Assembly: GCA_040285825.1 (NCBI GenBank)
Contig: JAUPSS010000008.1
Location: 868,001 to 932,000 of the forward strand
Source of the DNA: Eukaryota sp. TZLM1-RC
Taxonomy: Eukaryota > Protista > Metamonada: BaSk clade
Length of the DNA: 64,000 nt
Direction of reading: 5' to 3'
Under the pieces are notes generated by a model. It ran no database searches, had not been told where the DNA came from, and saw only the letters and a program-made list of their open reading frames with translations. Positions 1 to 64,000 of the stretch are shown in pieces. Both the position numbers and the translations under genes were made by a program. Position 1 is the first letter of the stretch, and the number at the start of each line of letters is the position of its first letter.

Positions 1-1506
1 AAACCATTGCTTTGTGAAAAGCTAGTTAGTGAACGACTTACTACAATGTTTAATAAATCGCATAACCCTTTGAATATGGCATTTGCAAATTCAATACCAT
101 TGTCACTATGAATCAACAGTGGGATACCAAAAATTGATACTACACTCCATAGGAGGTGATTGGTTGCCTCCACTGCATTCAATTCCTTTACAGGGCAAAT
201 GATCGTATACCTGGTGAACGAGTCTACAAAAACTATTAAATATTTGAATCCATTATCATCTTGTTGTAATGGTCCAATAGTATCTGCGTTTAATCGTGCA
301 AAAGGTCGATCAGCCCAAAGAGAGCCAGATGATTCAATGACATTTTTAGGCACATGTGCCGTCTTTTTGACATGCTGGGCATCTCTTAATATGGTTAATC
401 ATGTCTTTGCGCATGTCGGGCCAAAAGTAATCACTATTAAGTAATTTCTTTACGCTAGTCGTCACACTAGGATGGCCAACATTTGCATGTCCATGAATGA
501 TAGTTAAAGTCTGCTTCTTTAAACTATCTGGGATGACAATCTTCCCACGATTGTTGGTATACAATTGAATATCTGAATTATAATTGTAATCTTTATAATA
601 ATCAGGATTTGAATCAACATCTATAAGTTGTTCTTGCCTAATCTTTGAGATCCGAGTGTCAAATAAATCAAATTTAGTATCCTCAACTGCTTCTTTCAGT
701 GCAGATAAGCTATTGATCGTGGGTAGCTCAATTGTGGACGGTTGAGTAATATCATCCCTTAACAAATTAACTCTAGTTAATAAATTTAAATAGGGTAATT
801 GTTCTTCAACTCTGTGAGGTGCCAAGTTTCTCACTTGTTGGACTCGAGGAGTTTTGGGTTTGGCGTCAACCAATCTACACAACATGTCTGCCCAATAATT
901 CTCCTCGCCTGCAGTGTGGACTACATCAAAATTGAATTCTGACAATATTAGTAGCCACCTCTTCACAATTCTGTTCTTTTCAGGAGCTGATATGAGGTAT
1001 GCTAAATTTCTATGATCAGTGAAAATAGTTAATTTCCTCGAAATTAAATAATTTTCTAAACTACTGTCAGTGAGAATTAGTAAAATTGCATACAACTCTT
1101 TCTGAAGTACAGACCAATTCTTTTGTGAAGTTGTTAATAATCTGCTAAAGAAGGCAATAGGTACAACCTTTCTCTTAATTAGCGGAGTCGTAGGATCTTT
1201 AGGTGGGTTAGCTTCTTGCCATATTACTCCACCTACAGCCACATCGGACGCGTCAGCACTTATTAAAATATGCTTGTCTTCTCAGGGCAATTCAAGAGGG
1301 ATATTTGCTTTGATAAGATTTATAATCTTACCGAAAGCCTCGTCATGATCAGGAGTCCACTTGATTTTTGACGGTTTGTTTCTGGTTAATTTGTTGATTG
1401 GTTCTATCAAGTCAGACAAATTTGGCAACCAGTCACGTATATAATTGATCGATCCTTTAAAACTCCTAACTTCAGGTAATGTCCTGGGTTTGGGTAAATT
1501 GATCAG

Positions 1507-4500
1507 TCACTCAATCCTAGATTCATCTATATAACGGGTTTTGTTTACAAAAATACTACCTAGAATTTTTATTTCATGTTTGCAAGTGGTAAAGCTACAC
1601 TTGGGTAGGCCAAGGTTAACTCTAAAACGTTTGGCGCGTTCTAGGACCGTACCTACTCTAGATAGAAATTCATCCAGGGTCGAAGCTACTATTATTATAT
1701 CATCGATATAAATAAATACGCCCTCAGAATCAAATATTTCCATCATCATGTTTTGGAAGACTGCAGGAACGTTCTTCAAACCAAAACAAGCCCTTTTAAA
1801 ACTGATCGACATCCCGGGAATTGATACGGTAGTTTTATCAATATCCTCTTCTGCAATTTTGAGCTGCCAAAATGCCTTAGGTAAATCTAGAGTTGCTATA
1901 TAATTAGCTTTACTTAGAAACTCTAAAATGTCGCTAATCCTGGGCAAATTTGCCTCTACAGGTTTAGTTAAATCATTTACTCCACCAATACCACTAAAAT
2001 CGCCAGTTAATCGTGGTTTCCTGTGATCAGGGTAAATCACAAGACAGACGGGACTACTGAATTGAGACTTTGCGGGCACAGCAAATACATTACGGATCAA
2101 TTCGTTGAAAATTTCCTCGGCTACCCGTTGTTTTTCTGGGTTTAATCTTCGAGGTTTCCTTTTGACGACCTTACTTTCGTCATAAAATGGAATGGTCATC
2201 GGCTGACAATCAATTCCATCCGGGTGAGGTAGCCCACTAAATACATTTCTATATTTTTCGAGTAGCACGACTAGGCGTTCCTCGTCCCTATTGTCATCCA
2301 GGCATATTCTACAGCCCAACTCATCTAACTCATGTCTAAATGTAGAATGCCCAAAATCATTACCTAAGTCTGATTTATTACTCAATTGTTCAATGAATCT
2401 AATTGGTTGACAAATTCTATTATCGAACTCACATTCAGCATTTAAGATGGTGCGATGTTCGCGATCCAAATTAATATTAAAACCGTGCTCCGTGCGTAGC
2501 CCCAAGGTTTGTAATAAGTCTCTTCCGATCAAAAAATTATTGGTACCAGGAATGATCTGGAATTCGATCCTTAAAAACACTTGAGTGGCCAAGCTACCCA
2601 CATTTAGAGCAAGAACACCACTTGCACATCCCAGGGTTGTGGAGCGAATACCATTTGCCGATAAGTATTCGACAGTCTTATTGTCATTAACTGTCATATT
2701 ACATTTAGAGGCTAAATCCATTGATAATGCTGAAAATGCAGCTCCATTATCAATTTCGCCTTGTACTTCCACGTTATTTATGGTGCAGGTTAACCAAAGT
2801 TCCCCGTTAGAACTTTCTTGGTCCTCTGCTACCCTGGATAGTCTAACACTGTGGATAGAACCCACAGGATTGGATGACTCTCTAAATCTTTTGAATGGAT
2901 TTAGGTGATTATAATTCGAATCTGTTTTGCTCATTTTATGAATGGATTTGATTGAATTATTTGTAAGGTTATTGTTAAAAGATGTATAATCATCTGATTT
3001 ATTACTACTACTTTTACGTTTTCTATCACGTCTTTCACCTCCTTGACGCTTTTTTGAACCAGGTCTTCCCACTAATTTAAAACATTTCTCTTCAGGATGT
3101 TTATTGGTTTTACATAAGTTACACCATTGCTCTGAAGGGATGGGTCGACTGCTTACTCTAGGGTTCTTAAAAGGACCTTTTGACTGGCTTCGTCCTTTTT
3201 GCGCAGGAGCGTGAGCACCAAAAGCTGTTCTTTTCAAATTCATGTCTTTGATCGAAGATTCAAGGCTATTGACCTTGTTAACAAATGCGTTACCTAAATC
3301 GTAAATCGCACCGCCCAGTTTCTCGTTACTTGAATCAAACTTGCCAATCCAAATGATATATGTGTCCATCAATTGATTGTTTGTTTTGTAGTTAATAGTT
3401 TCGAGAAATCTGTTTGCTGGGTAGACGACAGACGGATTACCATCCGTTCCAGGCATAATTGTAGAGCGTCGAAATATATATATGATCTGCTCCATGAAGG
3501 CTGTCCATGAAGATTCAGCAGTCATTTTGCGACTGATCTCAGGTGGTCTTACAGACCTTAAAGCCTTCTCAACATCGGTAGGGTATTTGTACTGGGTGCT
3601 GAGTAGCAAATATTCCCAGATTTCGGCGTCAGATGGGTTGTTGCCTAACACGTTTGTTCGGCCTCCATAAAAACTCTGCCATTCTGCGATCACCTTACCC
3701 TCGATCATAAATCTCAAATACAAAGGGTCCACTTCGAAGAACATAGATCTAACGAAGTCGTACTGATGAACAGGTTGATCGTATTTGGTGATCGGCGTAA
3801 ATGCTCTGGTGGGTCCATCGCGATCCCTAACTGTTTTAGCCCAATTGCCAAAGTTAAGAACGAAGTAGAAGATCTTTTTGGCGTCAATCGCTTCATTTAA
3901 CTTAACTAGGCATCTCAGTTTGTCGTCTATTCTTTTCCTCAATTTCTCCTCGTCTGTTACAGGAGTTCTATAAAGACCGAGGGTGTCGACGAGAGAATCT
4001 CTAGGAGCATTCGTTCCTAGGGGTTGCGTGGGTATAGATGATTTTATAACAGATGCTTGTGTAGGAGTTGCTTCACAAGAAGCTCTCCCAGATGCCAGAG
4101 GCCCTACAGAAGGTGTACTAAATAGGTTCATATTCCTCTCTTCTGAAGGCAATGTTTCGCCCAACCTAATGATAAATCTTGTCTTAGGAGGTTCCTCCTG
4201 CATAGGTACGGTCTGGGCTGGTGGCCTTAAATCCACCCAATCTGGTGCATCTTTGGATCCTCTAGGGACCCCTGCTAGTTTATGATCATATGGAAGGCAA
4301 CTGCTCTTTATTAAGACATTCTCAAAAACATTCTGGTCGGGCCAGCTATCAACCCATGCCTTAAGTTTAGCCATCCATGCATCAGGGTATACTAATTTTA
4401 ACTTGTAAGGGCCAACACGCTGCTCTTTCAATTCAATTACCCTTGTGCCTATTTTTCTAATGTAGGACTCTTTGGTATGGAATTGAAGGGTGTCACCTCG

Positions 4501-5739
4501 AGATTCATCGAATCTGCCCCCAAGCATAATAAAAATGTCCGCAATAGAATCTTTTGGGTGTACGTTCTCCACTAGGAAATGCCTTACGACGCCTCTAAGG
4601 TTTCTACCTTGTTGATTATGAGGATACATTTTAGCTATCCAAAATAGTCTGTCGTAAGCTTCTTGATTTCCACTAAAATATATTTTGTGGTCATCAATTG
4701 CATCCCTATGCCATTTGGCAGGCCTGGAAGTAGCAGCTTGATACTTTGAACGAGGAGCGCTGAAATAGCAATCCTCGACTGCACTCATCCCACACGAGAC
4801 TGCCGAATCGGTAAGATCATCCAATCTCTTCAAAAGATTTGGACTCTGATCATAACTCTCGTAGACGACGTCGTCAAGTGTTTTGCCGTGGGCTTCCCCA
4901 AAGAGGAAGGGCCAACGTTTCGCTAAATAGTCACGTCGGACCTTCTCACATTCGGCTGGGTCTACGTCTCCCGCAAGATGCTCTGACTCATTCTCAGCCA
5001 TTTTTAATAATTCGTCATCACTCCAATCCATTACATCTTCGGGAGGATTGGCGATGAGGTCCAATAAGAAATCTCTAGTTACAGCCTCAACTGCCTTTGC
5101 TAATTTCCTTCGGTAAAGACCCTGAGAAGTCCCTTCCGTAGATGGGAAACTAGGAGTTGGATTAGGAGGATTGGGTGTATGAGGTGGTTCATCATCGCTC
5201 TCATCCCCTCTCCTGCTGTAGTTCTGATTAAGAGATCCTCTGGAATCACTTTGAGGTTCCTCACTTGAGCTGATGTCAGAAGTAGGTGAGGAGGGAGTTT
5301 TACGTGAGGAGCTAGTCGTAGACTGTTGCTCGCCTTCGCCTCCTTCGCCTTCTGTACAAGCGTCAGATTTATTACTTACAACAAACGCTTTGAATCTCCG
5401 TTGCTCGCTCGGAGTGAGAAAACTCTTCCTACAAGGAAGGAGCTCCGAGGAGTTATTGGGATATGTGTACAGTTCTGTCACATCCACAACGTGGTTACCT
5501 CTCTCCTTATTGGGGAGGTGGCTTTCTTTCTGAGAGGCAAGGCTCTTCTCAGCGGAAAGCTTACTCTCCTTAGGAGGATTACTCTTCCCGAAGGAAGGAT
5601 TACTCTCCGTAGGTGGTGGATTACTCACCGTGGGTGGTGGATTGTTCTCCTTCAAAGAAGGGACATTACTCTTCCTCAGAGAGGAAGGAGGGTTATCATT
5701 GAGGCTTTTCAGGCCATTAATTAATGATGCTTTATCCAT
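1507..5739 (-). pseudogene. gag-pol (Gag, zinc knuckle, protease, RT) of family 1 copy 1
   Basis: Long ORF; first ATG (MDKASLING) lies 15 nt inside the LTR; ends at a premature TGA where copy 2 has GGA. Confidence 0.9.
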
Positions 5740-5860
5740 ATATGATAACAAAGAATAAGGAATAATTTATTAGAATTTCACCGGCCCTTATAAAGGCCAT
5801 CACTAGTGAACTATGTTATATAAACATAAATGTACTGGACTAATTGTCTACAGTACAACA
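5725..5860 (-). repeat. 136-bp LTR shared by two tandem copies
   Basis: TGTTG...CATCA termini; near-identical to 12502-12637 and 13461-13596; PPT AAGAGAGGGAAAAGGTAG (5861-5878) directly before it; TATA-like TTTATAA in a GGCC stem and AATAAA inside. Confidence 0.95.
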
Positions 5861-8800
5861 CTACCTTTTCCCTCTCTTAGGTCTCGAACGAGAGCTACGA
5901 GTACTGACTGCAGGGGAACTAGTCTTAGATTTGAAATTAGAAGATGCCTTCCGTTTCCTGGTAGTGTGAGGACTAATTGAGCGCAAATATGTTTGATATG
6001 CCTCAGTGCTTTTGACGTCAGCAACTGCGACAGACGAAGTCTCGCCGCCATATTAAACTGCGGTACAATAAGGAACTTTATTATTGTTCGAATCTACGTA
6101 ATCAAAGTGATCTATAATTTTAACGATTACAGATTCTTCCATATCACCAGCAGCAATATTCTTATGCCAATCAAGATCTTCTTTAGAGAAGTCTGAAAGG
6201 TATAGTTTACAATGATTTATACTTGCCGTAGACATCGAACCAGTGACAAGATTCTTGAGTAATAAACTTTTATTGGATTTAACTTCTTCAACGAGAAAAG
6301 GGCCAGCGAAGCAACCATGGAGTTTACCATTAGTCTTTAATCGCAAAACTAAGTCACCTTTATTAAAAGGGTTCCTATGTTTGTTAACTTCAGGCAGTTG
6401 TTGAGCTTGCCTGAGCTCTGCCTCTTCTCTCTTCTTTGAAATCCTTTCAAGTTTTGCTTCAAGATCTTTAACAAAGGGAATATTAACATTACCTGATTTT
6501 ATTAATTCAAACATATTACTAGGATCAGCTCTAGGGCTGTGGTCGCTACCAAACATTAAATTGTAGGGCGAATGACCAGTAACTCTACTAATAGTTGAAT
6601 TGATTTGAAGTTGTACAATTGGGATATATTCACTCCAATTGCTATAATCGCCAGAGTCCACCAAAATCTTTCTTAGACTTTGTAAAATGTCTCTGTGTCG
6701 TCTTTCCACTAAACCATTGCTTTGTGAAAAGCTAGTTAGTGAACGACTTACTACAATGTTTAATAAATCGCATAACCCTTTGAATATGGCATTTGCAAAT
6801 TCAATACCATTGTCACTATGAATCAACAGTGGGATACCAAAAATTGATACTACACTCCATAGGAGGTGATTGGTTGCCTCCACTGCATTCAATTCCTTTA
6901 CAGGGCAAATGATCGTATACCTGGTGAACGAGTCTACAAAAACTATTAAATATTTGAATCCATTATCATCTTGTTGTAATGGTCCAATAGTATCTGCGTT
7001 TAATCGTGCAAAAGGTCGATCAGCCCAAAGAGAGCCAGATGATTCAATGACATTTTTAGGCACATGTGCCGTCTTTTTGACATGCTGGGCATCTCTTAAT
7101 ATGGTTAATCATGTCTTTGCGCATGTCGGGCCAAAAGTAATCACTATTAAGTAATTTCTTTACGCTAGTCGTCACACTAGGATGGCCAACATTTGCATGT
7201 CCATGAATGATAGTTAAAGTCTGCTTCTTTAAACTATCTGGGATGACAATCTTCCCACGATTGTTGGTATACAATTGAATATCTGAATTATAATTGTAAT
7301 CTTTATAATAATCAGGATTTGAATCAACATCTATAAGTTGTTCTTGCCTAATCTTTGAGATCCGAGTGTCAAATAAATCAAATTTAGTATCCTCAACTGC
7401 TTCTTTCAGTGCAGATAAGCTATTGATCGTGGGTAGCTCAATTGTGGACGGTTGAGTAATATCATCCCTTAACAAATTAACTCTAGTTAATAAATTTAAA
7501 TAGGGTTATTGTTCTTCAACTCTGTGAGGTGCCAAGTTTCTCACTTGTTGGACTCGAGGAGTTTTGGGTTTGGCGTCAACCAATCTACACAACATGTCTG
7601 CTCAATAATTCTCCTCGCCTGCAGTGTGGACTACATCAAAATTGAATTCTGACAATATTACTAGCCACCTCTTCACAATTCTGTTCTTTTCAGGAGCTGA
7701 TATGAGGTATGCTAAACTTCTATGATCAGTGAAAATAGTTAATTTCCTCGAAATTAAATAATTTTCTAAACTACTGTCAGTGAGAATTAGTAAAATTGCA
7801 TACAACTCTTTCTGAAGTACAGACCAATTCTTTTGTGAAGTTGTTAATAATCTGCTAAAGAAGGCAATAGGTACAACCTTTCTCTTAATTAGCGGAGTCG
7901 TAGGATCTTTAGGTGGGTTAGCTTCTTGCCATATTACTCCACCTACAGCCACATCGGACGCGTCAGCACTTATTAAAATATGCTTGTCTTCTCAGGGCAA
8001 TTCAAGAGGGATATTTGCTTTGATAAGATTTATAATCTTACCGAAAGCCTCGTCATGATCAGGAGTCCACTTGATTTTTGACGGTTTGTTTCTGGTGAAT
8101 TTGGTGATTGGTTCTATCAAGTCAGACAAATTTGGCAACCAGTCACGTATATAATTGATCGATCCTATAAAACTTTTTAACTTCAGGTAATGTCCTGGGT
8201 TTGGGTAGGTTGATCAGTCCCTTAATCCTAGATTCATCTATATAACGGGTTCTGTTTACAAAAATACTACCTAGAATTTTTATTTCATGTTTGCAAGTGG
8301 TAAAGCTACACTTGGGTAGGCCAAGGTTAACTCTAAAACGTTTAGCGCGTTCTAGGACCGTACCTACTCTAGATAGAAATTCATCCAGGGTCGAAGCTAC
8401 TACTATTATATCATCGATATAAATAAATACGCCCTCAGAATCAAATATTTCCATCATCATGTTTTGGAAGACTGCAGGAACGTTCTTCAAACCAAAACAA
8501 GCCCTTTTAAAACTGATCGACATCCCGGGAATTGATACGGTAGTTTTATCAATATCCTCTTCTGCAATTTTGAGCTGCCAAAATGCCTTAGGTAAATCTA
8601 GAGGTGCTATATAATTAGCTTTACTTAGAAACTCTAAAATGTCGCTAATCCTGGGCAAATTTGCCTCTACAGGTTTAGTTAAATCATTTACTCCACCAAT
8701 ACCACTAAAATCGCCAGTTAATCGTGGTTTCCTGTGATCAGGGTAAATCACAAGACAGATGGGACTACTGAATTGAGACTTTGCGGGCACAGCAAATCCA

Positions 8801-11800
8801 TTACGGATCAATTCGTTAAAAATTTCCTCGGCTACCCGTTGTTTTTCTGGGTTTAATCTTCGAGGTTTCCTTTTGACGACCTTACTTTCGTCATAAAATG
8901 GAATGGTCATCGGCTGACAATCAATTCCATCCGGGTGAGGTAGCCCACTAAATACATTTCTATATTTTTCGAGTAGCACGACTAGGCGTTCCTCGTCCCT
9001 AATGTCATCCAGGCATATTCTACAGCCCAACTCATCTAACTCATGTCTAAATGTGGAATGTCCAAAATCATTACCTAAGTCTGATTTATTACTCAATTGT
9101 TCAATGAATCTAATTAATTGACAAATTCTATTATCGAACTCACATTCAGCATTTAAGATGGTGCGATGTTCGCGTTCCAAATTAATATTAAAACCGTGCT
9201 CCGTGCGTAGCCCCAAGGTTTGTAATAAGTCTCTTCCGATCAAAAAATTATTGGTACCAGGAATGATCTGGAATTCGATCCTTAAAAACACTTGAGTGGC
9301 CAAGCTACCCACATTTAGAGCAAGAACACCACTTGCACATCCCAGGGTTGTGGAGCGAATACCATTTGCCGATAAGTATTCGACAGTCTTATTGTCATTA
9401 ACTGTCATATTACATTTAGAGGCTAAATCCATTGATAATGCTGAAAATGCAGCTCCATTATCAATTTCGCCTTGTACTTCCACGTTATTTATGGTGCAGG
9501 TTAACCAAAGTTCCCCGTTAGAACTTTCTTGGTCCTCTGCTACCCTGGATAGTCTAACACTGTGAATAGAACCCACAGGATTGGATGACTCTCTAAATCT
9601 TTTTAATGGATTTAGGTGATTATAATTCGAATCTGTTTTGCTCAATTTATAAATGGATTTGATTGAATTATTTGTAAGGTTATTGTTAAAAGATGTATAA
9701 TCATCTGATTTATTGCTACTACTTTTACGTTTTCTATCACGTCTTTCACCTCCTTGACGCTTTTTTGAACCAGGTCTTCCCACTAATTTAAAACATTTCT
9801 CTTCAGGATGTTTATTGGTTTTACATAAGTTACACCATTGCTCTGAAGGGATGGGTCGACTGCTTACTCTAGGGTTCTTAAAAGGACCTTTTGACTGGGT
9901 TCGTCCTTTTTGCGCAGGAGCGTGAGCACCAAAAGCTGTTCTTTTCAAATTCATGTCTTTGATCGAAGATTCAAGGCTATTGACCTTGTTAACAAATGCG
10001 TTACCTAAATCGTAAATCGCATCGCCCAGTTTCTCGTTACTTGAATCAAACTTGCCAATCCAAATGATATATGTGTCCATCAATTGATTGTTTGTTTTGT
10101 CGTTAATAGTTTCGAGAAATCTCTTTGCTGGGTAGACGACAGACGGATTACCATCCGTTCCAGGCATAATTGTAGAGCGTCGAAATATATATATATATGA
10201 TCTGCTCCATGAAGGCTGTCCATGAAGATTCAGCAGTCATTTTGCGACTGATCTCAGGTGGTCTTACAGACCTTAAAGCCTTCTCAACATCGGTAGGGTA
10301 TTTGTACTGGGTGCTGAGTAGCAAATATTCCCAGATTTCGGCGTCAGATGGGTTGTTGCCTAACACGTTTGTTCGGCCTCCATAAAAACTCTGCCATTCT
10401 GCGATCACCTTACCCTCGATCATAAATTTCAAATACAAAGGGTCCACTTCGAAGAACATAGATCTAACGAAGTCGTACTGATGAACAGGTTGACCGTATT
10501 TGGTGATCGGCGTAAATGCTCTGGTGGGTCCATCGCGATCCCTAACTGTTTTAGCCCAATTGCCAAAGTTAAGAACGAAGTAGAAGATCTTCTTGGCGTC
10601 AAACGCTTCATTTAACTTAACTAGGCATCTCAGTTTGTCGTCTATTCTTTTCCTCAATTTCTCCTCGTCTGTTACAGGAGTTCTATAAAGACCGAGGGTG
10701 TCGACGAGAGAATCTCTAGGAGCATTCGTTCCTAGGGGTTGCGTGGGTATAGATGATTTTATAACAGATGCTTGTGTAGGAGTTGCTTCACAAGAAGCTC
10801 TCCTAGATGCCAGAGGCCCTACAGAAGGTGTACTAAATAGGTTCATATTCCTCTCTTCTGAAGGCAATGTTTCGCCCAACTTAATGATAAATCTTGTCTT
10901 AGGAGGTTCCTCCTGCACAGGTACGGTCTGGGCTGGTGGCCTTAAATCCACCCAATCTGGTGCATCTTTAGATCCTCTAGGGACCCCTGCTAGTTTATGA
11001 TCATATGGAAGGCAACTGCTCTTTATTAAGACATTCTCAAAAACATTTTGGTCGGGCGAGCTATCAACCCATGCCTTAAGTTTAGCCATCCATGCATCAG
11101 GGTATACTAGTTTTAACTTGTTGGGGCCAACACGTTGCTCTTTCAATTCAATTACCCTTGTGCCGATTTCTCTAATATAGGACTCTTTGGTATGAAATTG
11201 AAGGGTGTCACCTCGAGATTCATCGAATCTGCCCCAAGCATAATAAAAATGTCCGCAATGGAATCTTTTGGGTGTACATTCTCCACTAGGAAATGCCTTA
11301 CGACGCCTCTAAGGTTTCTACCTTGTTGATTATGAGGGTACATCTTAGCTATCCAAAATAGTCTGTCGTAAGCTTCTTGATTTCCACTGAAATATATTTT
11401 GTGGTCATCAATTGCATCCCTATGCCATTTGGCAGGCCTGGGAGTAGCAGCTTGATACTTTGAACGAGGTGCGCTAAAATAGCAATCCTCGACTGCACTC
11501 ATTCCACACGAGACTGCCGAATCGGTAAGATCATCCAATCTCTTCAAAAGATTTGGACTCTGATCATAACTCTCGTAGACGACGTCGTCAAGTGTTTTGC
11601 CGTGGGCTTCCCCAAAGAGGAAGGGCCAACGTTTCGTTAAATAGTCACGTCGGACCTTCTCACATTCGGCTGGGTCTACGTCTCCCGCAAGACGCTCTGA
11701 CTCATTCTCAGGAATTTTTAATAATTCGTCATCACTCCAATCCATTACATCTTCGGGAGGATTGGCGATGAGGTCCAATAAGAAATCTCTAGTTGCAGCC

Positions 11801-12501
11801 TCAACTGCCTTTGCTAATTTCCTTCGGTAAAGACCCTGAGAAGTCCTTTCCGTAGATGGGAAACTAGGAGTTGGATTAGGAGGATTGGGTGTATGAGGTG
11901 GTTCATCATCGCTCTCATCCCCTATCCTGCTGTAGTTCTGATTAAGAGATCCTCTGGAATCACTTTGAGGTTCCTCACTTGAGCTGATGTCAGAAGTAGG
12001 TGAGGAGGGAGTTTTACGTGAGGAGCTAGTCGTAGACTGTTGCGCGCCTTCGCCTCCTTCACCTTCTGTACAAGCGTCAGATTTATTACTTACAACAAAC
12101 GCTTTGAATCTCCGTTGCTCGCTCGGAGTGAGAAAACTCTTCCTACAAGGAAGGAGCTCCGAGGAGTTATTGGGATATGTGTACAGTTCTGTCACATCCA
12201 CAACGTGGTTACCTCTCTCCTTATTAGGGAGGTGACTTCCTTTCTGGGAGGAAGGGCTCTCCTCAGTGTGAAGTTCACTCTCCTTATTGGGAAGGTGGCT
12301 TTCTTTCTGAGAGGCAAGGCTCTTCTCAGCGGAAAGCTCACTCTCCTTAGGAGGATTACTCTTCCCGAAGGAAGGATTACTCTCCGTAGGTGGAGGATTA
12401 CTCACCGTGGGTGGTGGATTGTTCTCCTTCAAATAAGGGACATTACTCTTCCTCAGAGAGGAAGGAGGGTTATCATTGTGGCTTTTCAGGCCATTAATTA
12501 A

Positions 12502-12637
12502 TGATGCTTTATCCATATATGATAACAAAGAATAAGGAATAATTTATTAGAATTTCAGCGGCCCTTATAAAGGCCATCACTAGTGAACTATGTTATATAA
12601 ACATAAATGTACTAGACTAATTGTCCACAGTACAACA
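12502..12637 (-). repeat. 136-bp 5' LTR of family 1 copy 2
   Basis: Same LTR sequence; followed by palindrome CATTAATTAATG (12492-12503). Confidence 0.95.
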
Positions 12638-13596
12638 ACAAAGTCTAAGAAAGATTTTGGTGGACTCTGGCGATTATAGCAATTGGAGTGAATATATCCC
12701 AATTGTACAACTTCAAATCAATTCAATTATTAGTAGAGTTACTGGTCATTCGTCCTACAGTTTAATGTTTGGTAGCGACCACAGCCCTAGAGCTGATCCT
12801 AGTGATATGTTTGAACTAATAAAATCAGCTAACGTTAATATTCCCTTTGTTAAAGATCTTGAAGCAAAACTTGAAAGGATTTCAAAGAAGAGAGAAGAGG
12901 CAGAGCACAGGCAAGCTCAACAACTGCCTGAAGTTAACAAACATAGGAACCCTTTTAATAAAGGTGACTTAGTTTTGCGATTAAAGACTAATGGTAAACT
13001 CCATGGTTGCTTCGCTGGCCCTTTTCTCGTTGAAGAAGTTAAATCCAATAAAAGTTTATTACTCAAGAATCTTGTCACTGGTTCGATGTCTACGGCAAGT
13101 ATAAATCATTGTAAACTATACCTTTCAGACTTCCCTAAAGAAGATCTTGATTGGCATAAAAATATTGCTGCTGGTGATATGGAAGAATCTGTAATCGTTA
13201 AAATTATAGATCACTTTGATTACGTAGATTCGAACAATAATAAAGTTCCTTATTGTACCGCAGTTTGGTATGGCGGCGAGACTTCGTCTGTCCCAGTTGC
13301 TGACGTCAAAAGCACTGAGGCATATCAAACATATTTGCGCTCAATTAGTCCTCACACTACCAGGAAACGGAAGGCATCTTCTAATTTCAAATCTAAGACT
13401 AATTCCCCTGCAGTCAGTACTCGTAGCTCTCGTTCGAGACCTAAGAGAGGGAAAAGGTAGTGTTGTACTGTGGACAATTAGTCTAGTACATTTATGTTTA
13501 TATAACATAGTTCACTAGTGATGGCCTTTACAAGGGCCGGTGAAATTCTAATAAATTATTCCTTATTCTTTGTTATCATATATGGATAAAGCATCA
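12638..13596 (+). mobile_element. 3' part (integrase C-half, chromodomain-like tail, PPT, 3' LTR) of an oppositely oriented family 1 copy
   Basis: Reverse complement of about 5725-6683 with intact W (CTAVWYGG); LTR 13461-13596; flank CATG. Confidence 0.93.
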
Positions 13597-14460
13597 CATG
13601 TCATTTAAAACTCAGAAAATATGAACACTAATCCTCATTGATTGTCCGTGTTGATTGATCTACCTCCTCCAATCATTAAGTTTGCAAATACTTATTCATT
13701 AAATGCATTACCTCCTGCTGATAACCTTGATCGATGGAAAATTGTCGGAAAATGTCTGATGGATTCAAGTTATTATCTGATGTGTGCTCAATAAGTCAAT
13801 TTGGACCAACATTATTGTGTCAATTTTTTTTGCAGTTGTCCACATCATCAAGTTGTCGAAATATACCAAAGACAGAAATGGAGACATGATTCAATTTGAA
13901 ATAATTTTGTTAACCTCTGGCTTCCTTTCCTAGATTATCATGATGTTTACTGCAATTTACCTTATCACACAAATCATTATATAAATTTTCCTTTGGTTGT
14001 GACTGACTTAAGACCTGATCTAATTCTTATCTCAAAATATACAGATGAATCAAGAAGGAATACAGTCCTGATTTGTGAATTAACACCAATGATGGAACAT
14101 CATTTAGATAGTACGATAAAAAGTTCGAAATATCAGAGTCTTGAATTGTTTTTGTCAAATTTGGATTGTTTGGTTGAATCATTTCCTTCCGAAGTTTGAA
14201 CAAGAGAAATAGTTGCTAATATTTGCGTTTCATTGATGAGACAATTACTCATTCCAAAGTCTACAATGAAAACCATCTGTCAAGAACCAGTATTTTAAGC
14301 TGTCAATTGTTCATACCACATTTTTTTCCCTGGAGAACTTCGTATATGGTTGTTTGATGGAAGAGAGTAGATTGAGAGAAACACACCATGGTCAGTGGTT
14401 CAAAAGTGTTGCAAGCTCAGTATTTCACATTGATTATTAATGGGAAAAATTGTTGTTTTT
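13597..14460 (+). mobile_element. Degraded RLE-type non-LTR retrotransposon 3' fragment (family E)
   Basis: WRHDSI, DLRPDLIL, ELT..K..KY motifs of a restriction-like endonuclease; homologous to 25690-26975. Confidence 0.7.
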
Positions 14461-14732
14461 GTTAATAACATGTATTCTAAAAGTTCTCAAAATGAACAGT
14501 ACCAAAAAGCATCGTCCACTGTTAGTATACGAAATTGTGCTTCCCTACAACAAATTCAACATCTCATCGACTCTTACGTGCACATATCTATTCAAACAAA
14601 CCAAGGTCTGTAGACTTCGACAATTCAAGGTTGAATATGATTCAAGGATGTGTGTGATTGTTAATTCTGTTGTTGAAAAAACTCGTTCAATATCAATCCT
14701 TTTTGTAAAATTGTTATTAAACCAAAACACTA

Positions 14733-14860
14733 TCTAAAATTCAATATCCTCTAAACAAGCATCACCATTACAAAATCTACTCATAGCATTTCGTTCATAC
14801 TCCACACCACTAGCAAAAAGAGCTTTAGAGTTCATTGTTGGAATAGACTTAAAAATAAAA
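14733..14860 (-). mobile_element. 3' tip of CRE-like non-LTR family C
   Basis: Translates SIPTMNSKALFASGVEYERNAMSRFCNGDACLEDIEF*, matching the end of ORF 34095-34838. Confidence 0.8.
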
Positions 14861-15479
14861 AAAACAATTCTTGTCAACCAAAATTAAGGGTTCATCTTGA
14901 CGAAGTCTATACTACAAAACCTGTTTTGAAATTTTCAAAAAGTGCAATCAAGAAGGCCCAATATTGCCGAAAAGAGAAATAGCAAAAGACACAAGCTGAA
15001 AGGTCACATGTCCGAATCTACCTAATTGTTCCTATGGCGCAATAAAGAAATAAAAATAAACTATTTTTTATTTTTTGAGGATCAACTTTTAGTAACTAAC
15101 AAAATTGTGTACGAATCCTGTCAAATTTGTTTGGCGAAATACGTGGTGCTAGAGGATCAAGCAGCAAGTGATTCATATTTCCTGAATCACAAATTTAGAA
15201 AACAAAATCCAATGTTCTTGTGTATCAATGTTATTATTAACATCCATTTTTATACTTTTGCTTTGCCAACCATTGTGCGAATTTTCAACTTTTCATAATT
15301 AATTCACAATTTAATTGATTCACTTCAATATCTGATTGGGAGAAATTTTATTTATTTGTTTTAACGTTTTTGTCCTTGACACTAATCATGCTAAGTATCA
15401 AGGAATGACGATGCTGCTGATTCGGCTAAATCTGATCTACTGTATCTTTCAGATTGAACTACTGGTTTGGCTCATTCAA

Positions 15480-15984
15480 AAAATGTAAGAAAGAAACACA
15501 TGTTCACCAAAGGTTGACTCAAAATCAACAGTGATTTTCAAATCAGTGATTGGTGATCGAGATTGGAGACTGGGAACAAGGAAAACGCATGAAATTCAAA
15601 GAAGCTACAAAAGGAAAAGGTTTGAGAGTTGTATTTAAAAAGACTGGTTATAAGATAACTTTAATTGATGAGTTTCAAAGCAGTTGCAATTGTTTCAATT
15701 GTAAGGAAGCTGAAAGGACAGTGGAAACAGACCAATGGTGCAAAAATCCAAGACCAAGGAAGAAACATGAGATCTCTATTCGTCACAGGGTTACCATGTG
15801 TATATCATGCGAAAGTATGTGGAACAGAGATCGAAATGCTTCATTAAATATGTTGACCATGATGAAAGCACATATCAATAAAGAAGTCAGTCCAGTATAC
15901 TTGCCGAGAGCCAAGATTGTTGAAGAATCAAAAACTCAGTCCCTCACTGTCAATATAAAAAGGACACTTCTTCCATTGTTATAG
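15480..15984 (+). pseudogene. Fanzor (eukaryotic TnpB-like) C-terminal fragment
   Basis: IGDWEQ..KFKEATKGKGLR, LIDEFQSSCNCFNC, CISC..WNRDRNASLNM, PVYLPR: RuvC-II, zinc finger and RuvC-III. Confidence 0.88.
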
Positions 15985-15999
15985 ACATCATCTGTAACA

Positions 16000-17112
16000 A
16001 TGGGCAATATCCCCACAACTTCTGTGGTTTATCCCAAATTATCGCGCTCTATTCAACACACGTTGTCAAACCCTTCATGTATCTCACACAATTTCAACAC
16101 ACTATCCTTTCTTGGAGCAGAGGTTATTTTTTCCTGGGTGCTTACTCGTTACGATCTACTTATTCAACATTTATGTCCTTCACAATCTCGACCATCCACC
16201 ACCATTGGAGCCCCACACAACCCATCCGATGGTGATGTAAGTTCATCGGAGACAGAAGATGATGGTATTCTCCCCTCTCCTGTTACACTTTGCACACACT
16301 TTCGTTCTAGACAATTTCTCTCTTCTATGGTGTCCCCTCTAGCTTCTCACTATTCTTTGTATAACGGAAACGATACCTTTGTGAGGGGTAATCTTTTTGA
16401 AGCTTTAATTGGTGGTATCTGTATCAGCCATTACTTGACGAAGAAGAAATCCGATGAAATTGCATGTTACCTATACTCAACTCTTTCTTTCCTTGACAGC
16501 TTCTTTGCCATCCACCTCCCTCCCAAGCTTCCCCATGTCACTGTCCCTTCACAATCAACAGATGTACGACCCCTCCACCAATGCTCGTTCCTCACCTCAC
16601 CTCCCCATTCTCAACTGTCTGGTCTGTTGAAGTCATCTCAATTTAGGTGTTGTCAGAGCACCAGAAACGCCGATCTAAACACTCCTGAAGATGCGATATC
16701 TGGTGTCTTTTCTTTGTTGTATCTCTTAGTCAATTCACTCAAGTTTAAGCATCGAGATTTTTGTAGTTTTGGAAACTTTGTTGCTATCGGCATACTCTAT
16801 TCTGCACTTTTGGCAAAGAAAGACCGCCCTGATACTTATAATGGTATAAAGTCATCAATCAAATCAGCCAATCAATCAGAATTTAAAAGAATACTTTCCA
16901 ATTCTGATAGGCTCACTCTTGTTAAGTCTACATTACCAAAATTTAGTGAATATGGTAAAGAGTGCCAGCTTTTTTTGACTAGAAAACAAGAAAATAGAAG
17001 AAATAAATTGGTTACTAGATTTGGTAGTTTCATTAATGTTAGTTTAGTGTTTCATTGTGTTTGTGCTTGCACAGCTTTTCTGTATTTGAAGGCTTTTATA
17101 AATAAGAATTAA
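16000..17112 (+). CDS. Divergent RNase III-domain protein, probably non-catalytic
   Basis: FNTLSFLGAEVI and GNLFEALIGGI resemble the RNase III signatures (ERLEFLGD, ADxxEALIGA); intact 370-aa ORF. Confidence 0.55.
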   Translation: MGNIPTTSVVYPKLSRSIQHTLSNPSCISHNFNTLSFLGAEVIFSWVLTRYDLLIQHLCPSQSRPSTTIGAPHNPSDGDVSSSETEDDGILPSPVTLCTHFRSRQFLSSMVSPLASHYSLYNGNDTFVRGNLFEALIGGICISHYLTKKKSDEIACYLYSTLSFLDSFFAIHLPPKLPHVTVPSQSTDVRPLHQCSFLTSPPHSQLSGLLKSSQFRCCQSTRNADLNTPEDAISGVFSLLYLLVNSLKFKHRDFCSFGNFVAIGILYSALLAKKDRPDTYNGIKSSIKSANQSEFKRILSNSDRLTLVKSTLPKFSEYGKECQLFLTRKQENRRNKLVTRFGSFINVSLVFHCVCACTAFLYLKAFINKN

Positions 17113-18216
17113 CCTTGTCTTTGTGTAGAAACTTTTAATATACAATGAACCATTCACTCAGCTACGTAAAACCAGTAAAAATAAAGAGATCGCATTGACA
17201 AACACTAATGGGACTGGGGTGAGAGAACAGAACACAGTATCAAACTTTCTATAACGCGTCGATATGAGTAGAAAAGGAGACCTAAATGACGTTTGAGAGA
17301 AGGGCTACCTTGTAGAAGCTGGTGGTAGCCAAGATTAACCTTCCTCATAAACCGTTCTTCATTAACGATTGTCACAGCATTGACAAGGAAGAGAAGAAAA
17401 AGAAGAATGGACATAAGATATAAGCACAATAAGCACAAATATGAGAAAATGTTGAGGGTGCTGCTCAAAATCAACAACGAAATTCTGTGTCTGATGTTTA
17501 CTAAAAAAATTGTAAACCCCTCTATACACCAACTATTTGCTGACGAGCTTTATAGATCAGGATTTTGCTGAGAAAATCTTGATTTATTGAATTTAATCCC
17601 ATCGGTTTATGTTTGATTTTGTCAATTGTTCAAGTTCAATAAAGGATGAATAGGTGACACGGAATCCATCAAAAAAACACCACTATATATATTTCTGAAA
17701 ACTTATATTTAATACCTGCCTAATTTTCTATAAATTGAAGACAGTCTTTAAAAGTAGGAATTCAGTAGGCTGCTCAATTACAATACTAGACAATAGTTTC
17801 AGTTAAAGATTCCAACATGCTTGCCACGAAGAAAATACATTTGCTACCATTGTGTTTGACTACTGTTGCTCACTCTGTATGTGGTCATATTATTGTTCTT
17901 TGATATTACTATAACTACCACATAAATTGTTTATCGTGAAAAGGAAAAAGTGGACGACTTGAGGTCATGCTTCACAAAATGAACCAATTCTTCGTCTATT
18001 AAGTACTGAACAGCAGGACAATCTATCAATTATCGATTTCAAGGTGGAACAATACACTGTTAGCTCATTGTAATCAAAAAAATGTTTAGCAAAATGGAAG
18101 AGAATACCTAGAGAAGATGTTCCACCATTAAAGAAATTTCTTATCATGGACTAATAACACTGAGGTTAACAGTGCAATTATTTTTTCCCAACTATATCAA
18201 CCTCGATCTACTCATT

Positions 18217-19118
18217 ATGAACACCGACACTGTGATTCTTCCCCTGCAAAAGAAGGTCAAAAGACTGCGCGATCGTATGGAGCGTGTCTCCAAAATTGAG
18301 CAGCTCCGTGATTCTGGTGCTGCTCTCGATGATAACCAATTTGCCGCTCTTGAGTCAAAACCTCAACTTGAGTTCTGTCTCTCTACATTGGAACCCCTCA
18401 GTGTCGATGTACAGAAGAACGCTCTCACTGTTTGTTCCATAATCTCATCTCACTGCAGTCCCTGAGGTCAAATGTAGCCCAGCTGATGAAGGACCGAATG
18501 ACCTTTGATTTTGTTGTACAATTTTTCGAAGACTCGACGAATCGGTCGGCCTTCTTGAAGGAAATGCAGTCAAGAGTTGCTGATGGCGAAACCCCTCTTG
18601 TGAAATCCGATGATGATATCGACGCCTTATTGAAGGTATATAAGTTAATAAACCCCATCAATCGTGATGAAATTGACTCCGTTGCTGAAAACGCTGCCCG
18701 CCTCTTTGTCGATCCAAGAAAGAAAGATCAACGAGTTATTGAAATGATCCGCGAGGTAGCGATGTCTAAAGTTTATAATGAAGGGCCTCAATCAATGACC
18801 CCAGTCGTAGAAGAAGCCCAAATTGAGCCTGTGGAACAACCTCAAGAAACAACACATGTAGCACCTGTTTCTGAGGAAGTTCTTCCTGTTGAGGAAAAAG
18901 TAGTTGAAGCTCCTATAGTAGAAGAATCTCCAACTGAACCAATTGAAGAGCCTGTCCCCAAACAGCCCGAATTTGGTTTCCAAGTCGCAGCTGAACCTGA
19001 ACAAGCCCCTACTAAGTCTGATGATGGATGGCTCGGTGGTCATAAACCTAGAGGTCGTGGACGCGGACGTGGTGGTAGAGGTAGAGGCAGAGGTCGTGGA
19101 CGTCGTCATCAGAACTGA
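18217..19118 (+). CDS. Caprin-like / RGG-box RNA-binding protein, one intron (18430-18458)
   Basis: N-terminal LQKKVKRLRDRMERV..G..LDDNQ..AL, acidic Pro-rich linker, terminal RG/RGG repeats; a 29-nt GT-AG intron joins the two ORFs in frame. Confidence 0.7.
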
Positions 19119-19319
19119 TTGTGAGCAACTGAATGTTATTGTTATTACGTCCACTGTATAAGTATATTTATAAACAACAGTCTGCTGAACGCTTTTGTTT
19201 CACGTAATAAATTTATTAAAGTATAAAGTTATTTAATAAAGAATGTTACCCACTACTAGAAATTTAGTTACCACTAACCAAGTTCTACATAAGGGTCAAC
19301 CAACTGCATTTCATAAACA

Positions 19320-19763
19320 GAGTTTGAAAATGGTCAATACACGAGCCCAAGTTCATAGACTCAAACCACCTGAGCAATTTGACTTTTGGTGTAATTTTAT
19401 CGATTTGAACCAACCAATGTTCAAACAAAAAATTTATAAATTTAACAACATTATCCACATGAATGGATTTATTGGTGCGGTGGAATTTGCTCCATCGGAT
19501 CTAAAAGGTCACTGATGTAAGACAGACAACAAGGCTAGTATTCATGATTTATATACTGATGATGTTGATGTTGATAGTTTTCGAGACAAACGAATCGCTG
19601 GTTGTGATCCCGGTGACCGTGACTTAATGCATTTTGGCAGTAATGGTACCAAAAATCGATAAGGCTTTTCAATAGAAATAATCTGGCATTTCAAAATAGG
19701 TTTGCAATTGATGAAGCCAGAATGAATGGTAATGAAAGGTCTCAACATTTGAACAACAGATAG
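19320..19763 (+). pseudogene. Internally deleted copy of the Fanzor family at 55801-57990
   Basis: DLNQPMFKQK.YKFNNIIH.NG and KRIAGCDPG, then jumps to LFNRNNLA..NGNERSQHLNNR*. Confidence 0.85.
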
Positions 19764-19799
19764 TTATTTTTTTTCAAATTATCAATTTTATTAAAAACC

Positions 19800-22560
19800 T
19801 ATAACTCATCATCTAAATAATTCATCTCTCCAAAAACAAAAACTCTAGATGCAACTCTTTTATAGTGAGATCCAAGAGAAAGCAAAGCATCAGAAACCAT
19901 CTTCTACATTTTTTAAAAATAGAAAACACAATTCTATTTTGCCAAAACAATCTGTTGAATTTCTGTTGGTTCTTCTCTTGACAATCATTTCAAAGTTTGC
20001 CAAAAAACGTATAGCCGTTGGGGCAAGCGAACCAAATAGAAAAAATACAAGTGGATACAAATTGTATTTTGCATACTGTTGGCTGGACAATTTGGATAAA
20101 GGTTCACTGTATTTTTTGATTTTGAAATTTTCAGCATTTGAACGAAGATTATGAATTCCAGAATGAGCAAGCCTTTCATTTGAGGCAGTGCAAATATCAA
20201 TAGACAAAACATTCAAGAAATTGAAGGTTCCATCTAATCCAGCTAATATTACATCACCTCTATTATTCTTATGAAAATCATCTTCAGTATCAAACAGAGC
20301 TGACAACAAAGGTTCCAAAAAGGATTCAATTCTTTGAGACTAAACATACAGTATAATTGGTCTCTTACAGCATCGTGAACCTTGCTTCTAAAAGTAATAA
20401 AATGTTTACAATTCAACAAATGAGTAATGGTAATTTTTCGAAAACATTTTGAAAATAAATTATGAGGTAAATCATCAGGCCAGATAAAGGAACGAAATCT
20501 CATATTCAAAGTCCAAGCAGAATCAGTTAAGAGAGTGCCATAAACTTGAGGAATTGTTGTTATTAAGGCAGAAGAAGTACTATCGCACATATCTTGTAAA
20601 AGATTTGCAAAAGCGAGATTCTTTTTCTTGTACTGTTGTTGTCGAACTTAAATTGAATTAGTAGGTTTCATTGTATTTTGACTGATGACGTGATACTCGT
20701 TTATGAATCAGTTTTATTAATAAACTCAGATTTCTCTCTCTCCTTCGTGTGTTCATCTGCCTAACGGCATCAATAATTATTGGCCCTTCTTATTTCAGAT
20801 GACTGTTCCCTCTGTTAACCTGACGTCTCTTTCTTCCATGAAAGTTGAAAGTGTTCTTCTGTTCCTATAGGAGTGAAAGATTTATTCTTCAGTGACTCCT
20901 AAGAAAGAGCTTGTTCCAGCAAGACTCTTGGTCGATTCTTTTCTGTTAGAGTCCCTATCTCTCCAGAAATCCGACGGCTGATCCAGTGACGATGTTCTTC
21001 TCAGACATCTACAATTTGTCGTATCGTTCGCCATGTACGAAGATTTTAGTCTGGCTATGTCAGAACTGATGCTTTATGTCCGTATTGGTGACGTCCGAGA
21101 ACGTATGTCCTGTTACCTGCGACGTTTTTTCCAGGTAAAGAGTAGGGCTTCCGGACTGAAGTTGCCAGACATAGCTTTTTTGAACCGATTTGCCAGAGGA
21201 CTTCTTTTCGTAGGTATCCAACGTTCTCATACCATCGATGCACCGGAGAATTTAACAAACCCCATATCTCCCCTCTATTGAGCCAGTACTGTATTTGTCC
21301 TCAGAAAAATGGGAAAAAGTAGTGTTATTGTCGAACTTAAATTGAATTAGTAGGTTTCATTGTATTTTGACTGATGACGTGATACTCGTTTATGAATCAG
21401 TTTTATTAATAAACTCAGATTTCTCTCTCTCCTTCGTGTGTTCATCTGCCTAACGGCATCAGTACAAGCCAAGTCTAAAATCAAAATCCAAGCTTCCAAA
21501 AATCTTTGACAATTTTTGTTAAAGTTTTCTACAGCAAAACTGCAAATTAAAAGGAGATCGGTTTGGAATTTCTTGAATTGATTGGGGAAAACATTTGGTC
21601 CAGATTTGTGGCGGCAATCTATCGAGTTCAAAAGATAACTCATTCCAATATGGACTGCAACTGGGAACTAACAAATGAGAATCTTCAGGAAATCTACGAG
21701 AAAATTAATAAATAAAATTCTTGTATCCACCCAAAAATGCTGATTGGCACAAAATAGAAGATTTAGTAAATCCAATACCACCCAATTTGCTGAAGAAAAT
21801 AAGTGATTTTTCAACATTCCTGGTTCTACATTCAATAAATCAGCAAAAAATTGTGTTTTCAATGAATTAAAGGAACGACAAAAATCTAATGCTATGGAAG
21901 GAGCACAAGATCTCAAAATGTGGGTTATTCTCCCTGTGTAGCAAATTTTAAGCATGAACAATTCGATATGTTTTTCTAAATCTAAAGAAGAAATTGAATC
22001 AAGTTCAATTTTGATTTTTTCCAAAATAACTCGTAATTCATTCTGAATTTGAGACACATTTCCTAACCAACAACCAAGGAACTTAACAGCATCACTACTA
22101 TAATTTGTAAAAGGGACAACAGAATCGTTTATCAGAAGATCGATCCTGAGCACAAGAACCAATCAGAAGGCATTTGCTCACATTAAGATGAAGCCCAATA
22201 TTGTCATAAGAATCGGCAATTTTCTAAGCAACCAGTTGTAGTAAATCAAATGAACCAATCAAGGATATATCATCCATATAAGCAACTAGTTTTATAAAAG
22301 GGTATTTTTGCGTAATGATATCTAAAATTTTGTGATAAGCTAAACAAACCAATAATGAGCCTTAGGGATCACCTTGTTTCACACCTGAAACTTATTTTAA
22401 ACCAAATGAATTAAATATTAAATCTGATGCTTTACCATAAAATTGGTAGAAAAAACTTGATAGCGAAGGAAAATCAGATTTATTTACTTCAAATATTCCA
22501 TTTCGCTTTACAGAATTAAAAGCATTCTTAAAGTCAAGATTAAAAATAAAGTTAAAGCAT
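19800..22560 (-). mobile_element. CRE-like RLE non-LTR retrotransposon family A, degraded, interrupted by an LTR element
   Basis: DFKNAFNS, QGDP, YMDD, HLLNC..HDAVRD, RGD motifs; collinear with 43058-44980. Confidence 0.9.
20634..21461 (+). mobile_element. 828-bp non-autonomous (TRIM-like) LTR element, family 2
   Basis: 139-bp LTRs at 20634-20772 and 21323-21461 (one mismatch), TG..CA ends, 4-bp TSD GTAC, PPT AGAAAAATGGGAAAAAGTAG, palindrome CAATAATTATTG, decayed ORF inside. Confidence 0.93.
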
Positions 22561-22679
22561 ATAGTTATTGTAGTTATTTTTCACAATTTCACATGGATTC
22601 ATTACATTAGTTGTAAGTTTCAATCAATGTAATGACAACAATTTTATATTTTAATTTGTTGAACTTGGAAACTTAACAA

Positions 22680-23225
22680 AATAAACTCATAACTAATGGG
22701 ATGAAATTCATTAAACCAAGATTTTCTCTACATAATCTTGATCTGCTTGCTGTCTGGCTAAAGCATCTTTTATTGGATTGAAAAACCGAGGCAATCTATT
22801 AATAATAGCAAATTGAATTCAAGAGCGCCATAAAAAGATATCAAACCTTTTCATCGTTTTTTCTTGAACCATTTTTTGGAAATCTTTCAAAAAAGTTCCT
22901 GCTTCTACTGATAGTTTTCCGTTTATAGAAAATGAGAAGGAAATAAAAACAAGTGGTCTGTTTCTATCAGCATTAGCTTCCTCAATATCTTTGTCATATT
23001 TTCTATGTTCTTCTTTGGCCTTAAATTCTAGAGCATCTACAGGATTATGATTTCTTCTTTGAACCAAAATGTCATTTGGAACATTACATGAGACAAAGTC
23101 AACAATAGCTTCAGAATTATCAATCCAATCACAGTATATATCACCTCTGTCATCAGACCCAAAATTATTCAATGACAGTGTTTCTTTCAGCAGAGGCTCT
23201 TTGATGCACGAGATTCTTGCAGTTG
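22680..23225 (-). mobile_element. 5'-truncated CRE-like non-LTR family B fragment
   Basis: KEPLL..DDRGDIYCDW..K.RKY; matches the 3' part of 49028-50278. Confidence 0.88.
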
Positions 23226-23700
23226 GTGCCAAATTACGATTCATTGAATACAATTTGTTATCTCAATTTTGTTGACCTTTTATTAAAAGAAGGTTTGAAA
23301 ACTTCGAAAAATATGACAAATAGGCTTACTGTTTTAAATTTGCTAAATACATTACAAATTCTTATTCATTATCTCCGATTTCTAATAAAATCATTATGTG
23401 TTCTGCTTCAAGATGCACCACATTGAAACAAGACAATTCATACTGATACACAAAATATGGGTTTAAAAAAGCTAACAAAAGTTAATATTGTTGAAGAGAG
23501 CGTGTGTGGGATGAACATCAAAATGTAAAGTTCAGATGGTTAATGGATCATACAGTTGCAACTTAAAAAAACCTTTATTGAATGCTACAAACCATAGCGT
23601 TGGTGCTCGCTGTTCATTATAATTCAACAAAAAATAATCACCGTCATTGAGGTGATTTACTGCCAAATTTAATAATAAAACTGATACAAAATATACAAAT

Positions 23701-24462
23701 TTAACAACTACAGCTTTTCTCAGGAGGTAAGAGCTCTAAATTCGGACTGAGAACATCAACAACTGGTGGCTTTTCTGGAAGAGCATCTCCTATAGCCCTA
23801 AAAGCTTCCAAAACGTTTTCTCCTTTTAAAGCTGAAACTTCCTTAAATAAACAATTGTTTTCTTCTGCAAAAGCTAAACCATCCTAGGGTGACTTTGAAC
23901 AAAAAAACAAACATGGCAGGGGACTGTTCTTGATTTTTCTAAGTCTAATTTGTTACCAACGACGCAGACAACCACATCGTCTGATACTTCCGACCGTAGT
24001 TCACGAACCCATCGCTTCGCCCGTTCAAATGAATCATACTTGGTTATATCATATACTACAAGGGCTGAGTCAGCATCTCTGTAATAAACTGGTGTTAAGC
24101 AACTGTACTGTTCCTGTCCAGCTGTGTCCTGGTGTTAAAGAATGAAAATGATGTAGCGATTACAAACCCATATTTCTATAATAAGTTTTGGGTAGAAAAT
24201 ATCAAACCAAATTCCACGGTCTTGTCGTCCAATTCTAGATTACACCTGTAAAAAGCAGCCTTTGGTTAAGTTCAAGCAAGAAACTTACACCTATTGTAGG
24301 GGGTTCATCGTTAGAAAAGGCACCACTAACAAAACGTGCCACGAGTGAACTTTTACCAACAGAAGATTCCTTTGATTAAGGAGAGTAACAAGAAAATACA
24401 CCAAGAAGAACTTGGGTTAAGCAGAAAAGTGAAGATATACCAAGTTTAGAGGCAGAGCGCAT
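23701..24462 (-). CDS. Rab5/Rab22-like GTPase with six introns (absent from the ORF track)
   Basis: Removing introns 24411-24440, 24370-24399, 24260-24288, 24176-24207, 24129-24167 and 23884-23912 gives MRSASKLVLLGESSVGKSS..PTIGAAF..EIWDTAGQE..GNKLD..EVSA..SCSC*. Confidence 0.92.
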
Positions 24463-25379
24463 AACACAAGGGGATGGTTAGATCTAAGATGTTTGGTCAA
24501 TTTTGCTCCTCATAGATTAAGTTTCTTCAGAACATTCCCTTTCACTACTCGTTGTTGAATCGCACTCAGAGGTATACCATCATCTTCAGAACCGTTAGAT
24601 TTTATCATCTTCAGAAACTTTTCCAACATCTTCCAGGCAACCATTCAAAATTCAACATTATTGCTTTGTTATTTTGCTCAATTACTGCATTGGAAATATA
24701 ATGGTTGAATATAAGAAGTGATTTTATCTCAAAACATGTTTAATGTTAACGCTATCTTAGAGAATTGACAAAAAAAGAGAGTGTGTATCTCATCGGAGGT
24801 TATGACAAGTCATGATTTTGTTTCTCGAGACGAATCTTAGCAATCTCCGCACTACTAATGAGCTAATTGAAAATTTCCTCAAACTCCGTGATGACGAAAT
24901 CTTCGATACGGAAAATGAAAAGAGTTTGAATTCATCAACTGAACTGGTACTTTTAATTAACACTCATTGCAAAATTTATAACATTACAAAGTGAAAATTG
25001 TACGTATTCAATTTTCAATGAATCCACAGATTTACAATAGCTAATTGGGGCTTAAAAAATAAATGATTTTGAATTACCTTCATTAATAAACACAGAAAAT
25101 TGTTCCAGGGTTTGAGGTGAACATTACCCAACAGATAAGCGTAAAGTCCTAGTATTTCTAATTATGTTTTTGTCAAAGTGTTACAATATGATAAAACATC
25201 TTCAGAATCAAGCATTATTGCCCACCATACAGGCTCAAATAATTGAATAATGTGTTCCACAATTTTTTACGTTGGTATTTACAAGTGCATGCACTACAAA
25301 TCACCTTTATTGAAACTACAATTACTTCCTTATGGAGTAGAACGTTGAAATGTTTGTTAAGAGACACTAGAACTGATAG

Positions 25380-26975
25380 TGTTGATTATTTGTATTTATA
25401 CTAGTGTAAAGGCGGTCTTGGTGTTCCAGAATTTACCTGATCGTATAAAGAATGTCAAATTCCGAAATATTATGATTTTGACTAGAAAACATTATCTGAA
25501 TTGATTGAACAAAGAAGGTTTTTATAAAATCGGAAATTTAATCTAATTGGAAATTTGGAAAATTATCATTCAAAAGAAATATATTACCATATATTTAAAT
25601 TGGAATACAAATTATTTCCAGATTCACAAAAGGTGAAAATCAAAGCAGAATTGACACATTCATGGAGTTAAAAGTACAATCTTCATTGAACAACGTCATA
25701 TTAAACTGAGAAAATATGAACACTAATCATCATTGTTTGTTCATGTTAATTGATCTTGGTACAGGACTTATTGAGTTTGCAGTAAATTTTTCTCTGAATG
25801 TATGGACCACTGCTGATAACCTATACTGATCGAAAATTTTGTTCAGTATCACCTCTATCTGCAACGAATTGACCTCCCAACAGCAAGAGAACATCAGTCA
25901 TTCTGTCTCTTGGTTACACCAAAAGGTAACTTCATCCCATTTTGGGAGAATGTTATTTGGGTCATAGGTGTGGTCACCTATGTTACTTTCGCTCTCCGTT
26001 TGAGGAGCATTCTTCACGAGTGAAGTGCTACTTTCCTCAAGGGGAAGATTACTCTTCCGCGAGGAAGGACTCTTCTTATGTGGAGGAATACTCTTCTTAA
26101 TAGGAGGGATGTGACTGCTAACATCATGCCCGTTTGAGCCATCAATTAATGATGCCTGTGTCATAATGAAAACAGCTAAAAGGTAAAGATAAGTTTATTC
26201 AATTTCACTGGCCCTTATAAAGGCCATCACTACCGAACTCTATACTAGAGTAATTGTCCACATTGCAACAATTTGACGGAAAAGGTCTGATGGATCTAAA
26301 CTTATGTTTCCCGATGTGTTTATTAAGACAATCTGGTCCAGCAACATCATGTCGCTTTTCATGCAATTGTCCAAGTTATCAAACTCCAGAAATACATAAT
26401 AGACCTAAACGGAGCCATGCTTTAATTTTAAATAATTTGTTTAACCTCCAACTTCCTTTCCTAGATCATTATGATGTTTACTGTAACTTATTCGAATACA
26501 TCAATCATTATGTTAATATTGGTTTGGCTGCGAAAGATTTGAGACCTGGTTCTATTCTCATCACAAAAGGGATAATGAAAACAAAAGGAAAGCAGCCTTA
26601 ATTTGTGAGTTAACCTCTTTGATGGAACAATATTTATGCAGTAAACATATATGAAAAGTACAAAACAATAGAGTCTTGAATTGTAATTGTCAAAATTAAT
26701 TTTTTTTGAATCATTTCCTGTTGAAGTTTCAGCAAGAGAAATAGTTGCTAATAGCTGCTTTTCATTAATGGAAAGATTACTCATTCCAGAGTTTGCAGTG
26801 AAAACCAGCTGTAATTAATCAGCATTTCATCATCCCAAAAGCTTGTACCGCAACCAAAAAATCTAGGATTTGGTTGTATGATGGAGTAGGATAAGTTGAA
26901 AACCATGGGCAGTGATTTAAAAATGTCGCAAGCTCAATATTTCAGTTGATTGTTAATAGGAAAAAATGTTTTTCG
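25380..26975 (+). mobile_element. Degraded RLE non-LTR family E copy, interrupted at 25840-26270
   Basis: GGLG thumb motif near 25410; collinear with 13597-14460. Confidence 0.7.
25840..26270 (-). mobile_element. One-LTR truncated relative of family 1 (121-bp LTR 26150-26270 plus gag start)
   Basis: LTR shares GTGATGGCCTTTATAAGGGCC and the GCATCA end with family 1; gag MTQASLIDG resembles MDKASLING; ATTT on both flanks. Confidence 0.85.
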
Positions 26976-27419
26976 TTATTAATCTAACGTATGTCCAGAA
27001 GACCGATATTCAACGTTTACCTTTAGAACACCGAAATTTATTTTAGTCATAATTTGTTGTAGAATATAGTTGAAGTATTCTTTAGTGAAGATGTGGGATT
27101 TTGAGATTCAGAAACTCTACATTAATCTGACCCACAAGTCGTTTTGATTTTCCTCAAACACCCTCACTACTGTTTGAGAAGTTTGCTAAGCTCCTTCTTT
27201 GTTTTGGGTCTTATGGTTAAGTCAGATCACTTGAGGCTTCTTTACTAAAATGAATTTTTTTCCTTTTACAGAAATTCTGTAGTGTTGTCCTTATAAAAAA
27301 TACATATACAATTAAATTAATATAATTTATTATAATTAAATTGAGAAATAACATCCTCAAGAACAAGTCAATCAGGAAATAATAACTGTAGCAGCAACAT
27401 CATTTATTAAACACAATAA

Positions 27420-28583
27420 CTATCTTCTTTTTAACAAAGGGCTTTCTACTGGAACAACTATTTTACCAAAACTTCGCTTAACATTTTCAGTAATAATATC
27501 AAGGTTAAGTGAATCTCCGAAAATTTCTCCCAAATTCAGTTCAGGACAAACACCAAACACATCACTAGCCTTTAAATTCTTTTGAACTTCCAACTGTTTT
27601 TCAAGTTCTGGATCACAAGCCCAGCTAGGAACGGGACCAGGAAGAGTCGCACCAAAAGAAAGAGTCTTATCTACTGTATCTTCTTCCTTTTTCCGTTCCT
27701 CGCGCATTTTACTCAATAAATTATTGTATTTTCCTTTTGGAGCTGCTGCTGAAACTGGTGCTGAAACTGCATTGAGAGTGGTTGGGGGTGTTGGTCTTGA
27801 CTTTGTTGACTCTGGTTTTAATGGAGTTTTTCCTTTAGAAATAGGTATTTTTCTGCTAGAAACTGGTTTGCTTGGGGTACAATCATTAGCACCAGACTTA
27901 GCATTAACATTATTGGAACCAGCTAGTCTTAATGCACGTTCCTGCCGTTCCCTCATTTTCAGTTTCCTTTCTTCTTCTCTTTTCTTTCTTTCCCTTGCTT
28001 GCTCAGCTGCTTTCTGAGCCTGTGCAAGAGCAGGAACATTGGGTCGCTTTATTTTGGGTTCCTGTCGACTAGAAGACAAAGACTTTCGCGGGGAAGCTAA
28101 CAGAGTGCTTGTACATTTGAGATTGGATAAATGGGAAGTTTTTGTAGGAACAGTTGGCCTTTTCTGAGGTATTGACTTTGTACATGTCTGTTTAGGACGA
28201 GAATCAGGTGTGATGGTCTTAATAGCCTTAGGTGGAGAACTAGAGGGTTGACTCTGAAAATGATTTGGTGGTGATTTCTTTGGAGATGTTACAACAGTTG
28301 ATGGTCGCTCTGGTGACTGAAAACGATGCGGAGGTGTTGAAGGTACGCTTGAACATTGGACTGGTGTAGATGGTATAGGATCGTGTAATGTCAATGGAGA
28401 CAAAGGAGGAGGAATGTGTGATACAAAGTTCTCACCGAGAAGCTGAGCAAGTTTGGAAGGTAGCGGTGGAGGATTATTGTTCAAATGAACTTTAAGCTGA
28501 TGATCATCAACAAAGGTCTTCAATTTCCGTATACCATCAATATAAAGAACTTGAAGGGAATTGACAGCATCTGCGAGACACAT
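27420..28583 (-). CDS. INCENP: INCENP-like chromosomal passenger protein
   Basis: S/T-P-rich region, charged helix, C-terminal IN-box VPSWA..L..QL..Q..DVFG..LNLGEIF. Confidence 0.75.
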   Translation of the reverse strand: MCLADAVNSLQVLYIDGIRKLKTFVDDHQLKVHLNNNPPPLPSKLAQLLGENFVSHIPPPLSPLTLHDPIPSTPVQCSSVPSTPPHRFQSPERPSTVVTSPKKSPPNHFQSQPSSSPPKAIKTITPDSRPKQTCTKSIPQKRPTVPTKTSHLSNLKCTSTLLASPRKSLSSSRQEPKIKRPNVPALAQAQKAAEQARERKKREEERKLKMRERQERALRLAGSNNVNAKSGANDCTPSKPVSSRKIPISKGKTPLKPESTKSRPTPPTTLNAVSAPVSAAAPKGKYNNLLSKMREERKKEEDTVDKTLSFGATLPGPVPSWACDPELEKQLEVQKNLKASDVFGVCPELNLGEIFGDSLNLDIITENVKRSFGKIVVPVESPLLKRR

Positions 28584-28626
28584 CAATAAATTGAAAAAAA
28601 TGAAAAAGGGGCATATAAATTCTAAT

Positions 28627-28689
28627 CCCTATGACGAACTGTTTGCCGCCCCAGTCTTATGGGTAATGATGATAGGCTTCTTCTGAGGG
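28627..28689 (+). ncRNA. Box C/D snoRNA (snR67/SNORD31-like), copy 1
   Basis: Terminal stem CCCT/AGGG, box C ATGACGA, D' CTTA, C' ATGATGA, box D CTGA; guide TGCCGCCCCAGT complementary to the LSU P-loop ACUGGGGCGGCA. Confidence 0.85.
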
Positions 28690-28729
28690 ATCTCTTTCAA
28701 CAACTGTTTCTATCCTTTGGATATATTTG

Positions 28730-28791
28730 CCCTATGATGAATTGATGCCGCCCCAGTCTTATGGGTAATGATGATAGGCTCGTACTGAGGG
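28730..28791 (+). ncRNA. Box C/D snoRNA (snR67/SNORD31-like), copy 2
   Basis: Same architecture, box C ATGATGA, identical D' guide, different D guide. Confidence 0.87.
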
Positions 28792-29064
28792 TTTACTAGT
28801 ATAACAACTGTTTCAGACATCAGTTTTGCATTGTCATTAACTGCAAAATGGGTCCCTGTTCCAAAAACTGTTTCCGCTAGACAAATTGTAGTGCAGTTTT
28901 TGCGTTTTTCTTGATGTAGCTCTGTTATCTGGAGGTTTTCGATCCATTCAATGTGGTTGGAATTCATTGGTGAATAAATCATCAAGTCGTTCCATTTGTA
29001 AATATTCACCTTCATAAGTTGAAGAATCAAATTTATTCATGTTCTTCTGAAAAACTAAAACAAT

Positions 29065-29430
29065 ATTTATTGAACATGCGCACTTATAAAATTAATTCAT
29101 AACTGATGGGGCGAAATTCATTGAACCAAAATTTCCTCTACAAAAACTTGATCTGCTTGCTGTCTCGCTGAAGGTTCTCTAATTCGATTGAAAAACAGAG
29201 GTAATCTATTGATAATGGCAAATTGAATCCGAGAGCGCCATAAAAAGATATCAAATCTTTTCATTGTTTTTTCTTGAACCATTGTTTGGAAGTCATTCAA
29301 AAAATTTGCTGCTTCTACTGATAGTCTTCCGTTTATCGAAAATGGGAAAGGAATAAAAACTAGCTGTGTATTTCTACCAGCATTGTCTTCTTCGATATCT
29401 TTGTCATATTTTCTATGTTTTTCTTTTGAC
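29065..29430 (-). mobile_element. CRE-like family B 3' fragment
   Basis: KEKHRKYDKDIEE..FLWRSRIQFAIINRLP..EEILVQ* plus the conserved 3' tail. Confidence 0.88.
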
Positions 29431-29673
29431 AACATAGCAATCCATGACAAGTAACCCATTTTGCATTCTGTTCCTAAATTCAAGTTCTTGTTTTTGTTCC
29501 TTGAGTTGGTCTAATTGTTTCCTTAGTTCTTTAATATTCAAATGTCAACTAATGTTGAAATCTGATGTTCCTAAATTCATTGTCGATATCATTGTTGTAA
29601 GGACTCTGATGAAGAAGGGTAAATAAAAAAACAGAAAAAATATTTATAACAATAATTTACTATTTACTAATAA

Positions 29674-32600
29674 CTACAAGCTGTCATATTGAGTTGTTCT
29701 GAAACGGGCAGGAACCCACTGAAATTAGAATAAGAAAAAACGACAAACCTTGGGGATACGTTGAGGGTTCTTCTTAAAGAAAACAAAGGCATATGCACCA
29801 CCACCGATAGCACCAGTTAAGAAAACAAAGAGGAAAATCCAACCAAAGATAGTTCCAGCAGTATAATGACCAAGAGAACGATATGCGTTAATGGTGAAGG
29901 AACATCCATTGGTTTCACCAAAGATGGTTAGATAAATACGACCAACATGAAGATTCATGTCATCACCCATAATTCTAATAGAGGTTTGAAGCTCACCTCC
30001 CCAAACATGATTCCAGTCATCAGGGTGTACATTTGAGTCAGAAGCCCAGATGGTCAAACCAGAAAGGCAGTCATAGGAGCTATCACCAGCAGGAGAAAGG
30101 GCAATATCAATAAAGCCATTCTTTTTCATTGTAGAGTAAAGTTCAGTGTCAATTCTAATGTTGAAATGACGGCGTTCATTATGGAAAACAGAGTAAGGAA
30201 GACGAGAGTCAAATGGAAGGTGAATTGATGTGTAGTGAGCAACTTCAAACATATTGAAATTGTCATGACCCTTGACAGTCATCAAGAAAGTTCCAGCAGC
30301 TCCACGCACCTCAGATCCTCTGATGGCATCTTCATGTAGAATTGTAATGAATTTAGTGCCGTCATCATAGTGAAGATCCTTAAGAGCAAATTCATAGTTG
30401 TGGGGTCCTGGGATGTCGGTAGAGGAGACAAAAACATTGAGAGAACCATGGCCATCAACAGTACCAATCGGCTTAATAGCTGTAACTTCGATGAAGTGGT
30501 CAGCATCGTGGGCATCACTTCTAAACATATACATGTTTTGGGATGTTGGTGGAACAAAATCAATATATGGACGATCGTCAGTCATAGGGCTAATGCTGTT
30601 GGCGATAACTGTATACTCCAAGAGTTCACTATCATTACCAAGATTCATCACAGTCATATAGTAAGAACCAAGATCATGACGATAAGAGTAATCATCAGCA
30701 TCCACAATAACAGCACCGCTAGTGGGAGTAACCATCCAATCGTAATTTTCTTCATCGGGATTCTCATCGTGAGACGAAATATATAATGCAAGTGGGGAGT
30801 CTTCAGGTGCATGTAATCCAAAAGTCATTGTAACACCATCAGAGTGCCAATCAGCTTCAGGAGGGAAGAAGTAGTGCTCAATAGCGTTGGGTTGAAGGAA
30901 ATGTTTGAAACCAACACCAGGTTTAAGAGGGGTATGACGATCAGTGAAGACAGTAACCTTGAACTTACATTTAGAGGTGCCCCGAACAGAAAAGTAAATT
31001 GTGGCGTCTTCACCAAAATCAAACTCGTCCTTGGAAATGATGATCTCACGACTGTAACCAGCACCAACACCGCGCCATTCGTGGAAGTTCCTATGGGAGG
31101 TAGGAATGCGTTCTGTGGAAGCAAAAAGATCTAAATAGCCATCCCCATCAGTTGTGGCAAGAATATGAGCATCATAACTGGTCATATGAGCTGGGAAATC
31201 GATAGCAAACGTTTCATATTCATCTTTTTCTAAATGCCCATGGAGAGTTTCGTAAAGATCAATATCATAAACAAAAGAGACCAAGAGGTTGATGTCAGAG
31301 GGAGGAGCCCCGGCAGCATCGTCTTTAGGAATGATTTTCATAAAATAACGAACATGTTGTCCCATTTCAAAGGATTCATGACATTCAACATATCCCCAAC
31401 TGGTGGCACATTGAGATTCTTCAACAAGGGGATCCTCATGATGCCCCATGAAAAGATAATTCGTAGCATCACGTTCACGAGCATCAGAAAAAACTACTTC
31501 AGCTGCAATGAATCTAACAGGTTGCTCGGCAATTCTGCTAAAAACAAAGAGCCCACCCTCTCGAGATGAAGGGATAGTGACAACTGATTCATAACCTTCA
31601 TGTATAAATGTGTGCTTTTGAGACACCATGAAGGAATATTGAGTGGGTACCCATAATGAAGCCATTGTTGACTCAATACCAAAGAAAGCTTCACCATCGA
31701 TGAACTCAAGAGCATTGAAATGAAGTGTGGAACCAATTTCCATGTAGCTAACATCATCGTAATCTTCAGGTCCAGGGAAGATATTGTGGGTACCATGACT
31801 GAGATAGAGTTGAGCTTCGCGGTTCTCGTAACTTTCAGATGCAATAATGGTGAGTGGTATCGAAGAAGAATCATCAATGCCATGAAAAGCGTAGTGACGA
31901 ACACATCCTTGGAAAACAGAACCTGAGATCTCCTTGAATTGTTCAATCTCTTCGATTTCATTTTCCATGTTACCAATGAGGGTCACCATTTCACCAGATT
32001 TTCCTTTGATTCCTATGTACATTGTACCAGGACTTCTGAGGTCATAAGAAAATTCATCTTCACCATCTTCTAATTTCCAAGAATAATTTTCTTCTGTTGG
32101 ATGGGCATAAGTTTGAGAAAGGTAAATACCGTCAATATGACTCATTTCATCCACCACAACCATCAAGTTAAACAAACCAGGTTGGCAGACGGGATAGCCG
32201 AAGAAAAGGCGACCGTCGTCATTAATGTCTGATGCAGTAGGAATTTCCTCTATCATAGGAACAAACGCATATCCAGAGACAGTGTAATCCATATCCATTT
32301 CACCTGTGGCAACGAGAGCGATATAAAAGCGACCAGGAAAGTAACCCTTATCACCGGGTGACATGGTAAAGAGGTTGGTACCAGACCAGCTACTGTGAGA
32401 TAGAAAATTAAACAAACCTAGCATTCCAAGCAGCGGGATAGGGGTCTTGCGAAAGCAAGATTCGGACAGGCAACTCGGCATCAATGGCAACAATGAGTTT
32501 CTCATGTTGAGCAACGTCGATATAGTAGAAGCCACGAGCGTTGTCACGTGAGAATGATCCAGGAATTGGAACACCGTATTCAAGGAATGTGTGACCATAG

Positions 32601-32677
32601 TCATCATTACTGTACTGCAACGAGGCAGCACAACAAGAGACGACCAAGACGAAGAAAGCAAGAAGAGACAGCTTCAT
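29674..32677 (-). CDS. About 980-aa type-I membrane protein with repeated beta-rich ectodomain modules; two introns
   Basis: Signal peptide MKLSLLAFFVLVVSCCAA; introns 32390-32417 and 29719-29748; one C-terminal TM helix; tail ends TQYDSL*. Confidence 0.8.
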
Positions 32678-32829
32678 GCTCAGTGATAAGAAAATACTGA
32701 ATTTCTTGAATGTAATCAATCATCATTGTATGGCGCCACAGTGATGTGTTTTTCACCAATGACTATGACTATGCAATAACTTTATGACATGTCTTTCCTG
32801 TTTGTTCACTTTGGATAAACACTCTTATT

Positions 32830-33260
32830 TCCATTCAAACGTCAAATACTAGAAATGATTTCAAAAGCAGAAATTGTATCAAGTTCATAACCCAATTTAG
32901 ATATAAGATTATTTACTTTGTCAGTACTTTTGGGAACTTTCCAGGACAGCATCCTGGAAATGAAAAGCTTCAGAAGAGTAGTTAACAAAATGAATTTGAA
33001 CATCATCAATAATTGAACTATTCTTCACATTTTCAATGAGAAGACTTTTGTCTAGATTAAACAAAAGACCAATGATTTTGTAATTGAAGCTTTAGAAGCA
33101 ATTTCATTCAAAGCATCCAGAGGACCAATAATTGCAATCTCATCCATATGTCTTGATGTATAATGTTCACTAAAATGAATTAGGGACTTGTGAATTGCTA
33201 AACATAACAATAGATGTCCAAGAGGATCACCTTGTTTACCTCCAGTAGATAAAAAAGTTT
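32830..33260 (-). mobile_element. Decayed CRE-like RT fragment
   Basis: QGDPLG and HMDEIAIIGP motifs on the minus strand. Confidence 0.6.
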
Positions 33261-34084
33261 CTTGAATTTATGGAAGCATCAATCCAGAACTTCCAATTTG
33301 GCTTAGGACAGCAGAAATTTTCTACAGGGTGAAGTTTTTCGAATTTTCTTACTGTTTCATCAGAAGGTTCAGCCAATGGAGAAGAAAGTAGCTTTCTTAG
33401 CTGAACCGTAACTACCTCTAAGACACATTCTCCTCACCAATTTGGATTTTAGTGAAGGTGAAGTTGAAATTCGCCATTTACTTATTTTTTTCAAAAAGAA
33501 ATTATTCCTTTATGAAAAAGTTCCATAAATCCCTTAGGTCCAACTTTTATGCTTCAATTGAGAAGCAAATTTTCGCATTACCAAAGACAAGGGAATGGAA
33601 CTGGTAGGACTGGTTTCGACAGGAATTTCTACATGGGGTCACAATGTGTCTACAGCAGTACAAGATTTATAAAATATAATTGGCCTACCATTGGTTGACT
33701 CAGGTTTTGAAAGCTTTTGAATAAAAAGTACATCTCCTTACATCTTGTTTAATCTTTTTTCTCTGTCAACTGGATCCTGTCTTGATCTGCTGAAGAATAC
33801 TGGCTCGCTCTGGTCATCATGAATCCCACTTCTCGAGGACCGGGACATCTGGGTTAAACTTTACTAGAAATGACAATGACTCGAGTGATACTTAGTGTTT
33901 TGTCAAAATGAAAATAATTGCTACTCAAAGATTTGACTAATTTACTATTGCATTACTCGAGTAATACTCAAGGTTTATTAGAGTACAATTCTCTTTAATA
34001 AAAGAGAATTAAATATAGAACATGTTATAGAACTTATCACCCAAAGTTGGGATTCCAACCCATGACAATACCTTAACTTCAAAC

Positions 34085-34870
34085 TCAACGTTGATTGTCA
34101 CCACTTAATGATCACCAGTGGACCACTGCAATGAGAATGAGATGTTTTCTATGGCCTTGTTCTTTACCAAATGATTTAATTTGTCGCTGCAAGAGTGTTG
34201 TTACGCTTTCCCACATTTTAGACAGTAAGTACTTCATAACTTATCGGTCAATTGTTCATGACTCAGTTCGTGATCAATTATATGCCATGTGCAAAAGTTT
34301 CAATATAGAGGCATTTACTGAGCCATTAGTACGTAAGCTGTCTTCAGATCAAACTGATGATTCCTTTAATAAAAGAAGGGCAGATTTAGTAGCTCCAGGG
34401 ATCGATGGTGTTCTCAATGTTGTAGATGTTGTCTCAGTTGATGTTTGCAAAAATTCTGCTGCTCGTTCACTGTATTCCGCTGATTCGCCGTTATCTAACG
34501 CCGAAAAAACGAAGATAAAAAAATATGAAGAACCTTTGGCACAGTTAGGTAGAGTGGAACACGTGAAATATCAGTTTGTGCCGTTTGCAATTTCTCTTTT
34601 TTGCAATATTGGACCTTCAGGGTTGCACTTTTTTGAATACTTCAAAAAAATGTTACTGAATAGGTCTGGTAAAACAATGAATTCCACTTTCTGGTTAAAT
34701 AGAATTGTTTTTTGCATTTTCAAGTCTATTCCAACAATGATTTCAAAGGCACTTTTAGCTATTGGTGTAGAATATGAACGAAATGCTGTGAGTAGGTTTA
34801 GTAATAGTGACGCTTGTTTGGATGATATTGAATTCTAGATGGGTTTTTTTATCTCAATATTTATTCCAGT
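34085..34870 (+). mobile_element. CRE-like non-LTR family C 3' fragment (zinc finger plus RLE)
   Basis: CRC..HIL..HDSVRD, RRADL, DV, K.KKY motifs. Confidence 0.85.
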
Positions 34871-35049
34871 TAAAAAAACATTGATTGTACACTAACAATT
34901 TCAGTTGCTTCACAACTCATCTTCGAGGGTTGAACTTCAGTGGCTCAATTTGGTCAATGAGTTATTCAAAGGTCAGGTATCAAATTCCCAAAGCGTCCGA
35001 AAGGAATTCTCTTTGAACAATTAAAAATAAAAACATCCAATACACAACT

Positions 35050-35490
35050 AAAGCTCCACGTCCTCAAAACCTACATCTCTCACATCGAATTAGTAAATTA
35101 CTAAAGATTCAGAAAACTTACCAAAAGAAGAACTGAAAGTGTACCAGAAATTAATTTCACCATTCCCTTTCAAATTGAAGAGACAATGCTGTTTTGACAG
35201 TGGGCATGATTGAAAATTCTTCCAAATCCTTTTCTTAACAATTACACTGAAATATTCTAGGAATGCCAAAGCAGCCTTAGCTAATGAACCGAACAAAGAA
35301 AAAACAAAGGGACATTTAATATAAGAACACGTGAATTGTCATTGACAGAAGAAAGAGGTTTCGCGTAGTTAACAGTTTTATATTTTTCTCCAGTAAAATA
35401 TTTATTGAACATGCACAAGTAATAAAATTAATTCATAACTAATGGGACGAAAATCATTAAACGAAGATTTCCTCTACAAAATCTTGATCT
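35050..35490 (-). mobile_element. Adjacent 3' tips of two CRE-like non-LTR subfamilies
   Basis: SLFGSLA..FLE.F..IVKKR-type end, followed by a family B tail (35400-35490). Confidence 0.7.
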
Positions 35491-35601
35491 CCAGTAATGA
35501 AATGTACATTAGAAGAATTGCAAGTGAAATGAAAATGACCATATTGCAACTTCTTTTTCTCATTCATGTAAGTTCCATCTGGTTCTGCTTACCTTAGAGA
35601 T

Positions 35602-36234
35602 ATGGGTCGCCGTCCAGCTCGCTGCTACCGCTATTGTAAGAACAAGCCCTATCCAAAATCTCGTTTCTGTCGTGGTGTCCCCGATCCTCGTATCAGATCC
35701 TATGATTTAGGTAACAAGAAAGCTCCCGTGGATCTGTTCCCTGCATGTGTCCATCTTCTCTCTATGGAGCGTGAACAGGTTTCTGATTGTGCTCTTGAAG
35801 CTGCACGTATCGCAGCCAACAAGTTCATGATCACCAATGTCAGTAAGGAAGGATTCCATTTACGTGTCCGTGCTCATCCCTTCCATGTCCTACGTATCAA
35901 CAAAATGCTTTCCTGTGCTGGAGCTGATAGACTCCAAACCGGTATGAGACATGCCTATGGTAAGCCTTATGGAACTGTTGCCAGAGTAGATATTGAACAA
36001 CCCCTTTTATCAATGAGATCTCGTGAATCTTCAGTCCCTAAAATGGTAGAAGCCATGCGTCGTGCCAAATACAAATTCCCTGGCCGTCAAAAGATTGTTG
36101 TTTCCTCCAAATGGGGATTCACAAACATTCCCAAAGATCAGTACCCCGAACTCAGACGATCCGGTCAAATTATTCCCGATGGTTCTAACGTTAAACTGTT
36201 GAGGTCTAAGGGACCCATTGATGTAAGGTCATAA
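35602..36234 (+). CDS. RPL10: 60S ribosomal protein L10 (uL16)
   Basis: [47 protein letters not shown]. Confidence 0.99.
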
Positions 36235-37099
36235 TATGACAATGGCGAATAAACCAATAGTCTATCCGTTTACAGACAATATTCTTGTGCAGTATAGGTA
36301 CAATTATACCAAGGGTTTATGATCCTTTCTGTGTTCACATTTGTTTCAACAATAGTTGAGGATTACGCTCTCACGCATTGTATTATGATGTTATGATACA
36401 GTGTTCAAGTCGACATTTAAGTAAAGGTCTTCGTTCTCACACCCGACCTCCCCTAGATCATAAACATTTTAATGACAAGAAATTCTGTAAAACGACCAGA
36501 AAAATATGGAATGTCAGTGAATTGTGTTAATCACGTTAATCCTAATATATCAACAATAATACTATTTTTGGAAATAAGCATCATTAATAGATCTCATTAA
36601 TAAAACTTAATAATCGTATACACTGTTTGAGGAAAATTGCCTTACTTCCCATTTTCAACCAAAAACTTGCTTAATGTATAACCTTCTAGTGAGATTAGCA
36701 TGTTTCATCAAGACAGAAGATTTTTCAAAAATCTACCAAGTTACCACTTTTGAGTCCACTAGCAGCACGTTTGGTTGGACCTGTCTTGGTTTCCTCAGCG
36801 GTTGATCGCAATTCGAGTACTTTTGGATTAACCATAATACTAAATTAAATCGTTGAAGTCAAGACTGAGTAAATAAATAAAAGGTAAGCAGGGATCAAGA
36901 GTTACAGTGTTGAGTTCTATTATATAATTGTCTATTTCATACTCTCAAATGGTATTTAAGTCTGAAAAAAACTGGTTGACAAACAATTTACTTTATCATT
37001 GTTGTGCAGCTATCAAAAGAAGGTAACAAAGGTGAGGTGACTTGTTTGTCCAGTCGACATACAACTTTTGGGTAATTTCTATCAACCTCATTTTTCTGG

Positions 37100-38507
37100 A
37101 TGCGCTTTCTTGTTCCTCTAGCACTCTTTCTCTGCTGCACCTTTGCAGCTTCCAACTGGGCCGTCATAGTCGCTGGTTCTAAAGGCTATAGTAATTACAG
37201 GCATCAGTCTGATGTGTGTTGTTGTCCCTGGGTTAATCCTAGGTGTATCATGCAGTACAAATGCTTAGAAACAATGGTTACTCTGATTCAAACATCATTG
37301 TTATGCAAGAAAATGATATAGCCTTCAATGCTCGGTAAGTGTTTTTTTAGTACTCATTTCAGAAATCCAATCAAGGGTGAGGTTTACAATAACCCTGAAA
37401 TGATCAATTACTATGACAATATTCCCATGGATTATACAGGTAATGCAGTTACTCCACAAAAGTATGTTTTAATCTTCTGTTCATTTCAGCTTTTTGGCTG
37501 TTCTCTCAGGTAGAAAGGACAAAGTCGAAGGTGGCAGTGGCCGTGTTATCGAATCTGATGAAAACACTAATATCCTCGTTCTTTATTACGACCATGGTTC
37601 TCCTGGTCTTGTTGCCTTTCCCCATGGAGTTTGTTCACTCTGGCTCACTTACTAAAGGGATATCTTTACGTCAAGCCCCTCCGTGAAACCGTTGAATGGA
37701 TGTACAAAAACAAGAAGTACAATAAGATGGTATGTCTTTCAAAATAATTAACTCTAGGTTATGTATATTGAAGCTTGCGAAAGTGGATCAATGTTCCACG
37801 ATTGGAGTGATGATCTTGCAAAACTTAACGTTTATGCCGCAACTGCTGCCAATCCTGTTGAATCTAGTTATGCCCATTACTGGTCCTCAGAAGTCAGTGC
37901 CTACTTAGGTGATGAATTTTCCATCACTTACATGGAAGATATTGATGAGAATGGTGTTGACCAAACTCTTGATTATCAGTTCAAAAACGCAATTCTCTCA
38001 CGAGTCAAAGGATCGCATCCTCAGCAATACGGTAACATGACCATTGCTCAGGAACCTCTGCGCAACTATTTTGCTACTGAAAATGGAAAAACTCACTCAG
38101 CCAAGTTATTTTCCCGTAATCGTGCAAGCAATGCTGAATACGAAATTATGAACACATATGACTTAAAGCTTAGATCACTTCAAAAGGCACATGATCTCAG
38201 CAAGTCCGTCTCCGAGCGTACCCGTCTCTCTGCTTTGATTAAGGCTGAGGAAAGAAGACGTGAATGGACTGACTCCATTTTCTCGTCTCTTGTGGACTTG
38301 GTTGCTCCTGGATTCAAGTCTACTGGACTCTTAACTTACACTAAGATTGATCATGAATGTTACCAAGCATCTGTTGAAAATTTCACAGCCTCTTGTGGCG
38401 TTGTCTCTGATTATGGTATGCGTTACCTCAGAATATTTGCCAACTTGTGTGAAGTAGGTGTTCAACCTGAAGTTATTGCCCTTGCTGCTAGAGAAATCTG
38501 TCACTAA
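37100..38507 (+). CDS. LGMN: Legumain / asparaginyl endopeptidase (C13), five introns
   Basis: Signal peptide, NYRHQSDV, catalytic DHG and EACESG; introns 37214-37242, 37335-37362, 37462-37489, 37629-37657, 37730-37757 restore the frame. Confidence 0.95.
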
Positions 38508-38989
38508 TTTTTTTTATTTTTCTGTAGATAAATCAATTCATCATTTTGAATTTTATTTTCTTTGTGCTTGTTAAGAAAGTTTTCGACTGTCAATATAAAC
38601 TGTAAAAATGATTGTTCTAAACAATGCCACTGCCTCAGTGATCAAATTGTAATCAATCCTTTTTGGGACTTTTTAATTACAGCTACTTGTGTTAGCTCTT
38701 TCATTCCAATCAAAATCTCAGTCAAAACTCAATATTGTTCCGCTGTCATTATGTAGCACATAACATACATTTTACAAAACCAAACAGAATTCCAATGTGT
38801 GTTTTTGCCGTCGGACCTTACATATTTTATCTTTTATTACATTATGATTTTTGCAGTAGTTTCAACCAAAAAGACTGTTATGTTCTCATTTTTGTTTATG
38901 TGGATACGTCAGGACTCTTTGAATATTGCATTACAGGTAAAATAATTGTACTACCGGTCAAATATTTGAAATAATTGCTTAGGTGGAAA

Positions 38990-39365
38990 TTTTATTGAAC
39001 TACAGCACTCAATAAAAACATCAGAACTAATAGAACAAGTTTCATTAAACCAAGATTTTCTCCACAAAAAAATCTGATCTGTTTGTTTTCTCCTCATTGC
39101 TTCTCTTATTTGAATACAGAACCAAGGGATTCTATATATAATGGCCAATTGAATTCAAGAGCACCAAAAACAGTTTTGAAATCTCTTCATTGTATTTACG
39201 TGAACAATGATCAATTTTGCGAATACTCCTGCTTCTACTGATTAGTCTCCTGTTATTAGAAAATGGAAAGTAATTAAATCAAGTTGTCTTTTTCTATTAG
39301 TAATATCTTTCTTTATGTCTTTGTCATATATATTAGGTTTCATTTTGATTTCAAGAGCATCTATC
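38990..39365 (-). mobile_element. Old degraded family B non-LTR 3' fragment
   Basis: YDKDIKK..NRK, IREAMRRKQTDQIF similarity to family B. Confidence 0.7.
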
Positions 39366-39369
39366 AAGA

Positions 39370-42300
39370 GATAATATATGCAGCTCAGCTGTTTTAAATC
39401 AAGGTCTTCACTCATTGTTATTGGAAAAGGGTGTTTGTGAAAACAAGTCGTCAGATTCTTCACTTTTTGTAACCATTGTACCACGAAAATTTGGATTGTG
39501 TGCCACTAATGAAGCATTTGTAACAAAAATGAGATTATATTTGAACATCCCCATTAATCAATTATTATCAAAAGAAAAATGTATTTGTTCGAATTCACCT
39601 CTGTTGCTAGTTCACGTGAAAAGAGGATAAGATACTTTATTATACTAGCACCTAACATTTCAGTAAGTGCCACGTCATTATGAATTAAAACTAAATCTAG
39701 ATTACATTGACTCTCTCTTCTTTTTCTTCATGGTTCTCTTCTTTCTCTCTCGAGGGGGAATGGTGATACCGTGAGTTGTAACATAGTCTCGGAGGTGAGA
39801 GTTTATCTTGCTGCCATCACGGAGAGAGGAGAGCGGTTGCCAAGAAATAGGACCGTGGGAAAATTTAACCAGATACCATTGGTCATTGGTGTGGTCGAGG
39901 ATATCTTCAACGATGAATTCGTCAAAATCTGAGGCAGCTAATCGACGAGCTGAGTTGTTCAAAACGTTGGGAAGAAAAGGTATGAGATCATGGGTAGAGG
40001 CTGTCATGGTCTGGTCGAATATGATGGACTTGAGGTTAAAAGAAGAGTTTGAACGTTTTGAGGTGATTTGATATGGACCCAAGAACTTAAACAACATATT
40101 GGGAGCTCTATTCTTTAATAAAACCAGGTCATCTGATGCAAAACTGTGTTCGAGGGTTTCGGTGGAAGTGTGAGAGTGTTGTTGGGTGTCAGCATCGGAC
40201 CAGATCTGCTTAAGGGTGCTAGTTAGGTTGGAGATTTAGTCATTAGCGTGGCGTTTGGACCTAGAAGTGCCTGAGAGGTTATCATTGGAGGGTGTTAGCA
40301 AGAGGTCTAAAAGATTTCGTCTTGGTCTTGTATCGTGTCCGAACAGAAGGTGAAATGGTGAATATTTTCCCGTGGCAGTGCTTGGAGATGAGTTCAGTAT
40401 GAGTTGTATCAATGGGAGTTTGCTGGACCAGTCCCTATGATTATTAGATTCGGTAGCCAGTTTTCTGATTAAACTCAATACTTTTTGATTTCTACGTTCA
40501 ACTAGGCCATTTGATGGGGAATGGTGTGGAATGGTAATAGTGCTCGTGATGTTTAGTTTGCTTAGAAGTGCCTTCATAATGTCGTTGGCAAACTCTTTGC
40601 CTCCGTTATGACGTATGTTCATGGGGATGCCAAATATGGAAAAGATTCGATAGACTAGGGTATTGGCGGTGGCTTCAGCCGAGATGAACGTTATGGGTTT
40701 GAGGAGGGTGAATCTAGTGAATGCATCGGTCATCACAAGAATGTACCTGTTGTTCACATTGTTCTTAGGTAGGGGACATATGACGTCTAAATGCAAGCTT
40801 TCGAATGGTAAAGAGGAGTAGAAGCTGCCAGTGTGAGCTGGTTTCGTCTTTGAAGTTTTTGCGGATTTTAGACAAACACCGCAATGTTGAATAAACAACT
40901 TCACGTCCTTTTGAATGTCGGGCCAGGTTAAACCAAGTGACTCGAGGTATTCGATAGTACGATCAGGTCCAAGGTGACCACTGCAACCTTGATCCGCAGC
41001 GGTCAGAAAATTCTCTATGACTTCTTTCGAAAAGATCTTTGGGGTAAGCTTCTCAACTGTCGTTGATAGAACTTTTATCTTTTGAAAAGATCAGTCCTTG
41101 ATAACATGTCAGCAATGAAGTTGGATTCTCCAGGGGTGTGAACGATCCTGAAATCGAATTGCGCTAGGACTGGTTTCCATCGAGCGACTAATGGGGAATC
41201 TGTTGTTTCAAAGTAGACCAGGTTCTTGTGATCCGTGTAGATCAGAAGAGGTCTTCCTAAAAGGAAGTTGGAGAGAGGGGAGTATGAAAGAGTAGCAACT
41301 ATGGCATATAATTCTTTTTTGTTGGTAGACCACCATTGTTGAGCTTTGCTCAGAGTTCTAGAGAAGGAACTCAAAGGAGTGAGCTTTCGCTGTTCGAGGG
41401 GTATTGCGTCGTTGGGGTTATCGGAAAGGTCAGCCCAGATTGCACCGCCTATACCAACGTCGGAGGCATCGGTGGTGATCACAATTTGCTGGTTGTCCTC
41501 AGGTAGAGTTAGGGGTACGGCGTTCTCGATTGCTGTTTTGATTTCTGAATACTGCGCTCTTCCACTGGTGAAATTTTGAACTTCTGTCTTTTTTGGAGCA
41601 ATTTGTATAAGGGGGCAGACAAAGAAGCATGATTGGGAATCAAATCTCTTACGTAGATTGCAGATCCCAGAAAAGCACGTAACTGTTTTTGGTATTTGGG
41701 AAGAGGGAGTGGGGTAATAGCTGATGTTCTAGAAGGGGAGATATGTCGTTTGCCATCGTGAAAGTCGCTTTCAAGTATGGTAATTGAGCAAGAGTCGTCG
41801 GAGATTACAGTCTTGGGACCAGAAAGCCGAGCCCTAATATTCCGAGCCCTGGGAAGGGTGCGGTCTAGGTTGGTCAAAAATTCTTCAAAAGTTCCAGCTA
41901 ACACGATGAGATCATCAATATAGATGTCAGAATAGGGGGTCTTGAACACTGCGTTCATTCGATTTTGGAAGTATCCAGACACGTTCTTCAAACCGAATAC
42001 AGCCCGTGAATACTGAATGAACAGTGATCACTGTTGCTAGTTCACGTGGAAAGAGGATAAGATACTTTATTATACTAGCACCTAACATTTCAGTAAGTGC
42101 CACGTCATTATGAATTAAAACTAAATCTAGATTACACCTCAACTCACTTTGCGCCATGCTCTGAATTGCTCTATATTGATAACTTATCGTTCTTCATTAC
42201 ATGATGCTGTTAGAGACACTGTTTTCAATATGGCACAAACTGCAAGAATATCCTGTATCAAAGAGCCCCTGCTGAAAGAAACACTTTCTCTGAATAATTT

Positions 42301-42810
42301 TGGTTCTGATGATAGAGGTGATGTATACTGTGATTGGATTGATAATTCTGAAGCTTTTTGTTGACTTTGTCTCATGTAATGTTGCAAATGATACTTTGGT
42401 TCACAGAAGAAAACTTAATCCTGTGGCTGCTCTGGATTTTAAAGCAAAAGAGAAACATAGAAAATATGATAAAGATATTGAAGAGGCTAATTCCGATAGA
42501 AATACACAGCTGGTTTGTATTGCTTTCCCATTTTCGATAAATGGAAGATTATCAGATGAAGCAGAAACTTTTTTGAATGACTTCCAAAAAATGGTGCAAG
42601 AAAAAACAATGAAAAGATTTGATATTTTTTTATGGCGTTCACGGATTCAATTTGCCATTATTAATAGATTACCACGGTTTTTCAATCGAATAAGAGAAGC
42701 TTTAGCTAGACAGCAAGCAGATAAAGATTTTGTAGAGAAAATCTTGGTTCAATGATAGTCGTCCCATTAGTTATGAGTTATTTTAATTAAGTGTGCAAAT
42801 TAAATAAACA
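39370..42810 (+). mobile_element. Family B non-LTR copy split by LTR element family 3
   Basis: 39370-39601 and 42137-42810 join seamlessly to match 49430-50330. Confidence 0.9.
39602..42136 (-). mobile_element. Internally deleted Ty3/Gypsy chromodomain element, family 3
   Basis: 105-bp LTRs at 39602-39706 and 42032-42136 (one mismatch), TSD CCTC; RT C-half (FGLKNV, YIDD), RNase H (TDASD), integrase, chromodomain EFIVEDILDH..YLVKF..SWQP; gag and protease missing. Confidence 0.93.
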
Positions 42811-43049
42811 AAAAGAGCATCTACAATATTTTTTAAATGACTTTGAAAACCAGCACGATTAAGTTATCTTCTTTAAACCAAAATTCCAATTGCAACATTG
42901 CAGGAGATCAAATCAACAACAACTTCATAATCATCAATCCAATCACAAAGAAAACCATCAGTATCATCTGAAACAAACTTGCACTGTTACGACATAACAA
43001 AAAATTTCAATTTGATAAGGCATCTTTTTTGACCAAAATTGTAATTTTA

Positions 43050-45510
43050 TTCAAAACTTATAAATCAACATCTAAAAAATCCATCTCTCTCAAAACAAAA
43101 ACACCAGATGCAACTCTCTCATAGTGAGATCCAAGAGAAAGCAAAGCATCAGAAACCATCTTCAACATCCCCTTAAAAATAGAAAACACAATTCTATTTT
43201 GCCAAAACAATCTGTTGAAAATTCTGCCAGTTCTTCTCTTTACAATCATTTCAAAATCTTCCAAAAAACATAAAGCAGTTGGTGCAAGTGAACCAAAAAG
43301 GGAAAAACCAAATGGATACAAATTGTATTTTGCATGCTGTAGACTGGCCAATTTGGACAAAGGTTCATTGTATTTTTTGAATTTGAAATTTTCAGCATTT
43401 GAAAGAGGATTATCAATTTCAGCATTAACAAGCCTTTCATTTGAGGCATTACAAGGATCAACAGACATTACAATAAAGTGAAGCTTCCATCTAATCCAGG
43501 TAATATAACATCACCTCTATTATTCTTATGAAAATCATCTTCAGCATCAAACAGATTTGACAACAGAGGTTCCAAGAAGGATTCAATTCTATGAGATTTA
43601 CACATACAATATAACTGGTCTCTTACAGCATCATGAATCTTGCTTCTAAAAGTAATAAAATGTTTACAATTTAACAAATGAGTAATTGTAATTTCTCGAG
43701 AACATTTACAAATTAAATTATGAGGTAAATTATCAGGCCAGATAAAGGAACGAAATCTCATATTCAGAGTCCAAGCAGAATCGGTTAAGAGAGCACCATA
43801 AACTTGGGGAATTGTTGTTACTAAGGCAGAAGAAGTACTGTCACACATATCTTGTAAAAGATTTGCAAAAGCGGGATTCTTTTTCTTGGCCAAGCCAAGT
43901 CTAACATCAAAATACAAGCTTTCAAAAACCGTTGACAATTTTTGTTGAAGCTTTTTACAGCAAAACTGTAAATTAAAAAGAGATCGGTTTGGAATTTCTT
44001 GAATTGATTGAGGAAAACATTTGGTCCATTTGTGGCGGCAATTTTTCAAGTTCACAAGATAACTCATACAAATAAGGACTGCAATTGGGAACTAACAGAT
44101 GAGAATCATCAGGAAATCTACGAGAAAATTCATAAATAAAATTGTTGCCACCACCCAAGAATGCTGATTGACACAAAATTGAAGATTTAGTAAATCCAAT
44201 ACCACCCAAATTTGCTGAAGAAAATAAGTGACTTTTCAACATTCCTGGTTCTACATCCAATAAATCAGCAAAAAATTCTGTTCTCAATGAATAAAAAGAA
44301 CGACAAAAATCTAATGCTATGGAAGGAGCACAAGATCTCAAAATTTGGGTTATTCCCCCAGTGTAGCAAATTTTAAGCATGAAAAAATTTAATTTGTTTT
44401 TCTATATCTAAAGAAGAAATTGAATCAAGTTCAGTTTTCATTTTTTCCAAAATAACTTGCAATTCATTCTGAATTTGAGGCACGTTTCCTAACCAACAAC
44501 CAAGGAACTTAACAGCATCACTACTATAATTAGTAAAAGGGACAATAGAATCGTTTATCACAAGATCTTGAGCAGAAGAGCCAATCAGAAGGCATTTGCT
44601 CGCATTAAGATAAAGCCCAATATTTTCATATGGATCGGCAATTTCTTGAGCAACCAATTCTAGTAAATCAAATGAACCAATCAAGGATATATCATCCATA
44701 TGAGCCACTAATTTTAAAGAAGGGTATTTTTGCTTAATGATATTTAAAGCTTTGTGAATAGCTAAACAAAACAATAATGGGCCTAAAGGATCTCCTTGCT
44801 TCACTTCAGAAGACGATTTAAGACCAAATGAATTATAAATTAAATCTGATTCTTTCCCATAAAAATGGTAGAAAAAACTCGATAGCTCAGGAAAATCAGA
44901 TTTAATAACTTCAAAAATTGCTTCTGGCTTTACAGAATTAAAAGCATTTTTAAAGTCAAGATTAAAAATAAAGTTATTTTCCTCTGCATTAAAAAAAGTA
45001 TCAGAGGCAATAGCAGCAACAGATGCACCATCAATTGTTTTGATGCCAATTGATGAGGATTCAAAAATGTAGAAGCTTTGTCTTTGACACAATCGAAGAC
45101 AATTGATGCCAGCAAACGAGAAAGAGATTCACCAACAGCAATTGGGCGTATTCCATCAGGTTTAATTCCATTACCAGGCTTTACTAAAGCAATCAGACGT
45201 GCAGCAAGTAATTCAAAAGGAGGATTAATTTTCAAAACAATTAATTGTTGAAAATAATGGGCTAGATCATCAGCAATTTCGGGAGCACTGGAACACGCTA
45301 TTTTTAACATATCAAAAGAAATTCCAGATGGGCCTGCTGCTTTCCCTTTTGGTAATTTTTGAATAGCTTTAAGAACTTCGATTGCGGTAATAGCATTTTC
45401 AATCCAAAAAGAACACACATCAGGCTGGCTGCACTTGAAATTTTTTTGAGGATGCAACTTTTGAAGTTTTTCAAGGGTATCAGCATAAAATTTGATAAGG
45501 CATCACGCAT
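43050..45510 (-). mobile_element. CRE-like RLE non-LTR retrotransposon family A, longest copy (frameshifted)
   Basis: KAAGPSG, GIRPIAVGE, DFKNAFNS, QGDPLGP, HMDD, GGIG, CKC..HLLNC..HD, RGD, KFKKY. Confidence 0.92.
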
Positions 45511-45849
45511 GAAAAAATGTCATGCCTGAATGGACGTAACACTGTAAACTTGTTCAATGGTAGCGTTTCTTTCAGCAAAGGCTCTTTGATGCACGCAATC
45601 CTTGCGTTTCGTGCCATAGTAACAACAGTGTTTTTGACGGCATAATGACGCTTCTACATCAAAAAAGTTAATTACTAAAGACTCAGAAAATTTTAAAGTC
45701 ATTCAGCTTTAAAGCACACGAAAGACATAAATCAAAATGAAAATGAGTTTCAAGGATTCTAAAGGGTAATCATTCACAAAAATAGGACATGCGTTTTCCA
45801 GTTGTTTATTGAAGATTTGCCTACCACATTAGAAGTTAATGAGCAGAAT

Positions 45850-47455
45850 AAACCGTTATTTGCGTTGTTAATGTTACGATTGGAAACGACGAGTGTACGA
45901 TTAGAGGACGAGGAGCGAGTATTGAGCAAAGACTTGGAGAAGACTTTTTATACAGCAATATTTCGAACGGTGGAAATCAGTTCAATAATGATGTCATTAC
46001 CGGATCATTTAGCCTGGCACTAGTCATCATCCTGACTGAGGACCTTCTGATTTACATGCTCTTTGGTATCAGCAGCAGCTACCCAGAAATGATATTCATC
46101 ATCAGGGGGGAGTCTTCATTAACAAAAGTGGACTGATTACAGCTGGCTTTGACCACTATACCTGTACACACATTTTGAATATTGGCTGTGGAGGTCAACG
46201 GGGTGTCAACTACGAGGAATGGACCTTTTAGTTACCACGCCGTTTAACATCGGTTGATGGAGCGGGCTTGACCAGTTGACTTGGAAAGAAAAAGTTGGCT
46301 TCAGGTGAGTTCTTTTTAGAAGGATCTTTGGAAGCTTGACGGCGCTCAGCCTCTTCCTGCTTCCTTTTCAATCTTGCAAATTTAGCTCGAGTCTCAGTGT
46401 TTTATGACGACTCAGAGGTTGACCTTTCAAGGGTCTTAAAAATTTTCCCTGTGTCTGACCTGGTGCGAGTTTCTGAACCACACATGAACTCATATGGTGA
46501 GTGTCCTGTGATCGAACCCTTTGATGAGTTGATCAGCAGTTGTATATATGAAATGTACTCAGACCATGCATCGTAGGCGTTAAAGATTACGAGGAGGATC
46601 CTCGAATTTTGCAGAACGTCGCGGTGACGGCGTTCGACAAAACCGTTGGGTTGAGAAAAGTGAGCGACGGACTTTGAAATCTCAATACCCATGAACTGAC
46701 ACAGATTGTCAAAGACTGCTTTGAAGAGCTCAAAAGCGTGGTCACTATTGACTATAAACGGGATCCCAAAAAAGCACAAACTTCCCATATGAAAGCGTCA
46801 GTGGTAAAGTTGGCGTTGATTTCCTTCAGAGGTGTAATGATAGTGAACCTCGTGGAGCTGTCTACAAATACTAGAATGTAATTATGGCCGTTTTGATCTT
46901 CGGGGAGAGGACCAATAACATCGTCGTTTACTATGGCGAATGGTCAGTCAAACTACAACGAACCACTAATTTAAACATGCAGTTTGAAAAACTGCTGATG
47001 TTTTCTGACAAGACGGGCATTCTTTGATGTGCTTGGTCATATCAGAGATTATGTTGGGCCACCAGTAATCGCTGTTTTTGAGTCTGAAAAGACTTTCAGC
47101 TTTGCTGGAATGACCACATTGCGGGAGTCCATGTAGGAGGTTAAGCGTTTGCTTAACCAGTGATTCGCGAAACACGATATTGTGTTCTGGAGTTAGATAT
47201 AAATCTAGACGACTGTCCAGAGTACTGTTGTTGAATGAGGTGTCCTGTGAAGCAATTGCTCGCTTTTGTTCGAACCTGTCTTGGAGGACGAGGACCTTCT
47301 CGAATGTATGAAGGTTTTCAATGAGGAATCTCTCGGATTCGGTTTCATCAATCCTATCTGTGTAATATATTGAATGAAACTGTTGGTCGTTTGAATGGAC
47401 CAAATGGCTGACGGGAGTGTTGTCTTGGGGCGGTACTATCCTAGATAGCATGTCT
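45850..47455 (-). mobile_element. Decayed Gypsy integrase region, family 4
   Basis: HG..CGH..WWP..CPSCQK, FGIP..SD, NGFVERRHR motifs; no LTR recognised. Confidence 0.85.
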
Positions 47456-47599
47456 ACCCAATGCTTCTCTTTATCTTTTGTGTAAACGATATCACATAAG
47501 AACTCAGAAATAATGGGAGGCCACTTTTGACTAATTTGGACAGTTCTGCTGAGAGTTGGTTAGCAATTAGGTGAAAAAGCTGTTTGGTAAAATTAGTAG

Positions 47600-47850
47600 A
47601 AACATTAGAAAGTACATCCAACAAGAGGAAAAGCTCTTTTTCTTTTTTCAAAGCTCTTGGAAAAGAATAAATTGGGCAACTACAAGGTTCGACAAGTAGT
47701 TCGGGTTTGGGGCAGTGCAACCAATGCCAAACATCCTGGAATCAAGATGCCAATTCTGCTCTAAATATTCTGATGTTGGCTGAAGACATTCTAGATGGAA
47801 GAGAGAGATCAAAGCTGTTCAAGAGCCCACAGTCTCAAACCAATGTTATT
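47600..47850 (+). pseudogene. Fanzor C-terminal relic (third family)
   Basis: QCNQCQTSWNQDANSALNILMLA..GRERSKLF: zinc finger plus RuvC-III. Confidence 0.7.
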
Positions 47851-47979
47851 GAACCCACTGATACATTACTGAACGATGTTGCAAAGGGTTCTGAAGATGA
47901 TGGTATACCACTGAATTTAATTCAACAACGAGTAGTAAAAGCGAAAGATGAGAAACAATGTGTAGTTTTGAAGTAACTT

Positions 47980-48445
47980 AAGCTCTGAAGCTGTTGTTGA
48001 GTTTGTCTCCTGTAATGTTGCAAATAACATTTTGGTTCAAAGAATAAAACTTAATCCTGTAGGTGCTCTTGAATTTAAAGCTAAGGAACAACATAGAAAA
48101 TATGACAAAGATATCGAAGAAGCTAATGCTGATGGAAATAGACCACTTATTTTTATTGCTTTTCCATTTTCAATCAACGGAAGACTATCAATAGAAGCAG
48201 GAACTTTTTTGAATGATTTCCAAAAAATGGTTCAAGAAAAAACAATGAAAAGATTTGATATCTTTTTATGGCGCTCTTGAATTCAATTTGCCATTATAAA
48301 TAGATTACCTCGGTTTTTCAATCGAATTAGAGAACCTTTAGCGAGACAGCAAGCAGATCAAGATTTTGTAGAGGAAATTTTGGTTCAATGAATTTCGTCC
48401 CATCAGTTATGATTTTATCTTGTCAAGTGTGTTAGTTTAATATAA
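47980..48445 (+). mobile_element. Family B non-LTR 3' fragment
   Basis: Matches the family B end and tail. Confidence 0.88.
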
Positions 48446-48452
48446 GTTAAAT

Positions 48453-48555
48453 TACTGAGAATTTCACTTATCATGCATTCCCCTGTGAAATTCACTTCTG
48501 TTTTCAACTTTCTCAATGTCTACTCACAGGCCGTAAGAGACATGTAGCATCATTT
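48453..48555. repeat. About 100-bp dispersed structured repeat, copy 1
   Basis: Collinear with 52442-52544; contains an inverted repeat. Confidence 0.8.
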
Positions 48556-48899
48556 GACAAAAACAATCATGATCTTCATCAATGGACTACCTCACTTAAA
48601 TACACCTACTGCTTTCACAGAACAAAGCCTTGCGACTTGATGTATCTAAGTGGACCTACCAAATGCTACTAAGGTATTTGTAGAACGGTCTCAAAAGTTT
48701 TTCAAAAAATCAAAAATCAAATAAAAAAATCAAAATAAAATATCAGTTTTTCCAAAGTTTTTGCATATGGGAAAACAAAGTGAGTAAGTATTGTGAAAAT
48801 TTAAGATTAAAGAGAAAAAGCTCACCAATTTTCTTTGATGATTTTATCATGTGATTTTATCATGTGAAGACAGTAGAGAAGCAGTGGCAGGAAATCTCT

Positions 48900-50332
48900 G
48901 AAGGAGATTCAAGATAAACTTACATGTATTAAATAAAATACACGTCAAATTTACCATTATAAGACTGTGTTTTAGTTCCAATTTTAATCATATATTTCGA
49001 TCTACAAATCCTCTCGTCACTAGACCTTTGGCTCAGCAGTTTAATGAGTTACGTGCAAAAGTTCTGTCTCAATTACTGGGATGTAAAATGTTTCAAATTC
49101 CAGATCATGCTTACCTTAGTCCACATTATGGCGGTTTAGGGTGTACGAAGGCTTCTATTCTTACCTCGTGTGCTTTTGTTGGTGGATGCAGAAATGCAAT
49201 CTTTGAGTTTTCCGAAAGATTTGCAGATTGGGAAGATTTATTGATGACAACGCAAAGTTCCACTGTTTTTGCATTAAATGAAGAAATTCCAAAAATTGAT
49301 GTAGAAAAATGGGGTCGATGTTGTCCCCAATCATTCAATGGCAATATTCCAGAAAAAAATGTTTTAAATTTGAAGTACACTCTTCGAACATTACAGAAAC
49401 GATTGACTGGAATGTATGAAAATAATCTTTATAATGATATATGCAGCTCGGTTGTTTTCAATCAAGATCTTCACTTATTGTTATTGGAATCGGGTGTTTG
49501 TGAAAACAAGTCATCAGATTCTTCACTTTTTGTAACCATTGTACCACGAAGATTTGGATTGTGTGCCACTAATGAAGCATTTGTAACAAAAATGAGTTTA
49601 TATTTGAATATCCCCATTAATCAATTATTATCAAAAGAAAAATGTATTTGTTCGAATTCACCTCAACTCACTTTGCGCCATGCTCTGAATTGCTCTAAAT
49701 TGATAACTTATCATTCTTCATTACATGATGCTGTTAGAGACACTGTTTTCAATATGGCACAAACTGTAAGGATATCGTGTATCAAAGAGCCCCTGCTGAA
49801 GGAAACACTTTCTCTGAATAATTTTGGTTCTGATGATAGAGGTGATGTATACTGTGATTGGATTGATAATTCTGAAGCTATTGTTGACTTTGTCTCATGT
49901 AATGTTGCAAATGATACTTTGGTTCACAGAAGAAAACTTTATCCTGTGGCTGCTCTGGATTTTAAAGCAAAAGAGAAACATAGAAAATATGATAAAGATA
50001 TTGAAGAGGCTAATGTTGATAGAAATACACAGCTGGTTTTTACTGCTTTCCCATTTTCGATAAATGGAAGATTATCAGTTGAAGCAGAAACTTTTTTGAA
50101 TGACTTCCAAAAAATGGTGCAAGAAAAAACAATGAAAAGATTTGATATTTTTTTATGGCGTTCACGGATTCAATTTGCCATTATTAATAGATTACCACGG
50201 TTTTTGAATCGAATAAGAGAAGCATTAGCTAGACAGCAAGCAGATCAAGATTTTGTAGAGGAAATCTTGGTTCAATGATAGTCGTCCCATTAGTTATGAG
50301 TTAATTTAATTAAGTGTGCAAATTCAATAAAT
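48900..50332 (+). mobile_element. CRE-like non-LTR family B, longest copy (RT thumb, zinc finger, RLE)
   Basis: 416-aa ORF: LSPHYGGLG, CIC..HALNC..HDAVRD, RGD, K.RKY. Confidence 0.92.
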
Positions 50333-50889
50333 ACATCCTTAGATAAAAAGAATCTTTCTCTTGAATTATTCAGATTAAAATTGATGTAGTGTTTGAGAAC
50401 AGAATCAACAACTACTTCTTCGTAAAAGCTAATCAAGTTTTAAATAGACTTTCACAACGAGCTTCCCTACAACCTCTATTAAATGCTCATGATTTAAGAA
50501 TTCTTCCAAGGGACCGATTTGTTCTATCAGATTCAGATTTGTTAAAGGTTTTGTCTAGTGGTTATGTTTTGTCAATCTTACATAAATTAACTGTGTAAAT
50601 GTATTGTAAATGTATGTAAATGTGTTACACAAATGTTGACTCTTTCAGTTGGTCCAACGTGTATGTAGATAATCTACATACAAGAATTAGAATGGACATT
50701 AAGATTTCAAAGGTCAAAGGCATCTCAATAAGTCAATAAAATAAAATAAAATAAAATAAGTCAATAAGGATGGGTGTTCAACCTAAAATTCAACCAAAAT
50801 TAAAAAAAAGTAACTTAAACTGTCATCTTCTACATTTTTAGCAATCTCAGCGAGTTACTTTCTATTTGACATTAGTGTGTTTTTAGCCA

Positions 50890-51513
50890 ATGTCTTCTTC
50901 ATATAAACTTGTGCTACTCGGTGAGGGTAGATCAGGCAAAACTAGTTTGACTGTTCGTTTTGTCAATGGAAGCTTCAATGATGGACAACCTTCAACCATC
51001 CAAGCCACCTATCTCTCCAAACGCATAGAGCTCAACAGTACACCAGTCACTCTTGCTATATGGGACACTGCGGGACAAGAACGTTTCCATGCATTAGGAC
51101 CAATCTATTATCGTGATGCAGATGGAGCTCTTCTCGTCTTTGATATTACAGATTTAGACTCGTTTGAAAAGGCGAAGAAATGGGTAAAAGAACTACGTCA
51201 ATTCGTTGGAAGCATACCAATAACCATTGCTGGTAACAAAAAGGACTTAGAACGTTCTCGAGCTGTGGAAGAAAGCACTGCCAAAGACTTTGCTGAATCA
51301 GTCAAGGCGGTCTACATTGAGACCAGTGCCAAAACTGGCGAAAACGTTGAGGATGCTTTTAGGTCGTTAGCCGAGAAGATGGTAGCTCAATCCGAAGCTC
51401 CCTCTACTTCCTCCTCATCAACATCAACTTCCAATGCAGCTCGTAGAAACAAAAACACTATTACTATTTCATACGATACACCTGCCCCTCAGTCCTCTGG
51501 TTGTTCATGTTAG
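50890..51513 (+). CDS. RAB21: Rab21 GTPase
   Basis: GEGRSGKTS, STIQA, WDTAGQERFHALGPIYYRD, NKKD, ETSAK, CSC terminus. Confidence 0.93.
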   Translation: MSSSYKLVLLGEGRSGKTSLTVRFVNGSFNDGQPSTIQATYLSKRIELNSTPVTLAIWDTAGQERFHALGPIYYRDADGALLVFDITDLDSFEKAKKWVKELRQFVGSIPITIAGNKKDLERSRAVEESTAKDFAESVKAVYIETSAKTGENVEDAFRSLAEKMVAQSEAPSTSSSSTSTSNAARRNKNTITISYDTPAPQSSGCSC

Positions 51514-51594
51514 TCATAAGCTTATTTTGTTTGTTATTGTATCTTTTGTGTTTATAAAGTTTATTAAATATGCTGCTCATTTACACTCCACATC

Positions 51595-52257
51595 TCAACT
51601 TATATATGAATTAAACATTGTTCGCAACAAAGGATTCTGTTGAGTCACATTCTCTATGGTTTTCAGTACTATATCTTGAATAGCGTCTGCAATTACAGAC
51701 AATTCAAGTGTAGCATCTATATTGGTCCACGGTATTCCTTCAGCTTTAACTATAGTGGCTACTTGGTCAAATGCATTCTTCACACCACGTTGAAACTGCC
51801 GATCTTCATATCTCTCATCTCCAAAACCAGCACGTTTAGCCAACACATCTGGGTTGGCAGAGAGGAAAACAACCAAGTCAGGTGCCAATACACCTGCATC
51901 GGCTTGGACACATTTATAAAAGTCTAAACCCTTTGCTGCACTGTAAGCGACGCCAGAAAAGGCATATCTAGAACAAATAACGTTTGTTCCTGATAATAAG
52001 AGGGTTTTGATCTCCTGTTCCTTCTCTCTTCGGTTCTGTGCGAACAGCTGATGAATCTCCCAGTCAGTAAGGTGTATTTCTTGACGAAGATATTTGTTGA
52101 TAAGCTGTCCACAATGAGTAGTGCGGTCTGGGAAGTGTAAACATGTGGTCTTGATTTTGAGTTCAGACAGGGTGTTGAGCAGTAGTTCAAGCTGGCTACT
52201 CTTCCCAGCACGATCAAGTCCTTCTATGACAATAAAGGATCCCCTTTTGGACTGCAT
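51595..52257 (-). CDS. DTYMK: Thymidylate kinase
   Basis: RGSFIVIEGLDRAGKSSQ, FPDRTT, RYAFSGVAYSAAKG, PDLV, FGDERYE. Confidence 0.97.
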   Translation of the reverse strand: MQSKRGSFIVIEGLDRAGKSSQLELLLNTLSELKIKTTCLHFPDRTTHCGQLINKYLRQEIHLTDWEIHQLFAQNRREKEQEIKTLLLSGTNVICSRYAFSGVAYSAAKGLDFYKCVQADAGVLAPDLVVFLSANPDVLAKRAGFGDERYEDRQFQRGVKNAFDQVATIVKAEGIPWTNIDATLELSVIADAIQDIVLKTIENVTQQNPLLRTMFNSYIS

Positions 52258-52441
52258 CAGATTTATTAGATTTTATGTGTACCAGTAATCATTGAATTAA
52301 ATATCTCAGTGCTTTCATTTAATTAAAAAATAAAATCATTTTTTGTAGTAAATTTATCGTAATAATATTTATCTTTTATGTTGGTAGATAAATTTTATCT
52401 TATTTATTATATTGTATTTTTATTCAAATAAAGTATCTTAG

Positions 52442-52544
52442 TACTGTGAATTTCACTTATTGTGCATTCTACTGTGAAATTCACTCCTGTTTTCAACTTT
52501 CTCAATGTCTACTCACAGGCTGTAAGAGACGTGTAGCGTCATTT
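52442..52544. repeat. About 100-bp dispersed structured repeat, copy 2
   Basis: Perfect 11-bp inverted repeat GTGAATTTCAC / GTGAAATTCAC; ends in a T-run. Confidence 0.8.
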
Positions 52545-52624
52545 TTTTACGCAGAATTTTTAATTTATCTAATAAGGAATATGAAATCATGAAATACACA
52601 ACTAAAACTCCACATCCTCAAAAT

Positions 52625-53045
52625 CTGACACTTTGGTTCAAAGAAGAAAACTTTATCCTGTAAGTGCTCTTGAATTTAAAGCTAAAAAAACATAGAAAAT
52701 ATGACAAAGATTTCGAAGAAGCTAATGCTGATAGAAATAGACCACTTATTTTTATTCCTTTCCCATTTTCGATAAACGGAAGACTATCAGTAGAAGCAGC
52801 AAATTTTTTGAATGATTTCCAAAAAATGGTTCAGCAAAAACAATGAAAAGTTTTGATATCCTTTTATGGCGCTCTCGAATTCAATTTGCCATAATTAATA
52901 AATTACCTCGGTTTCTCAATCGAATTAGAGAACCTTTAGCGAGACAGCAAGCAGATCAAGATTTTGTAGATGAAATCTTGGTTCAATGAATTTCGTCCCA
53001 TCAGTTATGATTTTATTTTGTCAAGTGTGGAAGTTCAATAAATAA
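52625..53045 (+). mobile_element. Family B non-LTR 3' fragment
   Basis: Matches the family B end and tail. Confidence 0.88.
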
Positions 53046-53927
53046 AAATTAGTATAAATAAATAAATTGTCAATAAATACCAATTAGATTATTTCAAAAA
53101 AAAACTAATCAAATACTTTCAAACAAACAATAATAGTTTAGAGTGAAATGATTATTTAATTTCATGATTTTTGAGTCAAACAAATAAATGCAATAATTTG
53201 GCAATTCAGCTTTAAAGACATCCTTGGTAACAATATTTGACTAAAAAAGGAAGTGCAATCGCCATTCATGAGATAATCAATAGACTAATTCTAAGATTAA
53301 TTCTGTGGAAGCTGTTGTTGATCACCCCACTGCTCAATGAAAAGCTCAAATGTGAAGATAAGACAGAGATAATGTGGGATAATCTACTTTCTCTTGAATC
53401 ATCCATCAATGTAAGCAATAGAAAGAGTGTAAAGATCAATGCAATAGCTTGAATTTTTGTAAGCAAAAGCCACATTTTTGAAGTTCTTATGACGTTTTCC
53501 TGGCACTTAGTCAGAACTAGCCCGGGTTTAGAAGCTAATTTAAAATATATTTTCACACAATAGATCAAAAGAAAAAAGAAATTCCACGATGACCAAATGC
53601 TAAATAAAAGTTTCAATTAATTTTACCGCGACCCATTAATTAATTGCCCCGAGCAAATGTTTATTCTATATGTAGAATCCTGAAACGAAATTTTGAACAA
53701 GTTCGAAAAGAATACACCCTAGTAAGAAGATAATCCTAGCTTTCGTTGTGTAATTTGGGTTCCAAAATATGAAAAAAATAAAAAAAAATAAACAAAAAAT
53801 TAAATAAAATTACTACTGATTACTAGCCTTGTGGTTTTGTCCCTCAGTCAAGATTTGTATTCGGCACAATGAAGATAACTCACAAAACACTAAAACATTG
53901 ACCTTAAAAATACAAAATTTATTGAAA

Positions 53928-55685
53928 TTACATTGACTTGGTTAATACATTCAAAACATCTTCAACAAGATCTTCTTCTTTCAACAATTGCAACAATCGC
54001 TTTCTAGCTAAACCAAAGTCAATACTCAGCAAGTTTTTCTCCAAAGAAAAAAAAGTTGCTCCAGAAACAAATGGATGGTCAAGGATATCTTCCACAGAAA
54101 GCCTTGATTCCACATTCCGAACTAACATGTTTTTTAGTAAATCAATCGCCAGATGAGATGCTGCAGGTGCTTCAGGGTATTCTATTGGCACAGAAGGGTC
54201 TGGAATCTTCCTCAATTTTTGATACATATTTGTGTATTGATCAAACGGGGGTCTCTTATAGATCATTTGATACAAAATGCAACCAAGTGACCAAACATCT
54301 GATTTTCTCCCAACTTTTAATATAGACTCAGTTGAGCTGGTTTCTTGGCCAACAATAGCTTCAGGCGCTAAGTAATTGAGGGTTCCTGCTAAAGTATTTC
54401 GATGAATATTGGTCGTATCAACAGAAATTGAACCAGCAATACCAAAGTCGATCAATTTTAATTGACCGGCAACCAACATGAAATTAGCAGGTTTTAGATC
54501 CCCATGAACAATTCTTTCTTCATGAATTACCTTGACTGACAGAACCATACGCTCAAAATACAGTTTAACAAAGTTGCTGGAAATACAAGAATTTTGGGAA
54601 GTTTCTCGTTGTAATAATTTATTAAGATCAATTTCACCAAACTCAAGAACCAAAACCATTGATGATTCATCCTCATAGAAATCCAAAAGGTCAATAATTA
54701 GGTCAGAGTCAGCAAGAATCTTGAGGAAATTGATCTCATTTCTAAACATTTCTTTTGTGTTGATATCACTAGGATCAAACTGAACAACTTTCAAGGCAAC
54801 CATCTTGAGATCTGGGTTTAACGCCTTAAAAACCCTTGAAGAACCACCCCTTCCTATTTGACCAAGTATTTCGTAATAAACATCATTGACAACCAAACCC
54901 CTTCTTGAATCTTTCTTTTCTTTTGGTTCATTAACAACTGTTTCCTTGGCAAAATTCCCTTCTTCCTGAGTTGTTTCAGTTTCTGGCAATTCAAACCTGA
55001 CCTTCCGCTTAGAGGGATCGTCAGTGGGAGCCTTTTGGGGGGCGGGGGTAGCAAAAGGTGAGTGAACGGATTGAGGAAAAGAAAAGTTTTCAGATTCCTT
55101 GATTGAAGGGGCTTCCACAGTTTCGTCCATTTTTTCTGGTCTCCCTATCTTTAATGGCTTCTTCCTTCTACGTAGAAGTGCACGGGGTCCTACAGAGCGG
55201 AGAACAGATGGCGTCCCTACACCATGTGAGGCTAACCGTTTACCAGGGGTAGCAGGGACAGGATCAGAGAGAGAAAGAAGGATTTCAATGGCAGCCAAGT
55301 CAGAGGAGAAGAGAGAATGTGTCTCAGGAGGGAGGGAGTTGACATGGGAGCGGTAGATGAGAGCAGCTTCTGATTTGTCAGAGGTTGCCTTGAGACGAAC
55401 ATAGTCGAGCCAGAGCCGGATGAAATCAGAATCAGAGTAGTCAGGATTTGTTTGGAGATGGCGTAGGGCATTGGAGTAAAGATCCAACTGAGCTAGAGGA
55501 GATGAAGTTTCATTGATGAGAGAAAGCCAAGAAGAAGCAGACGAGACATCAGATGGTCTTATGGGAGACTCTGAAGGAGATGATATGGAGAAAGAGAGTG
55601 ATGAGTTGGACGATGTGGACGTAGGAGTACTGCCAAGTTTGAGTTTATTGATACGGGAACGAAGATGGTCCACAGAATAACTCAT
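53928..55685 (-). CDS. MPS1: Mps1/TTK spindle-checkpoint kinase
   Basis: IGRGGSSRVF, HGDLKPANF, LKLIDFGIA..DTTNIHR..GTLNYLAPE, KSDVWSLGCILYQM; likely start MSYSVDHL at 55685. Confidence 0.93.
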   Translation of the reverse strand: MSYSVDHLRSRINKLKLGSTPTSTSSNSSLSFSISSPSESPIRPSDVSSASSWLSLINETSSPLAQLDLYSNALRHLQTNPDYSDSDFIRLWLDYVRLKATSDKSEAALIYRSHVNSLPPETHSLFSSDLAAIEILLSLSDPVPATPGKRLASHGVGTPSVLRSVGPRALLRRRKKPLKIGRPEKMDETVEAPSIKESENFSFPQSVHSPFATPAPQKAPTDDPSKRKVRFELPETETTQEEGNFAKETVVNEPKEKKDSRRGLVVNDVYYEILGQIGRGGSSRVFKALNPDLKMVALKVVQFDPSDINTKEMFRNEINFLKILADSDLIIDLLDFYEDESSMVLVLEFGEIDLNKLLQRETSQNSCISSNFVKLYFERMVLSVKVIHEERIVHGDLKPANFMLVAGQLKLIDFGIAGSISVDTTNIHRNTLAGTLNYLAPEAIVGQETSSTESILKVGRKSDVWSLGCILYQMIYKRPPFDQYTNMYQKLRKIPDPSVPIEYPEAPAASHLAIDLLKNMLVRNVESRLSVEDILDHPFVSGATFFSLEKNLLSIDFGLARKRLLQLLKEEDLVEDVLNVLTKSM

Positions 55686-55800
55686 GTGAACTATATCATG
55701 GGGGTTGATAAATAATGTGTAAAAAAATAATAATAATAATGTGGTGATGGGAAATTCCCATAAGTACACGATTAATTTTCGTGTGGAACAATTACTACAA

Positions 55801-57990
55801 CTATCTGCTACACAGATACTGAGGCCTTTCATTACCACTCATTCAAGCTTCAGCAATCACAAACATATTCAGACAAGCCAGCTTATTTCTATTGAAAAGC
55901 TTTGTTGAGCCTTTGTTCTGAGTTTGCAACTTTCACTGTTACAAGCTAATAAACCATGACATGTAGTAACTGGAGTCTTTTCTCTTCTATAGAATCTGAG
56001 ATCTGTTACTCTCAAAAACGTAGCAACCTTTTCAAAACAAACAGGATATTTTGTTGAAGTGAATGCTTCATTAACCATCAATACTTCAAATCCATTTCTT
56101 TTCAGAAATTGAATCCATCAATGCCTCGAGTAGGTCTCTGATGTTTCAAATTCTTGGAACCTTTTTTACCATAATCACCCATTAGAATTAAAGTGTCTTT
56201 TGGATTGCCAAACTGCTGAACAAGGCTTTTTAACAACCAACTTTCAGTCTTTTGCTTGTGAATAAAAGCTTGCATTTTATGAATGCTCCACAAGTCAAGA
56301 CTGTAAAGCTCAATTGTCAAAAAAAAACTTGCCGAAGTTTGGCAACCACAAAGTTGGAATAATCTATAAAAGTTGCTGAATTGGCAGCAAAGGTGGATAA
56401 TTCGGTGTTTGCATCTTCGATTGTCTGGTTACTGTCTTCCTCTGCCACGGTATTTTGGGTCGGCCATTTTGTTTGTTTTTCATTAATTCCAATTTTGAAA
56501 GACCAAGACATTTGGGTCATTCTCAACCATTTGTTCTTCTTGTCCTGATTCATCACCCTACTATTTCTTTGTTGTTCGGTTTCATTTTGAGGAACCATGG
56601 CCTATTCTTGATCAGTCTTTTTACTCGCAAAGTATAATAAATTACGTTTTCCAGGATCACATACAACTATTCGTTTATCGAAAATTTTCAACATCATCAA
56701 TATACAAATCAGAAAGACTGGCATTGTTGTCTGGTTTACTTTTCTGGGCTTCCAGATTTCGACGAACGAATTCCACTGCAATATTGTAACCATTTATGTG
56801 GATAATGTTGTTGAATTTATAGCTCTTCTGTTTGAACATTGGTTGGTTTAAATCGAGAATATTATACCAAGATTCAAATTGCTGATGTGGTTTGAATTTC
56901 GTAACTTGGGCTAGTGTATTGGATATTTTCAGCGTCTGTGTAGGTGATAAATCATCGAATAATGTTTGTTTAATAATTCTCCATAATGTTCTTGTATCAA
57001 TAGGAAAATATCCAGGGCCTACAGTGGTTGAAACAGGAGAAATATGATAAGGCTTTCTCTCTCTACTGAAGATATATTGGGCAATTGTAATTGCTGGTTT
57101 TAGGAATAATTGAGGATCTTTTTCAACAGCGTCTGCAAGAAAATGTATATCCACTTGAAATATGTTATCAACTAAATTCTCGTCAGTGACAAAATTCTCA
57201 ATTTGACAAGTAAATGGCTCAATAAGACCTTCAAATATGTCTCTAAGTTCATTGTTTCTTATATCATGTTGTTCATATAATTCGAAAAATTCATCATTCA
57301 GAAGGTCTGAAATATTTTCAGGATGATGAAACAGAGAACTCAAACAATCTCTATCATCAACTAAAAACAAGTTTTGTAATTGGCGAAGTCTAAATCTATA
57401 TAGTGAAATAATGGTAGATAATGGCGTTGCATACCCACCCAGCTTATACATTTCTGCTAACACATTTTCCACATCTGGTTTGTCAAAAAAGACATTAATA
57501 AATCGATTAATATGTGTTTCATATTTTAATTTCAAATTATTCTCAAAATTGGTAAACATTACTGGGCCCATATACTCAGGTGGGCAACTGAATCCATCAG
57601 TCGGAAATCGTGGAAAAAACTCAGGTTTATATCTCAAATGGGCTACATAACTTATAGTTTTGTTCAACTTTTGTTGTTCAAAGGTAGTCGACATTCTATA
57701 ATCTCCTTCACCATAAAGTCTTCAAAATCCTCTGGAAATGCACTCTTTGGTTTCATTATTTCTTCCCCATAATACTCAGCTGAAATATAACGAATTCTGG
57801 CCATTAATGATTCATATAATTGTGCAGATATTCGTGCTGGTATAAAATTGCGTTCAAAACGAGACTGTAAATACAGCTTTAAGCAACAAGTGGTGTGAAT
57901 ACGTAACTGTTGAAATTTTAAAGTAGTTTCTCTCAATTTGAGTATCACATTTGAGTTGACGGTTGCTCGAATGGTTTTATAAGATGATAA
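55801..57990 (-). pseudogene. Near full-length Fanzor, frameshifted
   Basis: N-terminal YKTIR..LKLYL, RuvC-I VVCDPGKRNL, LILMGDY..PTRG, VNEAFTS, CHGLLAC..C, FNRNKLACLNM..ERPQYLCSR*. Confidence 0.9.
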
Positions 57991-58019
57991 AATAAAATTG
58001 TCTTTCTAGAACAGCAGGA

Positions 58020-58850
58020 AAAGTATCAGACAAAATATTCAATCATGAAGTCCAAATAATGGTTAATTTTATCTCAATAAATATTCCAGTTTTTTTAAAA
58101 AAAATATTGAATCGAATTTTGTCTCAGAGTAGAAATAGCTAAAGAATCAATTGGCAAAATATGGGAAAATTCCTGATGAAGTTTGGTTTTCTTTTCATTT
58201 ATCATTTTATCTGCCAGATTGCTTAATCCATGTCCGTAGGGTATTTTTATGAATTTTTTGGCAAATACCAAAGTATCTAAAAGAAAAAAGCAATTTTCCC
58301 TGATGACAACTTCTCTCCATCTCGGTGAAAGTTGATTGAGTACATCAATTGCTGTATCATCTGGAACAGTGGGAAAAATTAAATCAAAATAATATAATCT
58401 ATTTTTTAAAACCTGTAAATCAAACTGTATTAAATTGTGATTAAGAAAACAATGGGGTTGATGATTACCAATAAGGTTTAAGAACCTACGAAGCAAGGTT
58501 TTTTCGTCAGAGAATATTTCTGCCTGAATATCCATATCAATGTCTGGTAATCTAATTTGAGGTCTCATTGGACTCTCTCCCTCTCTGTTTCGACGGAACC
58601 TAAACAAATGCTTGCTTCCCTACTTTCTACTCTATCTACAATTCGTCAAGTATATCACATACGGGGCTCTGCAATATATCAACTGACACATCTCAAAGTC
58701 AAACAGTATGTTGTACTGATAATGGTCTATTCATAAATCATTATGTTAATTAGGTAGTATTTGGCAAGAGCCCAGCCTTTTTTGTTCATCTCATAGAGCA
58801 TGAACCATATTGAATATTGTTGAAAAATGTGCTACACTTCTCGTTAAAAT
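58020..58850 (-). pseudogene. PolB-type (DnaQ-like) 3'-5' exonuclease domain without a polymerase domain
   Basis: ExoI ILFDFEM (58692-58700), FSDEKTLLRRF..P..HNLIQFD (ExoII), LDTL..GLSNLA; frameshifted. Confidence 0.75.
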
Positions 58851-59420
58851 TTGAATAGATTAAATAAAAAATAAACTTTATTTGTTTTGAATATCATTAC
58901 TCATAAATTCTAAAAGTTCACAATGAAAAGTGATGGACTGAGCTTTTTGTGTTATGAAGGCAATTTATTATCATTGGTGTGTGTTTTGAGATTCCCCATG
59001 ATTTTCATTTTGATCATAGTTAAGAGATTATACTTTCTGTATAATGTCTACAATACGGTTACATGATCACACACATTGAATCTACGATATAGGTCCCTAA
59101 TTCAATAACCATATTTGTAGGAATTGATGCTGCTAATCCAATTTGATAAGATTTCTTGATCGCGATGTCAAATTGTTTATTTTTGGTTCTCTATTTTTGC
59201 AAAATCGCCTTTAATTCAACTAGTTAATTCATGGGTTGTTGACATCTCTTTGAGCAAAAGACGATGAATACTTGGCATTATTTTGTTTTGTTTTTTGAAA
59301 CTTCAGTCATGTGAAATTCCAAACAAGACCGTGCAGAACTGTGAGGTGATCAATTGGTAGTGATACGACAGGATACATAAAATAGACCAATATCAAGAAT
59401 GTATGCATGCAACAGATGTT

Positions 59421-59527
59421 TTCAGACATATCCTATGGGTATCTAAGACCCTCCCATAAGAACACCATGTCTGAATAGCAGGTGCTACCTTACATCTGAA
59501 AGTACTTTGCAGGATGTTACTACATAA
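59421..59527 (+). ncRNA. Probable box H/ACA snoRNA
   Basis: Hairpin TTCAGACAT/ATGTCTGAA with internal pocket and TATGGG/CCCATA upper stem, hinge ATAGCA (ANANNA), second hairpin ACATC/GATGT, ACA plus 3 nt. Confidence 0.5.
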
Positions 59528-59631
59528 GCAGTTTATCAGGCATAGATGTTAGGCATTAACATTCCTAAAGAATCTCGTAAATAGAATATCTCTGAAGTTG
59601 TTGACAAGATGGTCTATATTCTTGGTAGTTA

Positions 59632-61094
59632 ATGTTCACGTTTCTACTTGTCTTCAATGCACAAGCAATAGTGGCTGTCTGTGTTCTTTCCATTATTGTT
59701 GCAGTACAAAACCATTACAGGAAGGCTGTCAGAAGGACACCAACCTCACGAAATCAAAGCCCGATGCTGTCCATCGTTTCAGTGTGCAAAGGAATACATG
59801 ATAGTTCCGTTGCTAATTGGAAGGCTTCACTCAACCTAACCTACAATGGTATCCTTCAACATATTTTCGTTGTTGAATCTGATCAAGATCCTGCATATTC
59901 CCAATTACACTCACTTTGTGAATCCCATCAAAACGCAAGACTGGTCATTGCCGGATTGTCATTTCATAACGCACAAAAAATCCACAATCAGCTTTGTGGG
60001 GTTGCTGAATGTTCTCCTAGATCAGAGTTTGTTCTATTTGTAGATGGTTTGTATTTTGGTTAAACCTCAACTCAGACGACATTAAAGTTCATCAAGGGGT
60101 TTTAGAAGAACTTGTTGCCTCATTTGATGATCCAAAGGTACTTGCTGCTACTGGCTATTGCTTTGAACTACCAACACAATTTTCAGAATTCTGGGGACTT
60201 CCTCTGATGATTTATCGTCTGTTGAATCTAGGAAGTTTCTCTGGACAAAGACCAAAGTTCATGTGGGGAGGATTCATGATGTTTAATCTTGACACATTTC
60301 GATTAAACCTTTACAACATTGTGGATGTGTGGAGAAATGGTGGCTATAGTGATGATATGGCCACCGTTGCAATCACAGAGCAGTATGGTCGTACCATTGC
60401 AAGCTGCAGTTCAGCCATTTTCCCTAATGTTCTATCAAAAAGAATTTCATTTGCAAATTATTTTGATTTTATTTCTCGTCAGTTATTTGTATGTCTAACT
60501 TATTCATCCCTAAAGAATAGACTTCAAAACCTATGTCTACTTGTTTTAAACCCTCTTTCCTTCATAGGATTCGGGTTGCCGGTTGTTCTTTCCATGTGCT
60601 TTGGAGTTTACTATTTGTTGGCTCTAGCATTGCCATCAATTCCTCTCATAGAAGTTCCTTTATCATTCACAATATCCTGCATTTTCCTTTCGATAAGCCT
60701 TGTTGTGATAACCTCCATTCTGATTTCACTAGTTAAAACTTTATCCAATGGAGTCTCTGGAGCAGCAGAAAATAATGAAGATTTGAATTACAAACTGCCC
60801 TTTTTCGCTACAATGATGGCTTTAATTGTTCACTTAAAAATTGCAGCTTTTGCATCAATTTATGTTTCTTTTAAAAAAACTATTAAATGGGCTGGAGTTA
60901 TTTACAAGAGAAGAAAAGGGAGAATAGTAGAGGTAAAAAGACCTGGCTACAACGTTTCTGCTAATGAATCCCTCAAACAAACGTTGATAAATGATTCAAG
61001 AAAAGGACTGGTTGTTGGTGGAAGATATCCAAAGTGCATTAGATCTAATGTTGATAGTTCAGCAGGTATTGGGCGATTTGAATGGGAAGAGTAA
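59632..61094 (+). CDS. Ceramide glucosyltransferase-like glycosyltransferase, one intron (60047-60075)
   Basis: N-terminal TM, VCKG, DPAY, KIHNQ, spliced FVDDD, WGG, SDD, C-terminal TMs and IKWAGVIY. Confidence 0.8.
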
Positions 61095-61112
61095 AAGGAA
61101 ATAAATATACAA

Positions 61113-62292
61113 TTATAAAACAACAATCATGGTGGTTGGTAGAGCAAATCGTTGGTTTTCACAAGATAAAATGACTGAAGGTGACGAAACTTGACCTCGT
61201 TTGACTGCCTTGAATTTCATTGACCAATCATAAATACCTGAATTGGAAGGAATGGTAAACTTATCCCCATAGACTCCATCAACGACCAGGGATGAATCAT
61301 GACTGATACAATCAGCAACTCTCACGTGTAAGTCACGGCTCAAATGATTGATTGACCTAAATTTGATTTCAAACTCCTCATCAAGTGAAACAATTCCTGG
61401 ACAAAAAAGAATATCCAGTTCAAATTTCAATAAACATTTATTGACAATTTCATAAGACACTTCTACTTGTTTAGTAACAAACTGCCCGACCCTCAAATCT
61501 TCGGTTTCCCAGTTAACATCAATCAATCCGACATCTAGATTGGAAGTATAATAACGATCTCTGCTCATTTGGCTAGTGATGGGATTGATTTCAAACACAA
61601 ACTGGTGAACATCAGAAGGAGACATGTATAGAGATGGAAAGAGAGAAGGCAAAGGATTAACCTTAAACAAAGAAGAAGGCCTGAATATAACGTCCTTAAG
61701 TCTAATGGCTGAGGGTACCAATGGTTGGAGAGAATAAGATAAGTAGTAACGAAGGTGTGTTGGAGTGATAAGGCTTGATTTAACGGTGAAAGGAACCTGA
61801 ACTGTGAAGGGAAATGAGAAAGAAAGAGTTTTACCATCAAAGATTGGGGAGAGAACAAGAGAAAAAGAAGGAGAGAGAGCTTGTCTGACAGTGAATTTGA
61901 CGAGGAAAGAGCGTGTGGAGTTGGCTGGGAGGTGTTTCTCGGTGTGCTTTGATCTGTCAAATAGATCATGGTCCTTAGAGAAATCAGTTTGAGTGAACAC
62001 TGACGGAGAGAAGTAGGCAACTGGGATCAAATTAGTGAAGGAAACATGACATGTCACAACTTCACCCAGGTAAATTTCAAAAGGTGAACTCTGAGATAAT
62101 TCAAAAGAGTGGTTTTCAAGAACTTTTGAAGGAATAGGATATAGCTCAAAGGGAGGAGGGGTATATGACTCCTTGATATGAGAACTCAGAGGGTCTTCAG
62201 AAATATTATCATTTCCAGGAGGTCTTGGGGGGTCGAGAATGTCAGGATAGCGTATAACTACACACTTGACATTGAAAGGAGTAGAATCCATT
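61113..62292 (-). CDS. TRAPPC13: TRAPPC13-like trafficking protein
   Basis: EIYLGEVVTCHVSFTN, F.F.V..PF, GLIDVNW..GQ motifs; about 393 aa, beta-rich. Confidence 0.65.
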
Positions 62293-63094
62293 GTTACAGA
62301 TTGCAATATTAATGAAGATGTGGTGTTGTAAATGTGAGGGAAGGGACTGATTTTTTCAGAATTTATTAACCCATATCATATCCCCACTATTTACATTTGC
62401 TTCCATCACTGCCAACATGTTGAGCAAATTATCATTGCATGCTTACAATTGAAACAACAAATGGTTCAAAACTCATCAGTTAAAAATTGTAATATCCATC
62501 ATCATTAAGTAAGATTGTCCAATTTTGAATAATTTTCTCTTTGAAAGTGTTTCAGGGTTCTTTGAATTTCATATGTTTTTGTTGTCTCCAGTCTCTTATC
62601 CAGATCTCTACCGGATCGCTGGTAACACCATTCACTGTTTTAAATCATTGATTCATCAAATCTGCAAATTTTGGACTTAAATTGGGATAAAGTTGCTGCT
62701 CAATCTTCTACAAAGTCAACCGTGTGATCATGTCAACCCATTCTCACTGATTACGTAATTTTTTATTGCAATACTGAGTTCTTGAGGTATTTCATCTCTC
62801 AATAACCTAATAGTTCTCTAATCTCTAACAACATAATGTAAGGTTAAGCGATGAGTGATGAGTGATCATTTTCGACTAATTGAGAGCAATACGCAAATTA
62901 ATTTGTGGAGAAATAGAACCAATAGTGTGTTCTTTTGATAATAATTGGTCAAATTGAATACTCAGCTGCTTTCTCAGTGGTTATTAACGTGTCAAAATTG
63001 ATATGATACATGTTCAGCAACTCAACAACCAAGAGAATACAGAAAATCATGATGATTTAAATATATATATTTATTAAACAATTTATCAATCAAC

Positions 63095-64000
63095 AACCAA
63101 ATAATCCATTTCTCCCAAAGCAAAACAACTAGATGCAATTCTCTTATAGTGAGACCCAAGAGAAAGCAAAGCATTAGAAACCAACTTCAACATCGCCTTA
63201 AAAATAGAAACACAATTCTATTTTGCCAAAACAATCTGTTGAATTTTCTGTTGGTTCTCTTTACAATCATTTTCAAAATCTGCGAAAAATCGTTAGCTGT
63301 AAAGAGCAAGTGAACCAAATAGAAAAAATACAAATGAATACAAATTGTATTTTGCATGTCATTGGGTGAACAATTTGGATAAAGGTTCACTGTATGTTTT
63401 GATTTTGAAATTTTCAGCATTTGAACGAAGATTATGAATTCCAGAATTAGCAAGCCTTTCATTTGAGACATTACAACGATCAATAGACATTACATCCACT
63501 AAAGTGAAGGATCCATCTAATCCAGGTAATAAGACATCACCTCTATTATTCATATGAAAATCATCTTCAGTATCAAACAGATTTGACAACAACGGTTCCA
63601 AATAAAGATTCAATTCTCTGAGACTTACACATACAATATAATTGGTCTCTTATAGCATCGTGGACCTTGCTTCTAAAAGCAATAAAATGTTTACCATTTA
63701 ACAATTGAGTAATTGACATTTTTCGAGAACATTTACAAATTAAATTATGAGGCAAACTATCAGGCCAGATAAAGGAACGAAATCTCTCAATAAAAGTCCA
63801 GGCAAAATCAGTTCAGAGAGTGCAATAAACTTGAGGAATGGTTGTTACTAAAGCAGAAGAAGTACTATCGCACATATCTTGTAAAAGATTTGCGAAAGCG
63901 AGATTTTTTTTCTTGTACAAATCAAGTCTAAAATCAAAATCCAATCTTTCAAAAATCTTTGACAATTTTTGTTGAAGTTTTCTACAGCAAAACTGCAAAT
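63095..64000 (-). mobile_element. CRE-like family A copy (runs off the right edge)
   Basis: Collinear with 43070-43970. Confidence 0.9.

What the first reader, a model, noticed from the sequence alone, without database searches (positions are those of the whole stretch)
5715..42035. LTR retrotransposons with a sequence-variable 12-nt palindrome in place of the tRNA primer-binding site
Seen: every 5' LTR is followed by CA-N8-TG, where CA is the LTR end and the 12-mer is self-complementary. Family 1 has CATTAATTAATG (5715-5726, 12492-12503), family 2 CAATAATTATTG (20771-20782), family 3 CAGTGATCACTG (42022-42033, extendable to 16 nt), and the family 1 relative CATTAATTGATG (26140-26151). The LTRs of families 1-3 are otherwise unrelated, so symmetry, length and position are conserved while sequence is not. 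The single deviation forms a G.U pair only in the sense RNA. Established: a canonical PBS begins TGG within a few nt of the LTR and matches a tRNA 3' end; Tf1-type self-priming pairs the PBS with the transcript 5' end. Neither fits here. Inference: a sibling RNA cut after N8 could anneal antiparallel and prime minus-strand DNA exactly at the terminal CA, or the palindrome is a combined dimerisation and priming signal.
Basis: partly seen in the sequence, partly recalled or inferred. Interest (0 to 1): 0.92.

Follow-up and report, generated by a model that had tools for sequence, protein, structure and literature searches.

The report
Palindromic primer site in protist retrotransposons
A clade of very compact Ty3/gypsy retrotransposons in the free-living metamonad Skoliomonas has, exactly where a tRNA primer-binding site should be, a 12-base self-complementary sequence that changes between families only by compensating changes. 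This suggests these elements start reverse transcription from their own RNA rather than from a host tRNA.

Summary
Confirmed. The window comes from Skoliomonas (TZLM1-RC). It holds Ty3/gypsy elements with tiny LTRs (105-139 nt), 4-bp target duplications and a purine tract before each 3' LTR.

In every element whose 5' LTR boundary I could fix by its 3' LTR and target duplication, the last two LTR bases (CA), eight bases and TG form a 12-nt palindrome. This holds for 4 families in the window and 8 more from three Skoliomonas genomes. A distant chromodomain element from an unrelated read set shows the same at an LTR end inferred from its contig ends.

In the 12 aligned elements, 71 of 72 pair positions are complementary and 4 of 6 pairs show changes on both sides. 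Shifted-register controls pair at 56% or less. Sister elements on an RT tree differ by compensatory swaps.

The palindrome is translated in most families, untranslated in others and in another frame in one. The constraint is therefore on nucleic acid.

I found no Tf1-type complement in the LTR, no downstream hairpin partner and no tRNA-like sequence.

Best reading (about 0.55): a self-derived RNA primer, from a sibling genome annealed through the palindrome. This was not tested; no RNA run was listed.

The closest precedent is the unexplained palindromic "conserved hairpin site" of fungal GalEa copia elements. First-stage notes flag the same feature elsewhere in this genome.

The parts
1..5860 (-). 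Family 1 copy A (cut by the window start): gag-PR-RT ORF 1507-5742, RH/IN-Zn 346-1242, 5' LTR 5725-5860
   Evidence: Pfam RVT_1, Asp_protease, RT_RNaseH, Integrase_H2C2; tblastn map; self-BLAST
5725..5860 (-). Family 1 LTR, 136 nt, TGTTGTAC...GCATCA. It is shared as the 3' LTR of copy B and the 5' LTR of copy A. The gag ATG (5742-5740) lies inside it.
5715..5726 (-). Palindrome CATTAATTAATG: LTR-terminal CA (5726-5725) + TTAATTAA + TG. It falls in gag codons 5-9 (ASLING).
5861..5878 (-). Polypurine tract of copy B (AAGAGAGGGAAAAGGTAG), immediately 5' of the LTR
5861..12637 (-). Family 1 copy B (frameshifted gag-pol, integrase 6053-7063), 5' LTR 12502-12637
12492..12503 (-). Palindrome CATTAATTAATG of copy B
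12638..13596 (+). Inverted 3' fragment of a family 1 element (823 nt of integrase end plus PPT, then LTR 13461-13596). It fixes the LTR 3' end at ...GCATCA.
20634..21461 (+). Family 2 non-autonomous (TRIM-like) element: LTRs 20634-20772 and 21323-21461 (99.3% identical), 550-nt interior, PPT GGGAAAAAGTAG, TSD GTAC (20630-20633 and 21462-21465)
20771..20782 (+). Palindrome CAATAATTATTG at the family 2 5' LTR end (non-coding here)
26150..26270 (-). LTR of the family 1 relative (TGTTGCAATG...GGCATCA), with its gag start inside
26140..26151 (-). Near-palindrome CATTAATTGATG (one U.G pair in sense RNA)
39602..42136 (-). Family 3 deletion derivative: 105-nt LTRs 42136->42032 and 39706->39602 (99% identical), TSD GAGG. 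The interior is only RT C-terminus, RH and IN, joined directly to the palindrome.
42022..42033 (-). Palindrome CAGTGATCACTG (16 nt with flanks, 42020-42035)

Best explanation
The 12-mer is the minus-strand primer-binding site of a clade of compact Ty3/gypsy elements, and the primer comes from the element's own RNA.

Shown:
- The LTR ends at CA.
- The next ten bases (N8+TG) are the exact reverse complement of CA+N8.

Inferred:
- Two genomic RNAs pair antiparallel through the palindrome, as 10-14 bp of RNA-RNA duplex.
- One RNA is cut after N8, by analogy with the RNase H cut in Tf1.
- Its 3' OH then sits opposite the first base after the other RNA's LTR. Extension therefore copies A, then C, then U5-R, which puts the cDNA end exactly at the observed LTR terminus.
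- The same duplex would also act as a dimer linkage.

Because primer and site are the same sequence, any family can drift to a new palindrome by paired changes. That is the pattern seen.
For: 1. Position. In 12 elements the palindrome starts at the last two LTR bases. For 10 of them the end is fixed independently by the 3' LTR plus a 4-bp TSD. For family 1 it is fixed by the LTR of the inverted fragment that stops at 13596. For the family 1 relative it rests on homology to family 1. The L011 contig, with an LTR end inferred from its matching contig ends, shows the same. Any LTR element must prime at this boundary.

2. Covariation. 71 of 72 cells pair. Four of six pairs change on both sides. 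No shuffle out of 500 reaches the observed score. Slid registers pair at 19-56%. L003 has an LTR ending in TA and the partner is TA.

3. Repeated compensatory swaps between sister elements on an RT tree: L004 GTACGTAC vs L010 GTAATTAC, L008 vs L005/L006, and family 1 TTAATTAA vs L003 ATAATTAT.

4. At least five different N8 sequences coexist in one host assembly (GCA_040285825.1: L001, L002, L005, L008 and a 92%-identical family 1 protein). With the window's own families the count is seven. A single host RNA cannot match them all; the element's own RNA always does.

5. A nucleic-acid constraint, not a protein one. The site is translated in most families, untranslated in family 2, L002, L003 and L011, and read in another frame in L007.

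6. The two non-autonomous derivatives in the window keep it. The family 3 deletion stops right after it.

7. Alternatives fail: no Tf1-type complement and no CHSeq2-type partner, and no conserved hairpin.

8. Predicted homoduplex energies are -7 to -24 kcal/mol for 12 of the 13 elements.

9. The only imperfect sites are in the oldest or most degenerate copies: L002, whose LTRs are 94.9% identical, and the family 1 relative.
Against: - There is no direct evidence for dimerisation, cleavage or priming. No RNA run was listed, so the transcript start, poly(A) site and any cut 5' fragments are unknown.
- Cleavage inside an RNA-RNA duplex has only the Tf1 precedent.
- A primer made of the whole 5' fragment (R-U5-CA-N8) would complicate plus-strand transfer unless it is trimmed.
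- Several duplexes are AT-rich and weak (about -7 to -10 kcal/mol for the 12-mer; L002 only -3.9).
- In most families the site lies in gag codons 5-9, so pairing would compete with translation.
- The host tRNA set was not available (no tRNA in the window or in five loci).
Confidence: 0.55

Rival explanations
1. The palindrome is only an RNA dimerisation or packaging signal, like a retroviral dimer initiation site. Minus-strand priming uses some other primer that happens to start at the LTR end.
For: Covariation shows sense-sense pairing but not priming. Palindromic dimer signals are established in retroviruses (general knowledge; discussed in PMC5445492).
Against: No other conserved sequence exists at or after the LTR end that could bind a primer; the downstream bases are variable gag coding. 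Retroviral dimer signals sit in hairpin loops and occur in addition to a tRNA PBS. Here there is no conserved hairpin and no PBS. The register is locked to the LTR terminus in all 13 elements, which a pure dimer signal does not need.
Confidence: 0.2
2. An ordinary tRNA primes at the TGG that begins 8 nt after the LTR. N8 is a spacer later trimmed by integrase, and its symmetry is incidental.
For: 8 of the 12 aligned elements read TGG at positions 11-13, and 5 of them read TGGC.
Against: The sequences after TGG differ in every family and are gag codons. Seven of the 8 TGG cases lack the G expected at PBS position 5 (complement of tRNA base 72; general tRNA knowledge). L003, L007, L008 and family 3 lack TGG. 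The 3' LTRs end at CA followed directly by the TSD, so 8 extra bases would have to be removed each cycle. The model does not explain 71 of 72 paired cells or the compensatory changes.
Confidence: 0.06
3. Tf1-type self-priming in cis: the 5' end of the same transcript folds back onto the site.
For: Tf1/Tf2 and relatives are Ty3/gypsy elements that self-prime with an 11-nt duplex next to U5 (general knowledge; cited in PMC5445492 and PMC6934838). L011 carries a chromodomain, as the Tf1 group does.
Against: The longest perfect complement between any LTR and N8+TG+4 is 4-7 nt, no better than shuffles (fraction of shuffles at least as good: 0.21-1.0). Its position is inconsistent between elements.
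Confidence: 0.04
4. The symmetry serves a DNA- or protein-level function (a dimeric binding site, or a conserved gag N-terminal peptide), or it is chance in AT-rich sequence.
For: Several N8 are AT-rich. In most families the site encodes a loosely similar peptide (A/S)(T/S)(V/L/I)(R/I)(T/N/I)G.
Against: Nine different N8 sequences that all keep the symmetry argue against a fixed protein recognition site. The peptide covaries as the nucleotides dictate (V..T, L..N, I..I). The site is non-coding or in another frame in five elements. Chance is excluded. Two distant Ty3/gypsy elements from a metagenome lack it.
Confidence: 0.05

Closest known systems
[quoted passage not shown] 2017, PMC5445492)
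   Same: There is no tRNA-type PBS. The LTR ends in CA and is followed at once by CTGATCAGT or CTAATTAGT, that is, CA + a palindromic N8 + T. This is the same register as here, with the symmetry centre 4 nt past the LTR. The cores TGATCA and TAATTA also occur here. The authors proposed that it replaces the PBS and found no fitting model.
   Different: - Copia, not gypsy; 5-bp TSD; LTRs of 138-311 bp.
- Two sequences cover 85% of families, so there is little covariation.
- Described as 10 nt (from the last A).
- Usually paired with a downstream CHSeq2 to form a hairpin with a fixed A/A mismatch. No such partner exists here.
- Whether the 12th base is G there was not checked.
Tf1/Tf2-type self-priming (Schizosaccharomyces pombe; also proposed for Maggy, Skippy, Cft-1, sushi)
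   Same: Ty3/gypsy elements that do without tRNA. The element's own RNA supplies an 11-nt primer that pairs immediately after U5. The primer is released by a cut in an RNA-RNA duplex. Site and primer covary between families.
   Different: In Tf1 the two partners are separate segments of one RNA (the transcript 5' end and the PBS) and pair in cis. Here no second segment exists. The site pairs with itself, which requires a second RNA molecule.
Retroviral dimer initiation sites (e.g. the HIV-1 SL1 palindromic loop)
   Same: A short palindrome near the 5' end of the genomic RNA that pairs two genomes. Its sequence varies between lineages while the symmetry is kept.
   Different: Those palindromes sit in a hairpin loop downstream of, and in addition to, a tRNA PBS. 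Here there is no hairpin and no PBS, and the site abuts the LTR end.
Canonical tRNA-primed Ty3/gypsy elements (e.g. Ty3, tRNA-iMet)
   Same: Gene order gag-PR-RT-RH-IN, TG..CA LTRs, purine tract, short TSD.
   Different: No tRNA-complementary PBS; LTRs of only 91-156 nt; gag usually starts inside the LTR.

Membership tests
Ty3/gypsy (Metaviridae) LTR retrotransposon | Pol domain order PR-RT-RNase H-integrase, with gag upstream | tested here: met
   Pfam hits in that order on the minus strand; tblastn map; relatives carry RVT_1, RT_RNaseH, Integrase_H2C2 and rve
Ty3/gypsy (Metaviridae) LTR retrotransposon | Direct LTRs with TG..CA ends, a target-site duplication and a polypurine tract before the 3' LTR | tested here: met
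   Ten elements have both LTRs and a 4-bp TSD. One exception ends in TA (L003).
Ty3/gypsy (Metaviridae) LTR retrotransposon | PBS complementary to a tRNA 3' end or tRNA fragment | tested here: inconclusive
   There is no conserved tRNA-like sequence. The host tRNA set was unavailable: no tRNA in the window or in five loci, and no Rfam hit.
Tf1-type self-priming elements | About 11 nt at the transcript 5' end (inside the LTR) complementary to the PBS | tested here: not met
   The best LTR-to-PBS complement is 4-7 nt, no better than shuffles, and at inconsistent positions
Tf1-type self-priming elements | RNase H-dependent cleavage of the RNA to release the primer | not testable with these tools
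   Needs biochemistry or RNA-end mapping. No RNA run was listed.
Fungal GalEa CHS-bearing elements | A palindrome that includes the last LTR base(s), immediately after the 5' LTR | tested here: met
   compared with PMC5445492 section 10 and its supplementary files 4 and 5
Fungal GalEa CHS-bearing elements | A downstream CHSeq2 complementary to CHSeq1, forming a hairpin | tested here: not met
   The best 9-mer complements within 70 nt match 5-7 of 9 bases, no better than shuffles. No conserved hairpin.
Fungal GalEa CHS-bearing elements | Ty1/copia domain order (integrase before RT), GalEa clade | tested here: not met
   Integrase follows RT-RH
Retroviral-type dimer initiation site | Palindrome displayed in the loop of a stable hairpin, separate from the PBS | tested here: not met
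   Folding of 100 nt around each site shows only the trivial 4-bp mini-hairpin of the palindrome itself

The most novel reading that the evidence does not exclude
Reverse transcription in these elements is primed in trans by the co-packaged sibling genome. A 12-bp palindromic RNA-RNA duplex spans the U5 end, is nicked after N8, and is extended. One self-complementary site thus acts as dimer linkage, primer and primer-binding site. This would be a third way to prime an LTR element, besides tRNA and Tf1-type cis self-priming. It may be shared with fungal GalEa copia elements, and so either ancient or convergent.
Probability: 0.45. Interest if true: 0.88.

Novelty: new variant of a known kind. 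Interest (0 to 1): 0.78.

Why it matters
How LTR retroelements choose a primer is a defining step of their replication. Only tRNA priming and Tf1-type self-priming are established.

This work supplies the covariation evidence that was missing for the one published analogue, the fungal GalEa site. It shows that the selected property is pairing of the site with an identical copy of itself, locked to the LTR terminus. That turns a vague "unusual PBS" into a specific, testable mechanism.

It also extends the feature from fungal copia to gypsy elements of a deep-branching metamonad. The elements themselves are extremely compact: LTRs of 91-156 nt, with gag starting inside the LTR.

If confirmed, independence from host tRNAs would help explain how such elements diversify into many co-resident families. 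LTR annotation tools that require a tRNA-type PBS would probably miss or down-rank them.

Tried and rejected
I rejected this.
- A 959-nt LTR model for family 1 (5725-6683). Rejected because that stretch encodes the integrase C-terminus.
- Tf1-type complement and GalEa CHSeq2-type partner: none above chance.
- Conserved secondary structure around the site: none.
- tRNA genes and Rfam families: none in the window; no tRNA in five loci.
- RNA-seq evidence: no run was listed.
- The near-palindrome at 29061 (same 12-mer as L002). It is the poly(A)-signal end (TTCAATAAATA) of an unrelated multicopy repeat, not an LTR end.
- L009 and L019: no LTR pair could be defined, so they were left out. L006 has only a 5' LTR and is the same family as L005.
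- Metagenome scan for relatives: only 7 distant loci at 26-43% identity. The two with clean or fairly clean LTR ends (L014; L012 is less certain) have 370-480-nt LTRs and no palindrome. This is a small control, not a survey.
- Literature searches found no report of a palindromic PBS in Ty3/gypsy elements. The Skoliomonas genome paper does not discuss retrotransposons.
Full report
**What the window is**

The best protein hits of the long minus-strand ORF are hypothetical proteins of 'Eukaryota sp. TZLM1-RC' (92% identity). Weaker hits come from GEM-RC1 and TZLM3-RCL. These are the Skoliomonas isolates, free-living haloalkaliphilic metamonads (PMC11603281 and PMC11316075). The genome paper does not discuss retrotransposons.

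The ORFs carry aspartyl protease, RVT_1, RT_RNaseH, Integrase_H2C2 and integrase core, in Ty3/gypsy order.

**Anatomy in the window**

Self-BLAST shows family 1 as two head-to-tail copies on the minus strand:
- Copy A runs from 1 to 5860 and copy B from 5861 to 12637. They share one LTR.
- A 959-nt inverted 3' fragment lies on the + strand at 12638-13596.

I first considered a 959-nt LTR. That stretch encodes the integrase C-terminus, so the LTR is only the 136 nt at 5860->5725. It reads TGTTGTAC...GCATCA and is preceded by the purine tract AAGAGAGGGAAAAGGTAG. The fragment's LTR stops at 13596 and is followed by unrelated DNA. This fixes the LTR end at the CA of the palindrome. The gag ATG (5742) lies inside the LTR, and the palindrome falls in codons 5-9.

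The other families:
- Family 2 (20634-21461, + strand) is an 828-nt non-autonomous element. It has 139-nt LTRs (99.3% identical), TSD GTAC, and a related empty site near 43885.
- Family 3 (42136->39602, minus strand) has 105-nt LTRs (99% identical) and TSD GAGG. Its interior starts in the middle of RT, directly after the palindrome.
- The family 1 relative has its LTR at 26270->26150.

In all of them the 12-mer is the last two LTR bases + N8 + TG on the sense strand. The window holds only 5 exact CA-N8-TG palindromes against 1.3 expected, and four are these sites.

**Relatives**

I fetched the genomic loci of ten related polyproteins from the three Skoliomonas assemblies, plus one Logan contig.

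Eight new elements have both LTRs (91-156 nt), a 4-bp TSD and a purine tract. At the 5' LTR end they read:

| Locus | 12-mer | Note |
|---|---|---|
| L001 | CAATACGTATTG | |
| L002 | CAATAAATATTG | central A/A mismatch; its LTRs are only 94.9% identical |
| L003 | TAATAATTATTA | LTR ends in TA and the partner is TA |
| L004 | CAGTACGTACTG | |
| L005 | CAGTAATTACTG | |
| L007 | CAATTATAATTG | |
| L008 | CAGTACGTACTG | |
| L010 | CAGTAATTACTG | |

L006 is a copy of the L005 family.

L011 is a chromodomain-bearing element with 38% identity over the PR-RT query region (about 47% over the RT core), from read set SRR12623521. It reads ...CCAACA|GTAATTAC|TG about 55 nt upstream of its gag ATG. Its LTR end is inferred from matching sequence at the two contig ends, without a TSD.

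L009 and L019 gave no definable LTR pair and were left out.

**Is the symmetry selected?**

I aligned 24 nt around the site in 12 elements without gaps.
- 71 of 72 cells form standard pairs.
- 4 of 6 pairs have changes on both sides (13 cells).
- No shuffle out of 500 reaches the observed covariation score.
- Sliding the 3' partners by 1-3 columns drops pairing to 19-56%.
- A seventh pair (U.G or A-U) is present in 8 of 12. An eighth is not.

On an RT tree, sister elements differ by compensatory swaps:
- L004 vs L010, at the central pair;
- L008 vs L005/L006, the same swap independently;
- family 1 vs L003, at the outer N8 pair.

The site is translated in most families, with peptides ASLING, ATVRTG, ATVITG and SSIRIG that covary as the nucleotides dictate. 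It is untranslated in family 2, L002, L003 and L011, and read in another frame in L007. The constraint is therefore on nucleic acid, and specifically on pairing of the site with an identical copy of itself.

**What it is not**

- No LTR contains a complement of N8+TG+4 longer than 4-7 nt, no better than shuffles. Tf1-type cis self-priming is therefore not supported.
- No downstream partner of the GalEa CHSeq2 type exists, and no conserved hairpin.
- A tRNA annealing at the frequent TGG (positions 11-13) is unlikely for four reasons. The following bases differ in every family. Seven of the 8 TGG cases lack the G that complements tRNA base 72 (general tRNA knowledge). Four elements lack TGG altogether. 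The 3' LTRs end at CA, directly abutting the TSD.
- I could not compare with host tRNAs. None lie in the window or in five loci, and Rfam finds nothing.
- Two distant Ty3/gypsy elements from a metagenome have 370-480-nt LTRs and no palindrome.

**Mechanism (inference)**

An LTR element must start minus-strand DNA at the base after U5, and the only conserved feature there is the palindrome. N8+TG is the reverse complement of CA+N8. An RNA ending ...CA-N8-3'OH is therefore the perfect primer, and it places the first DNA bases opposite A and C of the LTR end. The only RNA guaranteed to carry that sequence in every family is the element's own genome.

At least five different N8 sequences coexist in one host assembly, and seven if the window's own families are counted. 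This argues against a host primer.

The simplest model has four steps:
1. Two co-packaged RNAs form a 10-14-bp duplex. Predicted energy is -7 to -24 kcal/mol for 12 of the 13 elements, and weaker for L002.
2. One RNA is nicked after N8.
3. It is extended on the other RNA.
4. The duplex also serves as the dimer linkage.

Open problems remain. The nuclease is unknown. A long 5' primer tail would need trimming before plus-strand transfer. Several duplexes are weak and AT-rich. Pairing would compete with gag translation. No RNA run was listed for this sequence, so transcript ends are unknown. From sequence alone, each LTR has an AATAAA 35-55 nt before its end, and most have a TCA-type initiator-like motif shortly before the ATG. 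This would make R-U5 only about 20-40 nt, which is speculative.

**Comparison with what is known**

The closest published case is the 'Conserved Hairpin Site' of fungal GalEa copia elements. There the LTR ends ...CA and is followed by CTGATCAGT or CTAATTAGT. This is palindromic from the last LTR base, sits at the PBS position, and no existing model fits it (PMC5445492). The register is the same as here.

The differences are the superfamily, a 5-bp TSD, only two dominant sequences, and a usual downstream hairpin partner.

Tf1-type self-priming is the closest mechanism, but it pairs two separate segments in cis. I found no report of a palindromic PBS in Ty3/gypsy elements.

**Verdict**

The mechanism is plausible but untested.

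First-stage notes of this scan flag the same palindrome on other pieces of this genome. They also flag the family 3 deletion, the TRIM-like element, the tandem array and the LTR compaction in this window. I checked the in-window ones myself.

Noticed in passing
window 1-12637 (minus strand): Two family 1 copies lie head to tail and share one LTR (LTR-interior-LTR-interior, then the window edge). Copy B has frameshifts in gag-pol and a 66-nt length difference in the proline-rich gag repeat region.
   Followed up: partly
window 12637/12638: The exact 5' end of copy B's LTR abuts the integrase region of an inverted 959-nt 3' fragment of the same family. This looks like an insertion into, or recombination with, an older copy. 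The other half was not found in the window.
   Followed up: partly
window 1507-5742 (minus strand): Family 1 gag is unusually long. About 950 aa precede the protease, with an N-terminal run of S/N-P-P-rich repeats and one CCHC knuckle near residue 860.
   Followed up: no
window 22648-23235, 29062-29428, 35397-35490, 38991-39329, 39371-39601 + 42137-42808, 47984-48442, 49434-50333, 52626-53048: A multicopy repeat of about 900 nt overlaps the end of an ORF with no Pfam match (49028-50278). Every copy ends at TTCAATAAATA, which looks like a poly(A) signal. The family 3 element is inserted into one copy. The identity of this repeat was not established.
   Followed up: partly
window 19776-22554, 43036-44976, 63070-64000: A further repeat of about 2 kb occurs in three copies (86-90% identical). 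One copy carries the family 2 insertion. Its nature was not determined.
   Followed up: no
window 13739-14280 and 26270-26812: Stretches 75% similar to each other lie next to a family 1 LTR and next to the family 1 relative's LTR, on different sides relative to LTR orientation. Unexplained.
   Followed up: no
window 46321-47538 (minus strand): A further RH-integrase fragment of a related gypsy element (32-54% identity to family 1). Its 5' end is missing, so it could not be scored for the palindrome.
   Followed up: no
L019 4930-5256 vs 10267-10596, and 5381-5790: A related RT-IN gene in the same genome is flanked by 330-nt inverted (not direct) repeats, and has a 410-nt self-inverted stretch upstream. 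Either two elements lie head to head or the architecture is different.
   Followed up: no
L011 (Logan contig of SRR12623521): A chromodomain-bearing gypsy element from an unidentified organism has the same CAGTAATTACTG after its LTR end, in its 5' UTR. The feature may therefore reach beyond Skoliomonas.
   Followed up: partly
window 27420-28586, 53928-55838, 61113-62306 (all minus strand): Apparent intron-free host genes lie among the repeats: an INCENP-like protein, a protein kinase and a TRAPPC13-like protein.
   Followed up: no
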